A stretch of DNA of 64,000 nucleotides from a virus (taxonomy: Duplodnaviria; Heunggongvirae; Uroviricota; Caudoviricetes). How positions within the stretch are numbered: the first letter of the stretch is position 1; the number at the start of each line of letters is the position of its first letter. The DNA lies in the IMG/VR virus record IMGVR_UViG_3300032167_005013. One strand, given 5' to 3'. The position numbers and the translations under genes were made by a program. The notes under the pieces were generated by a model. It was not told where the DNA came from and made no database searches. It was given only the letters and a program-made list of their open reading frames with translations. Positions 1-64,000 of the stretch are shown piece after piece.

Positions 1-1193
1 TCGCAAAGGGTATCAACGATGAGTACCATCGTGAACTCGTAAAGAAGTATCTACCACGAATCAGAGCCAACGGAAAGTGTAAGACCGAATGGGCAAAGAA
101 GAGCAACGCTCTTGCAAAGGAATTCTGTAAGTATGTTGGTTGGGCTCCTAAGGAATATCGTTCATTCAAGTCAACAGGTAAGGCACATGAATTTCAGCGT
201 GTAATCTGTGGGCGTCTGTATGATGCACTTAATTTCAATACAATCCCGGGAAAGGCGCTTCTTAACCTTGTGTCAGGAGGTTTCCTTGATAACCACAATC
301 TCACTGAAAAGTATCTTGAGTGGATTAAGTCTCAGCCTGTGGCAAAGTTTGTCGGGTATCCTTATGAACTTGCAGTAAAGGTCGAGGGGAATTTGTGGAC
401 TCTGCCACTTACAGCCAAGATTACTATTGACAAGCAGTTCGATAATCTCATCAAGACTGCAAAGGAAGATGGTGGTGCCATCAAGGGAAATGTATGGTGC
501 GCCATGGATAGAAGTGGTTCAATGACCGATAGAGTGAGCAGTGATTCTTATCTTATGGTCAGGACCGTATGTTATGCACTTGGTGTCTATTTCTCAACGC
601 TGAATGAGGGAGCGTTTCATAAGAATGTCGTGATGTTCGATAATGAGTCAAAGTCGCTTCAACTTCAGGGCGATTTCACCGATATGTATCAGCAGGTATC
701 TTGTGCTCCAGGTGGAATGGGCTCAACCAATTTCCAGAGCGTGATTGATGAAATGATAAGAATCAGAAAGTCTAAACCTGAAATTCCGGTAAGCGATTTC
801 CCTGAGACGCTATTGGTGGTTTCCGACATGCAGTTCAACAAGACAGGCAAGTATCCGTGGGACCAGACTGAAGAGGATATCACAACTGAAGAGGATGAAA
901 AGACCAATTTCGAACTTGCAAAGGCAAAACTTCGTAAGGTATTCCCTGAGGAGTTTGTCGATAACTTTAAGGTCGTATGGTGGCAGGTGAACGCCAAGAC
1001 AACTGATTTCCCTTCCAATATGGACTGTGGAGGAACTTATAACATAAGCGGCTTTGACGGTTCAATAGTATCTTTCCTTCTCGGAGGAGAAACAGTGGTT
1101 GACCCACAGACGGGAGAGAAGAGAGTTGCTACAATGGAGGAGATTATTGATAAGGCCCTGAATCAGGAAGTACTTTCAGTTCTTTCTCTCTAA
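1..1193 (+). CDS. DUF2828-like TROVE/vWA (Ro60-related) protein, 5'-truncated by the window
   Basis: Frame is open from base 3 to 1193. vWA MIDAS motif DRSGSM, GSTNFQSV and VVSDMQFN are typical of DUF2828. Confidence 0.75.
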   Translation, partial: AKGINDEYHRELVKKYLPRIRANGKCKTEWAKKSNALAKEFCKYVGWAPKEYRSFKSTGKAHEFQRVICGRLYDALNFNTIPGKALLNLVSGGFLDNHNLTEKYLEWIKSQPVAKFVGYPYELAVKVEGNLWTLPLTAKITIDKQFDNLIKTAKEDGGAIKGNVWCAMDRSGSMTDRVSSDSYLMVRTVCYALGVYFSTLNEGAFHKNVVMFDNESKSLQLQGDFTDMYQQVSCAPGGMGSTNFQSVIDEMIRIRKSKPEIPVSDFPETLLVVSDMQFNKTGKYPWDQTEEDITTEEDEKTNFELAKAKLRKVFPEEFVDNFKVVWWQVNAKTTDFPSNMDCGGTYNISGFDGSIVSFLLGGETVVDPQTGEKRVATMEEIIDKALNQEVLSVLSL

Positions 1194-1262
1194 AAATTAA
1201 AAGAGGTACAAAAACCGGTACCTCTTTTTTGTTTTTCCATTTATTTTCAGTATCTTTACCAC

Positions 1263-1937
1263 ATGATTTCAATTATAGAAAATAAAGAACTTATATATGA
1301 CATTCATCTATATGATGTTATACTTATTGGCACGTCCATCAATAATGCCCTCGGTAATGGCTTCCAATACCAAATAAAGAAATCTTTTCCTGAAGTAGAT
1401 ATTGCTAATAAGAATACACCATATGGCGATATAAGAAAATTAGGTACTGTTCAAATTGTAAAAAAATATGATAAAATATTTTGTCTGTTGTATATAAACA
1501 AAAGCCGCCGGAGGCCCGACCTCTGTCCGGACTATCTCGATTATGATGCGCTTGAATCAACGATGAAAATAATAAACGATAGGTTTTCAGGAAAAAGAAT
1601 CTGTAGCACAATTTTAGGCAACTCAGTATATGAAGGCGAAGGAAATAAAGAACGCATCTTAAACATAATCGAAAACAATTCCGATAATATTGACCTTACA
1701 TTATATGATTATGAACAACCGGATTATGAGGAAGAAAGAAACCGAAGGTGGAAACAAATACAAGAATCAATAGGAAAGGTAAGCCCCGAGGAATATCGGG
1801 AAATGAAAAAAGTTTATTATTGGCAGAATGCGTTCGGTCCGCTTACATGGCCGCCAACAGATATGGGGGAACGCGAAGTACGGGAATTTATTAAACAAAA
1901 CAAGAACAAACCTATTGATATTCCAAAAGAAATATAG
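1263..1937 (+). CDS. Macro-domain-like protein
   Basis: NNALGNGFQYQIKKSFPEV..KLGTVQIV..LDYDAL resembles phage macro domains. Confidence 0.5.
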   Translation: MISIIENKELIYDIHLYDVILIGTSINNALGNGFQYQIKKSFPEVDIANKNTPYGDIRKLGTVQIVKKYDKIFCLLYINKSRRRPDLCPDYLDYDALESTMKIINDRFSGKRICSTILGNSVYEGEGNKERILNIIENNSDNIDLTLYDYEQPDYEEERNRRWKQIQESIGKVSPEEYREMKKVYYWQNAFGPLTWPPTDMGEREVREFIKQNKNKPIDIPKEI

Positions 1938-2030
1938 GTTTTAAGACCAAAACCCTTGAAATATCAATAGATGGAAAATCACAGTACGATGGTAATTTAT
2001 ACAAAATCATACCAAAATTTATAACGAATT

Positions 2031-2777
2031 ATGGAAAAATCACAATACATTGGGATTACAGAAACATCTGACCCTGCATTCCACCTTGATATCTTTAACC
2101 ATTTACATGAAGGGAATATTATCATAACAAAATCCCTTACCAATAAACTGCTTGAAAAACTTGTCGAACATAAAGAACGATGTGTTCTTCATGTGACCTG
2201 CACAGGAATGGGCGGAACTAAGATAGAACCCTTCGTACCTACGGTAGAAAAAACGAGGAAACAACTTAAGAAACTTATTGAAGATGGTTTCCCGGTTTCT
2301 CAGATTGTACTAAGAATCGACCCGATAGTACCAACAAAGAAGGGCCTTGACACAGCAAAAAAAGTATTGACCCTATTCTCAGACCTACATATTCCACGAG
2401 TGAGAATTTCATTCCTTGATATGTATAAGCATGTCAAGGCAAGATTTGATGAACATAACATTCCACTCCCTTATGATTCCTTCCATGCAAGTTCAAAACT
2501 GAGATTCGAAGCTTATGATGAACTGAAGAACCATGCCTTTACATTGGGGTACGGAAAGGTCGTTACATGTGGAGAACCGGGATTCGATGAAACCCCGTGC
2601 ATATCCCAAGAAGATATCAACATTCTCGGACTTGAGAATAAGATTGTTTTGAAAGGAAAGAAAGAACAAAGAACATCCTGCAGTTGCCCGCAAAATAAAA
2701 AAGAACTCATACCATATAAGGAAAGAACAGAACATAAGTGTGGGCACGGTTGCCTCTATTGCTATATGAAAGATTGA
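2031..2777 (+). CDS. DUF1848 / spore-photoproduct-lyase-like Fe-S protein
   Basis: IITKS, LRIDPIVP, TCGEP, C-terminal CSC..CGHGCLYCY. Confidence 0.65.
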   Translation: MEKSQYIGITETSDPAFHLDIFNHLHEGNIIITKSLTNKLLEKLVEHKERCVLHVTCTGMGGTKIEPFVPTVEKTRKQLKKLIEDGFPVSQIVLRIDPIVPTKKGLDTAKKVLTLFSDLHIPRVRISFLDMYKHVKARFDEHNIPLPYDSFHASSKLRFEAYDELKNHAFTLGYGKVVTCGEPGFDETPCISQEDINILGLENKIVLKGKKEQRTSCSCPQNKKELIPYKERTEHKCGHGCLYCYMKD

Positions 2778-2882
2778 CTATGATGCAAATTAAAGATTAT
2801 CCTAAGTGGAGAAAAGAAAATCCTGAAGCAAAGACGGTGATGGTTGACCATGGAAAATACGAAAAATGTAAAACAAAATTAA

Positions 2883-3302
2883 ATGGACCTTGTGAAATAT
2901 CTTGACAAACTCTTCCAACTTAAAAAGGAGAAAGGATGGGAATATCTTTACATTATGGTGGATGTGCATAATACAATATTAAGACCCACATATACCAAGG
3001 CCGAGATATATGATTTTTTCCCATACGCAAAGTCAGTGTTGAATATATTATCAAAAAGACTTGACGTGAAACTCATCATGTGGAGTTCATCATATCCTGA
3101 TGTGTGTGAGAAATATAGGGAAGGATTCAAGAAATATGATATCGTCTTCGACTACATAAATGAAAATCCGGAGATTAATGACGATTATGTCAGATGCTTT
3201 ATGGAGAAATTCTATTATGACCTCGGCATTGATGATAAATTTGGATTTGATGCAGAAACCGATTGGAAACCGTTGTATGATTATTTAACAAGTAGATTAT
3301 GA
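2883..3302 (+). CDS. HAD-superfamily hydrolase-like protein
   Basis: MVDVHNTI, LIMWSSS, FDYINENPE, GIDDK. Confidence 0.55.
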   Translation: MDLVKYLDKLFQLKKEKGWEYLYIMVDVHNTILRPTYTKAEIYDFFPYAKSVLNILSKRLDVKLIMWSSSYPDVCEKYREGFKKYDIVFDYINENPEINDDYVRCFMEKFYYDLGIDDKFGFDAETDWKPLYDYLTSRL

Positions 3303-3652
3303 ATGTAGTAAATAATGGAATATCTAACTTCATTAAGAACCACCCTGATGCAGAAATCAATGTGGTTGAAGAAATGCTGTCGTTGTTGAAGAATTTCAAG
3401 GACATTGATGTTGATGACCTTATCGCTTATTATGTGGGTGATGACGATTATCTTGTTCTGCGCCTATATAAAGGAAAGAAAGAGATTAGCGTTATAAAAA
3501 ATCTTACGATAGAAGAGGATGATGATGGGATTACCGACCCTATATATCAGATTATCGGGTGGCATGAAAAAACGGTTAAAACATGTGGCGATTCAGATGA
3601 TATTGAATGTATAGTGAAAGTCGTTACCGATTTTTTAAAAGGTGAGAATTAA
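3299..3652 (+). CDS. hypothetical protein
   Basis: Overlaps the upstream gene (ATGA); 117 aa. Confidence 0.65.
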   Translation: MNVVNNGISNFIKNHPDAEINVVEEMLSLLKNFKDIDVDDLIAYYVGDDDYLVLRLYKGKKEISVIKNLTIEEDDDGITDPIYQIIGWHEKTVKTCGDSDDIECIVKVVTDFLKGEN

Positions 3653-3697
3653 ACCAATTCTCATCTTTTTCTTATGTAACAGCTGTTTTTTAAACCT

Positions 3698-3807
3698 TAA
3701 AAAATTCCGGAAAAAATTTTTTCATAAACCCTACTTTTTAAATGATGTCAGTCCTAAAAAAAATGTAAAAAATTCCGGAAAAAATTTTTTCATAAACCCT
3801 ACTTTTT
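3698..3807. repeat. Two ~40-bp direct repeats (taaaaaattccggaaaaaattttttcataaaccctacttttt)
   Basis: Copies at ~3698-3739 and ~3766-3807, with a partial third copy at ~3853. Confidence 0.85.
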
Positions 3808-4052
3808 AGGGGTTTTCTTCCCATGGAGTAAGTCTGTGGAAAAACGCGATTTTTCCGGGAAAAATTTTGTCGAAGAACTGTGCGGACTAAAGTGGCATTT
3901 TTACCGGCGGGGGCGTATGGGAGGGGCGTGATGGAGTAGGGGCGGGGGTATATGGTGGGTATATAAAAGAAATTATATATAAAATATATTATACAAAAAA
4001 AGGACTGACATTTTGTCAGTCCACAACAACAATATGAGATATGAAATACAAC

Positions 4053-4397
4053 TTAATCCAAGCAGTTGGGTTCAAGTGTTTCAAGCGTTTCCATTAAGAT
4101 TTCCATATAAGGTAGACGGAAAAGGTTAGTAGTTTCGGGATGCTCATCACATGGGACAAACTTGGTTTCGTTCTCGAATCTGAATTCAATTTCACTAGCA
4201 AAAGCGGGTGAAAGCCTTATGTCCGTGATATTAGTTTGTCTATTATCGACAATAGCAGGGACGGGCTTATTGAAAGTCAGTTCGGTAAGATTATTTTCCA
4301 CCAATACACGATAGATTTCAGTTTCGATTGCGATGGTGAGGTCTGTCATTTTTTCCATAAAGGAGCGGCAGTTCATAATGGTTTGATGTTTCAGCAT
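4053..4397 (-). CDS. hypothetical cassette gene
   Basis: ORF with a minus-strand sigma54 box at 4432-4450. Confidence 0.7.
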   Translation of the reverse strand: MLKHQTIMNCRSFMEKMTDLTIAIETEIYRVLVENNLTELTFNKPVPAIVDNRQTNITDIRLSPAFASEIEFRFENETKFVPCDEHPETTNLFRLPYMEILMETLETLEPNCLD

Positions 4398-4543
4398 GGT
4401 AGTGATGTTTAATTGATTACATCTTCATTTATCGCAAAGTCCGTGCCAAATTCTATCTATTAAGAAAGAATTTATCTTGTATCTTGGAGATAGTTTCCAC
4501 AGCACCCCAAATAAGGAGTGCTATGATTATAGGGTTATTCATA

Positions 4544-4867
4544 TTATTTTACTATACTATAAAGCCCGATTTTGTATTTCATTGTAATGATAACCTGTTT
4601 CAGTGCGTTTTCGATTTCTTTTTCATTTTTAAGAAAAAGCATATCCTTACCAAAGGTTTTGAAAAACGCATCTTGTATTTCTCCGTGCAGTCCGACAAGG
4701 CGGAAATAGTTATCCCTTATAGGGTATTCAAGTTTTGAACAATATATATTGGTAGAGAAAACCCTTACAAACTTTGGCGGGTCGTTTGGTTTGTCCTCTC
4801 TTGTTGCAAGCACTTCAAAGTTAGGAAAGTTTGAAAATCCTTTGTCGTAAGTAATGCGTGTTTCCAT
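4544..4867 (-). CDS. hypothetical cassette gene
   Basis: ORF with a minus-strand sigma54 box at 4903-4920. Confidence 0.7.
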   Translation of the reverse strand: METRITYDKGFSNFPNFEVLATREDKPNDPPKFVRVFSTNIYCSKLEYPIRDNYFRLVGLHGEIQDAFFKTFGKDMLFLKNEKEIENALKQVIITMKYKIGLYSIVK

Positions 4868-4938
4868 ATTCTTTGTTGTTAGTTGTTTACATCTTACTTT
4901 AATGCAAAGACCATGCCAAAGTGGATAGTTTTATATTA

Positions 4939-5280
4939 CTATCCACATATTTTGTTGGTTTGGTTTTCGCTGATAGGAGTTGCATAATCATCAGAGGTGG
5001 TGTAGTTGGTTCTGACCTCAGGAGTGCCCTCATAGTATTGTGTGATGTTATAGTCATTGACTATTTGAGTTATTTCGGTTTCCACCATATCAATACATTG
5101 AGTTGTATTCAAAAGGATATGCCTCCCAAAAATATCAATGATGTCAAGAAAGCCATTTGTATAGGCTTTTTCAAAAGGGTTATCGGTTTTAACGAATATA
5201 ACTCCGTTATTTACTTTTGTGATTTTCCACCCTTTGAAAATTGTTACCTTTGTTGTTGAAGTTGCCTTAATGAAAGCCAT
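4939..5280 (-). CDS. hypothetical cassette gene
   Basis: ORF with a minus-strand sigma54 box at 5317-5334. Confidence 0.7.
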   Translation of the reverse strand: MAFIKATSTTKVTIFKGWKITKVNNGVIFVKTDNPFEKAYTNGFLDIIDIFGRHILLNTTQCIDMVETEITQIVNDYNITQYYEGTPEVRTNYTTSDDYATPISENQTNKICG

Positions 5281-5546
5281 TGTGTTAGTTGTTTAATTGA
5301 TTACATCTTCATTTATTGCAAAGTCTGTGCCATAGATGTTATAATGAGAAAAAAATATATTATAATATAATAATATATGGTATAAAGATTTTTATATATT
5401 GTTATGGTTTGGCATAGATATTGCATAATGTAGGAATGTAGTTCTTTGAGAATAGAGTAAAAAAGTTTTTAATTTTCTATTAGAAAATTAAAGGTTTGGC
5501 ACGATATTCGCATATAGAATAGATGTAAACAACTAACAATAAAGAT

Positions 5547-6062
5547 ATGACAAACATTATTTCAGCACTTGCAAATGCAAAGGGATTTCAGTTCGTGGGA
5601 CTTACTTACGAAAATGAGGTAAAAATGAACAAGACCGGTAATCCGTATTACGGTAGAGTTACCAAGAGGGTCAGCGGTCAGATGTGTTTCAATGGAAACT
5701 ATGAAAATATGGTCAACAACCGCCTTACGAAAGAGGGTGTAGAGTTTGAGTTTGTTGCAGGCAGTCTCCCTTGGGGTCAGTGGGTCGAGGGTTGTGAGAA
5801 TAAAGTAATCGCACATAAGGGAGAGTTTTACATAAGACTTTATCCAACTCCGAACACAAAGATGAAAGTGACTTACTACCTTGATGGTGTGGAGTGTACT
5901 GACACTGACATGAAATATATCACTCCGTTTCTTCCTCAACGAAAGGAATCCGCAAAGCAGGAGAACGCAGGATTGGAGGGAGCAAAGCAGTTACACCCGC
6001 AGAACATTAAGGTCAGCAACATTAAGAAACTGACTATCGGTGGAGCGGAATACATAATGTAG
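5547..6062 (+). CDS. conserved-looking phage protein
   Basis: 171 aa; sigma54 box at 5495; KMNKTGNPYYGRV, LPWGQW, HKGEFY. Confidence 0.8.
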   Translation: MTNIISALANAKGFQFVGLTYENEVKMNKTGNPYYGRVTKRVSGQMCFNGNYENMVNNRLTKEGVEFEFVAGSLPWGQWVEGCENKVIAHKGEFYIRLYPTPNTKMKVTYYLDGVECTDTDMKYITPFLPQRKESAKQENAGLEGAKQLHPQNIKVSNIKKLTIGGAEYIM

Positions 6063-6183
6063 GTACTCAAAAGAGTATAGGGAGTTGAAAAATACTCCCT
6101 AACTTTTTAAGAGTTTTTAAAACATTGGCATACTTATTGTTATATATAAACATAAGTACATAACCGGATTAAAACCTATTGAC

Positions 6184-6516
6184 ATGAAAGAGACCCTTAC
6201 ATCAATCAGCAACATCAGCAAGAGGATAATGGAAAAGATGGGAGTTAACTCCCGAGCAACAAAAGCCTTTTGGCAAATGGGTAGTGGGGAAAAGGAGAAT
6301 GTAGTATTTTCGCTTATTGATTACAGCGATGAAGATGTTGAAAAGTATTGCCCGTCATTCATCAGCATTGACAATGAAACGCAGGTAATGACATTCTTCT
6401 ATGACGGCATTCCGTATTTCTCAAATAAATTAAGTCTTGTTGACCTCAAGAGGATACGAGCAGGCTTGCTGAAACTTGAACGAAATCGGCATAAGATTGA
6501 ACAGATATTTGACTAA
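6184..6516 (+). CDS. hypothetical cassette gene
   Basis: ORF after the box at 6126. Confidence 0.7.
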   Translation: MKETLTSISNISKRIMEKMGVNSRATKAFWQMGSGEKENVVFSLIDYSDEDVEKYCPSFISIDNETQVMTFFYDGIPYFSNKLSLVDLKRIRAGLLKLERNRHKIEQIFD

Positions 6517-6622
6517 ATGAATGGAAGTACTCAAATGAGTACTTCTTTTTTTTTATATATGATATAAGTTTGGCATTGTTTTTGCATTACATAGAAATGT
6601 AATCAAATAATACAAAACAGAT

Positions 6623-6985
6623 ATGAAAAAACAGGACAAACCTACATCAGTCGGCATCATTGAAAGCAGGAATACACATATCCCCCACACGATTTTGCAG
6701 CAAATCAAATATCCAAACCTTGTAATCTTTTTTACTTGGGGTGCAAAGGGTTTTACAATGGGGCAAAGCAATGATGAACGCAAAGAGCCTTGTTTGATGT
6801 TTAAGGTCAGTGGCCGCAAATTTAAGGGATATGTTCATATCTTTTATGATTGGTCAGACTATTATAGGGTTGAATTTGTATCAACACATAGGAATCTGAA
6901 AAAGGTCGTTAATGAAGTCTATTTTGACGAGTTGCAGTCAGTAATTGATGAATATGTTGAAAAATGCGAAGATTATGCCTTTTAA
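6623..6985 (+). CDS. hypothetical cassette gene
   Basis: ORF after the box at 6569; FKVSGRKFKGYVHIFYDWSDYY. Confidence 0.75.
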   Translation: MKKQDKPTSVGIIESRNTHIPHTILQQIKYPNLVIFFTWGAKGFTMGQSNDERKEPCLMFKVSGRKFKGYVHIFYDWSDYYRVEFVSTHRNLKKVVNEVYFDELQSVIDEYVEKCEDYAF

Positions 6986-7041
6986 TGGCATAGTCTTTGC
7001 ATATAATAGAAATGTAATATTTCTATTAACTGAAAATTATT

Positions 7042-7296
7042 ATGGCAAAGAAAAAGAGAAAGGGTTTATATAAACTCAACAAAGAAGCCAAAGTGGGAGA
7101 AACAATAGAATGCCCTATCTGTCATACCAAGTTCACTAAAAGGCAGTATTCACAAGCCTTTTGCTCTACAAGGTGCAAGGATAGATTTTGGAACTCCAAG
7201 GGAGACCGACACCGATATGTGGACTATCCCGACAATGACTTTGGCGATAGGGAAATGGATGAAATGTTCGGGGTTGCCGAATATAATGTCGAATAG
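7042..7296 (+). CDS. small Zn-finger protein
   Basis: CPIC...FCSTRC; box at 6986. Confidence 0.7.
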   Translation: MAKKKRKGLYKLNKEAKVGETIECPICHTKFTKRQYSQAFCSTRCKDRFWNSKGDRHRYVDYPDNDFGDREMDEMFGVAEYNVE

Positions 7297-7495
7297 GTTG
7301 TTTATAAAAATCAAATGCCACAAAAATGTCCTATATTTTATAGATACAAGAGGTTTTGGGCATATCGTGGGTAATTTGTCTAATAAGATGGCTATATTCC
7401 CGATTTACCATTCTGTCTATAAACATCTGTATGAAGATGTCAATGTGGCACAGAAATTGCAATAATAAAATAGAAACCAATAAAAACAAAAAGAT

Positions 7496-7636
7496 ATGCT
7501 ACTAACGATTATCATCAGTGCAATGCTGACAACATTTCCAAAAGAGGAAACACCGAAAGCAATCCGTTTCAGCAACGATATGGTGCTTGTGGAGGAAACA
7601 ACATTACCAAAGCCGTTTGTAACCAACAAAAAGTAA
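7496..7636 (+). CDS. small protein with hydrophobic N-terminus (46 aa; not in the ORF track)
   Basis: MLLTIIISAML.. directly after the box at 7445. Confidence 0.5.
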   Translation: MLLTIIISAMLTTFPKEETPKAIRFSNDMVLVEETTLPKPFVTNKK

Positions 7637-7919
7637 AATGCTATGAACGGAGGAAATTGGGGATAATAAAAATAAATGATTATGGGAAAATCATTATCAA
7701 ATCGTAATTGGGAGAAAATTACCAACGAAGAAAGGGACAGGTATCTTAATGATGAAGAAACTTGGTTTGTGGAGGAGTTTGCGGAGGGAAAACTCTATAT
7801 GAACAATGTTGATGGTTATGTCGTGCTTGACCGAGTATTTGAAACATTGTGGTCGTGGATTTAGAGTTTGGCACGGAGTTTGCAATAAAATATCGTGAAA
7901 CCAAATAACTAAATGAGGT

Positions 7920-8255
7920 ATGGTAACAAAGGAATACATTGAAAAGTTGATTGCAAAGAACAATGCACAACTTAAAACCTATAAGAGCAACTTGGAGGAG
8001 AACTATCTTCATCATTTTGAGTGGCTTGCTGAAAGGATTTTTAAGTTGGAGTGGAAAAACAAGATATTGAATGATATTCTTGTGCTGTTCAATGATGCAA
8101 ATATAAAAGCCGATGATGCAGTTAAGAGGTTAAAAGACCGATTTAGGGATGACCTTATAACAAAAAGGCTTATGCAGTCATCATCAAATCCACTTGCAAA
8201 CCTATCAAGCCTTTGGATAAATGAGTGCAAGCAGGAAATGATTGCAGAACTCTGA
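7920..8255 (+). CDS. hypothetical cassette gene
   Basis: ORF after the box at 7867. Confidence 0.7.
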   Translation: MVTKEYIEKLIAKNNAQLKTYKSNLEENYLHHFEWLAERIFKLEWKNKILNDILVLFNDANIKADDAVKRLKDRFRDDLITKRLMQSSSNPLANLSSLWINECKQEMIAEL

Positions 8256-8771
8256 CAAGTTTGGCACGGAACTTGCAATAAAATAAATCAAAAAGAAAGT
8301 ATAACCTTTTAACGGATGGAGGGTACACCAATGCACCGATAAGAGATTAAATTGAAAACTTGATTATTAGAAAATTTACGAAATAAACCAACCGAGATAT
8401 ATAGGTTTTAGAGGGTTAGCCGTTTTAGAGTATATCGCAATTTGTTCGTGATATGAACACAAGAGACCGACCATAAAGGGCATACGCAATTTATTATATT
8501 CTGGATTTTTGAAACTTAATTAGGAACCTTTTAATGCGCCCTGCCTATGGGAACAAGAGCATCACCAAGTTAGACATAGATTATTTTATTGATTGAGCAT
8601 TTTAATATAACAAGGGGTTTGTCATTGATATGTTAAGTTGGAGCGAAACCACCAAACCCCCCCAAAGAATTTAGGTTAGTTGTCTATATGTTGAGTTTTC
8701 CGTGTTATGTTGTGAAATATGGCACGGATTTTGTTATAAATGAAGATGTAAACAATTTAAAACAAGATAAC

Positions 8772-9242
8772 ATGAATAAGAATTTTGAAAATCTAACAAA
8801 GGATGAACTTCTAACACTCCGTAAGGACATTGTGTTAAATTCAATATTTATTCACGATTATGAGAATAGTTTTGGCTTTGATTCTCATAAGGTATCAGTT
8901 TTCTTTGATAGTTTTGTGGAATATATCTGCGAACTTGCTGAGGAAAATGGTGTAAAGGACTTTGAAAGGATACTTAAAGAATATGACACTATCGACAACC
9001 TTTGGTCTTGGTTTAATTGTTATGACGATTTATCGTGGATGACATTTGCCAATGGCTTTAGAATTGGGGATAAAGTTAAGTGGGAGGACTCGGGACTTGA
9101 TGACTTTGATTTCAACGAAAGAGAAAGTCAGAAAGAAAGAGTGTATAAAATTATTGGAGTATTGAACGATGAAATGTTCCTTATTTCGGATGAATATGGA
9201 GAATCCGAGGTGTTTGCTGATGAACTGATAAAAGTGGCATAG
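8772..9242 (+). CDS. hypothetical cassette gene
   Basis: Start reassigned to the ATG after the box at 8720. Confidence 0.7.
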   Translation: MNKNFENLTKDELLTLRKDIVLNSIFIHDYENSFGFDSHKVSVFFDSFVEYICELAEENGVKDFERILKEYDTIDNLWSWFNCYDDLSWMTFANGFRIGDKVKWEDSGLDDFDFNERESQKERVYKIIGVLNDEMFLISDEYGESEVFADELIKVA

Positions 9243-9281
9243 TCTTTGCATATAATAGAAATGAACTTAAATAGCAAAAAT

Positions 9282-9770
9282 ATGAATATTCAAGACATTC
9301 AGAAAACACTTTCCGATGATTTAATTTCTTGCGATGTATATGAGTGGGAAAATGGTGTTTATGTCGAAATTGAATATGGAGATTGGAAACATGACCACCT
9401 GCGATGTGATTACCTTATGAAAACAATGGGATATAGTCTTATAGAAGAAAAGGTAACAAAACAGGACGGTAGCGATTGTTATGGTTCTATTCATATCTAC
9501 GAGAAAGGTGGGTTAATGAAACTGAATGACATTCGTAATGTGTTAAGGCACGGAAAACTCTATTGGAAATTCAGTTGGGTTAAGGATTATGGCAACGGCA
9601 CAAAGTTAATTGAATATAAGTCTTTCAAGTCCGCAAGAGGAAAAAAGCATATCAGTATCTTGCAGATTGGATATAGGGTCAACGATTTTGGTGTAATATC
9701 TTGCGGTTATACCAAAGATGAGGAGCATAAAGAAATAATTTTTATATCTGACCTTGAGGGTTTGGCATAG
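9282..9770 (+). CDS. hypothetical cassette gene
   Basis: After the box at 9234; GDWKHDH and GSDCYGSIH motifs. Confidence 0.65.
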   Translation: MNIQDIQKTLSDDLISCDVYEWENGVYVEIEYGDWKHDHLRCDYLMKTMGYSLIEEKVTKQDGSDCYGSIHIYEKGGLMKLNDIRNVLRHGKLYWKFSWVKDYGNGTKLIEYKSFKSARGKKHISILQIGYRVNDFGVISCGYTKDEEHKEIIFISDLEGLA

Positions 9771-9813
9771 TCTTTGCAATAAGATAAGATGTAAATCAAT
9801 AAAAACATTTGTT

Positions 9814-10005
9814 ATGACACATACGAGAACAACCGACAATGGTATCCGTTTCAAGACAACGACTGAGTTTGAAACATGGTGGAGTGAATATGATATGGCA
9901 GTTGCTGAAACGCACCTTGCCAACTATGATAAAATTATTGTCGATGAATATGGCTGTCCTATTGACAATGAGTATGACCTTGCTGAGATAGAGGAATATC
10001 TTTAA
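9814..10005 (+). CDS. small acidic protein
   Basis: ATG after the box at 9761. Confidence 0.6.
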   Translation: MTHTRTTDNGIRFKTTTEFETWWSEYDMAVAETHLANYDKIIVDEYGCPIDNEYDLAEIEEYL

Positions 10006-10166
10006 AGTAAATATCCCTGCCCTGAGAAGCATATGCAGAGGTAGAATAAGCGGTTGACCGTAATTAAGTCCGTGTAAAGTAACTCAAAGGAGCGGAGGGC
10101 AGGGTTTTTTAATACTTTGGCATAGTCTTTGCAGTATAGTAAAGTACAATCAAATACCGACACGAT

Positions 10167-10700
10167 ATGGAGACAACAAAAAACACAATGGCAAAAATGC
10201 AGACCACCAAACTTGGCAAAGAGGTTTGGTTGCTTGGTAAGGATAATGATGATATGAATCTTTATCTTGTTAAGGCATCATGGGATTGTGGTTGGTATTG
10301 GGGCTTTGGATATGTGCAGTCATACAAGAGGGGTGACATTGAAACGCACACACACATTGATAGCAGTTTCATGGGGGTGCAGAAAGTGTGGGACATTGAC
10401 AAAAATAAGTTTGTTGAGACCGACTATATCCACAACATCTACAATGCACCTATGTTTGCTGAAACGACATTCTCAGAAGAAGAGGGTTGGCAGTTGACAG
10501 AATTGTTCAAGCAGTTCTACAAGTTTAAAGAGGTTGCAGGAATTCTCCATAGAGGTGGAGCGGGAATCACCACTCTGTGCGACTATCTCAAGATTGACTA
10601 TCCCGAAAGAGAGGCACGATACAAGGAAATCAATGAGGTTATCCTCCCGCAGATATTCGAGAAGATATATTCAATTCTTACCCCGGATAAAAATGAATAA
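10167..10700 (+). CDS. conserved-looking phage protein
   Basis: ASWDCGWYWGFGY motif; box at 10116. Confidence 0.75.
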   Translation: METTKNTMAKMQTTKLGKEVWLLGKDNDDMNLYLVKASWDCGWYWGFGYVQSYKRGDIETHTHIDSSFMGVQKVWDIDKNKFVETDYIHNIYNAPMFAETTFSEEEGWQLTELFKQFYKFKEVAGILHRGGAGITTLCDYLKIDYPEREARYKEINEVILPQIFEKIYSILTPDKNE

Positions 10701-10784
10701 GGTACTCGAAAGAGTACCTTTCAGAAACGACTTTGGCATATTTATTGCATATATAACAACTGAATAACTAAAACAAACATCACT

Positions 10785-11723
10785 ATGGCAAGCAAAAACA
10801 CAAATCTTCATTCAGCAAAGAAAGCGAAAAATGATGAATTCTATACTCAACTTACTGACATTGAGAAAGAAATGAGACATTATAAGGATTTCTTTAGAGG
10901 AAAGGTTGTGTATTGCAACTGCGATGATGCAAGGGAATCCAATTTCTTCAAGTATTTCTCCCTTAACTTTGAACATCTTGGACTGAAGAAACTCATTACC
11001 ACAGGTTATAAGGAAAGTGGAAAGGGTGTTGTCCTTATCTATGAGGGAGACAAGAATGGCAATAGAATCGTTGAAGATTCAGAGATTATCGTAAGAGAAC
11101 TTGAGGGCAACGGAGACTTCCGTTCAGCAGAGTGTATCGAGTTCCTTAAAGAATCTGATGTTGTTGTTACAAATCCGCCATTCAGTCTATTCCGTGAGTA
11201 TGTTGCTCAACTTATGGAGTATGGAAAGAAATTCATTATTATAGGTAATGGCAATGCTGTAACCTATAAAGAGATTTTCCCTTATATCAAGAACAACGAA
11301 CTTTGGTTGGGGGCAAGTAAAGGTATTGGTGGTAAGTTTACATTTATTGTTCCCGAAAGTTATGAGGGTAAATTTGTTTCTGTTGAAAATGGTGTTAGGA
11401 TTGGACAAGTGAATAATGCTTGTTGGTTTACTAACATTCCCCATACAAAAAGAAATACTCCACTTGATTTGTATCGTAGGTACTCAAAAGAGGACTATCC
11501 TAAGTACGATAATTATAATGCGATTGATAGTACGACATCTGAAATTCCTATGGACTATGACGGAGTTATTGGTGTTCCAATCACATTCCTTGACAAATAT
11601 TGCCCTACTCAGTTTGAAATAATTGGGCTTGATAGATATGTTGAGGATAATCCTCGTTATGGACATCGTTTCCATATAAATGGGAAAGAAACTTATGCAA
11701 GAATTTTAATTCGCAGAAGATAA
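10785..11723 (+). CDS. adenine-specific DNA methyltransferase, EcoRI family
   Basis: AKNDEFYT, VVYCNCDD, GDFRSAEC, VTNPPFSLFREY, WFTN, YDNYNAI, GVPITFLDKY. Confidence 0.9.
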   Translation: MASKNTNLHSAKKAKNDEFYTQLTDIEKEMRHYKDFFRGKVVYCNCDDARESNFFKYFSLNFEHLGLKKLITTGYKESGKGVVLIYEGDKNGNRIVEDSEIIVRELEGNGDFRSAECIEFLKESDVVVTNPPFSLFREYVAQLMEYGKKFIIIGNGNAVTYKEIFPYIKNNELWLGASKGIGGKFTFIVPESYEGKFVSVENGVRIGQVNNACWFTNIPHTKRNTPLDLYRRYSKEDYPKYDNYNAIDSTTSEIPMDYDGVIGVPITFLDKYCPTQFEIIGLDRYVEDNPRYGHRFHINGKETYARILIRRR

Positions 11724-11823
11724 TTTTTTCCTAATAAGAATTCTAAAATACGGACATTTTCCATTGATAGATAAATCCTTATCATCGTCTCCTTTACGAA
11801 ATTTGATTATTTCAAACTGAGTA
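11606..11823. mobile_element. Putative invertible segment bounded by 18-bp perfect inverted repeats, carrying an alternative MTase C-terminus
   Basis: tactcagtttgaaataat at 11606-11623 and its reverse complement at 11806-11823. The minus strand (11822->11706) reads TQFEIIKFRKGDDDKDLSINGKCPYFRILIRKKLSSAN*. Confidence 0.8.
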
Positions 11824-11908
11824 TATTAGACACTTAAGAATCTTTTAAGGTTTAATGGGTTTGGCATGGACTTTGCATCATGTTGTAATGTAACCAATCA
11901 ACATTGAT

Positions 11909-12211
11909 ATGAACAAACAAATCGAATACTATTCAGTTTGCAGTTGTGGGGCAATCACATTGTTTTTCACTGACGGCACATCAAATTCCTGCAAGAGAAA
12001 AAACCTTAAGAAGTTTGGAATAAGCCTTAAGGGTATAAAGAAACAAAAGGAGAATACTTGGTGTTGCAATCATTGCGTAAATCACTATGGCATAGATATA
12101 TGTTCATGTGGCAGTGGAGAGGAGTATGAGAAGTGTTGTGGTACTCCAATGGAAACACTTGGTGTTCAGTACGATGGTTTTAGTCAAATCCTTAAAAACT
12201 TTGCACGATGA
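11909..12211 (+). CDS. Cys-rich protein with a SEC-C-like motif
   Basis: CSCGSGEEYEKCC; box at 11860. Confidence 0.65.
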   Translation: MNKQIEYYSVCSCGAITLFFTDGTSNSCKRKNLKKFGISLKGIKKQKENTWCCNHCVNHYGIDICSCGSGEEYEKCCGTPMETLGVQYDGFSQILKNFAR

Positions 12212-12615
12212 TTAGTGATAAAATCGAAGTTATCAATACATTAAGAAACAGACTTGCAATCGCAGAAGATGGGTTGAAAGAAGAAATTTTTTCACTCATT
12301 GACAAGGTTGTTAAGATGCAGGTTATTGAGAGGGTTGGCAAGTTTATGTGCATTATGAAATTCAGCGAGATAAGTGGTAAGATATGGGCGGCTGAATACT
12401 ATATATGGGAGCATAATGCCGAAATGCTTAAAAAGAAATTAAAAGATAAGAGTGGCATTGAGTGCTATGACTACATAATGAATTTGCCAAAATCCAAAAC
12501 GAGGATGGGTAATTATGAAATCAAATACTATGTGTCGAATTGGCTTGGTAGGTACGAACTGAAATATCCTGTGAATAATGAATACATTGACAAACTTATT
12601 TCTGAACTGAAATAG
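12208..12615 (+). CDS. hypothetical protein
   Basis: ATGA-coupled to the upstream gene. Confidence 0.65.
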   Translation: MISDKIEVINTLRNRLAIAEDGLKEEIFSLIDKVVKMQVIERVGKFMCIMKFSEISGKIWAAEYYIWEHNAEMLKKKLKDKSGIECYDYIMNLPKSKTRMGNYEIKYYVSNWLGRYELKYPVNNEYIDKLISELK

Positions 12616-12668
12616 GTTTGGCACAGACTTTGCAGTAAGATAGAACTGAAACATAAAAGGAAATAACC

Positions 12669-13772
12669 ATGAAAATCGAACTAAAACAGATTCCTATTTC
12701 GGCAATCGCACTTGACTATAAGGACAACAACGATGATGGTGTTGTCGGCTATGGTGGAAACCTCAACATCCGTCCGCCTTATCAGAGAGAGTTTGTATAT
12801 AAGGACAAACAGAGGGATGCAGTCATTGACACGATTATGCGTGGATTCCCTCTCAATGTAATGTATTGGGCAAAGAACGAGGATGGGACATATGAAGTGC
12901 TTGACGGGCAACAGAGGACAATTTCATTCTGTCAGTATGTGAATGGAGATTTCTCAATTAACGAAAGGTATTTCGGTAATCTTACTGACTATGAGCAGGA
13001 GCAGATTATGAACTATAAGGTAATGGTTTATATCTGTGAGGGCAACGACAAGGAACGACTTGATTGGTTTAGGACAATCAATATCGCAGGGGAGAAACTG
13101 ACTGACCAAGAACTCCTTAACATCAATTACACGGGTGCTTGGTTATCACACGCAAAGCGACTTTTCTCTAAAACGGCTTGCAATGCTGAGAAGATTGGCA
13201 AGGACTATATCAAGGGAACTGCAATTAGGCAGGAAATTCTTGAACTTGCATTATCTTGGATTTCCGGTGGAAAGGATAATATCGCAGGATATATGGCTGA
13301 ACATCAGCACGATTCAAACGCCAACGAACTTTGGTTGCATTTCAGCAAGGTAATCGAATGGGTAAAATGCACATTCCCGATTTACCGAAAAGAAATGAAA
13401 GGTCTTGAATGGGGCAGGCTTTATGCTGAGTATGGCAATGAAAGTTATGACATTGAGGAAATGGAGAGGGAGATAAATCGGCTTATGGCAGATGAAGATG
13501 TTACCGCAAAGAAAGGTGTATATGAATATGTGCTATCAAGAGGAGAGAAAGAGAAATGTTTATCTGTAAGAGTATTTTCAGAAAAGGACAAGCGAACGGC
13601 TTATGAACAACAGAAAGGTGTTTGTCCAATTTGCGGAGAACATTTCGAGTTTGAAAATATGCAGGGCGACCACATTGTAGAATGGTCAGCAGGTGGAAGA
13701 ACGACATTAAGTAACTTGCAGATGGTTTGTCATGGTTGCCATAAGAAACTGACTAATAAGATTTATTCGTAG
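12669..13772 (+). CDS. DUF262 (ParB-like) + HNH endonuclease (GmrSD-like)
   Basis: IRPPYQREFVY, VLDGQQR, FRTIN..G..L, C-terminal CPIC..GDHIVEWSAGG..NLQMVCHGCH. Confidence 0.88.
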   Translation: MKIELKQIPISAIALDYKDNNDDGVVGYGGNLNIRPPYQREFVYKDKQRDAVIDTIMRGFPLNVMYWAKNEDGTYEVLDGQQRTISFCQYVNGDFSINERYFGNLTDYEQEQIMNYKVMVYICEGNDKERLDWFRTINIAGEKLTDQELLNINYTGAWLSHAKRLFSKTACNAEKIGKDYIKGTAIRQEILELALSWISGGKDNIAGYMAEHQHDSNANELWLHFSKVIEWVKCTFPIYRKEMKGLEWGRLYAEYGNESYDIEEMEREINRLMADEDVTAKKGVYEYVLSRGEKEKCLSVRVFSEKDKRTAYEQQKGVCPICGEHFEFENMQGDHIVEWSAGGRTTLSNLQMVCHGCHKKLTNKIYS

Positions 13773-13880
13773 TTTGTCATGGTTGTTTTGGTTGGTGGGA
13801 GAAAGTTGTGAAATTTTCCCCCACTTTTATTTAATAATGGCATGGAGTTTGCAATATGAAAGATATAAACTTATAGGAAT

Positions 13881-14213
13881 ATGGACTTATACAAGTATAT
13901 GTTTGGAAGAGAATGTAGATTAAGGAGATTGGTGTCCGAAATTCTCCACATTGACTTTGATTTTGATAATTTGCCTTTCTTCAATTCCAAGACTAATGAA
14001 GTATATGCTGAATATCAATGTGAAGTTATTGAACTCATTGAAAAAATCCCATGTGAAGATGATTTTATTGATGAAGTGCTTTTCTTTGGGGACGGAACGA
14101 TTGAATTTCATCTTATGAACGAGCAGGATGCGTATTGTTGGGAGGACTTTTCTGATGAAATTATCGACCTCGTTAATGATGTTTTGGCACGGACTTTGCA
14201 TAAGGTAAAGTGA
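13881..14213 (+). CDS. acidic hypothetical protein
   Basis: Box at 13837. Confidence 0.65.
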   Translation: MDLYKYMFGRECRLRRLVSEILHIDFDFDNLPFFNSKTNEVYAEYQCEVIELIEKIPCEDDFIDEVLFFGDGTIEFHLMNEQDAYCWEDFSDEIIDLVNDVLARTLHKVK

Positions 14214-14233
14214 ATCAATTAAACAACACAACT

Positions 14234-14557
14234 ATGGTACAGACACTTAACACATCAATCGTAGCAATCAACAAGTTTTTCTTCTATGCAATGAACTATC
14301 CTTGCATTAGGATTGAATATCATTCCATTGACGGAACAAACAAATATGATTATCTGCCCGACTTTTTCAAGGCATTTGATTTCCACATGATTGTGCATCT
14401 CCGCAGCAAGTGGCTTAATGCTTGCGAAAGGACTGACTCCTATGGGTTTGTAATGAAATTCTATGGGGAGTTGGACGGTAGTAATAGGCAGAAAATGCTG
14501 AAATATATCATGGAGAATTATAATGACGAGCAGAAAATCCCTCTTATTGAGGGATAA
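14234..14557 (+). CDS. hypothetical cassette gene
   Basis: Box at 14183. Confidence 0.7.
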   Translation: MVQTLNTSIVAINKFFFYAMNYPCIRIEYHSIDGTNKYDYLPDFFKAFDFHMIVHLRSKWLNACERTDSYGFVMKFYGELDGSNRQKMLKYIMENYNDEQKIPLIEG

Positions 14558-14620
14558 TTCTCTCGTTTTGGCATGGGATTTGCAATAAGAATAGATGTAA
14601 ACCAATTAAAACAAAGAAAT

Positions 14621-15100
14621 ATGAGAGAGTTTGAATATCACAATATCAATGAAATGGGTCATCCAAATATGTCTATGGATGGTAGACCGCATCCAAGATT
14701 TGGCCATGAGTTACTCCTTTTGGAAAGGACTAACAAAACCCTCATCGCTAATTTTCACAAGATTTGCCATTGGATTGAGGAGAATTGCCCAAACCTCAGT
14801 GGAGAATTTGGGTGTAGACATAATCCTTACTATAAAATTCATCTTATAATTGAAGATGGAAAAGCATACCTTTGTACAGGTAGCCATTCAGTAGGATATG
14901 AATTGTATCTTTCGTCCACTGAAACTGCGGTCTATTCACAAGGTAGTTGTCAAGGCAGGCCTTATGGATTTAAAAACACATTCTTTTATAGGAATGATAG
15001 GCTTGAAGAGTTTTTATCTCAGTGGAAGAGCATTAAAGAGAGAATAATTCTCGCCAATTCAAAACGAAAGGAAGTGTATGATAATAATTTTATTGCTTAG
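14621..15100 (+). CDS. hypothetical cassette gene
   Basis: Box at 14567. Confidence 0.7.
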   Translation: MREFEYHNINEMGHPNMSMDGRPHPRFGHELLLLERTNKTLIANFHKICHWIEENCPNLSGEFGCRHNPYYKIHLIIEDGKAYLCTGSHSVGYELYLSSTETAVYSQGSCQGRPYGFKNTFFYRNDRLEEFLSQWKSIKERIILANSKRKEVYDNNFIA

Positions 15101-15181
15101 TATCGGTACTCAAACGAGTACCTATTTGGCACGGACTTTGCAGTATATGTAAGATGTGAAACCAATTAAACCAAATAAGAT

Positions 15182-15511
15182 ATGACAAAGACACTTGAAA
15201 ACCACGAACTTGAAACGATGTTGGAGGATTTTATGAGAGAAAATCCGATGGGAGACAGCCGTGACCTTGCAAAGTATTTTTACGAAAGGGGTTATGCTGA
15301 TGCAACGAAAGGGGATGATGGTGAGGAAGATGCAAGAGAGGTCTATGTGAAATGGGATGTTTCCGATAGTGGGTTTGAAACATATGTTAATGAGGGTGTG
15401 CCGCATAGGGTATGGGTGCCAACGAGCGTAGCAGAAGAAGATATTTCTGATTGGTTGTCCGATGAATACGGATATTGTGTGGAAAGTTGGTATTTTGTGG
15501 ATGAAGTCTAA
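15182..15511 (+). CDS. acidic hypothetical protein
   Basis: Box at 15125; ISDWLSDEYGYCV. Confidence 0.7.
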   Translation: MTKTLENHELETMLEDFMRENPMGDSRDLAKYFYERGYADATKGDDGEEDAREVYVKWDVSDSGFETYVNEGVPHRVWVPTSVAEEDISDWLSDEYGYCVESWYFVDEV

Positions 15512-15569
15512 CCACTTTGGCACGGAAGTTGCAGTATAGGAGAATTGTAAACAATTAAAAGTATCAGAT

Positions 15570-15899
15570 ATGAGACAGGTAGAATATGATGTAACATCAG
15601 CAATCAGAGGTAAACGAAATGTGGGGTGCAATAACACAAGCGTTGTGTTCAATGAAAAAGCAACTAAAGGATATGTTGTCCTGCACGGAAACCTTATTGC
15701 AACCATTGACTACACAAAGAAACGGGTAAAACTTTTCGATGGCGGTTTTCAGTCCAATGTAACGAAGTCAAGACTTAATTGTGTCCTTAATGCACTCAAC
15801 ATTAGAGGGTCAATAGTCACAAGGCAAAGAGTTTTCCGTTATGAGGAAAGAGAGGGCGTTTTTCAGCCTTTTAAAAGTGGAATGGTACTCTCGTTCTAA
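15570..15899 (+). CDS. conserved-looking phage protein
   Basis: LHGNLIA..DGGFQSNVTKSRLN; box at 15516. Confidence 0.75.
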   Translation: MRQVEYDVTSAIRGKRNVGCNNTSVVFNEKATKGYVVLHGNLIATIDYTKKRVKLFDGGFQSNVTKSRLNCVLNALNIRGSIVTRQRVFRYEEREGVFQPFKSGMVLSF

Positions 15900-15943
15900 A
15901 TCAAGGAGAAAGTGTCTAAAATAGCCCGAAAACGGGCAAATAT

Positions 15944-16042
15944 CGGGCGGTATGCAAGGGGCGAAGCGGGAAAGTTGATGAGACTAAGCCGTAGTGACTG
16001 AAGGGCCTACCACGAGGGTTCGAATCCCTCCCGCCTTGACCA
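15944..16042 (+). ncRNA. tRNA-like element lacking a clear anticodon arm
   Basis: gggcgg/ccgcct acceptor-like stem, gaggg-TTCGAAT-ccctc T arm, 3' ACCA. Confidence 0.45.
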
Positions 16043-16190
16043 ATGTTGCTTGTTTGATGTTGTTTTCATGTTTTGGTGTGGGATGTTGTGAAATATCCCA
16101 CATTTTTTCAATGTAAGTACTCAAATGAGTACATTATGGCATGATTATTGTTAATACTATGCTGAGGTTTGTGGTTTAAACATATAATAT

Positions 16191-16364
16191 ATGGAAAAGG
16201 AACAATACGAAAAGATTTTATCTGAACTGAAAGAATATGTCGATAGCGATATGTCATATCTTTCTGAAAAGACTGAATATGCAAGAGGATTCAAGAATGG
16301 CGTTAAAACCGTTAGGGATATCATTGATGGCATTATTAATAACAACACAAAATCAAACGAATAA
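16191..16364 (+). CDS. small hypothetical protein (57 aa)
   Basis: MEKEQYEKIL.. after the box at 16136. Confidence 0.55.
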   Translation: MEKEQYEKILSELKEYVDSDMSYLSEKTEYARGFKNGVKTVRDIIDGIINNNTKSNE

Positions 16365-16598
16365 TAATTATGACTTGGACTGAGGGAACACTACAAATCA
16401 GTGATACGATTACCATTTATGGAGGATATTTGGGCATTATTTCTTTTAGTGTATTCATATTGTTAATGCTTGCTATTATTATATTCTTTAGTTTGGCAAT
16501 CGGAACATTATTATCAACCACATTAAAAGAAATGGAAGATTAGTTTGGCACGGACTTTGCAATAAGAGTAAGTATAAACCAATTAAACCAATACAGAT

Positions 16599-16916
16599 AT
16601 GAAAGCACTTGACATCATTGATGCTCTTACGAGAATGGGATGCACCGAGGGAACGGGACTTGTTGAAACTCCCGATAATCCGCATGAGTTTCCCGATTGG
16701 TTAATGACATGGTTTGGTGGGGATTGTGATGAAATTAAATATGATGAAACACTGAAACCATCTACCAAATATGTATATTCCTATGAAACGCATCTATGGT
16801 CTTTGAAAGGGACACACAAAGAGGATTGTAGGGTAGAAGTTAAGTGGGAGGTTGCAGAAGATAACAACAATTTTCATATCAGAGAAGAATCTATCTATCT
16901 TTATGAGGTAGAATAA
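16599..16916 (+). CDS. hypothetical cassette gene
   Basis: Box at 16544. Confidence 0.7.
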   Translation: MKALDIIDALTRMGCTEGTGLVETPDNPHEFPDWLMTWFGGDCDEIKYDETLKPSTKYVYSYETHLWSLKGTHKEDCRVEVKWEVAEDNNNFHIREESIYLYEVE

Positions 16917-17160
16917 AGTATGGGGGAGTGGTATTCCCCCATACTTTCCACGGGGCAGTCTCCCGACGGGGGTTAAATGAGTCAGATGCCCGCAAACCAC
17001 GCAGTAAAGGAGTGGTAGCGATATTGAAAAGTAGCCTTTTCCCCAATCCCTATGGGTCAAGAGGGTATCTTTCGGGTGGTATTGAAAAACCCGTTATTTT
17101 TATTTCTTTTGGCATGGTCTTTGCAATAGACTGAATTGTAAACTTATAAAATCAAACGAT

Positions 17161-17640
17161 ATGAGTGCAATTAAAGCATTAAAAAATTTCCTTAACGATG
17201 TGGGTGTTGTTTATAACGATGGCACTGCAAGAGCATATACATTTTCCAAACCAATAAGAGCCTATGACCAAGAAGTTATTTCCATCTTTTATGAGGAGGA
17301 CAATGTGCTTAAGATGGGTAGTGAGGAAAATGGATTCTTGTTTCAATCAGTAGTTTATGAGTGCGATGCGTTCTACATCTTGAAACACATTCACGACCAC
17401 GATAAGGGTAATGCTGACCGACTTGGATATGCCATGCCAACACAGAGTTATGAGGAGTTCAAAGTTAGTGATTTTATTGAGGGGCTTGAAAATCTTCGTG
17501 ATGAAATTGATGAAATTATAGCAAAGGCTAATAATGGAGTTATTCTTGACAATGATGCGTGGAGAAACCCTGCAATGGCATTGAACATGATTATGAACGA
17601 TGTTAAGCATTATAATCGTTCACTTGAAAGTTTGGCATAG
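17161..17640 (+). CDS. hypothetical cassette gene
   Basis: Box at 17108. Confidence 0.7.
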   Translation: MSAIKALKNFLNDVGVVYNDGTARAYTFSKPIRAYDQEVISIFYEEDNVLKMGSEENGFLFQSVVYECDAFYILKHIHDHDKGNADRLGYAMPTQSYEEFKVSDFIEGLENLRDEIDEIIAKANNGVILDNDAWRNPAMALNMIMNDVKHYNRSLESLA

Positions 17641-17680
17641 TCTTTGCAATAAGATAAGCATAACCAAAAACAATGGAGAT

Positions 17681-18157
17681 ATGATGAACATTGAAAATTA
17701 TTTAGCAGATGGGGCGAATTGGCAGGCAAGGGCAGTCCTCGCTTGTCTCCAAGCAAGGGTTTTTCAGTTCAATGATTTCTTTTGGTCATTGAATAGAAAA
17801 AGAAAAGAAAAGGATGAAACTCCAATATATTATAGAACTGCCATAGGCAGATATGAAAACTGCCGTGAGCAGGGATATGTGTTCACATTTCAAATTGGGG
17901 GTAATGCGAGACATTATGCAGTATATGAGCATAGAAATTCAGATTGTATTTGTGTGCTTATTGCCGATGGTCTTTATGGGGATACTCCAAATTTGGATTT
18001 CATGTGGAAACCAAAAGGAGAAAACGCATCCAAGTACGATTACGATAAAGATTTTTCTTGCGGGGAATTTTTGAAATGTGCTAATTTCATAATTGAAGAT
18101 GTGCTTGAATGGGCTGAAAAAGTAATAAACGAGACGGGGGACGGAATGATTTATTAA
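17681..18157 (+). CDS. conserved-looking phage protein
   Basis: RYENCREQGY, YEHRNSD; box at 17631. Confidence 0.75.
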   Translation: MMNIENYLADGANWQARAVLACLQARVFQFNDFFWSLNRKRKEKDETPIYYRTAIGRYENCREQGYVFTFQIGGNARHYAVYEHRNSDCICVLIADGLYGDTPNLDFMWKPKGENASKYDYDKDFSCGEFLKCANFIIEDVLEWAEKVINETGDGMIY

Positions 18158-18238
18158 AAATAGTTGTGTATCAAGACAACTTTGGTATAGTCTTTGCAAT
18201 AAAATAAGCATAACCGATTAAACCAATACAGACAAGAA

Positions 18239-18748
18239 ATGAAAAACAGAACTACAATAGCAGTTGGCTCATTTGAAGTCCATGATGGCATGATTGCGGT
18301 GGGAGACCCTTGTTATGCACACTTTCAGTCTTTTGAGCGATTCGGTGCTAAAAATGGAAAATATAATGCCTATGTGGTAATGTCCGATGAAGAAGAATGG
18401 GGAATGAGGGTTGCAAAACTCATTGCCATCCACGAAGATGACGATAATGGGGCTAACACTAAGGAGTGGGAACCTTGTGATTTCTATCTTGGTGTTGATA
18501 GTGGAACAATGGGCATATTTGACAATGAGTATCATTATGACCACCACTATAACGAAGTCCTTGATGATGATTGGTATGAGAGGGTAGTAATCGACATGGA
18601 GGGTAAGTTTGGAATCTATGACAACTCTTGCATTATTTCTGAAAGTGGATTTGGCGATGGCTCTTACGATGTGGATGTAATCTTTGACAATGATGATGGT
18701 GTAACAATCTGTGCCGTTGCAGTTATCTTTATCGAAGAAGATGAATAA
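18239..18748 (+). CDS. DUF4241-like protein
   Basis: VGDPCY, GVDSGTMGIFD, SGFGDGSYDV. Confidence 0.6.
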   Translation: MKNRTTIAVGSFEVHDGMIAVGDPCYAHFQSFERFGAKNGKYNAYVVMSDEEEWGMRVAKLIAIHEDDDNGANTKEWEPCDFYLGVDSGTMGIFDNEYHYDHHYNEVLDDDWYERVVIDMEGKFGIYDNSCIISESGFGDGSYDVDVIFDNDDGVTICAVAVIFIEEDE

Positions 18749-18810
18749 AGGTACTCAAAAGAGTACATTATGGCATACTATTTGCAGTAATATCAGTAAG
18801 AAACCAATAA

Positions 18811-19119
18811 ATGACATACAATACTATGGAAAAGAAAATGTTTGCACTTACTTATTGTTATGAGGGAGTGGATGATAATGTCCCTTATGCTTGTACCATC
18901 GCAGTATCAGAAGATATTGAAAAACTCCGTGCTGAAATGGAGAAATGTATTGAAGAAGATACAAGAGAGCCTAATGAGGAAGATGGAGAAGATGAATGGC
19001 AGGATGATATGAATTATCAAGTTTTTAGAAAATATGGCGATGATGTGGTGCTCCAACACAAAAAGAACATCAATCTTTACACACATTATAAAATTCATGA
19101 AGTTTCCGTCTTGGAATAA
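18811..19119 (+). CDS. hypothetical cassette gene
   Basis: Box at 18769. Confidence 0.65.
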   Translation: MTYNTMEKKMFALTYCYEGVDDNVPYACTIAVSEDIEKLRAEMEKCIEEDTREPNEEDGEDEWQDDMNYQVFRKYGDDVVLQHKKNINLYTHYKIHEVSVLE

Positions 19120-19178
19120 TAAGTTTGGCATGGTATTTGCAGTGTAGTTAAATTGTAAACCAATTAAAACAAGAAACT

Positions 19179-19439
19179 ATGTTGAGGATTAACGAGCCAC
19201 ACATGACAATCGGTGTTCAAGGTTGGGCAAAGGTTGATGGGAAGTGGAAGTGCATTGAGAAGTTTACTGAAAGGAAATTCGGTAACTATGGACTTACGGC
19301 TTTAAGGACAAAACTCATATTGAGAAATTCAAAGGTTGAGTTTACCAAGATATATTTGAAAACTCCAATCAGTGTCCCATTTTTGCAGTGGTATGACAAG
19401 AACGGAAAAGAAACAAAACATCCGCTTATGGATGATTAA
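19179..19439 (+). CDS. hypothetical cassette gene
   Basis: Box at 19124. Confidence 0.65.
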   Translation: MLRINEPHMTIGVQGWAKVDGKWKCIEKFTERKFGNYGLTALRTKLILRNSKVEFTKIYLKTPISVPFLQWYDKNGKETKHPLMDD

Positions 19440-19922
19440 AAGTAATATTGTGATGTGGTAGGGAATTGCACCCTATACTCCAACTAATGCACGATATTAT
19501 TTATTATTGATAGTGAGTAGGAGTCCTATTTACCCCCTTTGGATATGTTGGATAAAGCCAATGCGGGCAATAGGCAAACAGCAAACCGAATTTGTTGATA
19601 AGAGACAGACTTTTGTTTATAGGGTTGTTGCCGAATTTAATTGACAAATCAAAAGGATGGGATATTTGATGGTCTGCCATGACAATTCATCATAGCACCA
19701 ATCTCCAAGTGGTTAGTCCACTACGGCTATGTACTTATAATCGTTTCGGGATTTTACGAGGTACACCGCTTGGCAGTCCATCACTTATTTTAGAAAGTTA
19801 TTCATCATTCTGTGTTTAATTGGTTGGGAGTGTAAGTTTTCTACGGATTTGCACTCCTTTTTTATTACTTTGGCATAGTAATTGCAATAACATAGAATAG
19901 AAATCAATTTAAAAACACAGAT

Positions 19923-20429
19923 ATGGCAAAAAAGAAAAGAACTGCATTCCAAGAGGAAACCATTAAGATGTTTCTCGAAAGTGCATCTTGGAATGATTAC
20001 CCAAAGGAGTATTATAAGAATGTGACCATTGAAAGATTTTGGACTGACTATATACCCGATGGAAGTACCACAATCTACACAACTCCCGACCATATTGACC
20101 ACGATGAATGTGGTAATTTTTATAAGTGGGGAACTACCGAAGAACTATGCGATGATTTCAACGCAGTTCGTGATATGCTTTGGCAGAGTGGTATTCTTGA
20201 AGAAGTCTATGATGAACATCAAGAACTTGATTATGACCAAACACCCACGCCGGAGGATTTCGTTTATGAATGTTGTCAGCATTGCGAACATGAAAACGAG
20301 TTCATAATGGAAATGAGGTATCAGCGATGCAAGAAGTGTGGCAGACTTATCAAGCCTTGTGCGGTTTGTGACCATGATAAGGTAAATTGTGAAAATTGCC
20401 CGCTTGGAAAAGACCTTAAAAACCAATAA
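19923..20429 (+). CDS. protein with a Cys-rich C-terminus
   Basis: CQHC, CKKCG, PCAVC, CENCP; box at 19869. Confidence 0.7.
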   Translation: MAKKKRTAFQEETIKMFLESASWNDYPKEYYKNVTIERFWTDYIPDGSTTIYTTPDHIDHDECGNFYKWGTTEELCDDFNAVRDMLWQSGILEEVYDEHQELDYDQTPTPEDFVYECCQHCEHENEFIMEMRYQRCKKCGRLIKPCAVCDHDKVNCENCPLGKDLKNQ

Positions 20430-20433
20430 AACT

Positions 20434-20772
20434 ATGAGTAAGAAAATTTACACACACTTGGGTTATTACTCCGACCTTAATGACATTCTTCGCCTTTGCG
20501 ATAAACTATCCGATTATATTGTTGAGGATATGCTGAAAGGTAATGGATGTTTCCATGAAACAGATGATTGCGAACTTGATGAGAATTCTCTCGCTTGTTA
20601 TTTCCCAACTTTTGTAAAAGTGAATGGTAAGGAGTATGCAGTCATAAAAGATATTGATTGGATACCCGAGGAACTTTTCAAACTTGATGCAGATAGTGAT
20701 GCCGATAACGATTGGTATGACCAAAACCCTGCATATATAGATGTCTATGAACTTAAAGAAATGGAGGACTAA
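20434..20772 (+). CDS. acidic protein, paralog A
   Basis: KIYTHLGYYSDL...DADSDADNDWYDQNPAYIDVY. Confidence 0.75.
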   Translation: MSKKIYTHLGYYSDLNDILRLCDKLSDYIVEDMLKGNGCFHETDDCELDENSLACYFPTFVKVNGKEYAVIKDIDWIPEELFKLDADSDADNDWYDQNPAYIDVYELKEMED

Positions 20773-20775
20773 ACT

Positions 20776-20943
20776 ATGCCAAAATATAGAATTCCCGTTC
20801 GTAATGTTGAATATGGATTTATTGATGTAGTTGCAGACAATATTGAAGATGCAAAAGAAAAAGTAGATTGTTTTGACGGAGATTACTATGTAAACAAAAA
20901 TTTTGTTGATATAGTTGCTGAAATTGAAACACTTGAAGATTAG
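20776..20943 (+). CDS. small acidic protein (55 aa)
   Basis: MPKYRIPVRNVEYGFIDVVADNIEDAKEKV.. Confidence 0.55.
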   Translation: MPKYRIPVRNVEYGFIDVVADNIEDAKEKVDCFDGDYYVNKNFVDIVAEIETLED

Positions 20944-20993
20944 TTTGGTACGAACTTTGCAATATATAGGAATGTAAACAAATACAGAATACT

Positions 20994-21320
20994 ATGGAAA
21001 AGATTTATAAGCATCTTGGTTATTATTCCAATCTTGAAGATATTCAAAAACTTTATGATAAGACTGATGAATATGTCGTTGAGGAAATGTTACAGGGGAG
21101 GGGTTGTTTCAATGTAGCCGACTATGAAGAGCATACCGAACATTATCTTAAATGTTGCGATGCAGGATTCGTTGATATCAATAACACGAGATATGCAGTG
21201 GTAAGAGATTACGATTGGGACATATCGGACTTGGACGACCTTGACGCAGATAGTGATGAAGATAACGACCTTTACGACCGCAGCCCTTCATATATTGATG
21301 TGTATTTAGTAAAGGAATAA
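20994..21320 (+). CDS. acidic protein, paralog B
   Basis: KIYKHLGYYSNL...DADSDEDNDLYDRSPSYIDVY. Confidence 0.75.
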   Translation: MEKIYKHLGYYSNLEDIQKLYDKTDEYVVEEMLQGRGCFNVADYEEHTEHYLKCCDAGFVDINNTRYAVVRDYDWDISDLDDLDADSDEDNDLYDRSPSYIDVYLVKE

Positions 21321-21368
21321 TAGTTTGGCACGGACTTTGCAATATAATTGAGTTATAAAACAAAAACA

Positions 21369-21938
21369 ATGGAAACATTAAAAAATGACTTTCTCCTTTA
21401 TATCTTGGAGTACGCATTTTGCGATGATACTCAAATTTCTATTATCAATGAGTATCTTGACAATCATGGCGAAAGCAGGATTTATCAGAATGATTCCGAT
21501 GGTCTTGAAGATATGCTTGAATGTACAGAGAAATCCGAGATTGTTCGTGCAATATCATTTGGTCAGTATTCTTGGACTGATAGTTATGTCAAATTCAATG
21601 GCTATGGAAACATAGAATCGTTTAACGCCTTGTGGGGTTCTGATAGCGTATGGATTGAGGATATGATTGCTTGGTTGACTGAGGGGGATAATTCGCCTCG
21701 CCTTGACCTTGTATATACAATACTTGATGCAGACGAAGTTGCTGACATTCAGCTCCATTTTGTTGAAGAACTTATGGAAATTCTCGACAATGAGGATGAA
21801 AGTAATATTAATAAATGGATTGAAGAAAAATCAATAGATTCAGAACTCATTTGCAGAGAGAATTGGAACGACTTGATTGCCAATTACAAGGAATGGAAAA
21901 AAGTTGATAATTGGCTAAAAGAGAATGGCAATGAGTAA
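21369..21938 (+). CDS. acidic phage protein
   Basis: DSYVKFNGYGNIES; box at 21324. Confidence 0.7.
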   Translation: METLKNDFLLYILEYAFCDDTQISIINEYLDNHGESRIYQNDSDGLEDMLECTEKSEIVRAISFGQYSWTDSYVKFNGYGNIESFNALWGSDSVWIEDMIAWLTEGDNSPRLDLVYTILDADEVADIQLHFVEELMEILDNEDESNINKWIEEKSIDSELICRENWNDLIANYKEWKKVDNWLKENGNE

Positions 21939-22086
21939 GAAAAGAGATTTTGAAACCGATTATGTAAAGGCGGTAAAAAAGATAATGCGTGAAGAAGTCG
22001 GACTTACACCTACAAAGGTGGAGAAAAGCAAAAAGGCTTATAACCGACAGAAAAGCAAACGCATTGATGACAACGACATTTCATAG
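21931..22086 (+). CDS. small basic protein, possibly ArfA-like
   Basis: MSKKRDFETDYVKAVKKIMREEVGLTPTKVEKSKKAYNRQKSKRIDDNDIS. Confidence 0.5.
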   Translation: MSKKRDFETDYVKAVKKIMREEVGLTPTKVEKSKKAYNRQKSKRIDDNDIS

Positions 22087-22247
22087 TTCATTATTTCCTT
22101 TATTAATTATTTATTTTTTACTAATTAAACACTATTTTCCTTATATAAGGCACCACTTGTTTTGTAAGTGGATAACAGTTATTTAAACTAATATCGGACG
22201 GAGGTCCAATCACCCCGTATCGAAACCATCCTTACGGGCAGGCATCA

Positions 22248-22317
22248 GTCAACATGCCAATCGGCACCTTTCTAACAAGGTAGTGCCAAGTGCCCTCCTT
22301 TAGGGGGCGTAGTTGAC
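22248..22317. mobile_element. Miniature IS200/IS605-type end remnant (GTCAAC...GTTGAC), copy 1
   Basis: Terminal gtcaac/gttgac with a gccctcc-ttta-gggggc hairpin followed by gtagttgac. Confidence 0.55.
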
Positions 22318-22428
22318 AGTGTTTTATATTGGTTGGAATTGGGGAGATTGCTAAAATTTCCCCTTTTCTTTTTAACACTTTGGCACAGATGTTGCAGTAT
22401 GTAGGAATGTAATATAAACAATTTTGAT

Positions 22429-22644
22429 ATGGAAAAGATTGCTAAGGATTTGGCGTTTTGCCCTATGCTGAGGGTGGTAATCCCAAAGGGTACAACAAAC
22501 GGATGGTCTGAAGAAGAATTTGCTGAACTGACCGCAAGAGAAAAATTGCAGAGTTGGACAAAATCTGAAATTATTGATTGGGTTATGGAAAACCTTGAAG
22601 ATATTTTCGAAAGCCCGGAAACATTCGATAAGGATTATGACTAA
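22429..22644 (+). CDS. hypothetical cassette gene
   Basis: Box at 22379. Confidence 0.6.
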   Translation: MEKIAKDLAFCPMLRVVIPKGTTNGWSEEEFAELTAREKLQSWTKSEIIDWVMENLEDIFESPETFDKDYD

Positions 22645-22671
22645 AATATAAACCAATTAAAAACCAAGAAC

Positions 22672-23010
22672 ATGAGAAAGTTTGTAAATTTCTATGATAA
22701 ACTCAGTGCAATACACCAAGAACTTGTTCTTGAGATTGTAGAATGTTTCAAGGAAAATAATGTTTCAAAAATCAGCATTGCTGATGATGATTGCCCTCTT
22801 ATTCTGAATATGTTTGATGAATGGGGTGAGAGTGGTATCAATGAAACCATTACCGACATTGAGGTCGAAACTTATGAGAGCGGAATGGTGGTAATCAAAC
22901 TTTATAAGAATAATTCAGAAACATTCTTTGAACTTGATGATTGTACTGACGGCAACGCACTTCTCTATGTATATGAATATGTTTTTAGACATTTTTATGG
23001 AGAAGAATAG
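22672..23010 (+). CDS. acidic hypothetical protein
   Basis: Conserved leader aaccaattaaaaac. Confidence 0.65.
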   Translation: MRKFVNFYDKLSAIHQELVLEIVECFKENNVSKISIADDDCPLILNMFDEWGESGINETITDIEVETYESGMVVIKLYKNNSETFFELDDCTDGNALLYVYEYVFRHFYGEE

Positions 23011-23082
23011 TTTAAGAAAAAACTGACTTTGGCACGGAACTTGCAATAAGATAGGATGTAAACCAATAAAAACACAGAGAAT

Positions 23083-23570
23083 ATGAGCAATTTTAGACAG
23101 ACACTTTTCGAGAGAGGATGTTACACAGAAGAAGATTACAAGGACTATTGCCTTGATAATGACTTGGAGTACGATGAAACCGATGATAGTAAATACTATG
23201 ATTGGGTTGCAAGACAAGAGGAATGGGATTTTGACGATATGCTTGACAACTGCAAGTATTCAAAATACAAGAACTATTCCGTACTTGTTGAGGTAGTGTG
23301 GGAACATGGAGAGGCAGGTTTGAGCATGACCAAGCGGTTTTCGACAGTTTCGAGGATGCGATTTATGCTTGCATTGGCAGGTCGTGTGAGATTGACAAGG
23401 TTGAGAGAATTGGCAATAGGATTGAGGTTGTTGCAATCCACCACGATGGAAGAAACTACCATACACTTTATTTCCTTACTCCTTGCGGAGAATATAGATT
23501 TGAAAAGAATGGTCATGTTTCTCCGAGAAACAGAGAAAACATTGTACCACTTGACAAGTATGTATGGTAA
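23083..23570 (+). pseudogene. frameshifted phage gene (GxWxG...HHDGxN type)
   Basis: The 5' frame (MSNFRQ..VLVE) continues more plausibly in the 23298-23570 frame (GTWRGR..HHDGRN). One extra G at ~23292 restores a single ORF. Confidence 0.55.
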
Positions 23571-23622
23571 TTAACAAAGGTACTCGAAAGAGTACCTATA
23601 TAAAAACAATCAAATAAAAATC

Positions 23623-23976
23623 ATGAACGCACTCTACAAAAATTTCAAGGATATTTCAGAGCAGGCAAAGTTGTTGGAAACACAAAGACTCAATGCTTTC
23701 AAGCAGATAATCAAAGAGGCAAGCCAAGACACTTTATATGGTTGTGTCAGGTTTGATAACGAAGATGATGATGACCTTAACGCACATCAGTTTTATGACA
23801 ACCAACTCGAAACCTATCAGACTATTATAGGTATAAGGGTAAGTCAGAACAACAACATTGAAATTTGTGTCTATGAAGATTTTGACGGGGATTTCCATAA
23901 TAAACGAAATTGGTTTAATCCTTTCCTTTACGGCACTTTTGATATGGATAATCTTCTTTCTTTAATGTTCGATTAA
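23623..23976 (+). CDS. hypothetical protein
   Basis: 117 aa ORF after the palindrome at 23580. Confidence 0.65.
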   Translation: MNALYKNFKDISEQAKLLETQRLNAFKQIIKEASQDTLYGCVRFDNEDDDDLNAHQFYDNQLETYQTIIGIRVSQNNNIEICVYEDFDGDFHNKRNWFNPFLYGTFDMDNLLSLMFD

Positions 23977-24033
23977 ACCACTTTGGCACGAAAGTTGCTA
24001 TAATAATAATTGTAAACCAAATAAAAGAAGCTT

Positions 24034-24813
24034 ATGACAAATGAATTTATTACCATGATTTTGGATAGTGCGAGGAACATTGCACATGACAGAAATGGAT
24101 TCTATGAGACACTTAAAAAGAATCTTGAGGGAATGTACGATGATTTCGTTGACGAAGCAAAGAAAAAACAGAAAGAATATGTATATAATCGTATCCTTTC
24201 ATACGATTATCTTCCAACAACCACACTCCTCGACACTTATGTTCTTGGTATTATCGAAACCAAATACGATTTGTTTCAAGGCGTTGATTGGAATGTAATG
24301 GAAGTCCTGTCAGAAATTACAGAGAACGCAACAAACTACTTCGTGGGTAAGTTCGGCCTTAATGAAGTTGAAAAGGCGGTATTCTATCAGTGGCTTGGCA
24401 ATGCAGATGATTATACCAACGAATATACCATCATTGATAATCTTGGATTCCCTCATGGGGACAAGTCGCATCCCGACCTTTATAGGATGTATAAGGAATG
24501 TTTCGGTAAGGATTTCAAGGTAGAGGGAGATGATGATGTAACAGATGATTTCGTTATCACCAATTACCCAAACAGACGCACTGAACTTACCGCAACAATC
24601 AATACCAACTTCGCAATGCTTTTTGCAGTCCTCAACACACATACATATAATGGGGACATGGGAGTTACCATTGAAAGTTGTTCAAGTCCATTGGCTTTGA
24701 AAGAACTTGGATTCTCCGATAGTGAATGTGCGACAATCGCAAAACTTAAGATTGGAGAAAGTTGTATGTCGGAAGACTATGGCAATGGAGTGGTTGTCGT
24801 AAGAATGGCATAA
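24034..24813 (+). CDS. hypothetical cassette gene
   Basis: 259 aa; box at 23982. Confidence 0.75.
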   Translation: MTNEFITMILDSARNIAHDRNGFYETLKKNLEGMYDDFVDEAKKKQKEYVYNRILSYDYLPTTTLLDTYVLGIIETKYDLFQGVDWNVMEVLSEITENATNYFVGKFGLNEVEKAVFYQWLGNADDYTNEYTIIDNLGFPHGDKSHPDLYRMYKECFGKDFKVEGDDDVTDDFVITNYPNRRTELTATINTNFAMLFAVLNTHTYNGDMGVTIESCSSPLALKELGFSDSECATIAKLKIGESCMSEDYGNGVVVVRMA

Positions 24814-24891
24814 AATAAGGGAAATAAGTACTCAAATGAGTACTTATCCCTTGACAATAAATCAATTCATTGATATATTTATATAGGTAAA

Positions 24892-24923
24892 TTTGGTAAT
24901 TAAAATACTAATTCCTATATTTG
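24892..24923 (+). promoter_or_regulatory. Bacteroidota housekeeping-type promoter (TTTG-N20-TAnnTTTG); others end at 29889, 31547, 33135, 35251
   Basis: -33 TTTG and -7 TATATTTG/TATCTTTG with 20-21 nt spacing. Confidence 0.7.
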
Positions 24924-24943
24924 CAATATAAATATAACATATT

Positions 24944-25438
24944 ATGACGCAAGAAAATTGCATAGTATTAACCGCTTATAATAAAGGATATCGAGTTGAT
25001 GAATTTGGTAATGTTTGGTTTAATGGTAGGCAACGCAAACTAACGGCAGGAGGTTCCAATCCAAATAGAAAATACTACAAATTTTGCATAAGATTTGATA
25101 ATGGTAAGCCTAAAAATGTAAAAGTTCATAAACTTCAGGCTTATCAAAAATATGGTGAAAAAATGTTTGAAGAAGGTATTGTTGTTCGACATTTGAATGA
25201 TGACCCTCTTGACAATTCTTATGAAAATATAGCAATTGGAACAATATCAGATAATATGTTTGATATGCCCGAAGAAAAACGGAAAAAACTTGCTAAGCAC
25301 GCAACATCATTTCTAATAAAATATGATGCTGAAAAAATAAAAGAATTTTATGAAGAATGCCGTTCATATAAAAAGACTATGGAATATTTTGGTATTCCAT
25401 CACGAGGAACGCTTCATCATATAATTCATAATAGATAA
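24944..25438 (+). CDS. HNH homing endonuclease
   Basis: VKVHKLQAY..VVRHLNDDPLDNSYENIAIGTISDN. Confidence 0.8.
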   Translation: MTQENCIVLTAYNKGYRVDEFGNVWFNGRQRKLTAGGSNPNRKYYKFCIRFDNGKPKNVKVHKLQAYQKYGEKMFEEGIVVRHLNDDPLDNSYENIAIGTISDNMFDMPEEKRKKLAKHATSFLIKYDAEKIKEFYEECRSYKKTMEYFGIPSRGTLHHIIHNR

Positions 25439-25442
25439 AAGC

Positions 25443-25517
25443 GGTCGGTTGGTGTAGAAGTTAGCACGATGCCCTTTCACGGCATAGACAGCGGAGCGTT
25501 ACCGCTACCGACTACCA
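25443..25517 (+). tRNA. tRNA-Glu(TTC)
   Basis: ggtcggt/accgact acceptor, atgcc-ctTTCac-ggcat, CCA encoded; atypical T loop AGCGTTA. Confidence 0.85.
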
Positions 25518-25660
25518 AATAGAGATTCATCTTACATCTGTAATAAGAAGCCCGTGAGGGTGCATAGTGTTTTTAATTTGGTTTTAATCGTGGGTCGGGG
25601 TTATTTTCTCCGACCTTTTTCTTTATTATTTCCCCCTTTATTGTTATTTTAATAAAAAAC

Positions 25661-25936
25661 ATGAAGAAGAGATTTGTAAATGGAACTGATGTTTATGTTC
25701 ACTCCTATAAAGATTATACTGCGGTATTATATTTGAATGAGGAGAATATCATCAATTTTGCTATCGTAAATCCGGAAAACATAACGATTGCAACGGGAGA
25801 TATATTTGATGATAAACACCCTAAAGGCTTGCCAAATACTTCCTATTATAGGAAGAAAATTCAGATGGAACTTGAAGAACTTCTTGAAAATCAAGTTTTC
25901 AATCTTGAAAAAGAAATTACAAATGAGGGAGAATAA
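25661..25936 (+). CDS. hypothetical protein
   Basis: 91 aa ORF. Confidence 0.55.
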   Translation: MKKRFVNGTDVYVHSYKDYTAVLYLNEENIINFAIVNPENITIATGDIFDDKHPKGLPNTSYYRKKIQMELEELLENQVFNLEKEITNEGE

Positions 25937-26011
25937 ATTTCCCTCATTTTTTATTTGTGGCACGGACTTTGCAGTATGGTAGAATTGTAAACCAATATAA
26001 AAACGAATAAT

Positions 26012-26296
26012 ATGGAAAAATCTAAAATGACTTGGGAAGAATACAAGAACTTCAAAGAAGATGGGGACACATCTTACAATGAGTTTGATAAATGCCATGA
26101 TAAAGGCAATGACATTCTGTCAGATATTAGAGAACTCCTTGAAATGGCACAGAATTACAATGTAAATGAAAGTGCTATTGATTGCCTTGATGTGGCACTC
26201 GAAGAAATGCAGAAATTCTGTAATAATATGATGGATTGCAAATGTAATCATTTTGAGGCTTACAAGAAAAGACTTGGCACGATTGTTGAAGTATAA
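26012..26296 (+). CDS. hypothetical cassette gene
   Basis: Box at 25957. Confidence 0.65.
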   Translation: MEKSKMTWEEYKNFKEDGDTSYNEFDKCHDKGNDILSDIRELLEMAQNYNVNESAIDCLDVALEEMQKFCNNMMDCKCNHFEAYKKRLGTIVEV

Positions 26297-26328
26297 TCGA
26301 ATTGTAGAAACCAATTAAAAACAAATAT

Positions 26329-26727
26329 ATGAAACATAAGATTTTATCAGTCTATAATGACTATTACGAAATCAAAGAATTCCTTTTCAAGTACGACTTC
26401 ATATCAGAGGAACAATTCAATGATGATGAATATGACCTATTGGTATGGTTGGAAGGAGATTGTGATAGGATGGATTTTGATGGTAACGAAATCTTTTTTT
26501 CCCATTTCCATTCCGATTATGTATGGGATGGTTGTCAGGTCGTTATCTGTACTGCTGATGGTCGTGATGAACTTGACGAAATCCTTGAATTTTATGAGGG
26601 TGAGAGTTGGGTTATGGTCGATGATGATATAGACATTGATGCGTTTCTTGAAAGCGATGAAGATAAGGTTTTGTATCGTGGTGGGGTAGGACCTGTCTAT
26701 ACGGTATATTGTCGTAAAACCGAATAA
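26329..26727 (+). CDS. acidic hypothetical protein
   Basis: Box at 26274. Confidence 0.7.
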   Translation: MKHKILSVYNDYYEIKEFLFKYDFISEEQFNDDEYDLLVWLEGDCDRMDFDGNEIFFSHFHSDYVWDGCQVVICTADGRDELDEILEFYEGESWVMVDDDIDIDAFLESDEDKVLYRGGVGPVYTVYCRKTE

Positions 26728-26784
26728 GTTTGGCACGGAACTTGCAGTATAAGAAAATTGTAAACTAATAAAAACATTTCAACT

Positions 26785-27468
26785 ATGTATCTTAAATATC
26801 AAGCGAAAGCACTTTACAGATTGATTGGTAATCGTGTCATTTCTTTTGACCATAAGTCTTATGATGATGCTGAGGATATACCATGTATCATTCACGATGG
26901 CAGAAGAATAAATGTATATTCAGTACAATTTATACACAATGGAGCTGCACTTTGTTGTGAACTTGACGATAAGATTTTGTGCGAGGTAACAATCAAGTTG
27001 GTTAATAATGATTGTGAGATTAGTGATGTTGAATTTGATAGGATTCTCAATATCAAATGTCTTGACCAACTTTTCCACGATATGTACTATGAGACAGATG
27101 AAAGTGGGGATATTGGGGATTATGAACTTGATTTTCTCGAACTTTATCCGGAAAACCTTGAACAATATGAGGGTCTTTCCAAGAACGAAATGCTTGCCGA
27201 CATTGCAAACACAATGAGAAACAATGCCACATCATCTTGGGCGTTTCCTGCCAATACATTCGTGCACCTTAACCTTTGGAATACTCCTACCCTAACAGAC
27301 CTTAGATTCCTCTTCATTAGAGAGTCATCAAGAGTGGATGGAGAAACAATAATTGAACTCTATTCTATTGACGATGAAAGGGATGATGAACAATATACAG
27401 ATAATCTTAAGGATTTTTCTGTTGAGGAAATAAGAACAATATATGCAATTTTCAAGAAGAATTCATAA
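26785..27468 (+). CDS. acidic hypothetical protein
   Basis: Box at 26729. Confidence 0.7.
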   Translation: MYLKYQAKALYRLIGNRVISFDHKSYDDAEDIPCIIHDGRRINVYSVQFIHNGAALCCELDDKILCEVTIKLVNNDCEISDVEFDRILNIKCLDQLFHDMYYETDESGDIGDYELDFLELYPENLEQYEGLSKNEMLADIANTMRNNATSSWAFPANTFVHLNLWNTPTLTDLRFLFIRESSRVDGETIIELYSIDDERDDEQYTDNLKDFSVEEIRTIYAIFKKNS

Positions 27469-27527
27469 GTTTGGCATAGTCCTTGCAATATAGGACTATG
27501 TTTTTAACCAATTAAAAAACCAATAAC

Positions 27528-28088
27528 ATGAAAGATGCAAAAATTAGAGCCATCAGAAGTGCAATAATCGGACTTTCTGATAATTGTGTAAAGAAGATTA
27601 TCGAAAAAGCAGGAACTGACAAGATAAAGGAACTTGCTGAATGTGTCATAGAGAACGGAACGGATAACACCAAACTTTTTAATAGTGTAAGGAGTAAGTT
27701 CATTGACTTTGTTGATGCACACACAACAATCCTCAGAACCAACATTCGTAATGTTGTCATGAATGCGGAAAGGGATTTTGTTGTTGAAGATTGGAATGTC
27801 ATTTTTGCAGACCTTTTCCCGACCACTCCATTGTATGACGATGTGGTATATGCCCTTGTGAGTGAGGTCCATGAGGATTGCACAACTGAGATTGAGACCA
27901 TTCTTTATAAGACTTGGGATAATGCGTTGCTTTCATTCAATGGCTGCAAGAGGGATGCCGAGACTTTCATGGAAAACCATGCTGATGAATATGAGGTGGA
28001 AGTTGATAATGATACCCAATATCAGGCTCAGGATAATTATTGGGAAACATATGTTGATGTCAATATAACCAAGAAAGTACTGTTTTAA
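27528..28088 (+). CDS. hypothetical cassette gene
   Basis: Box at 27470. Confidence 0.7.
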   Translation: MKDAKIRAIRSAIIGLSDNCVKKIIEKAGTDKIKELAECVIENGTDNTKLFNSVRSKFIDFVDAHTTILRTNIRNVVMNAERDFVVEDWNVIFADLFPTTPLYDDVVYALVSEVHEDCTTEIETILYKTWDNALLSFNGCKRDAETFMENHADEYEVEVDNDTQYQAQDNYWETYVDVNITKKVLF

Positions 28089-28105
28089 GGTACTCAAATG
28101 AGTAG

Positions 28106-28588
28106 GTGCTTATGAGAAAGAAAGATAAAATCGAAAAATATCTTGATAGACTTATCAAACTCCATAATGGACATATGAATGAGTCAACAAACTCAAGGTA
28201 TTATTTCCTAAATGGAAACACAATCAGAGTGTCTGACCATTTTGCAGTGAATAGTCCCTGCGAGGTATCCATAGTCCTTACACAAGATGGTAAGTATGTG
28301 CTGACGAACAGAAAGACACAGACAATAAGATGTATTGAATATAAGGAACTCCTCCAATTCTGCAAGACATTTCATATCACTCATATGCTAACGGGAAAGG
28401 TTGGCTCCTATGAACTTGAAATGGCAAGTATGTCCTCAATCATTTCATCAAAGGACAAGGAGATTAACCAACTGAAATCACAACTCGGGGCTTATAAAAA
28501 TATAAACCCTAATATAATCAAGCAGTACAAGAAACAGATAACTGAATTGACTAATATAGTAAAAAAATATAAGGAGGAAAAAGCATGA
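28106..28588 (+). CDS. hypothetical protein (SRYY..IRVSDH motif)
   Basis: 160 aa ORF. Confidence 0.65.
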   Translation: MLMRKKDKIEKYLDRLIKLHNGHMNESTNSRYYFLNGNTIRVSDHFAVNSPCEVSIVLTQDGKYVLTNRKTQTIRCIEYKELLQFCKTFHITHMLTGKVGSYELEMASMSSIISSKDKEINQLKSQLGAYKNINPNIIKQYKKQITELTNIVKKYKEEKA

Positions 28589-28863
28589 CAACAATAATGT
28601 TTATATTATCTATCGCCCTTTTCGTGGTAGTTATTAGCCTTATACTCCGCATCCAACTCCTAAAGGCTGATGTTGAGTATTATAAGGGTGCATATAAAAT
28701 TGAAAGGAAATACAATGAATCAACCCATGATTCAGTTCAACAACTCGCAGACATTGCAAAAGAAGCAAATAAGAAATGTGGTGAATATCTTAATGCTCTT
28801 AAGTACGCAAACCATTTCCTCCCACCAAGAAAGAGAAAGGAAATGTGGAAATTCATAAAATAA
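28585..28863 (+). CDS. membrane-anchored small protein
   Basis: N-terminal hydrophobic helix. Confidence 0.6.
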   Translation: MTTIMFILSIALFVVVISLILRIQLLKADVEYYKGAYKIERKYNESTHDSVQQLADIAKEANKKCGEYLNALKYANHFLPPRKRKEMWKFIK

Positions 28864-28922
28864 GTACTCTTTTGAGTACATAATAGCATGATTCTTGTAG
28901 TATAATAAAAACATAATAATAT

Positions 28923-29213
28923 ATGAAAGAAAATCGTTATCCGGCCATAAGTTCATTTGATGAGATGATGGCTATCATAAAGAAAGATAAGAAAGGTGAT
29001 GAACTCGTTGTGGTTGCGGGGGCATCAACAAGAAACGATATTATCTTCAACCTACTTACTGAAGAGGATTGGAAAGTAGGTGACTCATGGGCAAATTCAT
29101 CAAAAACCAATAGGTGTTACCTTTTTGAAAACAAGAACATCACAGTTTCCATCAATAACGGTGACGACGATATCTACGAGGACATTGTCATTAACTTTAA
29201 TAATGTAGCATAA
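28923..29213 (+). CDS. hypothetical protein
   Basis: 96 aa ORF. Confidence 0.6.
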   Translation: MKENRYPAISSFDEMMAIIKKDKKGDELVVVAGASTRNDIIFNLLTEEDWKVGDSWANSSKTNRCYLFENKNITVSINNGDDDIYEDIVINFNNVA

Positions 29214-29214
29214 C

Positions 29215-29661
29215 ATGAGCACAAGAGGAAACATCGCAATTAAACTCTCCGTATCAGACAGAGAGGGGACCCTGAAGTACAACCCTGATTTTACTCCGCA
29301 GTCCCGTGTCAATGCAAACAAGTTTGACACAGTAGAGCCGCTTGGCAAACCATACCTGCAGATATATTGCCATCATGATAGTTATCCATCACACCTTGGC
29401 AAGATGCTGTTGAATCATTATAATGATTATGAAAAAGCACTTAACCTTATCCTCGCAGGAGATACAAGCGGCGTTGGTGAGAATGGAACCGATGCTTATG
29501 CAAGATATGATTATTGGGATGATGTGAAGCCTGAAATCATCGATGAACCTTATCAGGATGAACAGTATCTATATGTATATGAAGATAACCAATGGTTCAT
29601 TCAAGGAGGAGAATATCCGGTTCTTACACCACTTACAGAAGAGATAATCAATAACAAATAG
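29215..29661 (+). CDS. conserved-looking phage protein (MSTR..IYCHHDxYP)
   Basis: Motif recurrent among phage early proteins. Confidence 0.75.
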   Translation: MSTRGNIAIKLSVSDREGTLKYNPDFTPQSRVNANKFDTVEPLGKPYLQIYCHHDSYPSHLGKMLLNHYNDYEKALNLILAGDTSGVGENGTDAYARYDYWDDVKPEIIDEPYQDEQYLYVYEDNQWFIQGGEYPVLTPLTEEIINNK

Positions 29662-30062
29662 AAAAACATATGAAATGGTTCTTTTATATATTTGCTTTCC
29701 TATTAAGTTTGTTCATACCCATTGAATATCTGTGTACATCGATTTATTTGATGCTTATTGGCGTCATTTTACACCTCTCGGAAATTAAGGAACGTATCGA
29801 TACAATGGAAATAAATCTTCAAAAAGACCATCGATATATTAAAAACGATATCAAAAATTTGACTATTAAAAAATAAATTGCTATCTTTGCAAATATAGGG
29901 CCTGATATGTGTCTATATTGGCCCTGCAAGAGGCCTCCTTGGAATAGATGAACAGTGGGCTATCGTGAGGTGAGGGCGCTGCGATGGAAAAACCAAAGGG
30001 CTTGACACGGCTCAGAGATTGAAAGGTTTCAAGTATCGTGCTTTTTATTCAGTCTCATTTAC

Positions 30063-30150
30063 GGAGGGTAAACTCAGGATGGCTTGAGAACTCCCTGCTA
30101 AGCAGATTGTGCGTCCAAAAACGCATGTGGGTCGGGACCACTGCCCTCCG
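30063..30150 (+). tRNA. tRNA-Ser(GCT), atypical
   Basis: ggagggt/gccctcc acceptor, ctGCTaa loop, long variable arm; weak anticodon stem, T loop GTCGGGA. Confidence 0.7.
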
Positions 30151-30235
30151 CATAGTAGTACTTTATTAAATATTTTTGGTTCCAAACATACTTTTTCCGT
30201 TAATAAGATATTTATTAATAGAAAAGAATTAGAAT

Positions 30236-31078
30236 ATGAAAATTGATATAAGTACTTATGAAAAACAAGTAGAGGTTTATGCTCTTTTCGATAGTTTTAA
30301 AAAAATTGGAGACATATATGATTATTATGGATTATCTGATAATGCAATTAATTCAAAAAAAATAAAAAAAATTGCAGAAGAAATCAATTTTGATTTAGAT
30401 ATCTATAAAGAAAGAAGACACCCAAAACATTATTGTTTAGAATGTGGGAAAGAGTTAAAAAGAGGACAAAAAAAATTTTGTAGTAATTCATGCTCAACAA
30501 CTTACAATAACAAATTAAATGGTCCTAAAAGTGAAGAAACAAGAAAAAAAATTAGCGAAACATTAAAAAATAAAACTTCGAAAGACAAAAAGATAACTTA
30601 TTGCGAAGTTTGCGGAAAAGAAATAAATGGAAACAAAAAGTTTTGTTCAATAGAATGTAGAAAAACAAAATATAAAAAACACTTTATTGAAATTACATGT
30701 GAAGAATGTGGTAAGAGTTTTGAAGGTTTAACTGGGAGAAAATTTTGTTCAATTAAATGTGCAAATGAACATTTTAAAAAGAAACGTATCGAACAATTTA
30801 TTAATGGAGAATATGCCAACAATGGTAATTTAACCCTCCCTAAAAATATAAGAGAGTTTTTATTCGAAAAAAATGATTATAAATGTGAATTATGTGGATA
30901 TGAAGGGTATAATGTAAGAACAGGAAATACAATACTTCAAATTCATCATATAGATGGAAACTCTAAAAATAATAAAATAGAAAATTTACAAGTGATTTGC
31001 CCTAATTGTCATGCTAAAACAGAAAATTATATGGCTTTAAATAAAGGTAAATCGGGAAGAGATAAGAGATATAAATAA
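30236..31078 (+). CDS. HNH endonuclease with three CxxC..KFCS Zn-finger repeats
   Basis: CELCG..LQIHHIDGNSKNNKIENLQVICPNCH. Confidence 0.85.
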   Translation: MKIDISTYEKQVEVYALFDSFKKIGDIYDYYGLSDNAINSKKIKKIAEEINFDLDIYKERRHPKHYCLECGKELKRGQKKFCSNSCSTTYNNKLNGPKSEETRKKISETLKNKTSKDKKITYCEVCGKEINGNKKFCSIECRKTKYKKHFIEITCEECGKSFEGLTGRKFCSIKCANEHFKKKRIEQFINGEYANNGNLTLPKNIREFLFEKNDYKCELCGYEGYNVRTGNTILQIHHIDGNSKNNKIENLQVICPNCHAKTENYMALNKGKSGRDKRYK

Positions 31079-31117
31079 GTACTCAATTGAGTACCCTATT
31101 ATAATGAATATTATTAT

Positions 31118-31513
31118 ATGAGGAACGTAGATATTTCAACACTTAAAGATAAAGTTATTAAAGAAATCAGAGGTCTTGAACCCGGTAGTGAAGAAATCAC
31201 ATTCATCACTACAGATGGATACAAATATATAATGTTTCATAGCCAAGACTGCTGTGAATCGGTTTCAGTTGACGACGTTGTTGGTGATGTTGAATGCCTA
31301 CTGAATACACCTATTCAAATTGCAGAGGAAAGAGTATCTTCAGATGAGCCACCTTCGGTATCTAAATGGGTAGATTTTTCATATACTTGGACTTTCTATA
31401 CACTTGCTACAGTGAAAGGATATGTGGATATCAAATGGTTTGGCACATCCAATGGATACTATAGTGAAAGTGTAGATTTCCTTGAATTGGAACCTCAATG
31501 CTTTTATAATTAA
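31118..31513 (+). CDS. conserved phage protein (HxQDCCE..WTFY..SNGYYSE)
   Basis: Recognisable phage motif set. Confidence 0.75.
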   Translation: MRNVDISTLKDKVIKEIRGLEPGSEEITFITTDGYKYIMFHSQDCCESVSVDDVVGDVECLLNTPIQIAEERVSSDEPPSVSKWVDFSYTWTFYTLATVKGYVDIKWFGTSNGYYSESVDFLELEPQCFYN

Positions 31514-31567
31514 TTTTTGGTTATATAATATATTTTCATTATATTTGCAATGACATAAAACGGTTTA

Positions 31568-31650
31568 ACCTTGGTAACGCTCAGGGACATTATATTAGAG
31601 CTATAAGCTTTCTAAACTTATGGACAGTGGTTGAAATCCACTCTGAGGTC
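31568..31650 (+). tRNA. degenerate tRNA, probably Arg(TCT)
   Basis: accttgg/ctgaggt, enlarged D loop, taagc-ttTCTaa-actta, agtgg-TTGAAAT-ccact. Confidence 0.45.
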
Positions 31651-31673
31651 AATGACCGTAAAAAATACTGCTG

Positions 31674-31731
31674 AGAAAACGTACAGCAAATTATTAGCAA
31701 TGGACTTTTAATCTATCAGGCTTGTTTTCTG
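31674..31731 (+). ncRNA. stem-YACAGCAA RNA, copy A (contains a Lys-like anticodon hairpin)
   Basis: agaaaacg-TACAGCAA...atgga-cttttaa-tctat...tgttttct-g. Confidence 0.55.
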
Positions 31732-31772
31732 ACACAAAGCAGTTAAAATATGACTCAACCTGGCAAGGTTTA

Positions 31773-31829
31773 AGGAAACACACAGCAAAATTATGTTTAT
31801 TAATTATGATGCAATTAAACTGTTTCCTG
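31773..31829 (+). ncRNA. stem-YACAGCAA RNA, copy B
   Basis: aggaaaca-CACAGCAA...tgtttcct-g. Confidence 0.55.
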
Positions 31830-31862
31830 TTAATATAAGTACTCTTTTGAGTACACTATTAC

Positions 31863-31937
31863 GGGCCTGTAATTCAAAGGTTAGAATGCACGACTCATAA
31901 TCCTGTCATCCTTGTTCGAGTCAAGGCGGGCCCACCA
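31863..31937 (+). tRNA. tRNA(CAT), Ile2 or Met
   Basis: gggcctg/cgggccc, ctCATaa loop, TTCGAGT, CCA. Confidence 0.85.
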
Positions 31938-32150
31938 ATAGAAGTGTTCTTTTTCATATTTGTCTTATATTCGTGCTCCCTTGAGGCACCATCTATAATG
32001 AGGAGAATGGTTGGGGTGATGGTATTCCCGCGAACCATAGGTGAGGAGACTAACGTATTTCCCTGCGGATAACAGATGCTGCAGGTCCTCATGAGACCTA
32101 CCTTAACAATTGTGATGGAACCCCCATCCTACTGAAATGGTCTCACTAAT

Positions 32151-32225
32151 GCGAGTGTAGCTCAGTTGGCAGAGCGTCAGTTTCCCAAACTGAAGGTTTC
32201 GCGGGTTCGAGTCCCGTCTCTCGCT
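32151..32225 (+). tRNA. tRNA-Gly(CCC)
   Basis: tcagt-ttCCCaa-actga; U discriminator. Confidence 0.9.
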
Positions 32226-32233
32226 CAAATAAC

Positions 32234-32318
32234 GGCGACATGGTGTAATGGTAGCCACGCAGGATTTAAGTCCCTGTGGCCCGAAGGGGCCGTGTCGGTT
32301 CGAGTCCGACTGTCGCTA
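32234..32318 (+). tRNA. tRNA-Leu(TAA)
   Basis: ttTAAgt loop, long variable arm. Confidence 0.85.
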
Positions 32319-32424
32319 CAAAAAATTACTTAATATAGGTACTCTTTTGAGTACATTATTATAACTTTTTATTTTAACGTACTATTTATTATTACAAATA
32401 AATTAAACTACATTAATAAAAAAT

Positions 32425-32514
32425 ATGAGAAATCTCCAACATACAAATTATTCGTATCCCAAATCTCTCAATTTTGGGCTCGATTATCGTATAGTGGAGG
32501 ATTTAGACGAATAG
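32425..32514 (+). CDS. putative leader peptide (29 aa)
   Basis: MRNLQHTNYSYPKSLNFGLDYRIVEDLDE followed by a terminator with competing pairing. Confidence 0.4.
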   Translation: MRNLQHTNYSYPKSLNFGLDYRIVEDLDE

Positions 32515-32549
32515 TAAATTTTTAGATTTATACTCATATTCATGATGCT

Positions 32550-32586
32550 ATCCTCCGGTTTAATAAAAAACTTGGAGGATTTTTTA
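32550..32586 (+). terminator. intrinsic terminator / attenuator
   Basis: atcctcc...ggaggat followed by a T run. Confidence 0.65.
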
Positions 32587-32628
32587 TTTTGGCACGGTAT
32601 TTGTATATATGTATTTTGAAAATATATA

Positions 32629-32701
32629 GAGGATGTAGTTCAGTTGGTAGAATATCACATTGTGGCTGTGAGGGCCATGGGTTCAAATCCCATCATTCTC
32701 C
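32629..32701 (+). tRNA. tRNA-His(GTG)
   Basis: tcaca-ttGTGgc-tgtga; preceded by a sigma54-like box at 32588. Confidence 0.9.
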
Positions 32702-32716
32702 CAAATTAAAATAAAT

Positions 32717-32811
32717 GGAGGCGTACCCAAGTGCTTGAAGGGGACGGACTTGAAATCCGTTAGGACGGTAACCACTCCGTCGCGTGGGTTGGAATCCCAC
32801 CGCCTCCTCCA
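32717..32811 (+). tRNA. tRNA-Ser(TGA)
   Basis: acgga-ctTGAaa-tccgt, long variable arm, CCA. Confidence 0.9.
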
Positions 32812-32846
32812 ATACAGTTGTAAGTAATCTGCGAAACTTTCAAAAA

Positions 32847-32928
32847 CGGAATGTGATGGAACTGGTAGACATGCGACACTTAGGATGTCGTGCCTCCGTG
32901 CGTAAGGGTTCGAGTCCCTTCATTCCGA
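32847..32928 (+). tRNA. tRNA-Leu(TAG)
   Basis: cgaca-ctTAGga-tgtcg. Confidence 0.9.
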
Positions 32929-32934
32929 CAATAT

Positions 32935-33010
32935 ATGGTAATAGCTCAGTTGACAGAGCGCTTGGTTTGGGACCAAGAGGCCGCAGGTTTGAGCCCTGCT
33001 TACCATACCA
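32935..33010 (+). tRNA. tRNA-Pro(TGG)
   Basis: cttgg-ttTGGga-ccaag, CCA. Confidence 0.9.
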
Positions 33011-33014
33011 AAAT

Positions 33015-33090
33015 GAGGTTGTAGCTCAGGTGGTAGAGCGGGAGCCTGAAGAGCTCCGCGTCGGTGGTTCAACTCCATCCAACCTCACCA
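33015..33090 (+). tRNA. tRNA-Phe(GAA)
   Basis: ggagc-ctGAAga-gctcc, CCA. Confidence 0.92.
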
Positions 33091-33165
33091 AAATAAAAAT
33101 ATTTTTGGTATTGTTAAAAACAATCACTATATTTGCAAATGAAAAGAAAACGGTAAACAAAATAT

Positions 33166-33241
33166 TCCCAAGTAGCTCAGTAGGTTTTAGAGCAACGGTC
33201 TGTTAAACCGTGGGTCGGTGGTTCGAATCCACCCTTGGGAG
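33166..33241 (+). tRNA. tRNA-Asn(GTT)
   Basis: acggt-ctGTTaa-accgt; G discriminator. Confidence 0.92.
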
Positions 33242-33310
33242 CGAGAAGAGGTTTTTCTTATTTTAGACTTCTGGTACAAAAAGAAAATAAGATGGTGCTC
33301 CAAGCAATAT

Positions 33311-33393
33311 GCCGAAATGGGACAGTGGTTGACTCCACCTGATTTGTAATCAGGCTCCGCAAGGACTCGTCAGTTCGAATCTGACTTTCGGCT
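33311..33393 (+). tRNA. tRNA-Thr(TGT) with a long variable arm
   Basis: cctga-ttTGTaa-tcagg; G1-C72/C2-G71; variable hairpin tcc-gcaa-gga. Confidence 0.8.
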
Positions 33394-33565
33394 CAAAAAC
33401 AAAACCTCAAGTTGGGGTGCCTCATAACATAGTCGTTCAAAATGGAGAACGGCCAAAGGGCAAGAATATAGATAGAGAGGCCTCACGTTCAAGCGGATAA
33501 GGCGTTTAACTTATCAACCTCTCACAAACGTGACTACGGAAATCGTTTGGGTTTTGTTTTATATT

Positions 33566-33727
33566 GGGTCAGCGCCGCAGTTGGAGAGGCGGGACAGACT
33601 GTAATAACAGAGTAAACTGTCACAAATCGCTGGTTGGAAATTGGTAGGAAGTATCGAGGTATCGTACACCTCTCCAATCACAATCTGTTGTCGTAAGGCT
33701 GAGTAGGTTCGATTCCTACCTGACCCA
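33566..33727 (+). tRNA. tRNA-Tyr(GTA) with a 78-nt anticodon-loop intron (~33605-33682)
   Basis: Removing the insert gives acaga-ctGTAaa-tctgt; acceptor gggtcag/ctgaccc; T arm intact. Confidence 0.85.
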
Positions 33728-33801
33728 CTATAAAATTAATAATGTAAAATATAGTATTTTTTAGTTCGATATACTATTTATATATAGAAAAACTAAAAAA
33801 T

Positions 33802-34587
33802 ATGATTACAAATGAAAGAAAAATATTTTACATAAATTTAATTAAAGATTCTTTTTCTTTACGAGAAGTTTGTTTAAAAGCGGGAATAGTTGTTACTACA
33901 GGCAATTATGATACTTTAAAAAGACTAATTAAAGAGGAGAATATTGATATAAGTCATTTTAAAAGACAAAATGTAAATAATCAAACTCATCATGAAATTG
34001 ATTATTTTTTACAAAAAGGAAGTAACATTGGGTCGTTTAGATTAAAAAATAAACTTTTTGATAATGGTTTAAAAGAACGTAAATGCGAATGTTGTGGAGG
34101 AACGGAATGGATGGGTAAACCTATTAATCTTCAACTACACCATATTAATGGAGATAATAAAGATAATAGATTGGAGAATCTTCAAATACTTTGCCCAAAT
34201 TGCCATTCTTATACAGAGAATTACTGCGGGAAAAACCAAAAAATCAATATAAAAGAAAAAGAAAGAATAATAAAAAAACGGACATATATAGATGTAAAAC
34301 TTTTACAAGAATGTTTAAATGAAACAAATGATTTAAATATTATTGGTGAAAAACTTAATAGAACACCAAAAACAATTAAAAAATATATAAAACAATATAA
34401 TTTAAAAATAGAAACAAAAGAAAAAAAACCAAAATATGATGTTAATTTAATGTTTCAATTAATGAAAAAATATAAAAATTATACCAAGGTTGGTGAAAAA
34501 ATGGGGATTAGTGATAATGCTGTGAAAAAACGTTTTATCAAACTTGGTTATCCATCTAATATTAAAGATTTATTAAATTCAATATAA
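33802..34587 (+). CDS. HNH endonuclease with C-terminal HTH-like repeats
   Basis: CECCG..LQLHHINGDNKDNRLENLQILCPNCH. Confidence 0.85.
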   Translation: MITNERKIFYINLIKDSFSLREVCLKAGIVVTTGNYDTLKRLIKEENIDISHFKRQNVNNQTHHEIDYFLQKGSNIGSFRLKNKLFDNGLKERKCECCGGTEWMGKPINLQLHHINGDNKDNRLENLQILCPNCHSYTENYCGKNQKINIKEKERIIKKRTYIDVKLLQECLNETNDLNIIGEKLNRTPKTIKKYIKQYNLKIETKEKKPKYDVNLMFQLMKKYKNYTKVGEKMGISDNAVKKRFIKLGYPSNIKDLLNSI

Positions 34588-34598
34588 TATATGGATTC

Positions 34599-34672
34599 GC
34601 TCTCAAAGCATTAAAGTGATGCACGAAACTTTTAATTTCGGGAAGAAGGGGCGGTACCTTCTGGGAGCACCA
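34599..34672 (+). tRNA. tRNA-Lys(TTT)
   Basis: cgaaa-ctTTTaa-tttcg, CCA; atypical T loop GGCGGTA. Confidence 0.85.
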
Positions 34673-34824
34673 AATTTTTAACATAAAAAGCATATCTAAT
34701 AGGAAAAATTGCCTCCTTAAGATATGAAACCATATACGGAAGTTGCGTTTGGCAGACAATAGGACCAACAACCTATCCAAAGTACACGGATACGGAAAGA
34801 CATTATGGAATGTTAAATAAATAT

Positions 34825-34907
34825 AGGAATGTAACTCAGTTGATAGAGGCTTCGCTGAGATAATATCAAAGGCCAAGAGGACGGTGGTTTGAGCCCATCC
34901 ATTCCTA
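34825..34907 (+). ncRNA. tRNA-like RNA with an expanded (18-nt) anticodon loop
   Basis: aggaatg/cattcct acceptor; D and T arms present. Confidence 0.55.
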
Positions 34908-34915
34908 CAAATTAT

Positions 34916-35047
34916 GTTAGTTTATTGCAGTATATTGGAGACTGCAGCGAATGTTATTTCGTCTTCGTTTGAGCAACAGACCGTTAGGGTGCACACAATG
35001 ACAACGGTGTTGCGAGAAGTATGGAGGTTCAATTCCTTCAACTATCA
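34916..35047 (+). ncRNA. tRNA-like RNA with a ~70-nt central expansion
   Basis: gttagtt/aactatc, tgcagt..actgca D-like arm, ggagg-TTCAATT-ccttc T arm. Confidence 0.45.
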
Positions 35048-35056
35048 CTAAGGTAT

Positions 35057-35203
35057 TGTGGCGTGGTGTAACGGTAGCACTAAGGATTTTTTAAGGCGTG
35101 GTTTCCGTAATAAACTATTGGTACGGGTCTTATGAAGTTAAGTAGAGCAAAACTACCCTGTATCGCGGTTCCTTCAGTCAGAGTTCGAATCTCTGCGCCA
35201 CAA
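35057..35203 (+). tRNA. tRNA-Gln(TTG) with a 76-nt insertion inside the anticodon (35091-35166)
   Basis: Removing the insert gives aagga-ttTTGgt-tcctt; tgtggcg/cgccaca acceptor and Gln-type D arm. Confidence 0.8.
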
Positions 35204-35338
35204 CTAAAATGAAATAAATTTGATAATATCAATATTTATATACTATATTTGCAACATAAAGGGATGGCTATATATGATGAATGATAGGAATAGCCTACAA
35301 CATATATGACACCTCCCTATTTTTAAAAAGAAAAATTA

Positions 35339-35421
35339 AGGAAACATACAGCAAAGTTTTTGGATAATAAAATTAATTAGACTTTAGTTTTTAGATAGTT
35401 CAATTCTGTCACTGTTTTCTG
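35339..35421 (+). ncRNA. stem-YACAGCAA RNA, copy C (contains a T-arm-like hairpin)
   Basis: aggaaaca-TACAGCAA...gatag-TTCAATT-ctgtc..tgttttct-g. Confidence 0.55.
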
Positions 35422-35477
35422 TCTTAATATAACCGTGGTTGCAGTCAAATCGGGATATAAATAGCGACTGCATATAT

Positions 35478-35550
35478 TGCGGCGTGTAGCAGTGGTAGCT
35501 AAGCGGTCTCATAAGCCGACGGTCGGTGGTTCGAATCCTCCCGCTCGCAA
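35478..35550 (+). tRNA. tRNA-Met(CAT), initiator-like but irregular
   Basis: ctCATaa loop, TTCGAAT T loop, bulged acceptor stem. Confidence 0.75.
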
Positions 35551-35820
35551 CGAGTCTACTCACAGAGATGTACTCTTGGTTGGTCGCACTACCGTAAATG
35601 CGATACAATTGATGTTGAACAATGGTCTTGGAATAACCTGCAGCAAGTACAAGGCAACAACACTGGTAGTTAACGTGACATTAGCCGGTGAAGAGTATAT
35701 TTCAACATTTGTTGAATATTTTAATTTTTATTTATATTAACATTCAGTATCAGGACGGGTGTGAACCTCTCCTGATATTTTTTTCTATACACTATGGCAC
35801 GATTTTTGCTATCTCTATTA

Positions 35821-35864
35821 TTCGAAAATACTTTTCTCATTATTCGAAAATACTTTTCTCATTA
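35821..35864. repeat. 22-bp tandem duplication (ttcgaaaatacttttctcatta x2)
   Basis: Seen directly. Confidence 0.85.
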
Positions 35865-36242
35865 TGATTGTTTAACCTTCATATATTATAGTGGCAGTAA
35901 GCAGAAAAACGGTTTCTTAATACTGAAGTATAGTCTCCATTGTACCTATTTATCACCATTTAGAATTATTCTAATTAACAATCTATAAGCAAAAACATAT
36001 AAATAAATTATAATTTAGCACAACATTACATGGAGAAAAAATAAAAATTGTAAGCAAAATACTCGATAATGCTTACAATTTATTAAAAATGCGTATGTAA
36101 TATAGTGTATATTTCTATATGTGTGGAAAAATTAAAAAAATTTTGAAAAAATCCGGGGAAAATTATTACAAAGAACAGTTTCTTTTGTTATTTTCAATCA
36201 ACTTCCACAAACGGATAATTCGTTAAAATCTTAGTAAGATAA

Positions 36243-37280
36243 TTAATATGTTATAAGTTTCTCTACTTGTTCTATTGTAAGGTTTATCAAAATATTATAA
36301 ACATGTTCTTCCATTTTTCCACGATATTCTTCAGTTCTTTTAACGATTTGTTTTCTTTTACAATCAAGGTAAACTTTATAAGCTTCTTCTTCAGTATCAA
36401 ATTCATTTTTTTTACCTTCTAAAAAAGAGTCAATAAAATTTCTTTCCACATTCAACTTCCATTTACCTGTTTCTGAGTTATAAGTTGTTCCTGTATAGTA
36501 CCCGTTTTTAAGTTGTTGTTTTGGCCTTCTTGCAAAGATAATTCCAATCCTATTAGGAATAAACACAATATTATCAACAGTATAATTATTAATATTGTCA
36601 TCAAGATTTAAGATTAAATCATTAACAACCAAGATTTCATTGTAGGTATCTTGTGCTTTTTGATATTTTTCACAAAAGTCTTCTTGTTTTATATCAAATG
36701 TTTTATTTTTCAAATAGGCATAATTATTAAGGTTAGATTTAGCCCTGCTCATATATGATTTATAAGCGTTTTTTGCTGCTTTGTTATATTTGCCATTGAT
36801 TTTTGTTGTTTTTATTGGGGTCATTGTATTATACCCTTCTTGTAATGTTTTAAACACATCACAATAAAATGCTTCTCGTTCATCAAGAAGTTCTATAGGA
36901 CATATCTCCATTATATTATAATTCCATTTCCATGGGTCAACGTCCTTTCTTGCTTTTTCAATTTTACTTCCCGCATATGGATTATTTCCGAGAAATTGTT
37001 TGTATCTATTTCTCAAATTCTCGGTTTTTCCTATATATTTTTTATAATCATCTTCGGGGTTCACAAGCATGTATATTCCTGATGTCTCAGGTATTGTATT
37101 AATGATAGATTCTTTATAAGACTTGATACTACTTTCATTTATGATGTTTTTCTTTTTCTTCAACTCATTTTTCAATACTTTATTTTCTTCAGCATAAATC
37201 AAATTTTCATGTATTAATGCATTTTCTTTATCAGAAAATTCAGTACCATCTATAGTTTTATATTTTAAAATTATTTCCAT
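36243..37280 (-). CDS. GIY-YIG homing endonuclease
   Basis: SGIYMLVN..KYIGKTENLRNRYKQF..E..GYN; start reassigned to MEIILKYK. Confidence 0.8.
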   Translation of the reverse strand: MEIILKYKTIDGTEFSDKENALIHENLIYAEENKVLKNELKKKKNIINESSIKSYKESIINTIPETSGIYMLVNPEDDYKKYIGKTENLRNRYKQFLGNNPYAGSKIEKARKDVDPWKWNYNIMEICPIELLDEREAFYCDVFKTLQEGYNTMTPIKTTKINGKYNKAAKNAYKSYMSRAKSNLNNYAYLKNKTFDIKQEDFCEKYQKAQDTYNEILVVNDLILNLDDNINNYTVDNIVFIPNRIGIIFARRPKQQLKNGYYTGTTYNSETGKWKLNVERNFIDSFLEGKKNEFDTEEEAYKVYLDCKRKQIVKRTEEYRGKMEEHVYNILINLTIEQVEKLITY

Positions 37281-37287
37281 AAAAATA

Positions 37288-37722
37288 TTATATATCGAAG
37301 TATCTATACAGGAGTTCACATGTGAAGTCTCTATCGAAATTATTATCTTCGACAAGGTCATTTAGTTTCTCCACGGCCTTATAGATTTTGTTTATTCTTT
37401 TATCGGCATCGCATCCTTTAACCATCCAATTAAATTCTTCTATGAATTCATCAACATCCTTTTCTTCTTCAATTACGAAATCAGGTAAAATGAATTCGTC
37501 GTTATATGCTGATGTTGGTCCATCAACCGTTTCAACGTTGTTAAGTCCTCCTGTTATGGTAAAGGTATTGGGGTTTTCGTCAAAGCATTCAATGAAAAAC
37601 GTCATTGATTTATGATAGACATAGAAGAAATCGTCCATACCTTCAAAGTTATATTTATATAATTTCTTCAGTTTATCTTCCAATTGGAGATATAGTGGGT
37701 TTGTTTTAAAATCTGTTGTCAT
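37288..37722 (-). CDS. hypothetical protein
   Basis: 144 aa ORF. Confidence 0.65.
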   Translation of the reverse strand: MTTDFKTNPLYLQLEDKLKKLYKYNFEGMDDFFYVYHKSMTFFIECFDENPNTFTITGGLNNVETVDGPTSAYNDEFILPDFVIEEEKDVDEFIEEFNWMVKGCDADKRINKIYKAVEKLNDLVEDNNFDRDFTCELLYRYFDI

Positions 37723-37725
37723 AGA

Positions 37726-38346
37726 TTACCTTTTAAATTTATTAACAGTTTCCCTGATTCGTCTTTCCTTTTCAACGAATTGGCAGACTGCCTCATACAT
37801 GAGTTTATTAATCAGCCTATCCCATTGTCCAACAAGCGGATTCTCATAATACGTTCCTGAGATATTATTTTTCTCCCATCTTATTACCATACCATCATCG
37901 GGATTGTCCCATCCTCTATCGACTCTCACGACAAGTCCTTTCTTCAGCATGAAGGTCGTGAGGTATAAAAGTTCTTCTCTCTGTTCGTATGTAAGTTGTT
38001 TATCAAAGGAGATATAGGCGTGGGTTCCTTTATTGTCTCCTTGGCAGGAGAACTTTGTTTTATATCCATGCAGGTTAAGTTCCATTATGATATCATATAT
38101 GAGTTCATCAACGGTATGTAGTTTATCCTCTTCAACAACATAGAATTTATGGGAATATCCATATTCATAGTCAAAATTATTTCGGAAGAAATCTCGCAGA
38201 TTATTATCGTTATTGATATCATATTTCTCGGCTATTTCCTTTGCGTTCTTACAGAAAACAAAGAAATCTTTCATCGTCATATCATCATGTGTTATCATAC
38301 TTTTTATCATTTGAATTGTTTTACCGCAAATATCGTGCCATATCAT
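37726..38346 (-). CDS. hypothetical protein (LNxxGYKTKFSCQG motif)
   Basis: 206 aa ORF. Confidence 0.65.
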   Translation of the reverse strand: MIWHDICGKTIQMIKSMITHDDMTMKDFFVFCKNAKEIAEKYDINNDNNLRDFFRNNFDYEYGYSHKFYVVEEDKLHTVDELIYDIIMELNLHGYKTKFSCQGDNKGTHAYISFDKQLTYEQREELLYLTTFMLKKGLVVRVDRGWDNPDDGMVIRWEKNNISGTYYENPLVGQWDRLINKLMYEAVCQFVEKERRIRETVNKFKR

Positions 38347-38602
38347 AATCCTTTTATTACCGGATTTTCGGAGATTTCAAAAAATTCGGTTGGGTATTTA
38401 TTTCCGTAGAATCTGTTCCTGTCATAGAACGTTCTTCTGATGTTGTGCGCCCTCATTTTCCAATCAATTGTATATCGTGGTGTCCACCCGCTTCTCATTC
38501 TCGTTTTTTTTAAGAAAACGGAATTTCCCATTCTTTTTATTTCTTCATATTTGATATGTGATGGTTGGAGCATATTGGGGGCATCCATTCTTCCGTATTT
38601 AT

Positions 38603-39583
38603 TCATTTCAAATAATCCCCAATATTTCTTTTTTCTATTATTTGGCAATATCCATGCATTGTTGGTTCAATGGCAGGGCCCTCCTCATAGAGGCTTCTCA
38701 TGAAACGGCTTACCTTGAACTTTACTTTCTTCCATGCTTTGTCATACATTTTCAAGAGATAATTCATTATCTGTTTATAATTTTTCTTTTCTCCTTTTAT
38801 CTTCTCCCAACACCATTCAATATCCAGTTTCAAATATTCCTTTTGCTTATCAAGTTCCTTCAGGTTTTCCCCCATGATGATGAAATTCTTATAGTCCGGA
38901 ATTTCATTCAATATCCCCATACCTGTTTCGCTATCCATAGGATGCATCCTATTATTCTTAATGCTTTGATTAAGTTGTGCAACAAAAGCGTTCACCTCAA
39001 AACCGATGCACTTATATATGATATTGGTTATATCCTCCACAGTCCAATCATTTTCTATTTTTGCTGTGGCATTCATCTGATTTGCTTTGTAATATCCCAA
39101 GCGTGTGCTCAGGTCATGAAGTCCCTCAGCACCATTCTTCAACCTGTTCCAATTCTCATAGGCATGAAGTAATTCGTGGGCAACAATTGACGGTAGATTC
39201 TTTTCAATATTTTCCCAATTGCCTCCTAAAATGAATTTTCCTTTTAATATATTTAATTTACCATTATCACCGATGACAGAAAATTTTGGATTATATCCTC
39301 CTTTAATTGTGTTTTTATTTTTTTTATTATATTGAATTTCCCAATATACTTCATTAAAAAAACAATCTTTAATTTTATTAAAAGGATTTCCTTTTATTAT
39401 AAAACTACTTGACTTAAACCCATAAAGTGTTTTATGTCTTAATTTTTTTTCAAAAACATCGACATATTTTTCAATATCACTCATTGACCCCCTTGATTCA
39501 TAAAGGTGGTCCATATTTTCTTTTTCCGACAACAAGAACTCCAACCTTATTGAATTCCTCATTTCCTCATTTAAATTTCTCAT
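38603..39583 (-). CDS. HExxH zincin-motif protein
   Basis: IVAHELLHAY; N-terminal L-x-E repeats. Confidence 0.55.
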   Translation of the reverse strand: MRNLNEEMRNSIRLEFLLSEKENMDHLYESRGSMSDIEKYVDVFEKKLRHKTLYGFKSSSFIIKGNPFNKIKDCFFNEVYWEIQYNKKNKNTIKGGYNPKFSVIGDNGKLNILKGKFILGGNWENIEKNLPSIVAHELLHAYENWNRLKNGAEGLHDLSTRLGYYKANQMNATAKIENDWTVEDITNIIYKCIGFEVNAFVAQLNQSIKNNRMHPMDSETGMGILNEIPDYKNFIIMGENLKELDKQKEYLKLDIEWCWEKIKGEKKNYKQIMNYLLKMYDKAWKKVKFKVSRFMRSLYEEGPAIEPTMHGYCQIIEKRNIGDYLK

Positions 39584-39681
39584 CTACACAATATTTTCCG
39601 TAAAGATAGTGATTTTATTTGAAATTAGCAAATGATGTTTTGGCATGGTTTTTGTAGTAAAGTAGATTAAAAACATTTATT

Positions 39682-40107
39682 ATGGAGAGATTTTACAGAG
39701 TAGAATACAATGGTGTCATATTGCGCCACGACAAATGTCAGGATGAAGAAGGATATTATGGTACATCCATTATGGTGCGTAATGATGATGACAGATGGGA
39801 AATTGACATTGACAAGCCCACATTCACAATCGGACGTTATTGCATGGGAGATGAAACCATTAGGAAGAACATTGCTGACGGGAAATTTTTCATCAATATC
39901 GAAGATGCCATTGAAAAGAGCAAGCCATTATGGGAAAAAGCATTTGGAAGTCCTGATGATTTATGGGAAGTCATTGAGATATTTGATGATGTTGAAATTA
40001 AAGTAATCAGCAAACCCATGAGCAAGAGATTGGCCAAGGAGGAAAAATCAAAATACAAGAACAGATATCTTGTACATTACGATATCAGAAAATATAAGAA
40101 CAAATAA
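39682..40107 (+). CDS. hypothetical cassette gene
   Basis: Sigma54-like box at 39638. Confidence 0.65.
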   Translation: MERFYRVEYNGVILRHDKCQDEEGYYGTSIMVRNDDDRWEIDIDKPTFTIGRYCMGDETIRKNIADGKFFINIEDAIEKSKPLWEKAFGSPDDLWEVIEIFDDVEIKVISKPMSKRLAKEEKSKYKNRYLVHYDIRKYKNK

Positions 40108-40111
40108 GAAT

Positions 40112-40648
40112 ATGGAGGACGTTTTATATATACACATTGACAGCAAGGCTGATACCAATTGTTTATCTTCTGCATATTCATCCGATTCTCATGTCCTGTA
40201 TAATCCTACCAAGGGTGAAGTGCGAAAGGCATTGAAGTCATTTACCGGCCGGAGGATTGTTCTCCTTGGTCATGGAGACATCAATGGTCTTTATAACAAG
40301 GATTGGAATGGTTATGTCATTGACAGCAGTCTTGTTCAACTCCTGCGTGGTTTTGAGATAATCGGCATTTGGTGTTATGCAACTGAATTTGCAAGGAGAT
40401 ACGGTCTCCATGGCTTTTTCACAAGCATGTTCATTTCAAATGCAGATGAAGCGACCGAACTTGGATTCGATGGATGTCTTGGTGGCGACATCGAGGATAA
40501 TCTAAGGCTATTCTGTGAAAGGGTCAGGGAACTTATTCTTACAGGCTTCCCAACATCCACATGGTATGACTATTTCATGGAACAACCTGAAATTGAGGAG
40601 CCTTATGTACGTTACAACTATGAGGCAATGGAATTTTTTGAAAATTAA
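40112..40648 (+). CDS. possible caspase/CHAT-fold peptidase-like protein
   Basis: IVLLGHG ... IIGIWC dyad-like spacing. Confidence 0.4.
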   Translation: MEDVLYIHIDSKADTNCLSSAYSSDSHVLYNPTKGEVRKALKSFTGRRIVLLGHGDINGLYNKDWNGYVIDSSLVQLLRGFEIIGIWCYATEFARRYGLHGFFTSMFISNADEATELGFDGCLGGDIEDNLRLFCERVRELILTGFPTSTWYDYFMEQPEIEEPYVRYNYEAMEFFEN

Positions 40649-41283
40649 ATGTTTTCACGTGGGATTTTAGCCCTTTTTCTTCCACTTTATTCCATTATTT
40701 TCCACGTTATAAACGTAAACGCTGTAAATGTTTGGTTTACAGCGTTTTAATTATAATATATTATATACCAAATATTTAAAGAAAAGGCATTCATAACTCT
40801 CTAAAAATAAGTGTATTAGGGAGGTGAAGAAAATTATTCTAAAAAAGGTTTATTTTGGAGGATAATTTTCTAATAATAATACATTCCCTTACCTTTTTGT
40901 ATGAAACGGTAATCTACACATGGTCTATCATTAAGTATTTTATATCTATCGGGGAACCAGTTGTGGGCGTCTTTTTTTATGTACTTAAAGAGTACTCTGC
41001 AGTTACAAGAGAAAGTGCTTGCCCAACCGCTTGGATGTATTGGTGCCTCGGTTGCCAAAGTGCATTTGGATAAGTTTGTCCTGAATCTTATTTTTCTGTT
41101 ATTATGCATATTAGAAATATGTTGGCGGTGAATTTCTCCATAGTAATTGCGTGGTCCCCCCATCTTCAAATAGTGAGTTAAGCCACTCATCATAACCACT
41201 ATGAGGGCTTTCGGGCCCTTTTACCACATGTTTATAAAACCCATTATAATTTGGGTCGAAATCATTTTTATCGTAAATCATTT

Positions 41284-41691
41284 TTAATCTCCAAACAATT
41301 CTGCGGTCCATTTTCTCCCACTGTATTCAAACCAATGGTCAGGATGGAAATACCAATTTCCGGTAAAGAGCCAATGAACGGGCCTTATGATTAAAAGAGT
41401 AATAAGCATCCAAATGAAGAAGAATGGCATTGTCAGTCTCATTATAGGTTTTGTTTTGATTTTCTCCGGTTTCCAAGAATATGCATGGAAAGGCATCCCC
41501 ATGTCTCCCCAATTACCGGTATTGTCTCCCCAATAATATCTTAGTGCTCGTTTCTGTTCATCGGAAAGATGATAGATTTCATCATCATATTCTTCAAAGA
41601 ATTTTTCAATTTCCTTGCAAACATCAAGTCCTGATAATCTTCTATATTTTTTAAAAAATAAACTCATGATTTTAATTATTTTATGTTGCAA
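41284..41691 (-). CDS. hypothetical membrane protein
   Basis: One hydrophobic segment. Confidence 0.6.
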   Translation of the reverse strand: MQHKIIKIMSLFFKKYRRLSGLDVCKEIEKFFEEYDDEIYHLSDEQKRALRYYWGDNTGNWGDMGMPFHAYSWKPEKIKTKPIMRLTMPFFFIWMLITLLIIRPVHWLFTGNWYFHPDHWFEYSGRKWTAELFGD

Positions 41692-41748
41692 ATATAGGGA
41701 AAATATATCATTAAAACAAATAAAGGAAAGGTTAACCTTTCCTTTATT

Positions 41749-42270
41749 TTAAAGAACAACAAACTGTGCAATTACCGCAGTGAATGTTGTCATGAAGGCA
41801 ATGGTTTCAAGCCAATATACCAAACAGGTTTTCAATGTTTTCGTCAACAGTGCAATCAACAAGACAAATACCGCCCACACGAGGATGAACCACCATAACT
41901 TTGCAACAAGAATCACCCACAAGAGAGCAAATACTGCAGCAAAAATAGCGCTTCCTGTATGAACACGACTTTCAAGCCCTCCGTTCTTGAATGCTGGAGC
42001 TGCTCCTGTAAACATTATGCCACTTGCAGCAAGAAATGCCGTGAACATGAACGGAGATGCTGCTGACAGTTCAAGCCATGCGGGAAGAAGCAGGAATGCC
42101 ATGCCAATCATCATCACCGGGAAAAGAAATCTTTGCCACGGTTTTCTATCATTGAAAAGATAGAACGTATTGCTCAAGGACTTCGGAACTCCGAAAAGAC
42201 TGAGGGCTGACATGTTATAGCCCCAATAAAGGCCAAATGCAGCCAATACCAAATAAATTATCCAACTCAT
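41749..42270 (-). CDS. multi-pass membrane protein
   Basis: Several hydrophobic helices; PKSLSNTFY. Confidence 0.75.
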   Translation of the reverse strand: MSWIIYLVLAAFGLYWGYNMSALSLFGVPKSLSNTFYLFNDRKPWQRFLFPVMMIGMAFLLLPAWLELSAASPFMFTAFLAASGIMFTGAAPAFKNGGLESRVHTGSAIFAAVFALLWVILVAKLWWFILVWAVFVLLIALLTKTLKTCLVYWLETIAFMTTFTAVIAQFVVL

Positions 42271-42282
42271 ATAAATTTGTTT

Positions 42283-42516
42283 TTATCGTTTATTTCTCCA
42301 ATATTCAACGGTTTCCATAACTATATTGTAGTTTTCTTCGCCAAAACGTTCAATAAATTTCTCTTTATTGCAACAAGGGCATGGAATATCTTCACCCGGA
42401 TAATATAAATTGCCGTTATCATCACAGTCATCCAGGTCAAAAAGATAGCCGTTAATACAAGTGGCATCAGGGTAATTAGCCCCGAAAAAAGGAAAATCAA
42501 TGCATGTTTCTATCAT
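42283..42516 (-). CDS. small Cys-containing protein
   Basis: FPFFGANYPDATCINGYLFDLD..PCPCC. Confidence 0.6.
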   Translation of the reverse strand: MIETCIDFPFFGANYPDATCINGYLFDLDDCDDNGNLYYPGEDIPCPCCNKEKFIERFGEENYNIVMETVEYWRNKR

Positions 42517-43126
42517 AACTCAATAACCTACAGTATTAATAATCATCGACAGCAATTCCATTGGCTTATATTTTCTTGGTTTAAGTTTAATATATGCTTC
42601 TCTTCCGGAAGAATCACTTCTAACCCATATTCCTTTTACGTTACCGGTCTTTGTGTCATCACAAAGAATATAATAACCATGAGCAATACAGTAATTAATT
42701 GCTCCTACATATCTGTTCCACCGTTGCTGTCCATCCATTTTATTCTTCGTCTCTCTTATGGTTAATATTATGGCCGTAATCATATTCAGTATTTTCCGCT
42801 TCAAGTTGTTGACGACGGTCATTTTTCTTTTTCTCAATTTCGTCTTCACTTTTCACAATGTCTCTAGAACTGAAGAAAACAATCCCTGCGAAGATAACAA
42901 GGAACACAATCATCTCAAATGTACTCATATCTTACCACAAAACACAATTTAAAACTTCATCCATTGTCTCTTTGTTGATTTCAGGAAACTCCTGCTTTAT
43001 CGTATCAACAACCTCATTCTTATACTTCTTGTCAATGAGGTCTGACCAACCTCTGTCCTGTAAAAGCCTCAACGCTTTTGAAAGTAAATCAAAATCAATC
43101 ATATTTCTATTTTTCATTATTCATCC

Positions 43127-43176
43127 GCAAATATACAAATATTATGCCAAACTAACAAAAAATATGAAAATTATTT
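43127..43176 (-). promoter_or_regulatory. Composite sigma54/housekeeping promoter repeat (also ~44412, ~47890, 51720-51769, ~59203)
   Basis: Minus strand reads TTTG-ttagttTGGCATaatatTTGTATATTTGc; 50 bp are identical to 51720-51769. Confidence 0.7.
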
Positions 43177-43242
43177 TGTTCTACGGACTTGCTTAAAGGA
43201 ACAACAGTATAATACTTACTATATAGACATATATTAAAAGTC

Positions 43243-43647
43243 GTGATGATATCCCCTTCTTCGTTTTATATGGCTATTTATAAAATAAAATCAGTGAAAT
43301 ATATCATTTCCATATTGTTTTTATTCATTCCCTTTACAGCCTTATCTCAGGAAAAGGAAGTCATTTCATATCACTTTGAATATGGCTTTGGATTATCTGA
43401 TTTTTATTCTTATCCACAACGTTTTGAACAGGATAAGATTATGCCATTTCCAATATTGGATGAATATATGGTGGGAATCAAGTTCAAGAAAAAAGAATTT
43501 GAAATCACGCCGATGATTGGAATTGTTGAACAGGAGTGGTATGACAGAAAAATGGTTTATAAACCCACTGTGGGGACTGTCATTAAAAAGAAAAACCTCC
43601 ATTTCAAAATATCGAATGGGGGTTTGTCTATTGTTATTTTATTTTAA
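43243..43647 (+). CDS. putative secreted/outer-membrane protein
   Basis: Signal-peptide-like segment, C-terminal F. Confidence 0.5.
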   Translation: MMISPSSFYMAIYKIKSVKYIISILFLFIPFTALSQEKEVISYHFEYGFGLSDFYSYPQRFEQDKIMPFPILDEYMVGIKFKKKEFEITPMIGIVEQEWYDRKMVYKPTVGTVIKKKNLHFKISNGGLSIVILF

Positions 43648-43882
43648 AAAGAGTCTGTTTTTCAAACAGACTCCTCACAAAAACATCTACTCGACTTTCT
43701 TATTACCTGCAATGGCATAGCCGATAATTGCAAATACTCCGAAAAATGCACCAAGAATTGCTCCAAGCGTGGTATCACGTCCCCTCTTCTCAGCCATGCG
43801 ATAGCATAGATAGCCCCAAAGGACAGCAAACAAAAGCGTAATTAAAAAATCCATGTCATTTTATATTTAAAAGAATTATTTT

Positions 43883-44386
43883 TTACCAATAATAGCTGCT
43901 ACTTCCAAAAAGTATAAAAGCCCAACCAAGAAGTGCCAATGAAAATAGTAGCAGGATTCCATATGCAAGGTTATTCGGATAACGGGAAATCCCCTTAGGT
44001 AGTGTAATCTTGACACCATCATCACTATCATCAGTTAGGCTCTCCCTGACTTTCAACAGCACATTTGTCTTTTCAAGCTGAGAACTCTCGATGCAAGATT
44101 CGAGTTCCTGTCGGCATGCAAGAAGATTCTGATACCAAAAGCCGATATTATCACTTTCAGTCTTATAGAAGACTGATGTATAACCATCTGTCAGATGCTC
44201 GGACTCAGCATATTTGATTGCAACATCAAGGCGTTCCATCGCAAGTTCGACAGTATTTGCATCTGCTGCCTGCTTTATGTAACCGCTGCAGTTTTTGTTA
44301 AACATAATGGAGTTGATAGCATGAACTCCAAGACCAATGATTGAAATGACGAGACACAACATGCCCCAAACTGTAGTATTCCTCAT
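43883..44386 (-). CDS. two-TM membrane protein
   Basis: Hydrophobic termini. Confidence 0.7.
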   Translation of the reverse strand: MRNTTVWGMLCLVISIIGLGVHAINSIMFNKNCSGYIKQAADANTVELAMERLDVAIKYAESEHLTDGYTSVFYKTESDNIGFWYQNLLACRQELESCIESSQLEKTNVLLKVRESLTDDSDDGVKITLPKGISRYPNNLAYGILLLFSLALLGWAFILFGSSSYYW

Positions 44387-44482
44387 ATATTTTTAATTTA
44401 AAATGTTCGATTGCAAATATACAAAAATTGTACCAAATTAACAACAATAAGATGCATTATGAGAAAAAATCCGTTTTACTTT

Positions 44483-46033
44483 TTATTCCTCATCATCAGC
44501 ATACCCCTCAAGCATGTCCCCCGTGATGACACCCTTATCCATATCCTTCTTTTCCTGTTCAAAATAGAGGTCACTCTTAATCTTGAACGCCTCCTGAATA
44601 GGGTCATTTTCAATTCTGATGACAAGTCCTTCTCTCCAAACCTTATTCTTGCAAAGAGGCTCCTTAAGGTCCATACCGAACTTCTCCGAGTCAGTCTTCA
44701 TCCTGCGAACAAAGTTCTCATGCCAATGTTCCTCAGTTGAAAGGTCGGGGTAGATATCCTTTGCAGGGCCATGATACATCAGCTGCAGAGGGAAAATCTT
44801 ATCTTCAAGGTCAGGGTAAGTCTCAATCAGCCACTTGGTATATCCAATTACATCTGTGATTTCAAAATCCTCATACTTACCGGTTGCGGAGTTGAACTCA
44901 GTCACACGATAAATCATGAGCTTGTTCTCGCCCTTCTTACAACCATAGTCATATACCTTACCACCACGGGTAATGATGCCTGTTTCTGAATTAGGTACAT
45001 ATCCAAGAATTTCTCCGTAGATAATCATTCCATGGTCAACCTTACCCTTAAGAATCTCATACCACTGTGGGTAAACTGCATCAAGGCCTGTCGGATAATT
45101 GTCACCGGTCTTACCAACCTTTGAAGTACTGCTCTTAGGAGCCTCGACATAAGCATTTCCTGAACGAATGACATTTCGTGAACTGCAGACATCCTCCCAA
45201 TCAATATCCCATGTTCTCCACTTATCAGGCATCAACATGAATGCCTTAAGTATTAACTTATTAAGGAAATTGAAACGAGTCTTTGGGAGACGTGGGGTTC
45301 TCGTCTGAATATTACCGAAGATTATTGATGTTCCGTCCAACTTAAGAGAGATATCAACGACATCCTCAGGCTTGATTTTCCAAGCATTCCTCTCAAGGCT
45401 CTGTGTGTCGTAGTGAAACTGCCACTGTCCCTCGACAATCCTGTCAATCTTGGCAATGGTCTTCTTATGTCTCTTATAATGCTTTCCCTTTCCTGCTGAG
45501 TGCTTTCTCTCCTTGATTCGAGGAACATATGGCTTTGAGAAGAGGACACCATCAACGGTATCAAATTCAGTCCCAATATAATCCTCAAGATTCAACTTCT
45601 CAACACCCGGAAATGCGAGTGCCATTGCTCTCTGAGAGAAGAGGAAACCAAATGAAGGCACTCCGCCAAGACGAATCATCTTCACACGCCCATACTTATT
45701 GAAGAATCCTACCTTCCTCTTGGCTTCGTCCTTCTTATCCTCGCTCATCAGTTTTTCAACCTCCTCGTAGTTGACATTAAGTTGTCTTTCCCCAATTTCA
45801 AAAAGGTTGTTCTTTGAAAGGAAATCTGTGTTAAGTTCTGATTCGTTTGCTGCATAGAAAAGGATATCACCCTCGTGGCATTCGTCCTTTCTGACAACCA
45901 TTGTAAAGTTCTCAACAACAGTTACTCCGATTGAATCATATCCCGGAATATCCTTAACCTCTCCAATCTTCACGATTGTGGTACAATATTCCTGCTTAAA
46001 CTTTTCTGATTTTGTAAAAATGTTCTTTGCCAT
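44483..46033 (-). CDS. ATP-dependent RNA ligase (DRB0094/Rnl2-like) with an N-terminal OB-like domain
   Basis: KLDGTS (motif I), SSRN, YGEILG (III), EGLVIR (IV), FKIKS (V). Confidence 0.85.
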   Translation of the reverse strand: MAKNIFTKSEKFKQEYCTTIVKIGEVKDIPGYDSIGVTVVENFTMVVRKDECHEGDILFYAANESELNTDFLSKNNLFEIGERQLNVNYEEVEKLMSEDKKDEAKRKVGFFNKYGRVKMIRLGGVPSFGFLFSQRAMALAFPGVEKLNLEDYIGTEFDTVDGVLFSKPYVPRIKERKHSAGKGKHYKRHKKTIAKIDRIVEGQWQFHYDTQSLERNAWKIKPEDVVDISLKLDGTSIIFGNIQTRTPRLPKTRFNFLNKLILKAFMLMPDKWRTWDIDWEDVCSSRNVIRSGNAYVEAPKSSTSKVGKTGDNYPTGLDAVYPQWYEILKGKVDHGMIIYGEILGYVPNSETGIITRGGKVYDYGCKKGENKLMIYRVTEFNSATGKYEDFEITDVIGYTKWLIETYPDLEDKIFPLQLMYHGPAKDIYPDLSTEEHWHENFVRRMKTDSEKFGMDLKEPLCKNKVWREGLVIRIENDPIQEAFKIKSDLYFEQEKKDMDKGVITGDMLEGYADDEE

Positions 46034-46653
46034 AATTTATTCTTCGTTTAAAATTTCGTAAATTCTTTCAATTTGATTTTTGGTAAGATGCTTTTTGTTA
46101 AAAGAAGTATTATACTTTTCCATTTTGCCACATTTTTTGCAGACAAAAAGATATACATAGCAATGGATATACTCAGTTCTTGCTACTGTTTCCCATTCGT
46201 GTTTACAACCCCATTTTTCAAATATTTGCTTTATTAAATTTCTCATATGCTTTTTTTACAACCGCAACTACAACAAACCGAATATGACTCTGAACTAATT
46301 ATTGATGCTCCGCATGATGCAATAGCCCCAAAAATTCTCCAACCACCTTCAAGCCCCCAAAAATCTTCAGTAGTGACTTTATGTGTTGTTTCAGCCCTAC
46401 ATTTATCACAATATGTTTTTATATATTTTGCCATATTTTAATAAGTTCTCTTTAAACATAATGTCATATAATGTGTTGGACCATTCCAGTAATGTTCCCT
46501 TTCAACAACTTCCCAATATCTATTAAAATCATCTTTAATAGCATCTCCTTTAAGTGGTATATCCATTGGAGAAACATCCATACCGGATTTCCCAAATGTG
46601 CCAATATCTATTATACTTAAATTATCAATATCTTTAAAGTATACTGTCATGAT

Positions 46654-47190
46654 TTATTTCTTAAATGTTTTACATAAATCTTTAATCAAACCTTCAGTAT
46701 CAAATGTTATGGAACACATGCCTGAGTACATAACACTTATATATTTAGTCATATCACATTCCCTTAACCATTTAATAATATCATCAGTTTTAGGAGACTT
46801 CTTTTCCAAGACAATCTTCTGAGCATTGATTACATTGCCGTTCTCGTCTTTGAATTGGTAGCCATCGGGAAGGTTAAACTCATTAACCCATCTACTTGAA
46901 AAGTTATCAACTAATCCTACTTCCTCTTCAACAAAATCCGTAGTTGGGGGTGATGGTGTTTTTTCACAAAGTTCATCTTCATATTCCTCAAGAGTGTAGA
47001 TTTTATAACCGAGTTTCATCAAGCCAAGTATATCCCAATCATTAGCAATACAATTACCATAATTCTTTTCAATGGCAATAATACCTTTACTCCCGTCAAG
47101 ATTATACTTATTTACTCCACCCATGTTTTCAAGAATCTTGATGATTTCCTGTCCTCGCGTTTCATGAGGCTTAAATGCTATTTTGTCCAT
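46654..47190 (-). CDS. hypothetical protein
   Basis: 178 aa ORF. Confidence 0.65.
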   Translation of the reverse strand: MDKIAFKPHETRGQEIIKILENMGGVNKYNLDGSKGIIAIEKNYGNCIANDWDILGLMKLGYKIYTLEEYEDELCEKTPSPPTTDFVEEEVGLVDNFSSRWVNEFNLPDGYQFKDENGNVINAQKIVLEKKSPKTDDIIKWLRECDMTKYISVMYSGMCSITFDTEGLIKDLCKTFKK

Positions 47191-47197
47191 ATTGTTC

Positions 47198-47611
47198 TTA
47201 ATTTATGTAAGTCCCTTTTGAATAACCGTTTTTTATGATTGCCGCTCTATTTTCTAATTTCTTGTCTAATTCCTTTCGGCTCTCATTTGCCTTCTTCATC
47301 ATTTCCTCATTATGTTTCAAACATTTATCAAGTGTGTTGAAAGATTCCAAGGCATTGGTAACATAATCAATATGATATGATTTAATTTCTGTTGTTCTAT
47401 ACGTAAGGCCGCTTTCAAGTTCAGTTCTAAGTCCCAATATAGGATGCCATTTCCATCCATTATTATCTGTATATTCGATATAACAATACATTGTAGACCA
47501 CCAGAAATACTTGACTCTTATCATAAAAATTGGCCTAATATGGAGAATATCCTCCTTAATGAATTTAATTAATCGTTTCATGGTACTAAATAATCTACAG
47601 TTACCTTCCAA
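47198..47611 (-). CDS. hypothetical protein, similar to the tail fused onto the TonB ORF
   Basis: EYTDNNGWKW..FNTLDKCLKHN. Confidence 0.6.
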   Translation of the reverse strand: MEGNCRLFSTMKRLIKFIKEDILHIRPIFMIRVKYFWWSTMYCYIEYTDNNGWKWHPILGLRTELESGLTYRTTEIKSYHIDYVTNALESFNTLDKCLKHNEEMMKKANESRKELDKKLENRAAIIKNGYSKGTYIN

Positions 47612-48161
47612 GTTCCATTTGGTGTATATATATAATCTCTAATTTCATCATTCATTGTGTCTAACAGTTCATCCCCGATATCAGCCAATTCTGATTTCGA
47701 ACAACGGATAAACTCCAATCCGGAGCCACCACCACTGTCAATGACAATGGGATGAACTCCTTCTTTTTTAAGTTCTAAAAGCAATGAAATAATTTTGTCG
47801 CATTTATGTTCCTGTTTCTCAGTAAGAGGTTTCAACGTTTTAAAAGTGTTATCCATAATCAAAGCGTATATCGTTCCCTTTTGTTATTTGCAAATATACA
47901 AAAATTATGCCAAACTACAAAATAATTTTTTCAATATTAAGAATCTGTTCAAAATCAAAATAAAGGAATTTAGTTGAACTTGGTCCGTCGTCACCATAAG
48001 TACAAATATCAAGACTATTATCACCACGATGATATCCCAATGCCCCCTCGAATGTAATTGTCTTAGGTATTCGTTCAAATATTGTCTTCCTATAATTTGG
48101 ATTAAACACTTCAATTTTTACTATATCGTTCCAAAGAATTCTTTTGTTTTCTAATATTTTT

Positions 48162-48554
48162 TCAAATGTTTCTCTCGTCATATTTTATAATTCTTGTTGG
48201 TAAATTCTTTTCTTTCGCAATATCAATCATATGTTTCGTCCCACGACTTTCGCCATCCCAAAATGCAATCAGTGCATCGGCATTCTCAGCCATTTCAAGA
48301 TTTCGTTTATATCCTGCGGACTTTCCATGCTTCTCCCAATCTGCAGGAAATTCCATGATGTTCAAACCATTTTCATTGGCATATTTCTCTCCAAGGAAAT
48401 CGGCCCCACGTGCTTTTCCTGAAACAATATATATCTGATGTGTTTTTCGTTTCTCGGATATGAGATTATTAACCTTTTCTTTAAGAAGATTATAATCATT
48501 AAAATCCCTTCCTCCTGCGATGATTATTCTGAATATTGGCTTTTTAATTCCCAT
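48162..48554 (-). CDS. SLOG-family protein (DUF2493/YspA-like)
   Basis: IIAGGRDF, VSGKARGAD, PADWEKHGKSAGYKRN, AFWDGESRGT. Confidence 0.85.
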   Translation of the reverse strand: MGIKKPIFRIIIAGGRDFNDYNLLKEKVNNLISEKRKTHQIYIVSGKARGADFLGEKYANENGLNIMEFPADWEKHGKSAGYKRNLEMAENADALIAFWDGESRGTKHMIDIAKEKNLPTRIIKYDERNI

Positions 48555-48588
48555 ATCTCAACTATATTTTTGTATAAAAATACAAATT

Positions 48589-49773
48589 TTATTCCAAATC
48601 AACAAATTTTTGTTTTATTTTGATAGAATAAAACAACCCTATTGAGTAAAAAACAAATAATATCACAAAAAGAGCGTTATAGGATAGTCCCATTATATTG
48701 ATAATGAAATTGGATAATTGATTACCCGACAATCCAGCAAAAGCCCATGCTGATAATGTAAGCCCATGCAAGGTACTAATATTGCTCATCCCAAAATGAC
48801 TTTGAATGAGTGTTGGTAGTGTACTGAACCCACCTCCATATCCTGCATTGACAACACATAACATCATAGGAATTACAAGAGGTAAAAATGTTCCAAATAC
48901 CAATGTTAATGAAGAAGATAAAAATATTACAACATAAACCCATGCTTTATTTTTCATGAAATCAGATGCTGTTGAATAACCAAATCTTCCTACCGTATTG
49001 AAAAATGCTGTTAATGTGGCAAGTATTCCAATATTTGTGAGACCTGAGTATAAACCAATGTTTTTTTCAAATGAAATCAATGCTAAACCACATGTAATAT
49101 TAAGGTAAAAAACAAACCATATTTGACGATATGTTTTATTTTTAAAAATTTTTAGTGTCTCCCTAAAATGTGTTTTCACAACCGGTTCCACCCACCCATC
49201 AGGCTTTTTTATACAATACGTTGCCAAACCCATAAGAATTATACTAACGCCTGATATTATACCTAATGTCCATTCAACTCCCATATTGAAATTACACCAT
49301 TCAATGAACGGGGAAAATATGACTTTAGATAGGCCAAACCCCGATATTGCAATTCCTGTTGCAAGTCCTTTATGTTCTGAAAACCAAAGCATTAATGTTT
49401 TTACCGGGCTCAGATAACCAATACCCAAGCCAATGCCCATAAGACAACCGTATGATAATATAAGACCTATTCTACTTTTCAAATATATTGCTATAATTGA
49501 CAATACAAGACCTGATACAAAACATATAGTTGATAATAGTGAAGATTTTTTGACATTTTTTTCAACAAAACTCCCACCAAAAGCCGCTGACATACCTAAA
49601 AAGAAAATTGCCAACGAAAAACAAATCTCAATTGAAGCAACGCTACAGCCTATTGATGTTGCAATCTCATCTTTCAATAATGACCAACAATATACACTCC
49701 CAATACAAGAGTGTATTAATAAAGCAGGTATAGCACCTCTAAACCATTTATTATTTAATATTTCTTTCCCCAT
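48589..49773 (-). CDS. MFS transporter, oxalate/formate antiporter-like
   Basis: ~12 TM; IGSVYCWS, GIGLGIGYLSPVKTLMLWF, GYGGGF. Confidence 0.85.
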   Translation of the reverse strand: MGKEILNNKWFRGAIPALLIHSCIGSVYCWSLLKDEIATSIGCSVASIEICFSLAIFFLGMSAAFGGSFVEKNVKKSSLLSTICFVSGLVLSIIAIYLKSRIGLILSYGCLMGIGLGIGYLSPVKTLMLWFSEHKGLATGIAISGFGLSKVIFSPFIEWCNFNMGVEWTLGIISGVSIILMGLATYCIKKPDGWVEPVVKTHFRETLKIFKNKTYRQIWFVFYLNITCGLALISFEKNIGLYSGLTNIGILATLTAFFNTVGRFGYSTASDFMKNKAWVYVVIFLSSSLTLVFGTFLPLVIPMMLCVVNAGYGGGFSTLPTLIQSHFGMSNISTLHGLTLSAWAFAGLSGNQLSNFIINIMGLSYNALFVILFVFYSIGLFYSIKIKQKFVDLE

Positions 49774-50390
49774 AGTATAAATCCATAAACACAGTTAATT
49801 GTCCAAAACACATATTGCGCCACCATGAACCAATTTTCTATTGACACCCACATTGCAATGCATATTATATCTTGAATAAACCATAATATCCAATTTTCCT
49901 TATATCTTAACATCATCAAAATCTGTGCCAAAATACCTAAGACAGTAGTGATGCTGTCAAACATAGGATGTGAATCCCCTAAATTATCAAGAATAGCCCA
50001 TCCCATGATGGTTAATCCGACTACAACTCCAAATACCCCAAGTATTGAATGGAAATCCAATGATTTTGTTTTTACAAGTTTTTCATCATCAAGGTTTTTC
50101 AACCATATGAAAATACCGGTAATCATTGTAAGAAAATAGAAAAGATTTTCAATGATTTTTCCATGAAGACCCTCCTGTACGCAAATTATCGTATATGTAC
50201 TCATCTGTAGAAAAGACCAAAAGTAGTAAGTCATTTTCTTTTCACTACACTGTACAACGGATATCATGCCAGCAATACCACTTACAAATGATAAAAAACT
50301 GTCCTTAGTGACTATATATACAATCACCTGAGACAACAAACCACATGCAAGCAGCATCGAACCAAAGTCAATTTTCCTTCTTATCTCCAC
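49755..50390 (-). CDS. pnuC: PnuC-family vitamin transporter
   Basis: DSITTVLGILAQILMMLRYKENWILW..YGFILW. Confidence 0.85.
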   Translation of the reverse strand: MEIRRKIDFGSMLLACGLLSQVIVYIVTKDSFLSFVSGIAGMISVVQCSEKKMTYYFWSFLQMSTYTIICVQEGLHGKIIENLFYFLTMITGIFIWLKNLDDEKLVKTKSLDFHSILGVFGVVVGLTIMGWAILDNLGDSHPMFDSITTVLGILAQILMMLRYKENWILWFIQDIICIAMWVSIENWFMVAQYVFWTINCVYGFILWGKKY

Positions 50391-50606
50391 TTCTCAAAAT
50401 CTTCCGGATATTCAACATAAACCCATGCCCAAACATCGTCAATGATAAAATCAATATCGGGTTCGGGAAAATTATAAAAGGCTTTTCTTCCTTTTTCCTC
50501 AGAGTAAATACCATAATAGAACCAACTGCCGTCACGAGTAAAAAGAACCCGCTGCCCCTCATAAGGAACTTCTTCCTCAGTCAGGAACCATGTCAAATGT
50601 GTAACA

Positions 50607-51692
50607 CTATTCATCGTTAAATTTTTTAATAAATTTCTCTGCTTTGTTTCGTTTTTCCATGTATTTTTTACGTCGGAATTCATTGGTTTTTTCAATGTTT
50701 TCCCTTATCTTGTCATTATGCTTCCTGCATTTCTCATAGGTATTTAATTCTCTTGCCCAATCTTCAATCGAAGCCGCAGAAATATCTTTCTTTATTGCCT
50801 TGTACCCATCATAAGGTGAAAGAATGTCGACAGTATCATCAATGATATATTCCCAATCCCATCCGTTATTGTTTGAAAATTTTATATTGAACCAATTATC
50901 TGTTTCGGATTCAACATTACCGTTCGCACGTGGATTTACAGCAAGTTCCTCAAGTGTATTTCCTATCCAACCCTGACCATTCCTATGATAACCGTTCATT
51001 GTAAGGAAATCAATAGACGATTTATCATTGAATTTATAACCTGTTTTCAATGTCAAGGCCTGTGAACTATTAAAACCGAAATCTCTAAAACCCGCTGTCT
51101 GCTGATGTCCTGCCCTTACATGTAATCCCCATCCATTCTGAGGAAGCATATTATATACTGCAGTTGCCTTAAATGAATTAAAACTACCGCCACCAAAATA
51201 AACATATGAGTCCTGTGGTTTATGAATATTGACCGATTCCAAAAGGATTCCTCCGGCCACACCCGCAATTCCATTATATGATGAAGCAGTACCCTTTTCT
51301 ACCCTAACTGTCTGCATCGAAGACAAAAGGTCAGGACTGTTAGCAAAATAAGCACCATAGTCCTCAGCCTCATTCCATGGGCAACCATCAAGAGATACAT
51401 TTATACGGGTTTGGTCAAGTCCTCTGATTCTAAAGTAACCGTAACCAAATTCTGTACCATTGTCATTCAATGAAATAATTGATGGCATCTTACTAAAAAC
51501 ATTTGATGGTTCCTGTCCGTAATTGGTTTCAGTAAGCGTTTTAATATCAACTACCGAACTTACTGTTGTTGAACTACTATAAAATGAAGATACGACAATT
51601 TCGTCAAGCGCCACAACCGTAGTATCTGATTCCTGTGCAAACGTAATAATCGCAATAAATGCAGAAATAAATGCCAAAATAAATTTTCTCAT
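50607..51692 (-). pseudogene. TonB-dependent receptor N-terminal part fused to an unrelated phage ORF
   Basis: Signal peptide, LDEIVVS box, plug motif FRIRGLDQTRINVSLDG. The barrel stops at ~50890 and the tail resembles 47198-47611. Confidence 0.75.
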
Positions 51693-51856
51693 ATTTTTTT
51701 TAATTTAAAATGTTCGATTGCAAATATACAAATATTATGCCAAACTAACAAAAAATATGAAAATTATTTGAACAGAGTTTGTCGTTTACTTGTCTTATAA
51801 CTATTTATAGTTATAAGACAAGTGTTTATATTAATAAAAATAACAATATATATTAT

Positions 51857-52447
51857 ATGGCAACCGGAGCAACTAACGGTATTCCTACCGCAAGAGAATT
51901 AGAAAATACAGGCGCATTTTCTTTCAATACAACAAACGCAAATGTTTTATCATATGTTCCGAGTTTGGATATGTGTCCAACAAGACAAACAATCTTGGCT
52001 GCTATAAAAAGTGGTTATGGGGCGGAAATTTCAACAACCTATAGTAATGGGCGACTTGTGCCTTACAATGCAATACAATGGCAGAAAAATGTTGGTAAAC
52101 TAACCATATCCTTGCTAAATACGCCTCCGTATAGTCTCAATGATTATATGATGATACCAATCAAGTATTCAACAAATACTTCTTACCTACCATCAAAATA
52201 CAGCGATTTAAATTCTTTATCGAATTTGAGTGGTGCATTGATAAATACGTTTACTAACACCAGTGTGACAATATATTCTCCTTCATGGAGTGCATATACA
52301 CAAAATATTAGAATTTATTATTCATGGGAAACATTTTCCACCCAGTCCATTTATCTTTACGGAAACGTAACGTCAGCTCAATTATCTTCTTTAAAAAATG
52401 GAACTAACATTACTATAACCGGTTATTGGACAACAAATATTGGCTAA
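51857..52447 (+). CDS. T/S/N-rich protein, possibly virion-associated
   Basis: Amino-acid composition; TATTTATA motif upstream. Confidence 0.5.
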   Translation: MATGATNGIPTARELENTGAFSFNTTNANVLSYVPSLDMCPTRQTILAAIKSGYGAEISTTYSNGRLVPYNAIQWQKNVGKLTISLLNTPPYSLNDYMMIPIKYSTNTSYLPSKYSDLNSLSNLSGALINTFTNTSVTIYSPSWSAYTQNIRIYYSWETFSTQSIYLYGNVTSAQLSSLKNGTNITITGYWTTNIG

Positions 52448-52525
52448 ATTAAAAAACACATTTTTACTTACTTATTATATACTTACACACGAAAAAACGG
52501 GATGTGTCGTGAGACACATCCCGTT

Positions 52526-52993
52526 TTATAATTTCCAATATTCAATATCAATGTCCATATCCTTAAAAACTGCTTCAACCATGCTGCAGATTACCTGCCA
52601 ATCAGCACCACCCCTATCAGAACTCATCTTCCAAGGAAATGCAACTGATTTGATTCCGTTTTCGGCGCAATAGACACTCAATTTTTCCAACGCAACATAT
52701 ATTCCCTCATAGTTGGTATATCGTTTTCTATCATACCCATATTTTTCCTGGCCACAAAGGTTTGCTACCAATCTGTTATCATCACCTCCGGGGTTTGTTT
52801 TCACAATTTGGCACATACCCAATTTCATTAAACCTTTCTTACACGCCTTATGATATTGTTCAGCAACACGTGGATACTTTTCCTTAATTGCCCTTGCAAC
52901 CCCACTTCCAAATCCATCGGATGCATTTGTTTGATGAGCAATTATATCTGCTTCTGAATCCAATAAACTGCCGTTATAAATATTCTCCTTCAT
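52526..52993 (-). CDS. Macro-domain protein
   Basis: DIIAHQTN..GFGSGVARAIKEKYP, VANLCGQ, AFPWKMSSDRGGADW. Confidence 0.85.
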   Translation of the reverse strand: MKENIYNGSLLDSEADIIAHQTNASDGFGSGVARAIKEKYPRVAEQYHKACKKGLMKLGMCQIVKTNPGGDDNRLVANLCGQEKYGYDRKRYTNYEGIYVALEKLSVYCAENGIKSVAFPWKMSSDRGGADWQVICSMVEAVFKDMDIDIEYWKL

Positions 52994-53057
52994 ATTCTTA
53001 AATTTTTAATCATATCGCAAATATACAAAAAAGGTTTGGATTTGCCAAACCTTTTAA

Positions 53058-54008
53058 CTAATCTTTCTTCTCAGCAAAATCCTTAGGGAGATACCCTCTA
53101 TTAATGAATTCATCCATCAATGGTACAGCCAATTCTGCAGCCTGTGGATGGGGTTTTCCTGTTGTACCAAGAGCTCTCAAATTGAAGAAATTTTTCCAAT
53201 CACTAATAAATGCAGTTTTAATAAGAGGTGAAGAAATTGCACAAGGTAAAACAGTTCTTGCCTCTTCAGCCTTCCATCCAAACTGATTTGTTAGCGTACA
53301 ATACGACCATTCACATGCTTTCAATGCAAACATCCAAGCACACACATCATCCATTGGTCCTACCCCATATTCAAAATCAATTACGCATCTACAAAAATCA
53401 TTTATACTATAATCCTTAAGAGTATTGATTTCATCTATTCTATCAAGCATCCATACAGGAATGATATACTTAATAGAACCACCACCAAACTTCTCTTTTG
53501 TGAATAGCACATATCTTGTACTCTCCCTATTGAACGATGCAACTCTGTGGCGTAGGAACTCTTCACCTGTAAACCTGTCAATTTGAAACCTTACCTGATA
53601 TCTTCTCTCATGAAACTCAGTGGGTTCACACCAATATTTCAAGTCATCCATCCAACCATTCTCAAAAAGAACTCGGAGATTGGTGGTTACATACATATAA
53701 TCATTGTCTGATGTACACTTAGAATATTTATTATGTTGATATTTGTCAAGGACACAACCAAGATATTCAATATCAATATTATTCACATAATCATAATCAA
53801 GTGGCGCTTTAAGATATACTGTACCATGTTCTAGTGGTGCCCCATGATTAGATTTCATCAATCCATTGCAAAACTTCTCTGCAGTTCCCGGAGCCATCTT
53901 ATCCTGAGAACCATAACATATTCTTCCCGGGAGTTCCGCTGCTTTATACATACCCTCAAGACCCGGCTCCTGTTCAATAATTTCAAATCCTGCTACTAAA
54001 AATTCCAT
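53058..54008 (-). CDS. thyX: FAD-dependent thymidylate synthase
   Basis: GRICYGS, HGAPLEH, EFLRHRVASFNRESTRY, EARTVLP, FFNLR..HPQ. Confidence 0.92.
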   Translation of the reverse strand: MEFLVAGFEIIEQEPGLEGMYKAAELPGRICYGSQDKMAPGTAEKFCNGLMKSNHGAPLEHGTVYLKAPLDYDYVNNIDIEYLGCVLDKYQHNKYSKCTSDNDYMYVTTNLRVLFENGWMDDLKYWCEPTEFHERRYQVRFQIDRFTGEEFLRHRVASFNRESTRYVLFTKEKFGGGSIKYIIPVWMLDRIDEINTLKDYSINDFCRCVIDFEYGVGPMDDVCAWMFALKACEWSYCTLTNQFGWKAEEARTVLPCAISSPLIKTAFISDWKNFFNLRALGTTGKPHPQAAELAVPLMDEFINRGYLPKDFAEKKD

Positions 54009-54113
54009 ATCCTGTTTTCTTTTTTATTTTATCTTTTGACCCAAACACAATGGGAACAATCAATATCAGCGCAAAACAAATTGTACAACCGAATAATATT
54101 AAACCGTCTATCA

Positions 54114-54986
54114 TCATTTTATAAACCAATCTGTTTTTTCTAATTTAATGTGTTCGTGGTAATAAAGCATTGCGTTTTTCTCAATATATTTCAATGCTAT
54201 CTTGGATTTTCGTTCAATAAAGGTAAACATACGGTCCAAACCATCTTCATCAAAATCAAAGCCCCAATATTGCAAAACAAATAAAATAGCATGAGTTCTA
54301 TTTCTTGCTTCAGGCAAAATTTTATATAATGCAGTATAATATCTTTGAAATGGTTCGGAACTTTTCAAGGCCTCAATAAAAGTATCTCTATCATAACTCC
54401 CTTTCTCCCTAACATAATTTTCAATATGAGGTGTTGTTTCAGAAATTATAGCCTTCATTTCTTTTTCATGGCAAGCATATAGTGCCTGCACAAATTGGTA
54501 TGCAATATCATTATTCTTATAATCGTTAAGAAAAACAACGCATTGGTTATACCATAAAGGAAGAGGATTTACCAAATTTTTACCGCCCTTCTCATTGTAT
54601 TTCGCCTGATTCAATATCACATAACCATGATTCAACTCATGAACAGCAATGTGATATATTGTCTGTTCCAACTTATCATAACTTTGTTTCAATATATCAT
54701 TTCTTGATATAAAGAATTTAATTCCCACAGTATCATCATTAACACCATTAAATGTCCCTGATGTCGGACGCATATCTATCATCATGTCCCGATAATTCAC
54801 ATCATCTTCCGAATATTCAATAGTAATAATATATTTTTTAAATTGACAGTCTGTTTGTGTGTCGAAAACGCCATTTCTATGATGTGATTTAATCATAGAA
54901 ACAGCTTTTTCTGCAATTTCTTTCGCTAAATTATATTGATTGGAAAACTCCCCTAACGCTTCGTTGATAACCTCCAATTGTGTCAT
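54114..54986 (-). CDS. HExxH zincin-motif protein
   Basis: AVHELNHGY; N-terminal INE motif. Confidence 0.5.
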   Translation of the reverse strand: MTQLEVINEALGEFSNQYNLAKEIAEKAVSMIKSHHRNGVFDTQTDCQFKKYIITIEYSEDDVNYRDMMIDMRPTSGTFNGVNDDTVGIKFFISRNDILKQSYDKLEQTIYHIAVHELNHGYVILNQAKYNEKGGKNLVNPLPLWYNQCVVFLNDYKNNDIAYQFVQALYACHEKEMKAIISETTPHIENYVREKGSYDRDTFIEALKSSEPFQRYYTALYKILPEARNRTHAILFVLQYWGFDFDEDGLDRMFTFIERKSKIALKYIEKNAMLYYHEHIKLEKTDWFIK

Positions 54987-55021
54987 ATCATTTAATTTTG
55001 AGCAAAAATATGGAAAAAATA

Positions 55022-55768
55022 TTATTTTTCCAAATCAATTTCTTCTCTAAACATAATTTTCCTATACTCGACAATCCCATCAGTCACCACTATATAGTAA
55101 TTAGGAAGAAGGTCGTTAACATAAATCCCCTCTTCATTGCCTAATTTCATAAATTCATCAAATTTTTCAGCCCAAACAACCGTATGTCCCACAACCTGTT
55201 TGTACCCCTCAAGTTTACTCTTGCTTAATGCATTTGGCCTTATCCATATCGGTGAATTTGAAATAGTATCCCCCTCTTCACTGTAACCCACATGACAGTT
55301 CCAAGCAAGAAGTCTTGTATCGAACTCAGGTCCGTTGATTTCTTCTAATGTATCCACGTTACATAGTTCTTCAAACCACCATTTTGAAACACCTGCATGT
55401 GAATAAAGAACACCATCTTCAATGTGAAGAATCTTCATTTTTCCTGATTTTAGTGCATCTACCAGTAACTCATGAGCATTAAAGTAAGTGACCTGATTAT
55501 ACCCGCTGTATTTTTCTCTATAATCATAATAATGAAAATCATGATTTCCTAACAGCAATATAACCCTATCCTCGCCCAATTCTTTTTGGAGTTTCAATAT
55601 CTCTTTGAAATTAAAAATCTGCCTTGCCGGATGATATTTCTTTTCATGGGAATCAAAATAGTCCCCTAAAAAAATAAATTTATCCGCATCAGGATTCTCA
55701 TCAACTATTTTCCTCCATATTGCACGGCCATGTATATCACCTATAGCAACTATCTTACTCATAATCAA
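55022..55768 (-). CDS. calcineurin-like metallophosphoesterase
   Basis: GDIHG, GDYFD, GNHD, SHAG, VGHT. Confidence 0.9.
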   Translation of the reverse strand: MIMSKIVAIGDIHGRAIWRKIVDENPDADKFIFLGDYFDSHEKKYHPARQIFNFKEILKLQKELGEDRVILLLGNHDFHYYDYREKYSGYNQVTYFNAHELLVDALKSGKMKILHIEDGVLYSHAGVSKWWFEELCNVDTLEEINGPEFDTRLLAWNCHVGYSEEGDTISNSPIWIRPNALSKSKLEGYKQVVGHTVVWAEKFDEFMKLGNEEGIYVNDLLPNYYIVVTDGIVEYRKIMFREEIDLEK

Positions 55769-56109
55769 TTATATATGTTTAAAATTTGCGATTTGCAAAT
55801 CGCGAATTCATTTATACAAAATACCTTGCAAACCATTCTTTGTCATTAACAATGACCTTTAGATATTTCTCGCCATCCTCAGTCTGAAACGCATTTTCAA
55901 TGCCACGAACCTTTTTTAGAGGAAGATAATTCCTGTCAAGATGCTTTTCAATTGATTTTAATTTCTCCTCAATGGAAAGCCCATCATAATCGGCCTTATA
56001 ATGGCAAAAATAAGTCATTTTAGGCGTTTTCTTTACAAAGTGGACTAACTCTTCGTCTGAAAGATTTAAAGCCTTTTTAGGGCCCTTTTTGTAAGGATAT
56101 GACTTATCA

Positions 56110-56430
56110 TCAGTCTTGGCTGGTAGAACAAATATCCCGAACATAAGAATCTTTTTTATACATAACGGTGGAATCAGTTGGCGTAAAAACGCCATCTTTC
56201 CAAGTTCCTTCAATCTTTAATTCTGTTTTACCTTCATATACTTCCAATGCGGTAGGATTATTGATATGATAAATTAGCACCGAAAGCGATAAGGCGAACA
56301 ATATTAATCCTAATATTATTAAATGAGGGACAGCGCTGTTCCCTTTTTTTTCTTCGTATATACCGTGACTGCCTATGAACACTGTTGATAGGCTACCCAA
56401 AAATGCTAAAAAGATTATAAATGTCAACAT
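56110..56430 (-). CDS. small membrane protein
   Basis: Two TMs; PTALEVYEGKTEL. Confidence 0.6.
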   Translation of the reverse strand: MLTFIIFLAFLGSLSTVFIGSHGIYEEKKGNSAVPHLIILGLILFALSLSVLIYHINNPTALEVYEGKTELKIEGTWKDGVFTPTDSTVMYKKDSYVRDICSTSQD

Positions 56431-56556
56431 AATATTATTGGTTTTTAAATAAACAAATATATTCCACAGCCAAGCATTACAATACCCGCCATAATAGTCA
56501 TGAATAACACAAAATGTAATGAGAAACCACTGTGTGGTGACTCAGTAAGAGCACTT

Positions 56557-56624
56557 GTCAACGTGCCATGCCAAAGGGTTTCACCCTTTGCTCAAGCACC
56601 CTCCTTTAGGTGGGTGTAGTTGAC
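56557..56624. mobile_element. Miniature IS200/IS605-type end remnant, copy 2
   Basis: gtcaac...caagcaccctcctttaggtgggtgtagttgac; similar to 22248-22317. Confidence 0.55.
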
Positions 56625-56654
56625 ATACTCTCTTAACTAATTCAAGCATACTTT

Positions 56655-57569
56655 TTAATATAAATCTTCTGAAAATAATTTACTCTTTTGACTTTTAATC
56701 TGTCCGGCTGTATATGCAATTTTCGCTGCTTCCTCTCGGCTGACAAACCGCCCTTTCGATGTATAGAAACCCTGCGAATACAAACCATCTTCCAATTCCT
56801 CACCAAATCTCCAAATTATGTCATGATGACGATAACCAAGTTCAATATTTATAAGGTCATTTGTCCCCTCATGATATGGGTTATCACAATTTCTTCTCTC
56901 ATTTCTTTTAATTGCGCTGCAGAGAATCCACTCCACATCCTTATCATGGTTATAAATGTTATTCAACTCAGATACAGCAATATCATAGACTGCATGCCAT
57001 TCGGGACGGAGCCACTCTTTCCAAAAGGCATGGTATTTTCTCTCGCCATATTTCTTGGTATGCTGTGTCATTGTACCCATCTGCTTGATACATTCTTTCA
57101 GGTCACCGGCATCAACACCACTAAGATATTCCATCATGAATTCATAATATTCATCCTCATGGTATTTATCCTCAGTGTCAAGAGGTATTTCAAGATAGAA
57201 AGAAAGTGCTATACCAAACGCAACAATGGAAAAATGGCCTTTTCTTTCAAAACACGGGTTATCATATTTCCACTTACTTGCAAAATCGAAGTTAATAATT
57301 CTAAACGTCATCCAATCAGGTAATCTGATTCTTATCGACTTATCAGGGAAAGACGGGAAGAATTTCCTCATTTTCATTACGAACTTCGGGTCATACTCAT
57401 ATTCAAAAGTCTCTCTGTTAAGATACCTGTGTTTGGTAAACAAATCGAACGAGAACGGTGGTATATAAAACGGTTGTCTCGACATTCTGCCGAACATCAT
57501 CTTAAGTTTTGGACGAACCAAAATATGCTTAACCTTATTGAAGGTATTATATAATTTAATCTTCCCCAT
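56655..57569 (-). CDS. phage protein with a C-terminal GxRH..QGF..GRF..REEA..LFSEDLY domain
   Basis: Recognisable phage C-terminal motif. Confidence 0.7.
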   Translation of the reverse strand: MGKIKLYNTFNKVKHILVRPKLKMMFGRMSRQPFYIPPFSFDLFTKHRYLNRETFEYEYDPKFVMKMRKFFPSFPDKSIRIRLPDWMTFRIINFDFASKWKYDNPCFERKGHFSIVAFGIALSFYLEIPLDTEDKYHEDEYYEFMMEYLSGVDAGDLKECIKQMGTMTQHTKKYGERKYHAFWKEWLRPEWHAVYDIAVSELNNIYNHDKDVEWILCSAIKRNERRNCDNPYHEGTNDLINIELGYRHHDIIWRFGEELEDGLYSQGFYTSKGRFVSREEAAKIAYTAGQIKSQKSKLFSEDLY

Positions 57570-57801
57570 ATATTATCTGACCAACAAAAATATTATAAAT
57601 GCAATAAAGAAACAAATGCCACATCCTTTGTAATATTTTATTGCAGTATCATCATCGACATAAGTATCAAAAGAGGAGTGAATTAGGCCAATAAAAAAAA
57701 AATACCCAACCAAGCATAAAAATAAAAAAAACCATAATTTTTCGTTTAAATTTTTTTTAAAAATTAATACTCAATTTTACTACAAATACCGTGCCAAACT
57801 A

Positions 57802-58728
57802 TTAAAATGCCTCATCCTCCACATCATCATCATTATCATCACTATAATGACATAATATAGATTTTTCGATGAATTTCACCATTTCCTCATAATAAGGGAG
57901 TGATGTCTTATAGTGAGTTTGTTGTGTTCCATATACATGATATCCAAAACACCATTGGTGATGCACAAATACGTTAACAAACGTCAGAAAATCTATATAA
58001 TTAGATTTTAACTCGGTGCAGAGTTTTTTAGTTTCATCATCACTGTTATACACTGCAAGAGCCGATGATTCATCAAAACCATCATAAATCCCCCAAAAGG
58101 AAAGTGGATATATAAACCCCGGCTTTACCGAAATAATACGTCTTGAATCATTATAATCCAATCCTGCATTATAAACATTAAATTCATTATCACCCAATCC
58201 CCAACATTTCTTATCACCTATAAGAGCAAAGGTTTTATCAATTGACATATTAAAATCAAATGTCGCAGGCATCAATTTTTTGATTGTTTCGTACATGAAA
58301 CGATGGTCCATGGTGAAAACGATATCATATATCTGTTCAAATTCACTACCCATCGTAAATCTCGACTGCATGTCATGAATTTTAGTACAAATATCATTAT
58401 ATGTCTTTATATCATCCTCTTTCATGTAACGACCCGCCATTTCATCGTCAACAATTCTCAGAACCTTTTCAATATCATGTCCAAAAAAACGTTCTATCGC
58501 AGCAACATTCTCATCTCTTATGATATTTTCTATATTTCCATAATCATTATATGTTCCGAATATAGGGAGGGCAATAGGGGTAAATACTGTACCTGGCGCA
58601 AATTTAAATGTGTCTGGTAAAACAGTCTTATTCTTATATCTCGGCTTTACCCCAAGAAAAAGCACAACATCATCATAACATACAATTGGTAGGTGGGTAT
58701 GGAAACCCATAACATTAAAACACCCCAT
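57802..58728 (-). CDS. hypothetical protein (MGCFN..PIFGTYNDYG)
   Basis: 308 aa ORF. Confidence 0.75.
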   Translation of the reverse strand: MGCFNVMGFHTHLPIVCYDDVVLFLGVKPRYKNKTVLPDTFKFAPGTVFTPIALPIFGTYNDYGNIENIIRDENVAAIERFFGHDIEKVLRIVDDEMAGRYMKEDDIKTYNDICTKIHDMQSRFTMGSEFEQIYDIVFTMDHRFMYETIKKLMPATFDFNMSIDKTFALIGDKKCWGLGDNEFNVYNAGLDYNDSRRIISVKPGFIYPLSFWGIYDGFDESSALAVYNSDDETKKLCTELKSNYIDFLTFVNVFVHHQWCFGYHVYGTQQTHYKTSLPYYEEMVKFIEKSILCHYSDDNDDDVEDEAF

Positions 58729-58733
58729 AATCT

Positions 58734-59135
58734 TTAAATTGAAGTTCCTATTTCTTTTCTTTTATTACAATCGTAACCATATACAGTCAATGACGAATCG
58801 GTTTCGGGGCACCATTTACCATAGTCGACTGATGCCTGAAGGTCATCCACACCGAACGCCACCTCTTGTATTTCATGGTTTTCCTTTTCCCTGCAGAAAT
58901 CAACAACCGTCTGAACAAGTCTTTCATGAAGTTCTGTAATATCATCGGAAGTTGTTACAGGATTTGGATAATGTTCTTCATCTTTCTTTGCCCGCAGAAC
59001 AACAGTCTTAGGGTCAACTTCATACCAAGCGTATCTATCATATAGATATGCGTAGCCATCGACAAAATTGATTCCTGTACCTACAATTTTCTCACCGTTT
59101 TCGAGTTTTTTCGCTCTTACAATTAGTTCAGTCAT
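58734..59135 (-). CDS. hypothetical protein, YopX-like N-terminus
   Basis: RAKKLENGEKIVG..EVDPKTV. Confidence 0.55.
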   Translation of the reverse strand: MTELIVRAKKLENGEKIVGTGINFVDGYAYLYDRYAWYEVDPKTVVLRAKKDEEHYPNPVTTSDDITELHERLVQTVVDFCREKENHEIQEVAFGVDDLQASVDYGKWCPETDSSLTVYGYDCNKRKEIGTSI

Positions 59136-59289
59136 AATATATTATACAGTTTTTTTGCTTTATTATACGCATACCATATAATAATGCAAAATTATTTTCA
59201 TCTGCAAATATACAAAAATTATGCCAAACTAACAAAAAAAAATAAAAAGAAAAGGGACCTGCTGTGAAGCACATCCCGTTTATTTTTTA

Positions 59290-59664
59290 TTAATCAACTT
59301 TTGTTCCTTTCTGTTGGATTATACTGAATTCCGTCATGTTCATGCAATGCCAATGTTTATCAGGAACGGTTCTGAGATTGTCAATATCAATTATATCCTC
59401 TACATCAATAACATAGACACCGGTTTCTTTATGGCAAATCCCACATCTTGTTTCATAGATAACATGAGGATGTTCATCCTCATTTGCAAATAAATATTCT
59501 TTTACTCTATACTCCCTGCCATAGGGGTGATTACAAAGCCTGAAAGTTCTCCTGAACCACCTTAAGACATCCCATTCAAAATCAATCATATCCACAAAAA
59601 GACTAATGAACAAATATATTACAACCCCCAAAAACAATAGGCTGAAAAAGAAATCCCAAAACAT
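59290..59664 (-). CDS. membrane-anchored hypothetical protein
   Basis: N-terminal TM. Confidence 0.6.
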   Translation of the reverse strand: MFWDFFFSLLFLGVVIYLFISLFVDMIDFEWDVLRWFRRTFRLCNHPYGREYRVKEYLFANEDEHPHVIYETRCGICHKETGVYVIDVEDIIDIDNLRTVPDKHWHCMNMTEFSIIQQKGTKVD

Positions 59665-59720
59665 AATTCAAGTTATTTTACCTATATAAATATAATGTTT
59701 AAAGAGTTCCTATTCAAGTT

Positions 59721-60404
59721 TTATCTCAGTATTTCTACCACTATATTAAATCTATCTTCGTATTCAAGGCATGAATGAGTTAAACTCCTCTTAAGTTTCA
59801 GAGGGTCATAGGAACCTTCCTGCAAATCTGAAATACATAAACTACAATCAGAGATACCATACAACTCTGTTCTACTAATTGGGTTGTAAAGTGTTACGGC
59901 AGTACATTCAACTTCTCCGAAAGACGTTAGTCTTCTTAAGCGATAACAACTCGCAGTGCGTGGCTCTTCAATTACCTTGAAAGGTATAGAGTCGTCAAGA
60001 ATTGAATTAAGTTTTGACAAATCTTCCACTTCGTATCTTCCTGAGGTGCGTTCGATTACATATGTGTTTCTGAAAAAATCATCATACATCTCAGCGAACA
60101 TCTCTTCACCGACATCAGGCCATTCGCCATAAGGCTTTATGTCGTGAAGATGGATTATACGAAGTTCAAGAAGGTTATAAAATCTCACCTGAACACAACC
60201 GTCACCTCTGAATTCTTCTGACCAATCAAAATCATCATCTTTCTTAATGTTATATTCTTTATCATACATTACAATATACCACTCCTCCTGCCTTTCATTG
60301 ATTTGATTACAACGATAAAATGTGGCATTTTCAGGAATATTCTTCAATTCCCCGTCCCAATCGTCGCCATAAGCATATGCCTGTCTAAATCTATAATCCG
60401 CCAT
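59721..60404 (-). CDS. hypothetical protein
   Basis: 227 aa ORF. Confidence 0.7.
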   Translation of the reverse strand: MADYRFRQAYAYGDDWDGELKNIPENATFYRCNQINERQEEWYIVMYDKEYNIKKDDDFDWSEEFRGDGCVQVRFYNLLELRIIHLHDIKPYGEWPDVGEEMFAEMYDDFFRNTYVIERTSGRYEVEDLSKLNSILDDSIPFKVIEEPRTASCYRLRRLTSFGEVECTAVTLYNPISRTELYGISDCSLCISDLQEGSYDPLKLKRSLTHSCLEYEDRFNIVVEILR

Positions 60405-60406
60405 AT

Positions 60407-61024
60407 TTAATTTCCCTTTATAAATTTAACTGTACCGTCAACATTTATACGATATTCTTCACCATTAACTGTATATGTATATCCCTCTAAGTGTTTTTTA
60501 AAAACCTGTGCAACAACGTCAGCCAATGTTTCTTCGCTATCAGTTATAAACATAGGCGCCCCAAAACGTTTTACAACATATTCTTTTCTTGGAAACTTAT
60601 GTGGTACGACAACGTCTCCAACTTCATGAAGTTGATAGTCAACTGAAAACAGTTCATCAATTTCTTCAAGTATGAACACACCTAATAGGTCATATTTCCT
60701 ATAAAAACCCCAAGTGCTTTTTTCAACTGGAGGAATTACCTCCACACAATATTTTTCAGCGTATGCCCATAAGAGTCTATAAAGCGATTTATAATACCCC
60801 ATATTATCGTCATTAAAACGCTTATAATATTCAGCGCTATCATATTTCTCCTTTAATTTATAAAGGAACGCAATCTTCTCCTCATTTGACATCGAGTGAA
60901 ATTTCTCAATGTATTTTTCATTGATTGATTCCACATGAGCCATATGCGCTTTTTCTTGCTGAAGACGGATTTTGCCCTCTTCACTTTCAAGATATTCTTT
61001 CAACTGTTCACTCAATTTTCCCAT
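60407..61024 (-). CDS. hypothetical protein
   Basis: 205 aa ORF. Confidence 0.7.
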   Translation of the reverse strand: MGKLSEQLKEYLESEEGKIRLQQEKAHMAHVESINEKYIEKFHSMSNEEKIAFLYKLKEKYDSAEYYKRFNDDNMGYYKSLYRLLWAYAEKYCVEVIPPVEKSTWGFYRKYDLLGVFILEEIDELFSVDYQLHEVGDVVVPHKFPRKEYVVKRFGAPMFITDSEETLADVVAQVFKKHLEGYTYTVNGEEYRINVDGTVKFIKGN

Positions 61025-61560
61025 AACACCCCAAAATTAACAAAACAACATCAAAAAACCAATAACAGTATAGATGAGTCCCAAAGCAAAGGTCAGCCAA
61101 CACTGTTGTTTCTCAACTGCGCTAAGTTGTGAGAATACGGTAACGTCTTTCAAATACGTCACCGCCACCACATAACATAAAACCGCAAGTAACATACAGA
61201 TAAATGATGCGAGTATATCAAAAAATGCCATAAATTAGTCTATTTTAATATTATATAAATCTTCAATAACCTCTTTAATCTCATCCTGAGGGAAAATATC
61301 AAAACATTCAGAAAAGCACAGATGGTCAGCAACATGCTTTTTCAAGAATTCAGTCTGATGATAAGCACTTAAGTCAGTAAAAAGGTCTTCAATATCAACC
61401 TCGATAGTTGTCTTAAATTTTGTCATAACTTTTTTCTAAAATTTCTTTAACATCATTGTCTACTGCAAATACCGTGCCAAACTTTTCAAGTTCTTCAATT
61501 CCTTTTTTTGTTAATCTTGTACTTTCTTTCCTGCCAAGACGTATTTGCTGCTTAATAGCA

Positions 61561-62451
61561 TTAATAATTGTCATGTCTTTCAGCAAGTTTAATAAGATAT
61601 TGTCCATATGGATTATTTTTCATACCCATACCAAGTTCCATAAGTTTCTCCCTATCAATCCAATCATTGTTGTAGGCAATCTCCTCAAGGCAAGCAATTT
61701 TCTGTCCCTGCCTCTTTTCAAGTACCTCGATATAAGTTGATGCCTCCGAGAGAGAATCATGTGTTCCGGTATCAAGCCAAGCAAAACCTCTCCCCAACAC
61801 TTCAACATGAAGCCTCTCTTCTTCAAGATAATGCTGATTCACTGCAGTTATTTCAAGTTCGCCTCTTGCTGATGGCTTAATTGTCTTTGCTACTTCAACA
61901 ACCGAATTTGGATAAAAATATAAACCGGGGACAGCATAATTTGATTTTGGGTTAACCGGTTTCTCTTCAAGAGAAATGGCGAAAGCATTATCACTGAGTT
62001 CAACAACACCATATCTACTAGGGTCGTCAACATAATATCCGAAAATGGAGGCGTAGCCACAATCAACCCATAATTTCGCTGTTTCAAGATTATGAGTAAA
62101 ACCCGCACCGTGAAAAACGTTATCGCCAAGAATAAGACAGACATCATCATCACCGATGAACTCCTCGCCAATTATAAACGCCTGTGCAATTCCATCAGGA
62201 GACGGCTGTTCCGCATATTCAAAACGAACACCATAATCGCTTCCGTCGCCAAGGAGTCGTTTAAACCCCGGCAAATCCTGAGGCGTCGATATAATCAATA
62301 TATCCTTAATACCCGCCAACATCAATACGGATATCGGATAATAGCAAGTTGGTTTGTCATAAATTGGAATTAACTGCTTAGATATTCCTTTGGTTATCGG
62401 GTGGAGTCTCGTTCCTGCCCCACCGCAGAGACATATTCCTTTCATAATCAA
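61561..62451 (-). CDS. rfbA: glucose-1-phosphate thymidylyltransferase
   Basis: [50 protein letters not shown]. Confidence 0.95.
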
Positions 62452-62589
62452 TTAGTTATATAGATTTTCGTTATAATCAAATAAGTTATTCCACATTGTT
62501 AAAGATGTAGTGTCAAGCACCGTATGTAAAATTCTAAGAAAATCTACCTTTCCTATATTTTACTTCTTATTTCAACGAACCACTGCTTT

Positions 62590-63789
62590 TTAGAAGGCAT
62601 TGCCTCGGTCATCCACAGTTAGGTTCTCCATAAGCGTATATTCGGTGCTACGGACACCTATTATTCTTTCTCCCTCTAATAAGATATTCATCGCTGCATT
62701 TATATCCCTGTCATGATGTTCGCCACATTGTGGACATGTCCATTCCCTGTCACTTAACTTCAAATCATGTTTCTTATATCCACAAACTGAACATGTTTTA
62801 CTGCTTGGATAGAATCTATCAACAAATATTACTTGTTTTCCGTTATTGAATGCTTTATCAACAAGTATTGATTTAAATCTATAAAATCCTACTTCTTGTA
62901 TCGCTTTCGCTAACTTATGATTCTTTAACATTCCACTAACATTTAAGTCTTCCATGAAGATTACATCATAATATATAAGCAATTCATTTACTACACTATG
63001 AATATAATTCTCTTTCTGATTGTTTAACTTCTCAAATGCCTTTGCAAGTTTGATTCTTGCTTTATTTCTGTTATTAGAACCTTTTTGTTTCTTTGATAAT
63101 TGATGTTGGAGTTTTGCTATCTTCTGTTCTTGTAATTTATAGAAATGTTTATTTTCAAACACTTCACCATCACTTGTAATTACAAAATCTTTAACTCCTA
63201 AGTCAATACCAACATGTTCATCAGTTAATTTGAATTTAACAACTTCTTCATTTGGTAACTCAATTAAGATAGATAAGAAGAAATTACCACTCTTGGTTTT
63301 CGATAAGGTAGCACTTCTTATTCCATCACGATATTGTCTGAGTCTGTTGTGATTCAAATCAGAACATCTGAAACGAATATCTTTTAAAGGTTGTGTCAAC
63401 GTTATTTTTCTTGTTTCAAATGTATTCTTCTTTGAAATCGCTTCAAGTGGGAATAACGCTGACTGTTTATCTTTTTTACTTTTGAATTTTGGGAAACCAT
63501 TATGTTGTTTAAAGAACTTCTCATAAGCAGATAGCATCTGCCTTATTGACTGTTTCATTATCTTTGTGTTTTCTTCTTTCAACCATGAGTATTGTTCATC
63601 CTTCAATAGTTCATTATGAAAATACTTTGATAAATCAGTTAAACCTAATGATTTCTTATTTTCAGTATATTCTTGTTGTTTACGAGCAAGTGTTTGATTA
63701 TAAACAAAACGGTAACACCCCAATACTTTATTCAGTTTCAGTTCTTGCTCCTTATTTGGATATAATCTTATTTTAATTGCTCTTAACAT
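62590..63789 (-). mobile_element. tnpB: Solo TnpB (IS200/IS605/IS607 family RNA-guided nuclease)
   Basis: KIRLYPNKEQ HTH, GIDLGVKD (RuvC-I), MEDLNV (II), PSSKTCSVCG..CPQCG..DRDINAA (Zn/III); no tnpA immediately adjacent. Confidence 0.9.
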
Positions 63790-64000
63790 TATTCTTTTTA
63801 TATTTCTCCTAAAATTATTTTTCTTTGTATTTCGTAGTTAACTCGATGATTTCAGTTTTTTGGGATAATCTATCACTAAGTTCTTTACTTATCTCGTGTA
63901 ACATTTTATTAATATATGGTTCATCATTAATGTATCCGTTTTTCTTTAAATCATCATACATTTCCTTTGTGAACTCTGCCATATCGCTATTCCCCCATAT

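Follow-up and report, generated by a model that had tools for sequence, protein, structure and literature searches.

Bacterial promoters of the sigma-54 (RpoN) class, such as glnAp2 and pspA, follow the consensus TGGCAC-N5-TTGCW (PMC12316311). Chaperone genes in the Bacteroidota have been reported to be under sigma-54 control (PMC9723704, PMC12316311): in Flavobacterium psychrophilum, groESL, dnaK, grpE-dnaJ, htpG, clpB and lon lie behind sigma-54 motifs (PMC9723704), and in Bacteroides thetaiotaomicron grpE/groES are sigma-54-dependent (PMC12316311). An overview of jumbo phages never mentions sigma-54 (PMC7824862), and we found no published phage study describing a block of phage genes run on host sigma-54.

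The window analyzed here is a stretch of 64,000 nt from an 80.75-kb record that is about 23% complete and that, from its sequence, is probably a fragment of an uncultured phage of about 350 kb with Bacteroidota-type hosts. It was compared with two distant relatives, G005 (217 kb, 61% complete, about 20 shared proteins at 35-60% identity) and G004 (345 kb, 93% complete).

The motif array and its genes

Exact matches to TGGCAY-N5-TTGC number 36 in the window, whereas 100 dinucleotide shuffles averaged 0.20 and never exceeded 3. Thirty-three of them fall within 4434-27486; the motif array that a first-pass annotation had placed at about 4-28 kb is real. Thirty of these array sites are on the plus strand and three on the minus strand (4448, 4918 and 5332); the three exact sites outside the array are at 35795(+), 38340(-) and 61465(-). 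Two array sites, 18183 and 20946, have TGGTAY versions and complete the set of 35 sites referred to below as strict. Five others carry a variant -12 element (TTCGC at 5497; TTGT at 6126, 8720 and 16137; TTGA at 26275). A weight matrix built from the sites scored 52 matches at 10 bits or more across the 80.75-kb record, versus 0-2 in shuffles.

In total, the array has about 40 sites for about 49 genes, which are small and nearly all without a function by annotation (Table 1). Thus, some three-quarters of the genes have a site to themselves, and the others are grouped in units of two or three genes. All sites are co-oriented with their genes, three units pointing leftward and the others rightward, and the divergence point expected at about 5.35 kb is found at 5333-5409.

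Table 1. Promoter-type sites and associated genes or stretches
Feature	Position	Strand	What follows
sigma-54-type site, 31.8 bits	4434..4448	-	gene 4053-4397 (114 aa)
sigma-54-type site	4904..4918	-	gene 4544-4867 (107 aa)
sigma-54-type site	5318..5332	-	gene 4939-5280 (113 aa)
AT-rich divergence region, leftward vs rightward units	5333..5409		
sigma-54-type site	5410..5424	+	no ORF behind; site 5497 87 nt later
variant site TTCGC	5497..5511	+	gene 5547-6062 (171 aa)
variant site TTGT	6126..6140	+	gene 6184-6516 (110 aa)
site	6571..6585	+	gene 6623-6985 (120 aa)
site	6986..7000	+	gene 7042-7296 (84 aa)
site	7446..7460	+	genes 7496-7636, 7676-7864
site	7869..7883	+	gene 7920-8255 (111 aa)
strong site, 32.4 bits	8262..8276	+	ORF-free stretch 8277-8718
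variant site TTTGT, standard leader	8720..8734	+	gene ending 9242
site, contains preceding gene's stop codon (TGGCATAG)	9235..9249	+	gene 9261/9282-9770
site	9763..9777	+	gene 9814-10005 (63 aa)
site	10118..10132	+	gene 10167-10700 (177 aa)
site	10734..10748	+	10785-11723, EcoRI-family adenine methyltransferase (312 aa)
site	11862..11876	+	genes 11909-12211, 12208-12615
site	12619..12633	+	12669-13772, GmrSD_N + HNH nuclease (367 aa)
site	13838..13852	+	gene 13881-14213 (110 aa)
site	14185..14199	+	gene 14234-14557 (107 aa)
site	14569..14583	+	gene 14621-15100 (159 aa)
site	15127..15141	+	gene 15182-15511 (109 aa)
site	15518..15532	+	gene 15570-15899, ORF-free stretch 15900-16105
variant site TTGT	16137..16151	+	genes 16191-16364, 16370-16543
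top-scoring site, 35.8 bits	16546..16560	+	gene 16599-16916 (105 aa)
site	17110..17124	+	gene 17161-17640 (159 aa)
site, overlaps preceding stop codon	17633..17647	+	gene 17681-18157 (158 aa)
TGGTAT site	18183..18197	+	gene 18239-18748 (169 aa)
site	18771..18785	+	gene 18811-19119 (102 aa)
site	19126..19140	+	gene 19179-19439 (86 aa)
site	19871..19885	+	genes 19923-20429, 20434-20772, 20776-20943
TGGTAC site	20946..20960	+	gene 20994-21320, paralogue of 20434-20772
site	21326..21340	+	genes 21369-21938, 21925-22086
site	22381..22395	+	genes 22429-22644, 22672-23010
site	23030..23044	+	genes 23083-23574, 23623-23976
site	23984..23998	+	gene 24034-24813 (259 aa)
Bacteroidota sigmaA-type promoter, TTTG-N19-TATATTTG, inside array	24892..24925	+	HNH endonuclease 24944-25438
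site	25958..25972	+	gene 26012-26296 (94 aa)
degenerate site TTGA, 10.7 bits, standard leader	26275..26289	+	gene 26329-26727
site	26731..26745	+	gene 26785-27468 (227 aa)
final array site	27472..27486	+	gene 27528-28088 (186 aa)
isolated strong site outside array, 31.1 bits	61465..61479	-	start codon 39 nt downstream

The ORF-free stretch behind site 8262 is possibly a non-coding RNA, and the gene behind site 8720 probably starts at the in-frame ATG at 8772. A tRNA-like element lies in the ORF-free stretch 15900-16105, and gene 22672-23010 has kept the leader with the core site absent. Gene 14234-14557 has homologues in both G005 and G004, where they likewise lie behind a site.

Anatomy of the units

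The first ORF starts 26-42 nt (mostly 33-42 nt) past the C of TTGC at 33 of the 35 strict sites; site 9235 has the usual spacing only with the second in-frame ATG, and no ORF lies at the usual distance from sites 5410 and 8262. The statement in the first-pass annotation that the motif lies 40-60 bp upstream of the genes is right, with the distance counted from the start of the motif. Core and leader are separated by about 11 nt of AT-rich sequence, and the leader itself, about 25-30 nt ahead of the ATG, is A-rich and has no Shine-Dalgarno sequence. Sigma-54 start sites lie about 12 nt downstream of the GC, and start codons 26-42 nt after the GC leave 15-30 nt for the putative leader. The leader said to be shared by the units is also real, though loose, its common element (A/T)TGTAAACCAATTAAAAC being found at +12 to +30. 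Sigma-54 promoters are not known to carry the conserved element (GTAACCAA) that lies downstream of the core here. Some units end in a conserved hairpin, and many of the array promoters adjoin or overlap the preceding stop codon.

Promoter class

Assignment of the array sites to the sigma-54-type -24/-12 promoter class is supported by every sequence test that could be run: extended consensus, information distribution, orientation, start-codon distance, core conservation in relatives, and rejection of the sigma-70-type and Bacteroidota sigmaA-type readings. The extended core, TT-TGGCAY-RG-N3-TTGC-A, is the sigma-54 -24/-12 signature, with GG and GC 10 bp apart and invariant in 35/35 strict sites. 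Letters outside the search pattern take part in it (G at +7 in 31/35, A at +15 in 33/35, TT at -2/-1), and the extended consensus, with G after TGGCAC and A/T after TTGC, is present in G005 and G004 as well. Information content is 29.5 bits at -2 to +18 versus 7.3 bits at +19 to +35, and the two relatives show the same split (27.3/6.7 and 26.4/6.2 bits). Together with the core-only conservation in these distant phages, the extended consensus and the information distribution support the core of the original RpoN reading. At G004 sites, the -12 element tolerates TTTGT, TTTGA and TTCGC, which is looser than in typical sigma-54 promoters.

Were the sites instead sigma-70-family promoters, used by a phage sigma or a modified host sigmaA, with TTGGCA as a -35-like element and TAnnnT 16-17 nt further on, the invariant TTGC would fall in the spacer and have no role there. 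We consider this very unlikely, even though a scan flags several TTGGCA-N17-TAAGAT/TAGAAT combinations at the sites and both G005 and G004 have two genes for sigma-70-family factors. The putative -10 region holds only 6-7 bits versus 26-30 in the -24/-12 block in the three phages, and sigma-70-like sites are not enriched overall (81 versus 76.7 expected). Bacteroidota sigmaA promoters carry TTTG at -33 and TAnnTTTG at -7, about 19 bp apart. Both boxes are absent at the array sites: TA does not occur where it would be needed, and no TTG is conserved 19 nt upstream.

Pairwise identity among the copies is 72% in the core (about 22 nt) versus 31% upstream and 39% downstream, and the array contains only one paralogous gene pair (20434-20772/20994-21320); core-only identity and the single pair argue that the core has been kept by selection, not duplication. 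The same kind of array, with mostly different gene content, is present in both relatives: in G005, 40 sites lie between 28 and 58 kb, three leftward units being followed by rightward ones, and G004 has about 17 sites in 188-209 kb. Cassette genes common to the relatives keep a site, and the spacer sequence differs. The comparison among relatives that had been proposed at the outset thus finds that content turns over and promoter architecture stays. This much agrees with the idea of cassette gain and loss by recombination, but the repeated stretch spans only about 22 nt between nearly random flanks, and recombination between cassette repeats is supported only indirectly.

The persistence of sites while cassette content is almost wholly different between relatives would also be expected of cassette-exchange recombination sites, and in T4-type phages PeSL cassettes do recombine at repeated promoters (PMC2839356). 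Likewise, with about 40 high-affinity sites in every genome copy, the phage would titrate sigma-54 holoenzyme, and the sites could serve as decoys that drain the host stress response. It is nevertheless highly improbable that the sites are mainly something other than promoters: neither role calls for strict co-orientation or a fixed 26-42 nt to the start codons, which are properties of promoters, the repeat is short with unrelated flanks, and real promoters could bring about both effects as by-products.

Candidate machinery and comparison with known systems

Elsewhere in the phage, TTTG-N17-21-TAnnTTTG promoters occur 24 times versus 3.4 expected; SD-like 4-mers precede only 2 of the 49 array genes, and BACON domains are present in G005. 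These features point to Bacteroidota as the probable host phylum. Sigma54_DBD was detected in the control genome of B. thetaiotaomicron, and profile searches found neither it nor TIGR02395 in any of the three phage records. True Sigma54_activat (PF00158) and the GAFTGA motif are absent from all three, as are the RNA polymerase families PF00623, PF00562 and PF00940. Hence, the proposed search for rpoN and bEBP genes came up empty in the 23%-complete record and in both relatives, and of the two sources first offered for sigma-54, host or phage, the findings favor the host, there being no detectable sigma-54, bEBP or RNA polymerase in the fragment or in its 93%-complete relative.

Because the phage lineage lacks these three components, the block most likely runs on host sigma-54 machinery. 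We hold it reasonably probable that this machinery transcribes the accessory-gene block of about 40 units, inferring RpoN use, activator and timing from sequence. The region at 4.4-27.5 kb would then be a hyperplastic block of accessory genes divided into about 40 compact transcription units, each made up of a sigma-54-class core promoter (GG at -24, GC at -12), an AT-rich stretch, a leader and 1-3 small genes. At each site, host core RNA polymerase with host sigma-54 would form a closed complex to be opened by an AAA+ activator, probably an enhancer-binding protein of the host, and sigma-54 would place the start site in the AT-rich stretch about 12 nt after the GC. The obvious activator candidate would come from the Bacteroidota proteostasis/heat-shock sigma-54 regulon. 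Bacteroidota sigmaA-type promoters would serve the other phage genes, joined in the relatives by phage sigma-70-family factors, so that the sigma-54 block would form a separate expression class.

Enhancer sites for bEBPs typically lie 70-150 bp upstream of sigma-54 promoters. No k-mer is enriched at -160 to -3 of the array sites (the best is found at 5 of 40), and TGTCA-N3-TGACA is absent upstream of them. With no conserved upstream element, and with promoters running up to or into the previous stop codon, the classical enhancer arrangement is missing; since there is neither room for nor a common upstream activator site, the activator may act from solution or from distant sites. The same lack would fit an activator that does not bind enhancers, and the decisive factor at these sigma-54-class promoters could be phage-encoded: a divergent sigma-54-like protein, a non-canonical activator, or a protein conferring activator-independence on the holoenzyme, expressed from sigmaA promoters or injected, with the array as a phage-timed class. 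The array is conserved in three phages whose other signals differ, most phage ORFs match no recognizable family, and, with the record only 23% complete, such a factor could sit in the unseen part. Htm, a phage AAA+ protein proposed in a preprint, is bEBP-like but lacks GAFTGA and a DNA-binding domain (bioRxiv 10.64898/2026.10.06.757011). On balance we judge a phage-encoded factor unlikely, as Sigma54_DBD, GAFTGA and a true PF00158 protein are all absent from 93%-complete G004, where TIGR02395 matches do not rise above noise; the only PF00158 matches are to a ClpC/ClpB-type chaperone, not a true enhancer-binding ATPase, and the conserved 376-aa AAA+ protein has a predicted fold like Bcs1/YjoB, unlike a bEBP. 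That a novel type of phage factor, whether a non-bEBP activator or an activator-independence protein, turns on enhancer-less sigma-54 promoters is quite doubtful. If true, the phage would have a private orthogonal transcription channel on the host polymerase, and titration could also silence the host sigma-54 stress response.

Transcription of the block by host sigma-54 remains our preferred reading, and the sites resemble bacterial sigma-54 promoters in having GG and GC 10 bp apart, full TGGCAC and TTGC blocks just upstream of genes, G after TGGCAC and A/T after TTGC. Unlike those, they lie in a phage and come in about 40 copies, about one per small gene; they lack upstream activator sites, often run over the end of the gene before them and carry a conserved element downstream of the core. 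The F. psychrophilum motif SM4, of chaperone, protease and gliding genes, is of the same core promoter type and probably from the same host phylum (PMC9723704, PMC12316311). The predicted Bacteroidota chaperone regulon is a plausible source of sigma-54 holoenzyme and of a proteotoxic-stress activator, but the comparison covers the core, and the array genes are not chaperone genes. As with T4 gp55/gp33 and SPO1 gp28 (PMC7824862), the phage has no polymerase of its own and the host core enzyme is directed by separate promoter classes; there, however, the sigma is phage-supplied, whereas the array class matches a host alternative sigma needing ATP-driven activation. The promoter-early stem-loop (PeSL) cassettes of T4-type phages (Arbiol et al. 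2010, PMC2839356) likewise combine dense small non-essential ORFans with their own strong repeated promoter, often with a stem-loop, and their gene content turns over while the regulatory cassette is kept. PeSL promoters are sigma-70-like and early, whereas those of the array are sigma-54-type, and recombination between copies and mini-circles, demonstrated for PeSLs, are only a possibility for the array.

The promoter array and its class

The 64-kb window contains 36 copies of the motif TGGCAY-N5-TTGC, against a mean of 0.20 and a maximum of 3 in 100 dinucleotide-preserving shuffles, and 33 of the copies fall within 4434-27486, which bears out the array of sigma-54-type motifs proposed in the first-pass annotation. 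The layout proposed there, with three units facing left and the rest right, also stands: three sites are on the minus strand and the remainder on the plus strand, parted by an AT-rich gap (see the table). Relaxing one letter adds two TGGTAY sites, and a relaxed search yields five more with variant -12 elements, for a total of ~40 sites and ~49 genes, the genes taking up 80% of the block. Hence, the claim of ~40 single-gene cassettes is right for the number of sites but too simple for the units, since only about three quarters of the array genes have a site of their own and the remaining quarter lie farther along in units of two or three genes. An ORF begins 26-42 nt past the C of TTGC, mostly 33-42 nt, at 33 of the 35 strict sites (at site 9235, this is true only of the second in-frame ATG); no ORF is found at this distance from sites 5410 and 8262. 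Overlap between a site and the stop codon of the gene before it is seen several times, e.g., TGGCATAG at 9235 and 17633, and almost no non-coding space is left in the array units.

The logo of the 35 strict sites holds 29.5 bits in positions -2 to +18, reading TT-TGGCAY-RG-N3-TTGC-A-r-TA, and just 7.3 bits in +19 to +35. Positions that were not part of the search also match the published sigma-54 consensus, TGGCAC-N5-TTGCW (cited in PMC12316311), with G after TGGCAY-N in 31 of 35 sites and A after TTGC in 33 of 35, in agreement with the RpoN -24/-12 assignment made at first pass. The array sites have every sequence feature of the sigma-54 promoter class but the enhancer. The Bacteroidota housekeeping promoter (-33 TTTG, -7 TAnnTTTG) is abundant elsewhere in the phage (24 matches versus 3.4 expected), for example ahead of the tRNA genes and of most leftward right-arm genes, but its TA and upstream TTG are missing at the array sites, and this assignment was rejected. 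A sigma-70 reading, with TTGGCA as the -35 element and TAnnnT 16-17 nt downstream as the -10, was also rejected: it leaves an invariant TTGC unexplained in the spacer and relies on the stretch of the unit with the weakest conservation, and sigma-70-like matches are not enriched (81 versus 76.7 expected). For the sigma-54-type sites, identity between copies is 72% in the core versus 31% upstream and 39% downstream, and there is a single pair of paralogous cassette proteins; thus, the core is kept by selection at each unit and not by recent duplication.

A separate observation concerns a 33-nt Bacteroidota sigmaA promoter, TTTGTTAGTTTGGCATAATATTTGTATATTTGCA, present in 5-7 nearly identical copies, some of them in the same record outside the window. 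Inside it lies TGGCAT-N5-TTTGT, similar to a weak -24/-12 site, where sigma-54 holoenzyme could compete with sigmaA.

Leaders and other elements

The core is followed by an AT-rich stretch of ~11 nt, then (A/T)TGTAAACCAATTAAAAC, then ATG. The shared leader described at first pass does recur before the ATG, but its conservation is loose. A makes up 53% of the 20 nt ahead of array start codons, and Shine-Dalgarno (SD)-like 4-mers precede only 2 of 49 array genes versus 11% of random windows; such A-rich, SD-poor leaders conform to the pattern of SD-less translation in Bacteroidota. Genes 22672 and 26329 retain the leader although their core site is absent or degenerate, which suggests a role after transcription start. 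At +12/+13 after TTGC, the predicted transcript 5′ end, ATG-TAA or TTG-TAA is present in 18 of 35 units, and GTG-TAA in 8 of 40 in G005, a distant relative; as a start-stop mini-ORF (NTG-TAA), this is too inconsistent to be retained. In a second relative, G004, the array genes (188-209 kb; loci L066 and L067) carry strong SD sequences (AAGGAGGT), and any SD-like word precedes only 13% of the larger ORFs genome-wide, so that the array SD has the appearance of a translation signal particular to this gene class, in a host otherwise poor in SD. A Firmicute host for G004, which the strong array SD might have suggested, was rejected, given the low SD use across the genome and the enrichment of Bacteroidota promoters.

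Other elements lie among the units. The hairpin GTACTC-N4-GAGTAC is found 11 times versus 0.2 expected. Every copy lies in the rightward block, most of them where a gene ends, and the G005 array has 3 copies of a close variant; an ordinary terminator would not need this conserved stem sequence. Behind the strong site 8262 is a stretch of ~440 nt with no ORF longer than 20 codons, closed by a long hairpin that overlaps the next variant promoter. No match to it was found in G005 or G004, and it may be a non-coding RNA. Another ORF-free stretch, after gene 15570-15899, contains a tRNA-like T-arm (GGTTCGAATCC) and ends in a hairpin with the same loop as the first. Also within the array is an HNH homing-type endonuclease under a sigmaA promoter of its own, with tRNA-Glu behind it; this segment (24892-25517) has the look of a later insertion.

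Coordinates of features in the window and in the two relatives
Feature	Record	Position	Remark
Minus-strand sites	window	4448, 4918, 5332	
AT-rich gap	window	5333-5409	divergence point of leftward and rightward units
TGGTAY sites	window	18183, 20946	
Variant -12 sites	window	5497; 6126, 8720, 16137; 26275	TTCGC; TTGT; TTGA
GTACTC-N4-GAGTAC hairpins	window	6527, 10702, 15106, 16117, 18751, 23580, 24828, 28864, 31079, 31839, 32339	
ORF-free stretch	window	8277-8718	hairpin 8699-8728
ORF-free stretch	window	15900-16105	hairpin 16075-16104
HNH endonuclease	window	24944-25438	
tRNA-Glu	window	25443-25517	
sigmaA promoter copies	window	43159(-), 47921(-), 51752(-), 59236(-)	
TnpB-type insertion sequence	window	62590-63789	
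ClpC/ClpB-type chaperone	G005	5106-7742	
ClpC/ClpB-type chaperone	G004	236.6-239.3 kb	
Bcs1/YjoB-like AAA+ protein	G005	10519-11649	
Bcs1/YjoB-like AAA+ protein	G004	228645-229703	

Replicon, host, and relatives

The parent record is an 80,750-bp IMG/VR virus record with 127-bp inverted ends, scored 23% complete by CheckV. It encodes tRNA genes, a TROVE/Ro60-like protein, a CCA-adding-type nucleotidyltransferase, an RNA ligase, and a Thg1-like enzyme, has no structural genes, and represents one piece of a very large phage. A Bacteroidota host is indicated by three features: the sigmaA-type promoters, the absent SD, and the BACON domains that large proteins of one relative contain. A Bacilli host was considered from the TnpB-type insertion sequence, which has 92% and 85% DNA identity to contigs binned as Bacilli MAGs; these two MAGs have neither the motif nor a sigma-54 domain. 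The TnpB contig inspected, L003, has 26% GC, no SD, and Bacteroidota-type promoters and is therefore probably misbinned, and the Bacilli host was dropped.

No close relatives of the array were found by megablast against 50,697 phage records, nor by exact promoter words or single-protein scans of IMG/VR. Relatives were recovered only through a degenerate promoter pattern, which retrieved 39 viral stretches and, among them, two records that are true relatives. The first, G005 (IMGVR_UViG_3300021399_000099; 216,910 bp, 61% complete), has ~20 proteins in common with the window record at 35-60% identity. Its exact sites number 45, and the 40 in 28-58 kb are laid out as three leftward units followed by rightward ones, with a GTAACCAA leader. 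The second, G004 (IMGVR_UViG_3300028048_000039; 344,580 bp, 93% complete), has 20 proteins in common, TROVE at 57% identity, and ~17 sites in 188-209 kb, several with TTTGT, TTTGA, or TTCGC as the -12 element. Four of the window's cassette genes recur in G004 and two in G005, and no counterpart in either was found for the remaining cassette genes compared. Cassette genes common to the relatives retain a site with different spacer letters, and the three phages have the same information profile at their sites. Many clade proteins are found on 360-390 kb contigs, in agreement with the estimated genome size. The promoters are short, portable, and conserved across gut or rumen phages of ~350 kb that form one clade.

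Many sites of the G005 array also have, ~10-45 nt upstream, a bipartite box (GGGGTATATTAAA ... TTAAGCC), which occurs in both orientations at many unit junctions; it is absent from the window. Two unrelated viral contigs, G019 and G030 (loci L019 and L032), carry rows of 9-11 sigma-54-type sites with a period of ~26 bp, tight and tandem or head-to-head, an arrangement unlike the one-per-gene array.

Reading of the sites and known systems

The first-pass annotation allowed for a sigma-54 from the host or from the phage. No match to Sigma54_DBD or a full-length rpoN model and no GAFTGA motif was found in the three records (window record 23% complete, G005 61%, G004 93%), which favors the host over a phage-encoded factor. 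The sole Sigma54_activat (PF00158) matches, in the relatives, are to both AAA domains of an 878-aa ClpC/ClpB-type chaperone, which was rejected as an enhancer-binding activator. Another conserved AAA+ protein (376 aa) was set aside for the same role, its predicted fold being Bcs1/YjoB-like and not that of an enhancer-binding protein (pLDDT 82.5; best PDB matches E ~5e-12). A weak TIGR02395 match in G004 falls in a small family of paralogues with no relation to sigma-54, and a faint Rpb1_3 match in an 815-aa G005 protein (E 0.038) is unsupported by PDB or RNA polymerase families. No RNA polymerase, multisubunit or T7-type, is encoded in the three records. Sigma-70-family factors number two in G005 and two in G004, and one of the G004 pair lies inside the array, 130-200 nt downstream of two sites. 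Hence, the clade depends on the host core polymerase, with several promoter classes.

The most economical view is that host sigma-54 would read the array. The sigma-54 DNA-binding domain is present in the control, Bacteroides thetaiotaomicron, where grpE and groES are reported to be sigma-54-dependent (PMC12316311). The same survey finds chaperone genes enriched behind predicted sigma-54 promoters across Bacteroidota (PMC12316311), and in Flavobacterium psychrophilum, the motif precedes groESL, dnaK, grpE-dnaJ, htpG, clpB, and lon (PMC9723704). In both relatives, the genes for the chaperone and the Bcs1/YjoB-like protein lie ~20 kb from the array; they are phage proteostasis genes in a lineage that seems to rely on the proteostasis sigma factor of the host.

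Sigma-54 requires an ATPase activator, usually bound 70-150 bp upstream. No k-mers are enriched in -160 to -3 of the sites, and TGTCA-N3-TGACA, a box reported for other phages, is absent at the array sites. With no upstream activator element and almost no non-coding space, activation would come from solution, from a few distant sites, or through an unrecognized phage factor. The last option is kept open by a T4-like phage AAA+ protein, with neither GAFTGA nor a DNA-binding domain, proposed to act on sigma-54 polymerase (preprint, bioRxiv 10.64898/2026.10.06.757011). The relaxed -12 elements of G004 and the conserved downstream element are likewise non-standard for sigma-54.

Phages are known to take over transcription through sigma-70-type promoters, phage sigma factors, or phage polymerases; to these, an entire phage gene class under sigma-54 promoters would add a fourth. 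It would be an unusual one, given that this holoenzyme stays inactive unless an ATPase opens it. No such class was found described in the literature searched, and a broad review of jumbo-phage transcription nowhere mentions sigma-54 (PMC7824862). If the host heat-shock regulon provides the activator, ~50 accessory genes would be tied to the infection's own stress; if the phage does, there is a new mode of sigma-54 activation to be found. For genetic work in Bacteroidota, the sites could also be used as tightly gated promoters. Among known systems, the array resembles the hyperplastic regions of T4-type phages, with small ORFan genes in a dense block under a repeated promoter. There, repeated copies of an early promoter plus stem-loop (PeSL) flank each ORFan, and these copies recombine and so shuffle the genes (PMC2839356). 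The PeSL promoters are sigma-70-like, however, whereas those of the array are sigma-54-type.

Follow-up and report, generated by a model that had tools for sequence, protein, structure and literature searches.

A putative two-state inversion switch at the 3' end of an adenine methyltransferase gene in a jumbo phage

The locus that we studied lies in a 64,000-nt stretch of phage DNA, hereafter the window, and is centered on an ORF of the plus strand (positions 10785–11723) that encodes a protein of 312 amino acids. Compared with the Pfam model PF13651 (EcoRI_methylase), this protein gave a match with an E value of 2e-120 and 402 bits—the cut-off being 26.4—over profile positions 1–344 of 345, so that its original assignment to the EcoRI-family methyltransferases held over the whole model. 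The NPPF motif IV (N130-P131-P132-F133) was, moreover, invariant in 63 relatives. By family membership, the protein is an EcoRI_methylase and a predicted N6-adenine DNA methyltransferase.

The 3' end of this gene is occupied by the features listed in Table 1. A repeat search of the window returned an 18/18 perfect inverted repeat with 182 nt between the arms, of which the left one lies in frame inside the ORF at the codons for TQFEII, both circumstances being as the original prediction had them. In the whole 64 kb this was the one inverted repeat of at least 18 nt with its arms within 400 nt of each other, and a third copy of the 18-nt arm was absent from the window when up to 3 mismatches were allowed. 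Short as the repeat is, 100 first-order Markov resamples of the window yielded 0 repeats of this kind, which result speaks against a chance occurrence. The two tails that the repeat brackets are convergent: Tail A ends the expressed protein; Tail B, read from 11805 down to 11706, is in frame with the right arm and has the same family ending as Tail A, though having neither a start codon nor an upstream frame of its own, since a stop lies 2 codons upstream. We could thus confirm that the methyltransferase locus consists of two convergent, overlapping C-terminal cassettes and that a flip creates an in-frame alternative end, exchanging the last ~30 amino acids of the methyltransferase; the translations of both tails, the frame of the alternative end after the flip, and the ending shared by the two, all of which had been predicted, were reproduced exactly.

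Table 1. Positions, within the window, of the features at the methyltransferase locus
Feature	Position	Strand	Basis or remark
Sigma54-type (-24/-12) box before the methyltransferase gene	10734..10749	+	Member of the TGGCA-N7-TTGCA repeat families D1/D2; sequence only
Residues 1-274 of the methyltransferase, constant and not part of the invertible segment	10785..11605	+	PF13651 match
Left arm	11606..11623	+	Within codons (P)TQFEII; presumed crossover site
Invertible segment, 182 nt	11624..11805	.	Equivalent 204-nt segment known both ways round: L105/L106 vs L107
Tail A, expressed C-terminal cassette, GLDRY type, 32 aa + stop	11624..11723	+	Translation; type found among relatives
Convergent overlap of the tails, 18 nt	11706..11723	.	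Last codons of each tail are the antisense of the other's
Tail B, silent stored C-terminal cassette, KFRKG type, 32 aa + stop	11706..11805	-	Translation from the right arm
Right arm	11806..11823	-	In run X7, contigs break at both arms
GmrSD_N (DUF262) + HNH nuclease gene	12669..13772	+	Pfam PF03235, PF01844, PF14279

The window is part of an IMG/VR virus record of 80,750 nt with a CheckV completeness of 23%. Contigs as long as 349,824 nt carry an identical methyltransferase, and contigs of 344–353 kb carry its relatives, which lengths lead us to regard the carrier as a jumbo phage; by blastn, the GenBank phages gave distant partial matches only, and the public runs holding the phage are recorded as animal feces and gut metagenomes. 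The two ends of the record (G000, positions 1–293 and 80458–80750, both outside the window) form an inverted repeat of each other, perfect over 127 nt and 86% identical over 296 nt; IMG/VR classes the record under inverted terminal repeats at a completeness of 23%, which combination makes a true genome end doubtful, and these ends are probably not one. In the surroundings of the methyltransferase gene, between positions 9235 and 13859 of the window, boxes of the form TGGCA-N7-TTGCA, whose spacing is of the sigma54 -24/-12 type, stand before nearly every small gene and in the orientation of that gene (for example at 10118–10133, 10734–10749, 11862–11877, and 12619–12634), and make up the direct-repeat families D1–D3. 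Directly downstream of the segment, an ORF of the plus strand (11909–12211) encodes a cysteine-rich protein of 100 amino acids with a weak SEC-C match (E 3e-4), which protein is conserved in the related loci L097 and L098.

We compared the locus with 14 viral and 80 metagenomic loci encoding relatives of the methyltransferase, together with loci reached through database proteins, and restricted the count of repeats to the 76 loci with at least 300 nt of downstream sequence. An inverted repeat of 14–23 nt, situated at the same codons—(P)T-Q-F-x-I-(I/V)—and bracketing a second convergent tail, was present in 20 of those 76; and in all 20 the silent tail was intact and ended in the family motif. 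The sequence of the arms differed between loci and was identical within each locus. Among the arm codons that encode the same residue, 94 of 97 were the identical codon, as against 64 of 110 in the same tails' C-terminal motif, which is just as conserved (Fisher p 4e-12), from which disparity we conclude that the arms are kept identical at the DNA level, beyond the needs of the protein. The tails also overlapped at their stops, by 4–34 nt, in every related two-tail locus; which overlap explains the endings of the type '..LSSAN' in 13 of the 120 closest database proteins, those residues being encoded by the antisense of the partner's '..LIRRR-stop'. On the strength of this comparison, the two-tail repeat layout appears as a family trait and not as the result of chance.

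About 41 tail families were found on a body that is 75–100% conserved, the tail being the only hypervariable part of the enzyme; and at least 11 of those families are known in both the expressed and the silent, inverted state. The type of Tail A is expressed in 44 relatives and is silent and inverted in others, such as L003 and L048, while that of Tail B is expressed in L004, L006, L041, L046, L058, and L097. The expressed tail of the last of these (protein P0052) has 100% amino-acid identity to Tail B, so that the predicted identity of the silent antisense reading as a genuine C-terminus of the family is borne out by relatives that express it. Over the variable part, the uncorrected pN/pS was 0.18 between silent tails, 0.21 between silent and expressed tails, and 0.18 between expressed tails; the absolute values are rough, because the synonymous sites are near saturation, and the informative result is the equality of the three classes. 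These ratios indicate that purifying selection at the protein level acts equally on the stored and the expressed cassettes.

In related genomes both orientations were found. The proteins P0069 and P0092, encoded on the contigs L105 and L107, have bodies that are 100% identical and tails that are unrelated. Two runs whose accession numbers are close supplied those contigs, and a third run supplied L106, which agrees with L105. The gene order is common to L105 and L107, the upstream sequence is 97.8–99.0% identical, and the downstream sequence is 100% identical over 2412 nt; between those flanks, a stretch of 244 nt (two arms of 20 nt enclosing 204 nt) is 100% identical in L105/L106 and in L107, but reversed. 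A mis-orientation during assembly cannot account for this reversal, because the assembler worked with 31-mers, longer than the 20-nt arms, and either orientation thus requires junction-spanning reads. L105/L106 and L107 therefore represent one and the same phage, differing by an exact inversion of the segment between the repeats, and inversion takes place in the family. A less clean case was furnished by L097/L098, where flanks 85–95% identical to the window surround a cassette B whose DNA is 96% identical and whose orientation relative to the flanks is opposite, that cassette being paired with a silent one other than the Tail A of the window. The proteins P0074 and P0119, with bodies 96.7% identical and different tails, were also considered as a flip pair and rejected, since their genomic contexts differ. 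The idea that the repeat arose by chance, or that the arrangement is an artefact of assembly, retains practically no probability: the same architecture recurs in independent assemblies from many studies, and the presence of the layout at 20 loci and the flip between L105 and L107 refute that explanation.

For the phage of the window itself, the evidence consists of the assembled contigs of public runs as placed on the locus. In each of the runs X3, X8, and X10 one contig extended across the locus in the orientation of the window; contigs, however, drop minor variants and are hence silent with respect to rare flipped molecules. The run X7 was different in that one contig ended at 11635, a 230-nt contig spanned 11606–11835, and the next contig started at 11806; while a further contig, of 42 nt and with a depth of 4 (its neighbors having about 16), placed 30 nt on 11806–11835 and 12 nt elsewhere, and one record of the run fitted two places of the window. 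The length of 42 nt is exactly that of a unitig crossing an 18-nt repeat between two otherwise shared paths, and the breaks in this run are those expected of a 31-mer graph if a minor flipped form is present. By size and placement, then, the 42-nt contig fits the flipped right junction, which junction could equally be produced by fold-back priming at the inverted repeat; the second flipped junction was absent from run X7. The exact methyltransferase with Tail A was found in all 24 contigs examined and is listed in 40 blocks of the collection, and the protein collection contained no protein combining the body encoded in the window with Tail B. The predicted phase variation thus stands on an exact flip in the relatives (L105/L106 versus L107), and for the phage of the window the corresponding observation is that single minor contig of 42 nt. 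We consider it very likely that the inversion occurs in this phage as well, and that the switch is intact and probably active there at a low level.

An opposite reading of those same observations would be that the arrangement is a frozen relic in the phage of the window: the inversions and cassette exchanges of the family would then be rare accidents of general recombination between co-infecting phages, with no switching on ecological time scales. Such a history would be in keeping with the single orientation of every assembled copy of this phage and with the lack of a linked invertase, and the reshuffling of bodies and tails among the relatives could be produced by general recombination, too. 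Rare accidents, however, would not be expected to leave 20 out of 20 silent cassettes intact and under a purifying selection as strong as that on the expressed ones, nor to keep the arms identical at synonymous sites; and to those findings are to be added the exact, otherwise change-free flip between near-identical genomes from runs with close accession numbers and the minor contig at the flipped junction in X7. We accordingly regard a relic as quite improbable.

The agent of the flip was sought in the neighborhood of the gene. As originally predicted, there is no recombinase among the neighboring genes, and the comparison of 95 loci revealed none at a distance of up to 2.5 kb; nor was any flanking gene family within that distance enriched in the loci with the repeat. 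The only gene of the record with a resolvase domain lies about 52 kb from the switch. That gene encodes a TnpA of 205 amino acids with a MerR-type HTH plus the resolvase domain, and is located just past the end of the window (G000:C1:11266–11883), next to a TnpB/OrfB_IS605 gene of 399 amino acids on the minus strand (window 62590–63789), which pair constitutes an IS607-like element. We considered the resolvase-domain gene as the invertase and rejected it, since its position directly before TnpB marks it as part of that element and since other phages bearing the switch are without it. In a relative of 344 kb that carries the switch and whose genome is 93% complete (the record of L003), the families Resolvase, Phage_integrase, and Recombinase gave no match, so that neither a serine nor a tyrosine recombinase was found; a weak RecA-like gene was present. 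Three kinds of agent may be proposed on those grounds. An unlinked site-specific recombinase, of either the host or the phage, has in our estimation nearly an even chance, and such an enzyme acting in trans is favored by the tight and consistent boundaries of the arms. Homologous recombination by the phage on short homology is quite possible, and is favored by the nearly complete genome without a gene of the former type and by the recombination-rich life style of the large lytic phages. Template switching during replication is a candidate that we hold to be improbable.

The position of the variable piece within the protein was examined on AlphaFold models, which had a pLDDT of 86 for the enzyme of the window and of 84 for P0052, the protein with Tail B. 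The predicted Rossmann core comprises residues from about 18 to 219. The model aligned to the cores of M.TaqI, METTL5, and KsgA at Z values of 9.4–10.3, and the catalytic domain of M.TaqI (residues 21–233) aligned to residues 19–226 of the model with a Z of 9.7; because that catalytic domain ends at residue 226 of the model, and the core near 219, residues 220–312 would form an additional C-terminal domain. In both models the variable piece lay between the last two strands (277–282 and 306–311 in the enzyme of the window), with a lower local pLDDT of about 70. An assignment of that piece to the loop of the β6–β7 hairpin of the Rossmann core was rejected, since the structural alignments end the core near residue 219. 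A sequence search of the PDB with the methyltransferase gave no match, and Foldseek returned weak matches to Rossmann folds only, among which no solved structure placed the variable piece on DNA.

In the gamma-class adenine methyltransferases the target-recognition domain is placed outside the Rossmann core, on the C-terminal side. The target of M.EcoRI is GAATTC. That of M.BanLI is RTCAGG (PMC3990576), so that members of the EcoRI family differ in their known targets. Across the family the variable piece is small, of 18–60 amino acids. In some relatives the gene is split, the last ~60 amino acids being encoded as separate small ORFs, sometimes as two different ones in tandem (L002, L102), which arrangement shows the C-terminal module to be a separable unit. 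Thus, in L102 (851–2441) and L103 (546–2136) an HNH_3 homing-endonuclease gene splits the methyltransferase gene shortly before the junction codons, leaving an N-terminal piece of 283 amino acids with an acidic end and a C-terminal piece of 61 amino acids with a basic start and a tail of the GLDRY type. In L002 (3001–5260), which shares its contig with L035, a full-length methyltransferase precedes a partial copy and two small ORFs that have the same orientation; each of these ORFs codes for a different C-terminal piece with a basic start, a conserved GVPITF stretch, and a tail of its own; this arrangement may represent a version of the switch in which several tails are present simultaneously.

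A further element to be weighed is the DUF262-HNH gene, which is situated 0.95 kb downstream of the methyltransferase gene with two genes between, and which neighbors the methyltransferase in 65 of 95 loci, both with and without the repeat. In P0086 and P0088 an HNH module is fused to the C-terminus of the methyltransferase. As judged from this proximity, the nuclease is a possible functional partner of the methyltransferase, in a pair of the restriction-modification type.

We think it moderately likely that the exchanged tail changes the target specificity of the enzyme. A different role would be that the switch is real, but that the tail, instead of setting the specificity, tunes the activity, docks a partner such as the DUF262-HNH nuclease, or varies a surface that is seen by an inhibitor or an abortive-infection sensor of the host. 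The shortness of the tail and the moderate confidence of its model would agree with such a role, as would the absence of a structural match that puts the tail on DNA, the frequent proximity of an HNH nuclease module, and the fusion of that module, in P0086 and P0088, at this very C-terminus. Yet the tail, as the sole hypervariable part of an enzyme otherwise 75–100% conserved, with about 41 types, displays the pattern expected of a target-recognition module, and it occupies the position of the target-recognition domain in the gamma-class enzymes; the switch, moreover, is equally frequent with and without a nuclease neighbor (12/16 versus 53/79). A function of the tail other than specificity therefore seems unlikely to us.

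The reading that we prefer, and to which we assign a fair probability, is that the adenine methyltransferase gene of this jumbo phage contains at its 3' end a two-state inversion switch, in which the tail would act as a small target-recognition module and the flip would change the methylated motif. Residues 1–280 would remain constant, while recombination between the 18-nt arms would flip the 182-nt segment, so that the frame would then run into the cassette of the KFRKG type instead of that of the GLDRY type; and the segment would be self-contained, because the cassettes overlap tail to tail. The piece exchanged (residues about 283–305 plus the end) would belong to the C-terminal domain outside the Rossmann core and serve there as the putative target-recognition module. 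With the methylated motif thus changed, a part of each phage population would be protected in advance against a different restriction system of the host; or, as an alternative, the flip might retarget a methylase-nuclease pair belonging to the phage itself. Only tentatively would we extend this scheme to virulent jumbo phages that infect bacteria of the gut and rumen, in which a minimal switch—arms of 15–23 nt, a segment of about 200 nt, and no linked recombinase—would swap a target-recognition module of 20–60 amino acids, so that bursts would hold differently methylated sub-populations.

These phages can probably vary the manner in which their own DNA is marked. If the tail sets the target motif, the switch would constitute a new form of anti-restriction bet-hedging, would affect the reading of phage host range and of phage methylomes in metagenomes, and would provide, for the engineering of methyltransferase specificity, a small and naturally occurring collection of recognition modules that can be exchanged on one scaffold; the roughly 41 natural modules on a single conserved scaffold would amount to a ready-made specificity library. 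The system would then be a phage-side counterpart of the phase-variable restriction systems of bacteria, and might retarget the pair formed by the methylase and the DUF262-HNH nuclease. Since no invertase is linked to the switch, even where the genome is nearly complete, the further question arises of what flips repeats of 15–23 nt in a lytic phage.

Phase-variable methyltransferases are a well-known bacterial strategy, and inversion switches of phages are known for tail fibers; in full-text searches of the literature we found no description of an inversion switch that rewrites a phage methyltransferase. Among the classical examples, inversion of the Mu G segment by Gin and of the P1 C segment by Cin switches the tail fiber and thereby the host range. 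Both of those segments are, like the present one, borne by a phage, leave a constant N-terminal part of the protein outside, combine an inverted repeat located within the coding sequence with two alternative C-terminal parts that converge, and allow bet-hedging within the phage population. They differ in that the protein is a tail fiber and the segment measures about 3 kb, whereas here the protein is a DNA methyltransferase, the segment 182 nt, and the arms 18 nt; and in that no gin-like invertase is adjacent here or detectable in the 93%-complete relative. With respect to the R64 shufflon, in which Rci-mediated inversion likewise selects among alternative C-termini of one protein, the label of 'mini-shufflon' in the original prediction was too strong: a shufflon has several segments, several repeats, more than two alternatives, and the linked Rci, whereas in the window the site occurs twice, its two arms bounding a single segment that holds two cassettes, and no recombinase is linked to it. 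Despite having no dedicated recombinase adjacent to it in any of the 95 loci, the locus probably works like an invertase-linked switch.

The multispecific C5 methyltransferases of the Bacillus phages SPR, phi3T, and rho11s join a constant catalytic core to small interchangeable target-recognizing modules, which they deploy against several host restriction systems. In those enzymes several modules stand in tandem and all are used at once, whereas here one out of two would be chosen by the inversion of DNA; the split-gene relatives with several C-terminal pieces, as in L002, may resemble that simultaneous version.

As to the bacterial side, programmed inversions that alter genes have been described in the Type I hsdS, in the PglX of BREX, in Eco57I-like Type IIG enzymes, and in the DrmMI of DISARM (Milman et al., 2023, PMC9881135), in all of which a DNA-modification enzyme has the C-terminal part that determines its specificity exchanged by inversion between short repeats. 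Those systems serve chromosomal defense, usually have a recombinase nearby, and exchange cassettes of large domains (PMC9881135), whereas here the carriers are apparently virulent jumbo phages, the enzyme is a small Type II-like one of PF13651, and the cassettes measure 18–60 amino acids; the EcoRI-family methylases are absent from the text of that article (PMC9881135). By analogy, the layout may be described as a miniature Mu G segment whose logic would be like that of the bacterial hsdS, PglX, and Type IIG inversions, and which is set apart by the lack of a linked recombinase, by the tiny cassettes and arms, by the small Type II-like enzyme of the EcoRI family, and by the phage setting.

Follow-up and report, generated by a model that had tools for sequence, protein, structure and literature searches.

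A short Lak-type intron in a phage tRNA-Tyr gene and a candidate protein-dependent route for its removal

The question raised by this locus is how a virus of bacteria could make use of a tRNA gene whose anticodon loop is interrupted by 78 nt. To our knowledge, bacteria have no splicing system for tRNA introns this short, and the textbook view is that bacteria and their viruses have self-splicing introns only. We analysed a stretch of 64,000 nt (the window) from a giant phage. The IMG/VR virus record to which it belongs measures 80.7 kb and has inverted terminal repeats, and CheckV puts its completeness at 23%. Our reading, held with only slightly more confidence than doubt, is that the tRNA-Tyr gene is a working gene and that its insert would be a non-self-splicing intron of the type found in Lak megaphages, removed by protein enzymes that act on signals inside the intron.

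When introns were allowed, ARAGORN called a tRNA-Tyr(gta) at 33566-33728 with an intron of 78 nt, while default ARAGORN and Rfam scans at the gathering threshold gave no tRNA-Tyr at 33566-33727. With positions 33604-33681 removed, ARAGORN calls a canonical class II tRNA-Tyr of 85 nt with a long variable arm and the 7-nt loop CUGUAAA. The intron call and the canonical spliced form bear out an earlier note on this DNA, which had described a tRNA-Tyr(GTA) split by 78 nt. The gene is built as follows:

33566..33603, plus strand: exon 1 of tRNA-Tyr(GTA) (ARAGORN intron mode), with the acceptor 5' strand, D arm, anticodon stem 5' strand and loop bases 32-36 (CTGTA)
33604..33630, plus strand: 5' module of the intron, 27 nt, made of A, TA, the hairpin ACAG-AGTAAA-CTGT (33607-33620) and the spacer CACAAATCGC
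33631..33681, plus strand: 3' module of the intron, a tRNA-like domain in which the parser finds 8+5 = 13 bp and the minimum-energy fold agrees
33682..33727, plus strand: exon 2 of tRNA-Tyr (ARAGORN), with loop bases 37-38 (AA), anticodon stem 3' strand, long variable arm, T arm and acceptor 3' strand

Both hairpins of the earlier note were found again, ACAG/CTGT at 33607-33620 and, inside TGGTTGGA/TCCAATCA at 33631-33680, GAGGT/ACCTC at 33656-33672. Positions 33605-33620 form a 16-mer, TAACAGAGTAAACTGT, which recurs elsewhere. In the 3' module, 33631-33638 pairs with 33673-33680 as an acceptor-like stem of 8 bp, a small hairpin lies at 33643-33655, the hairpin at 33656-33672 is T-arm-like (5 bp, 7-nt loop), and the unpaired C at 33681 is terminal. 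The insert as such folds weakly compared to shuffled sequences (z = -1.0 for the entire insert, z = -2.0 for the 3' domain alone). Of 3000 shuffles of the insert, 0 gave a 13-bp stack whose end lies 1 nt from the insert's 3' end, and the geometry is thus not explained by chance. Exon 2 has the discriminator A and no encoded CCA; CCA is not encoded in 9 of the 14 tRNA genes of the window, which makes endonucleolytic 3' processing plausible in the system of this phage.

The same plan was found in a second gene nearby:

35057..35203, plus strand: split tRNA-Gln(UUG), with exon 1 at 35057-35090, an intron of 76 nt at 35091-35166 and exon 2 from 35167

In intron mode ARAGORN places this gene at 35057-35204, gives it an intron of 76 nt and labels it Arg; under a relaxed threshold, the Rfam tRNA model scores it at 47.5 bits. 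In the body, U1 pairs with A72 and the D arm resembles that of Lak tRNA-Gln. Applying the junction rule of the family (see below) gives the loop UUUU|GGU and a spliced form that ARAGORN calls tRNA-Gln. The Gln intron consists of a 28-nt 5' module, a tRNA-like stack of 9+4 = 13 bp and a terminal C; its 5' module has diverged, with AAUAAA kept and a clear stem or hairpin missing. Throughout the 80.7-kb record, tRNA-Tyr and tRNA-Gln are each represented solely by the split gene.

The tRNAs of Lak megaphages carry introns that have been called "enigmatic" and are listed in Table S6 of Devoto et al. (2019, PMC6784885; Fig. 4), and such introns occur in 77% of the recoded jumbo phages surveyed in a 2026 study (PMC13037316). 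The kind of insert was therefore known from these two papers, and the gene studied here is a further member. Neither paper gives an architecture or a mechanism, so that the short tRNA introns of huge gut phages have been on record without a mechanism since 2019 (PMC6784885), and our literature search found no mechanism for them in any paper. What is added here is the exact modular geometry, the occurrence of the 16-mer across phages and contexts, the junction rule derived against intron-less alleles, and a correction of the Lak "Tyr" genes.

The link to the Lak phages came from the 16-mer, as the tRNA-Phe intron of Lak-A1 opens with TAACAGAGTAAACTGT, identical to 33605-33620. A metagenome scan with the 16-mer gave 120 matches, mostly by chance within genes, with the extended motif in 24 of 117 distinct contexts. 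Among the matches were a class II tRNA-Tyr(GTA) that has an intron of 86 nt and occurs in four variants (L076, L140, L164, L176), and two tRNA-Lys(UUU) genes with introns of 72 and 142 nt (L085, L093), and all six introns open with the same 5' module. Searches were also made by other routes: an IMG/VR search for the same Tyr exons with an insert had as its sole match an ordinary tRNA-Tyr with a chance downstream match, the relatives of the upstream DUF7448 gene had no tRNA arrays, and BLAST of the Tyr and Gln split genes against GenBank phages returned exon fragments only.

We parsed 14 inserts (Tyr and Gln of this phage, two versions each of Lak Phe and Lak "Tyr", Lak Thr, Lak Gly and the six metagenome genes), nine of which are independent. 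All 14 open with one variable base followed by UA, the U being invariant at +2. Then comes a hairpin of 4-5 bp, whose 6-nt loop is rich in A and reads ARUAAA in nearly all inserts and AAACAA in those of Lak Asn, and after it an A-rich spacer that usually holds AAAUC or AAAUU; the 5' module measures 27-31 nt, and exactly 27 nt in 9 of the 14. In all 14, the acceptor-like and T-arm-like stems stack to 13 bp (8+5 or 9+4) and are followed by one unpaired C, and for each of the nine independent inserts a 13-bp stack 1 nt from the 3' end was reached by 0 to 6 of 3000 shuffles. The 3' domains range from 44 to 113 nt and have no common sequence, only the helix geometry being kept; at one extreme, in Lak Thr and L093, they are almost whole tRNAs, and at the other, in the studied phage, bare minihelices. 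This range fits selection for recognition by RNase P, RNase Z and the CCA-adding enzyme. The T-like loop reads TTCGAWT in most relatives, as against ATCGTAC (Tyr) and AGCAAAA (Gln) in the studied phage. Compared to the criteria for a minihelix substrate of RNase P and RNase Z (12-bp stack, 7-nt T loop, unpaired discriminator), the stack here has 13 bp, and the T loop is canonical in the relatives but not here. The outer pair of the stack is pyrimidine-purine in every insert, which would also allow a 12-bp register having Y(-1), R73 and C74. Every insert has the orientation of its host tRNA, seven tRNA types are interrupted (Tyr, Phe, Lys, Gly, Thr, Asn and Gln), and among the occurrences of the 16-mer the strict minihelix geometry is confined to tRNA introns. 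In terms of its predicted fold, the insert is bipartite, with a hairpin 5' module and a tRNA-like minihelix that ends in a terminal C. Two further pairings were tried and rejected. A pseudoknot in the 5' module finds no complementary partner for the loop in the Tyr insert, and pairing of the anticodon-loop CUGU with the intron ACAG works only for G34 anticodons and fails for both Lys introns that have the same module, so that the module does not generally pair with the anticodon loop.

The junctions could be placed with the help of the relatives. In the Tyr gene itself the junction is ambiguous by one A, and the earlier note had put it at 37/38; the relatives move it to 36|37 (loop CUGUA|AA). 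In this phage and in every relative examined, a 7-nt anticodon loop that matches the tRNA body results if the insert is taken out from the variable base up to and including the terminal C. Two syntenic pairs of intron-less and split genes are available, namely tRNA-Asn(GTT) of Lak-A1 (L055:8757-8831) versus the split gene of Lak-B1 (L058:10825-11040), and tRNA-Asn of Lak-B1 (L058:5439-5510) versus the split gene of Lak-A1 (L055:2344-2508). The intron-less Lak loop CTGTTAA is recovered only by excising A-TACAGG...GTAG-C, which confirms the junction rule (N|...C|). The bodies of the Lak "tRNA-Tyr(GTA)" genes are Asn-like class I tRNAs, and Lak also has an ordinary class II tRNA-Tyr. Going by these bodies and alleles, the introns that Table S6 of Devoto 2019 lists under Lak "tRNA-Tyr(GTA)" split tRNA-Asn(GUU) at 35|36. 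The junction thus lies at 35|36 in Gln and Asn and at 36|37 in Tyr: the 5' junction moves with the intron and not with the tRNA, and both cut signals would accordingly lie inside the intron.

Changes in the exons bear on whether the split genes work. Between L076 and its three relatives, U-A gives way to G-C in the exon T stem and A-U to G-C in an intron hairpin, and another pair appears as A-U, G-U and G-C. Between the Phe genes of Lak-A1 and Lak-B1, compensatory changes turn C-G into U-A in the T stem of the exons and TGG/CCA into TAG/CTA in the T arm of the intron, and the split Lak-B1 Asn gene shows compensatory changes in the acceptor and T stems compared to its intron-less orthologue. 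The compensatory exon changes are indirect signs that the split genes may work. The earlier note had named covariation of the insert as a check. In the Tyr set all 180 cells are paired, but the set consists of 4 close sequences and 22-28 of 500 shuffles do as well.

By its architecture, the insert is a Lak-type "enigmatic" phage tRNA intron, and neither a ribozyme nor an intron of archaeal type. It shares with the Lak introns a short, non-group-I insertion in the anticodon loop, a tRNA-like 3' part, the 27-nt module, the 13-bp stack and the terminal C, and the phages also share a homologous RNA ligase and a homologous HNH neighbour. Unlike in Lak, the host gene here is a true class II tRNA-Tyr in a different phage (GC 35% vs 26% in Lak, with no sign of TAG recoding in the studied phage), and the 3' domain is unrelated in sequence and cut down to a minihelix with an off-consensus T-like loop. 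Group I introns occupy anticodon loops as well, such as those of cyanobacterial tRNA-Leu UAA and Azoarcus tRNA-Ile, and have a minimum of about 200 nt. They are like the insert in their place in the anticodon loop, in being found in bacteria and phages and in their association with homing endonuclease genes, but the insert has only 78 nt, no conserved catalytic core (P3-P8) and no Rfam match. A permissive Rfam scan of 31500-36300 (E <= 10) returned tRNAs and noise only; introns of group I or II were not among the hits, nor were ribozymes of the hatchet, HDV-like, twister, pistol or hammerhead families. This agrees with the earlier note that the insert is too short for a group I/II intron. Archaeal and eukaryal tRNA introns (EndA/Sen with RtcB or Trl1) also lie beside the anticodon and depend on a cut-and-ligate logic of proteins like that proposed here, and the yeast and plant Trl1 route ends in an ATP-dependent ligase step as proposed for the insert. 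In contrast to these introns, a bulge-helix-bulge cannot be drawn here, as the sequence offers no complementary central helix of 4 bp and intron bases 2-5 (UAAC) face AAUC, which is already in the acceptor-like stem, and the insert instead of the tRNA body would set the cut sites. Searches of the 80.7-kb record and of the complete Lak-A1 genome (541 kb) for the archaeal splicing endonuclease (PF01974) and for RtcB found neither, with controls positive, in accordance with the earlier claim that bacteria lack a splicing endonuclease of the archaeal/eukaryal kind. In MALAT1/mascRNA and in mitochondrial tRNA punctuation an embedded tRNA-like fold likewise directs cuts by RNase P and RNase Z; there, however, RNA ends are made without ligation, whereas the flanks of the insert need rejoining.

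Since bacteria lack a known splicing system for such an insert, RNA-cutting enzymes and a phage RNA ligase are probably needed. A candidate for the ligase is present in the window:

44483..46033, minus strand: candidate ATP-dependent RNA ligase of 516 aa (phrog_968 'RNA ligase', E 4e-31, full length)

The candidate has weak matches to the OB domain of PHA02142 and to the DRB0094-type N-terminus of TIGR02306, and a homologue in Lak-A1 (34% identity, E 1e-37); its tie to the introns is co-occurrence in two genomes only. For RNase P, RNase Z and the CCA-adding enzyme, an acceptor/T minihelix is sufficient as a substrate. It is possible that an RNase Z-type 3' processing activity recognises the minihelix and cuts after the unpaired C, which would leave a 5'-phosphate on exon 2; the 3' junction, one unpaired base past the stack, is an RNase Z cut site if the helix end is the reference. 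A cut by RNase P at the 5' edge of the minihelix would possibly free a mini-tRNA, but this edge is 27 nt short of the 5' junction and a further cut is thus required, as RNase P and RNase Z alone would leave the 27-nt module on exon 1. A second endonuclease could recognise the hairpin module and cut 3 nt upstream (N|N-U-A), producing a 3'-OH on exon 1. Our first guess for this enzyme would be a host enzyme similar to RNase E/G and our second a phage enzyme. RNase E has a reported preference for U at +2, which the U at +2 of the insert resembles, and a cut of the RNase E/G type would leave the downstream piece with a hairpin-protected 5' end. The folded tRNA body may keep both halves together until the phage ATP-dependent RNA ligase seals the anticodon loop. 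ATP-dependent ligases join a 3'-OH to a 5'-phosphate, so the predicted ends would need no repair before sealing. Several points speak against this route: in the canonical 12-bp register the terminal C becomes position 74, one past the usual RNase Z site, the T-like loops of the studied phage are off consensus, and the folding z-scores are weak. The earlier note had suggested either a phage nuclease with a ligase or a small catalytic RNA for the removal; the former survives as the best reading, while the latter is unlikely considering the size range and unrelated sequences of the 3' domains.

The 5' module has a life outside tRNA genes. In IMG/VR the exact 16-mer occurs at 44 loci, and AAA[AT]C or AAATT follows 2-5 nt downstream in 32 of 40 distinct contexts, compared to a background of 3%. 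The stand-alone copies are found in phages of about 30% GC, with 1-2 copies per complete genome of 87-245 kb and up to three in one fetched locus, and a terminator-like hairpin often precedes them. The genes downstream are diverse small orphans, for which no known function was found. An element of about 27 nt, C-TAACAGAGTAAACTGT-WWAAATCA, recurs in L009-L052 and others (e.g. L033, L034, L042). Judged by this distribution, the 5' module is portable and appears to work on its own, and the stand-alone element of about 27 nt could be a promoter, a processing site or an antitermination-type site. In the cultured phages L053 and L054 (Escherichia Phapecoctavirus), early-gene sigma-70 promoters contain AGAGTAAACTGTAT, with TAAACT as the -10 box. 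The likeness of the 16-mer to these promoters is probably a coincidence, yet the motif can act as a -10 region. The matches in E. coli phages, being ordinary sigma-70 -10 regions, were rejected, and in the Crassvirales promoter literature no sequence was found for comparison with the 16-mer.

The best surviving alternative, which we nevertheless regard as unlikely, builds on these copies: the 5' module would be a promoter or leader and the insert a mobile cassette with the tRNA-like RNA as its product, the host tRNA being dead or only incidentally restored. The stand-alone 16-mer with AAATC is intergenic and always on the strand of the next gene, 24-55 nt before most start codons, a few copies (L161, L106, L016) precede a short structured RNA and then a terminator, and TAAACT, which serves as a -10 box in the Phapecoctavirus promoters, resembles one here as well. 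However, the stems of the Lak introns covary (ACAAG/CTTGT, CAATC/GATTG, CAGG/CCTG) around a similar A-rich loop, which points to a folded strand rather than a promoter read as sequence. Both the window and Lak-A1 hold a single copy of the 16-mer, and neither phage therefore uses it as a general promoter. In addition, the intron module always abuts the exon boundary, the exons of split genes show compensatory evolution, and a -35 box and the Bacteroidota -7/-33 motif are absent. Because of the covarying Lak stems, the position against the exon and the lack of use as a general promoter, a role of the module at the RNA level is favoured over a hairpin-type promoter.

That the gene is a recent pseudogene in which neither part functions, the alternative that the earlier note itself had offered, seems improbable. 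The degenerate T-like loops of the studied phage, the Gln 5' module without a clear hairpin and the adjoining mobile HNH gene could be taken as decay. On the other hand, two independent inserts in the genome obey the exact family geometry, the exons form perfect cloverleaves, and related split genes have been kept in diverged lineages, with compensatory changes in their exons, which weakens this alternative. Slightly less probable still is that the unspliced precursor soaks up or evades host anticodon nucleases, or that the excised mini-tRNA is a decoy. Phage tRNAs counter tRNA-cleaving defences, and the genome has an RNA ligase gene, but the spliced tRNA is as exposed as any other and the seven interrupted tRNA types have no common anticodon feature. 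The suggestion of the earlier note that the insert shields the anticodon has no supporting evidence, and the mature tRNA cannot be protected in this way. The least credible alternative is that the insert, or its 5' module with the anticodon loop, self-cleaves or self-splices: hatchet and HDV-like ribozymes cleave at their own 5' end and 78 nt is within their size range, but no ribozyme family of Rfam matches even at E <= 10, the 3' domain lacks a conserved core and can take up insertions of tens of bases, conservation is limited to a 4-bp hairpin with an A-rich tail, and the module lies beside the unrelated anticodon loops of all seven tRNA types, so that pairing with the exon is not general.

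Returning to removal by protein enzymes, a wider proposal is that these inserts may form a distinct class of introns in bacterial viruses, in which both cuts are set entirely by two portable RNA modules of the intron, one a hairpin signal for cleavage that also acts alone in mRNA leaders of other phages, the other a tRNA minihelix that tRNA-processing enzymes recognise, and a phage ligase rejoins the exons. We put this forward tentatively and with rather more doubt than the reading of the tRNA-Tyr gene itself. If true, it would be a third way of splicing tRNA, protein-dependent and bacterial, assembled from housekeeping RNases that trim tRNAs, and the insert would be a portable and excisable RNA cassette. 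The anatomy is testable, with a 5' boundary of N-UA-hairpin, a 3' boundary of the 13-bp minihelix plus C, the 16-mer common to unrelated phages and the conserved candidate ligase. For annotation, standard bacterial tRNA finders miss the split genes, and finders in eukaryote mode can misname them, as with the Lak "Tyr" genes that are Asn.

The surroundings of the tRNA-Tyr gene include these features:

31863-33394: run of tRNA genes (default ARAGORN)
33802..34587, plus strand: free-standing HNH endonuclease gene (Pfam HNH, weak; phrog_10822, E 4e-42)

The HNH gene starts 75 nt past tRNA-Tyr, and its homologues (27% identity) lie directly 3' of tRNA-Asn, both the intron-less gene in Lak-A1 (L055:8835-9485) and the split one in Lak-B1 (L058:11045-11701). 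As the HNH genes adjoin split and unsplit tRNA alleles alike, this suggests that they are free-standing homing endonucleases targeting tRNA clusters.

Some minor observations were made in the same region. The 170-nt spacer between tRNA-Thr and tRNA-Tyr (33392-33566) folds into a multi-hairpin RNA with an 11-bp closing stem of AAAACAAAACC with GGGTTTTGTTTT (z = -2.9, equalled by 0 of 200 shuffles), for which an Rfam match was not found. Rfam also gave two more tRNA matches, a weak one of 34 bits at 34825-34907 and, at 35479-35549, a tRNA-Met-like gene missed by default ARAGORN. Positions 34908-35047 resemble a tRNA shell with an expansion of about 70 nt that contains AACAG. A third interrupted tRNA was called by ARAGORN in intron mode, a Ser(gct) whose insert of 48 nt is oddly placed, on the minus strand at record positions 78086-78204 in window orientation, about 9.2-9.3 kb past the window end. 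The record, which is classed as viral, also holds ORFs with MFS transporter (48589-49773), TonB-dependent receptor plug (50607-51692) and TnpB/OrfB_IS605 (62590-63789) domains.

Follow-up and report, generated by a model that had tools for sequence, protein, structure and literature searches.

A phage tRNA-Gln gene split inside its anticodon by a 76-nt insert, a candidate protein-dependent intron

In bacteria, group I introns interrupt the anticodon loops of tRNAs such as the cyanobacterial tRNA-Leu(UAA) and tRNA-fMet and the tRNA-Ile of Azoarcus. To our knowledge, no tRNA splicing other than that of self-splicing group I introns has been described in bacteria or phages. Breakage and repair of a tRNA is known from phage T4, where Pnk and Rnl1 reseal the anticodon loop after cleavage by PrrC.

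Two further systems come from giant phages and gut phages. The Lak megaphages carry “enigmatic” tRNA introns in Tyr, Thr, Phe and Gly genes; their excision points were derived from alleles with and without the insert, no mechanism was offered and removal was not demonstrated (Devoto et al. 2019, Nat Microbiol, PMC6784885). Our literature search found no later paper explaining the Lak tRNA introns. The second system comprises the theta ribozymes, minimal HDV-like ribozymes that abut tRNAs in gut phages of Bacteroidota, and the phages that carry them are 140-fold enriched for an RNA ligase of the DRB0094 family (Kienbeck et al. 2024, PMC10879173).

Here we describe a tRNA-Gln(UUG) gene that is interrupted inside its anticodon. 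The DNA analysed, called the window below, is a 64-kb stretch of an IMG/VR virus entry of 80.7 kb that was judged to be 23% complete. It has a GC content of about 35%, genetic code table 11 looks adequate for it, and the phage that carries the split gene is a giant gut or rumen phage. Giant gut phages repeatedly show small, non-self-splicing inserts in tRNA anticodon loops, and the present locus is a clean case, since uninterrupted alleles define its junction to the base and genes for candidate repair enzymes lie nearby. The features discussed are listed in Table 1.

Table 1. Coordinates of the features discussed (positions refer to the window unless a related record is named)
Feature	Position	Strand	Description
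tRNA cluster	31863-35549	+	
tRNA-Tyr(GTA), split	33566-33728	+	ARAGORN intron mode and sequence
Tyr insert	33605-33682		78 nt; site 36/37 or 37/38
Homing-endonuclease gene	33802-34587	+	HNH, free-standing
tRNA-Lys(UUU)-like gene	34599-34675		encoded CCA; non-canonical T loop GGCGGTA
tRNA shell 1	34825-34907		17-nt anticodon loop; Rfam tRNA 34.4 bits
tRNA shell 2	34915-35048		about 70 nt replacing the anticodon arm
tRNA-Gln(UUG), split	35057-35203	+	RF00005 match across the whole span
5' exon	35057-35090	+	acceptor strand, D arm, anticodon-stem 5' strand, loop nt 32-35 (UUUU)
Gln insert	35091-35166	+	76 nt
Helix P1 of the insert (candidate)	35092-35097 with 35127-35132		6 bp, encloses P3; from descriptor scan
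Helix P2 of the insert (predicted)	35098-35104 with 35150-35156		7 bp
Hairpin P3 of the insert (predicted)	35105-35109 with 35122-35126		CCGTA/TACGG, 5 bp, 12-nt loop
3' exon	35167-35203	+	loop nt 36-38 (GGU), anticodon-stem 3' strand, variable loop, T arm, acceptor strand, discriminator A
Homing-endonuclease gene	36243-37361	-	GIY-YIG + HNH, free-standing
ATP-dependent RNA ligase	44483-46033	-	phrog_968 “RNA ligase”, E 3.7e-31, full length
Calcineurin-like metallophosphoesterase	55022-55768	-	PF00149, E 4e-12
Stop-codon anticodon tRNA, L022	566-638		
Stop-codon anticodon tRNA, L024	3459-3531	-	
Stop-codon anticodon tRNAs, L040	3136-3217; 3646-3730		

The split gene and its junction

The gene had been recognised in a sequence-only reading as a tRNA-Gln(UUG) with a 76-nt insert, and this identification holds. 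With permissive filters, the Rfam tRNA model RF00005 matches the locus from end to end (47.5 bits, E 3.5e-8), ARAGORN in intron mode also reports a 76-nt interruption, and the joined exons give a canonical 72-nt cloverleaf that ARAGORN calls Gln(ttg). CCA is not encoded at the 3' end. ARAGORN placed the junction one base further left and thereby called the gene Arg(TCG). Sliding the junction produces Arg(GCG), Arg(TCG), Gln(TTG) or Lys(TTT), so that the anticodon of the split gene is unreadable from its own sequence alone.

Six uninterrupted homologues served as the reference for the junction (L003, L039, L022, L025, L024 and L040). An exact 19-mer from the D and anticodon arms led to uninterrupted alleles on two viral contigs (L002 and L003) and on a contig binned with an Acutalibacteraceae MAG (L039), while L022, L024, L025 and L040 were reached via the phage's methyltransferase and via a GenBank gut-phage scaffold. 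The U1-A72 pair and the UUG anticodon are present in all six, and U1-A72 is found in the split gene as well. The anticodon loop reads TTTTGGT in L003, L022 and L040; each of the other three has one loop change outside the anticodon (CTTTGGT in L039, TTTTGGA in L025, TTTTGAT in L024). Because the homologues' TTTTGGT loop is reproduced only by deleting 35091-35166, the insert is placed between anticodon nucleotides 35 and 36, precisely where the earlier reading had put it. The joined exons are 81% identical to L003, including 38 identical nucleotides across the D and anticodon arms, and the L003 differences in the acceptor and T stems are paired changes only. Across the site, identity is 38/38 nt for L002/L003 and 37/38 nt for L039.

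With a slash marking each boundary, the junctions read AAGGATTTT/TTAAGG...ATCGC/GGTTCC, with neither target-site duplication nor terminal inverted repeats, on which grounds a transposon or MITE was ruled out. The 76 nt contain no ORF. Such a clean insertion, with no duplication, inverted ends or ORF, is intron-like rather than transposon-like. Since the site lies inside the anticodon, the gene can be of use only after exact removal of the insert; such removal would leave the spliced junction ...CUAAGGAUUUU/GGUUCCUUCAG... (GGAUUUU/GGUUCC).

We tentatively favour the reading that the insert is a non-self-splicing intron, which would be removed by nucleases and whose exons would be rejoined by the phage's own RNA-repair enzymes. 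The exons argue for this, as they are intact and specify a canonical tRNA-Gln with a loop identical to that of the uninterrupted alleles. The same reading is suggested by the gene's being the sole Gln gene within the 80.7-kb record, while Gln(UUG) is intact in every related phage tRNA cluster examined (G002, G003, G004, L003 and L040). Codon usage in the window (CAA and CAG at about 12 per 1000 each) gives no argument for or against a tRNA-Gln. Additionally, inserts in the anticodon region recur both in this phage group, where other tRNA genes of the same phage and of G003 and G004 are interrupted there, and in Lak phages. A further interrupted tRNA, with an insert of about 125 nt in the anticodon region, lies beside the intact Gln allele in L003 (8887-9083, Rfam 35.6 bits) and is also present in L002.

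The intact exons could instead reflect recency, if DNA had only lately landed in the anticodon and the tRNA gene were dead or dying. That the insert is an orphan in all collections searched, that it gives no fold signal and that other aberrant tRNA-like genes occur in the cluster would all fit such a history, and the two flanking homing endonucleases could drive sloppy repair. We nevertheless consider it rather unlikely, as precise insertion into a 7-nt anticodon loop, without duplication or deletion, recurs in the phage group as well as in Lak phages, every related cluster examined has conserved Gln(UUG), and the helix arrangement that starts at the junction (described below) is unlikely by chance. 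The same homing-endonuclease genes, situated on either side of the block of interrupted tRNA genes, might be what spreads the inserts. SegB likewise flanks the tRNA cluster of T4.

Searches with the insert and its predicted fold

The insert has no recognisable relatives in the collections searched. On its own it matched none of the 4227 Rfam families at E<=10, whether tRNA, group I intron, small ribozyme or Y RNA, and Rfam over the whole cluster at E<=5 returned no HDV-type or intron match. No homologue was found when the 2.5-kb region was compared by blastn with 50,697 phage records (GenBank phages, the Lak-B genomes among them), when IMG/VR was searched with an exact 26-mer and with a gapped stem pattern, by BLAST in five related records, or by blastn-short against the phage's own genome and the other loci compared. 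In JGI metagenomes, a gapped exon pattern produced only a chance match in non-tRNA sequence (L027).

These searches, together with the size of the insert, bear on the classical tRNA introns. Both the archaeal/eukaryal-type bulge-helix-bulge intron, removed by a splicing endonuclease, and the self-splicing group I intron are generally known in anticodon loops, non-canonical positions included. Either would be a highly improbable explanation here. The bulge-helix-bulge criterion was two 3-nt bulges separated by a 4-bp helix, plus the endonuclease; no such motif can be drawn at either junction, where only a 3-bp GAU/AUC helix with irregular loops is allowed, and the endonuclease domain PF01974, EndA and RtcB are absent from a record that is 23% complete. 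A group I intron was rejected on its length, 76 nt falling far below the approximately 200 nt or more of a P3-P9 core, and on the lack of any Rfam intron match.

Folding of the insert gives a minimum free energy of -14.6 kcal/mol, which is equal to that of shuffles (z = -0.13). Within the ensemble, the hairpin that the sequence-only reading had drawn from ccgta and tacgg (P3) is present and dominant, with a pair probability of about 0.9. Its second hairpin, gtag-agcaaaa-ctac (35142-56), is drawable at a pair probability of only about 0.03, and its CTAC strand is used instead in the 7-bp helix with 35098-104 (P2), which closes the minimum-energy fold with a pair probability of 0.94. A further helix, P1, is drawn in a descriptor scan and is not favoured in nested folding. 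P1 and P2 together make a pseudoknot, and nested folding yields them as mutually exclusive helix sets.

The arrangement of these helices resembles that of HDV-like ribozymes. On the 5' side, P1, P2 and P3 follow one another without a gap, and on the 3' side the strand of P3 is joined immediately to that of P1; this order and contiguity correspond to the nested double pseudoknot of the HDV type, for which the modelled fold is a candidate only. The foot of P1 lies 1 nt inside the 5' junction, and a 2-bp P1.1 is drawable at the canonical HDV place. C35148, located 2 nt before the 3' strand of P2 (4 nt, CAAA, if P2 is read as 5 bp), would be in the position of the HDV catalytic C, in which it may have a putative role. 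Of 3000 dinucleotide shuffles, 5 reached 18 bp in the relaxed descriptor and none also started at insert nucleotide 1-2, the descriptor ranges having been widened after the sequence had been seen. In the real window, descriptor matches of at least 18 bp have 18 starts in 128 kb of single strand (both strands counted), or about one per 7 kb; with the P1.1 rule, the insert is the only match of at least 17 bp on the + strand of the 64-kb window. A second HDV-like descriptor match, in shell 2, violates the J4/2 rule and does not rise above background.

Cleavage by HDV-like ribozymes takes place at the foot of P1. If the insert were a divergent HDV-like (theta-type) ribozyme, it could make the 5' cut at the P1 foot, at or 1 nt from the 5' junction, and leave a 2',3'-cyclic phosphate on the 5' exon; after a second cut, the phosphoesterase would heal the ends and the ligase would seal them. 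The contiguous helices in HDV order, the drawable P1.1, the C ahead of the P2 3' strand and the shuffle and window counts above favour this, as does the setting, in that theta ribozymes adjoin gut-phage tRNAs and co-occur with DRB0094-type ligases (PMC10879173), to which the ligase in the window is distantly related. Several observations make ribozyme-initiated splicing unlikely all the same. The theta/HDV signatures, namely the G1.U wobble, a 3-bp P3 and a C-rich L3 of 7-8 nt, are absent from the insert, where the first pair of P1 is U-A (or U.U) and L3 is the 12-nt AUAAACUAUUGG. None of the HDV-type models in Rfam gives a match, and scanning the window for the canonical theta core gave only chance-level matches. 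P1 begins 1 nt inside the junction, the 3' cut is left unexplained, the descriptor was relaxed post hoc, and none of the other inserts, that of tRNA-Tyr included, fits it.

A tRNA-like identity for the insert was also considered. RF00005 does not match the insert alone, and no discriminator or CCA follows the acceptor-like strand, as the insert ends in ...CUGUAUCGC, 33 nt past the 3' strand of P1. P1 and P3 can be stacked into 11 bp with a continuous 3' strand, starting at insert nucleotide 2 and closed by a loop of 12 nt, at 5 kcal/mol above the minimum. This modelled stack would be the insert's nearest approach to the top half of a tRNA as a possible substrate of RNase P.

The sequence-only reading had also proposed that the Gln insert and the 78-nt insert of the tRNA-Tyr gene in the same cluster belong to one class of small introns, likening the agcaaaa loop of the former to an agtaaa loop of the latter. 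What survives of this is descriptive: both are small and ORF-less, and neither has an Rfam family of its own (for the Tyr insert, in the whole-cluster scan at E<=5). Similarity between the two is not significant, the local alignment score being reached by 384 of 1000 shuffles and the global score by 102 of 1000. The likeness of the loops lapses with the Gln hairpin concerned, which is the minor alternative fold noted above (about 0.03). The structures compared do not agree either, since the Tyr insert is predicted to form a small 5' hairpin followed by a closed domain of two hairpins, the last of which adjoins the closing stem as a T arm would, whereas in the Gln insert the closing stem runs straight into the first hairpin; the HDV-like order is absent from Tyr. 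Judged by their sequences, the two would thus form one class only in a loose descriptive sense.

Candidate processing enzymes and tRNA-like neighbours

The window encodes an ATP-dependent RNA ligase and a calcineurin-like metallophosphoesterase, and their presence is part of the case for an intron. The ligase has the PF21189/PHA02142 OB domain and a weak N-terminal match to TIGR02306 (DRB0094 family), and the nucleotidyltransferase motifs K(L/I/V)xGTS, EGxxxR and KxK are conserved among its homologues, which occur in Lak phages and mycobacteriophages; a search with this single protein revealed no close relatives. Such ATP-dependent RNA ligases join 3'-OH to 5'-phosphate ends, and by its sequence this one is a candidate exon-sealing enzyme. 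The phosphoesterase, which also matches weakly the phosphoesterase part of the Pnkp-like phrog_8238 “RNA ligase”, is a candidate 3'-end healing enzyme that could act on cyclic-phosphate ends. The record contains no EndA, RtcB, Pnk-type kinase or Tpt1, which is weak evidence as it is 23% complete.

Among related records, the ligase is found in all three with split tRNAs (the present one, G003 and G004) and in two of the six tRNA-bearing records without split tRNAs, these two (G014 and G015) being nearly identical. The association is not significant (one-sided Fisher test, approximately 0.12, calculated by hand on a very small sample), and the distribution is consistent with an enzyme that is needed but not sufficient. 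Repair of tRNAs explains the presence of phage RNA ligases equally well.

For the protein-dependent intron that we favour, the following route can be proposed, in which we infer transcription, excision, the enzymes used and the chemistry of the ends. The Gln gene would be transcribed within a run of closely spaced tRNA-type genes, and the insert would fold as a compact domain at approximately 35092-35159, so that the 5' junction would adjoin the base of its first helix and a single-stranded tail of 10 nt would contain the 3' junction. Host or phage endonucleases would then cut both junctions; endonucleases are invoked because the insert is too small and too unlike known self-splicing introns for complete self-removal. 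The cloverleaf would hold the tRNA halves together while the phage RNA-repair enzymes heal and seal the anticodon loop, in the manner of T4 Rnl1 and Pnk. Against such an intron stand the lack of any homologue of the insert, and hence of conservation, a fold no better than that of shuffles and the failure to find a cutting enzyme in the record.

The genes directly upstream point in another direction. Two tRNA shells with remodelled anticodon arms precede the Gln gene, the three being spaced by about 8 nt each; no anticodon can be assigned to either shell, and simple deletion does not restore a tRNA. For this block, the shells favour a reading in which the Gln transcript stays unspliced, its tRNA body acting as a scaffold that supplies processing signals and stability and its 76-nt domain being a payload or an anticodon mask. 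Such a chimeric RNA might serve as a decoy for tRNA-targeting host enzymes or as a small regulatory RNA. A hairpin-NN-ACAGCAAU module, which recurs inside tRNA bodies of relatives and of the phage's own genome and is also free-standing in the window, fits this reading. So do the ARAGORN anticodon calls for the interrupted genes of G003 and G004, which are those of intact genes elsewhere in the genome, and the fact that splicing machinery was not found in the record.

On the other hand, both halves of the anticodon loop and both strands of the anticodon stem are preserved to the base in the Gln gene, and a scaffold needs neither. The supposed payload has neither a homologue nor a significant fold. 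Neither the ACAGCA module nor the Ro60-binding motif GNCGAA occurs in it, and with no TROVE gene in the record a Y-RNA/Ro60 module was rejected; “UAGAGCAAA” in the insert resembles the genome's ACAGCAAA module at 8 of 9 bases, which a rough hand estimate for an A-rich 76-mer put within chance. In addition, the G003 and G004 “twin” genes are dissimilar in sequence, which leaves their shared anticodon calls uncertain. An unspliced chimeric RNA is therefore possible, although on balance we doubt it.

As the grafted hairpin-ACAGCAAU module shows, the RNAs that these phages frame in tRNA bodies include some other than tRNAs. A hairpin of 7 bp, with NN-ACAGCAAT after it, occurs inside tRNA-like genes of L022 (3123-3243) and L023 (639-767, - strand) and in the present record beyond the end of the window, where ARAGORN reports an intron-containing Ser(gct) gene; copies of the hairpin show covariation (GTTTTCA/TGGAAAC versus GTTTATC/GATAAAC). 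In the window, three elements (31671-31731, 31770-31829 and 35338-35420) each have a 7-bp stem (AGRAAAC/GTTTYCT) closing 50-70 nt that begin with NN-ACAGCAAA, and the first of them contains a tRNA-Lys-like anticodon arm, GGACTTTTAATC. The word AAACNNACAGCA occurs three times against an expectation of 0.16.

Other features of the region were noted in passing. In MT835539, a phage scaffold from the human gut, the tRNA-Lys-like gene shows about 80% conservation. Between tRNA-Thr and tRNA-Tyr, about 160 nt (33400-33560) are closed by a long-range stem, AAAACAAAACC ... GGTTTTGTTTT; this stretch, which has no Rfam match, is possibly a structured RNA. Among the relatives there are tRNAs whose anticodons read stop codons (TCA in G003 and G004, TTA in MT835539; positions in Table 1), which hints at stop-codon recoding in the phage group. 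Further downstream, a nucleotide/NAD-related block on the - strand (48162-55768) encodes SLOG/YspA-like, MFS transporter, PnuC NMN transporter, TonB-receptor plug fragment, macro-domain and ThyX proteins along with the metallophosphoesterase, and a TnpB (IS605 OrfB) gene lies at 62590-63789.

Comparison with known systems

The consequences depend on what becomes of the transcript. Splicing of this tRNA would point to an undescribed RNA-processing route in bacteria or phages. If a ribozyme made the first cut, the theta-ribozyme story would extend from trimming the ends of tRNAs to splitting them, and one gene could in principle give Gln, Arg or Lys anticodons according to the position of the junction; we know of no organism in which tRNA splicing is initiated by a ribozyme and completed by heal-and-seal repair. 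The pseudoknot at the 5' junction is a testable lead in this respect. Were the RNA to remain unspliced, it would strengthen the case that tRNA bodies serve these phages as carriers of other small RNAs.

Compared with the bacterial group I introns, the Gln insert shares an interrupted anticodon loop, the interruption sometimes lying within the anticodon itself. Those introns are self-splicing, approximately 200-300 nt long and built around a conserved core, whereas the insert has 76 nt and neither the core nor an Rfam match. The likeness to T4 repair is one of chemistry, as a phage ATP-dependent RNA ligase and an end-healing enzyme are proposed to join the exons. In T4, however, a host defence nuclease breaks a normal tRNA-Lys from which nothing is removed, and no kinase was found in the present record.

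With the theta ribozymes, the locus has in common phage tRNA genes, hosts of the Bacteroidota type and a DRB0094-related ligase, as well as, in the modelled fold, the order and contiguity of P1, P2, P3 and P1.1, the C ahead of the P2 3' strand and a predicted cut at the boundary of tRNA and insert. Theta ribozymes differ in sitting after the tRNA's 3' end rather than inside the anticodon, and their G1.U, ACC/GGT P3 and UCCNCGY L3 are absent from the insert, in which the predicted P3 has 5 bp and L3 has 12 nt.

The insert fits the Lak introns, which are likewise short, ORF-less anticodon-loop inserts that Rfam does not classify and for which insert-free alleles exist; Lak phages infect gut Bacteroidota, and the ligase of the present record has a homologue in them. 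A tRNA-like element with a TTCGAAT-type loop is present in the Thr and Tyr inserts of Lak phages and missing from the Gln insert, which differs further in its host gene and in its site. By its sequence, the locus would fall under the Lak-type definition of a short, ORF-less insert in a phage tRNA anticodon loop, Rfam-unclassified and with insert-free alleles known. To these barely described inserts it adds a new tRNA, tRNA-Gln, and a new site, between nucleotides 35 and 36 of the anticodon.
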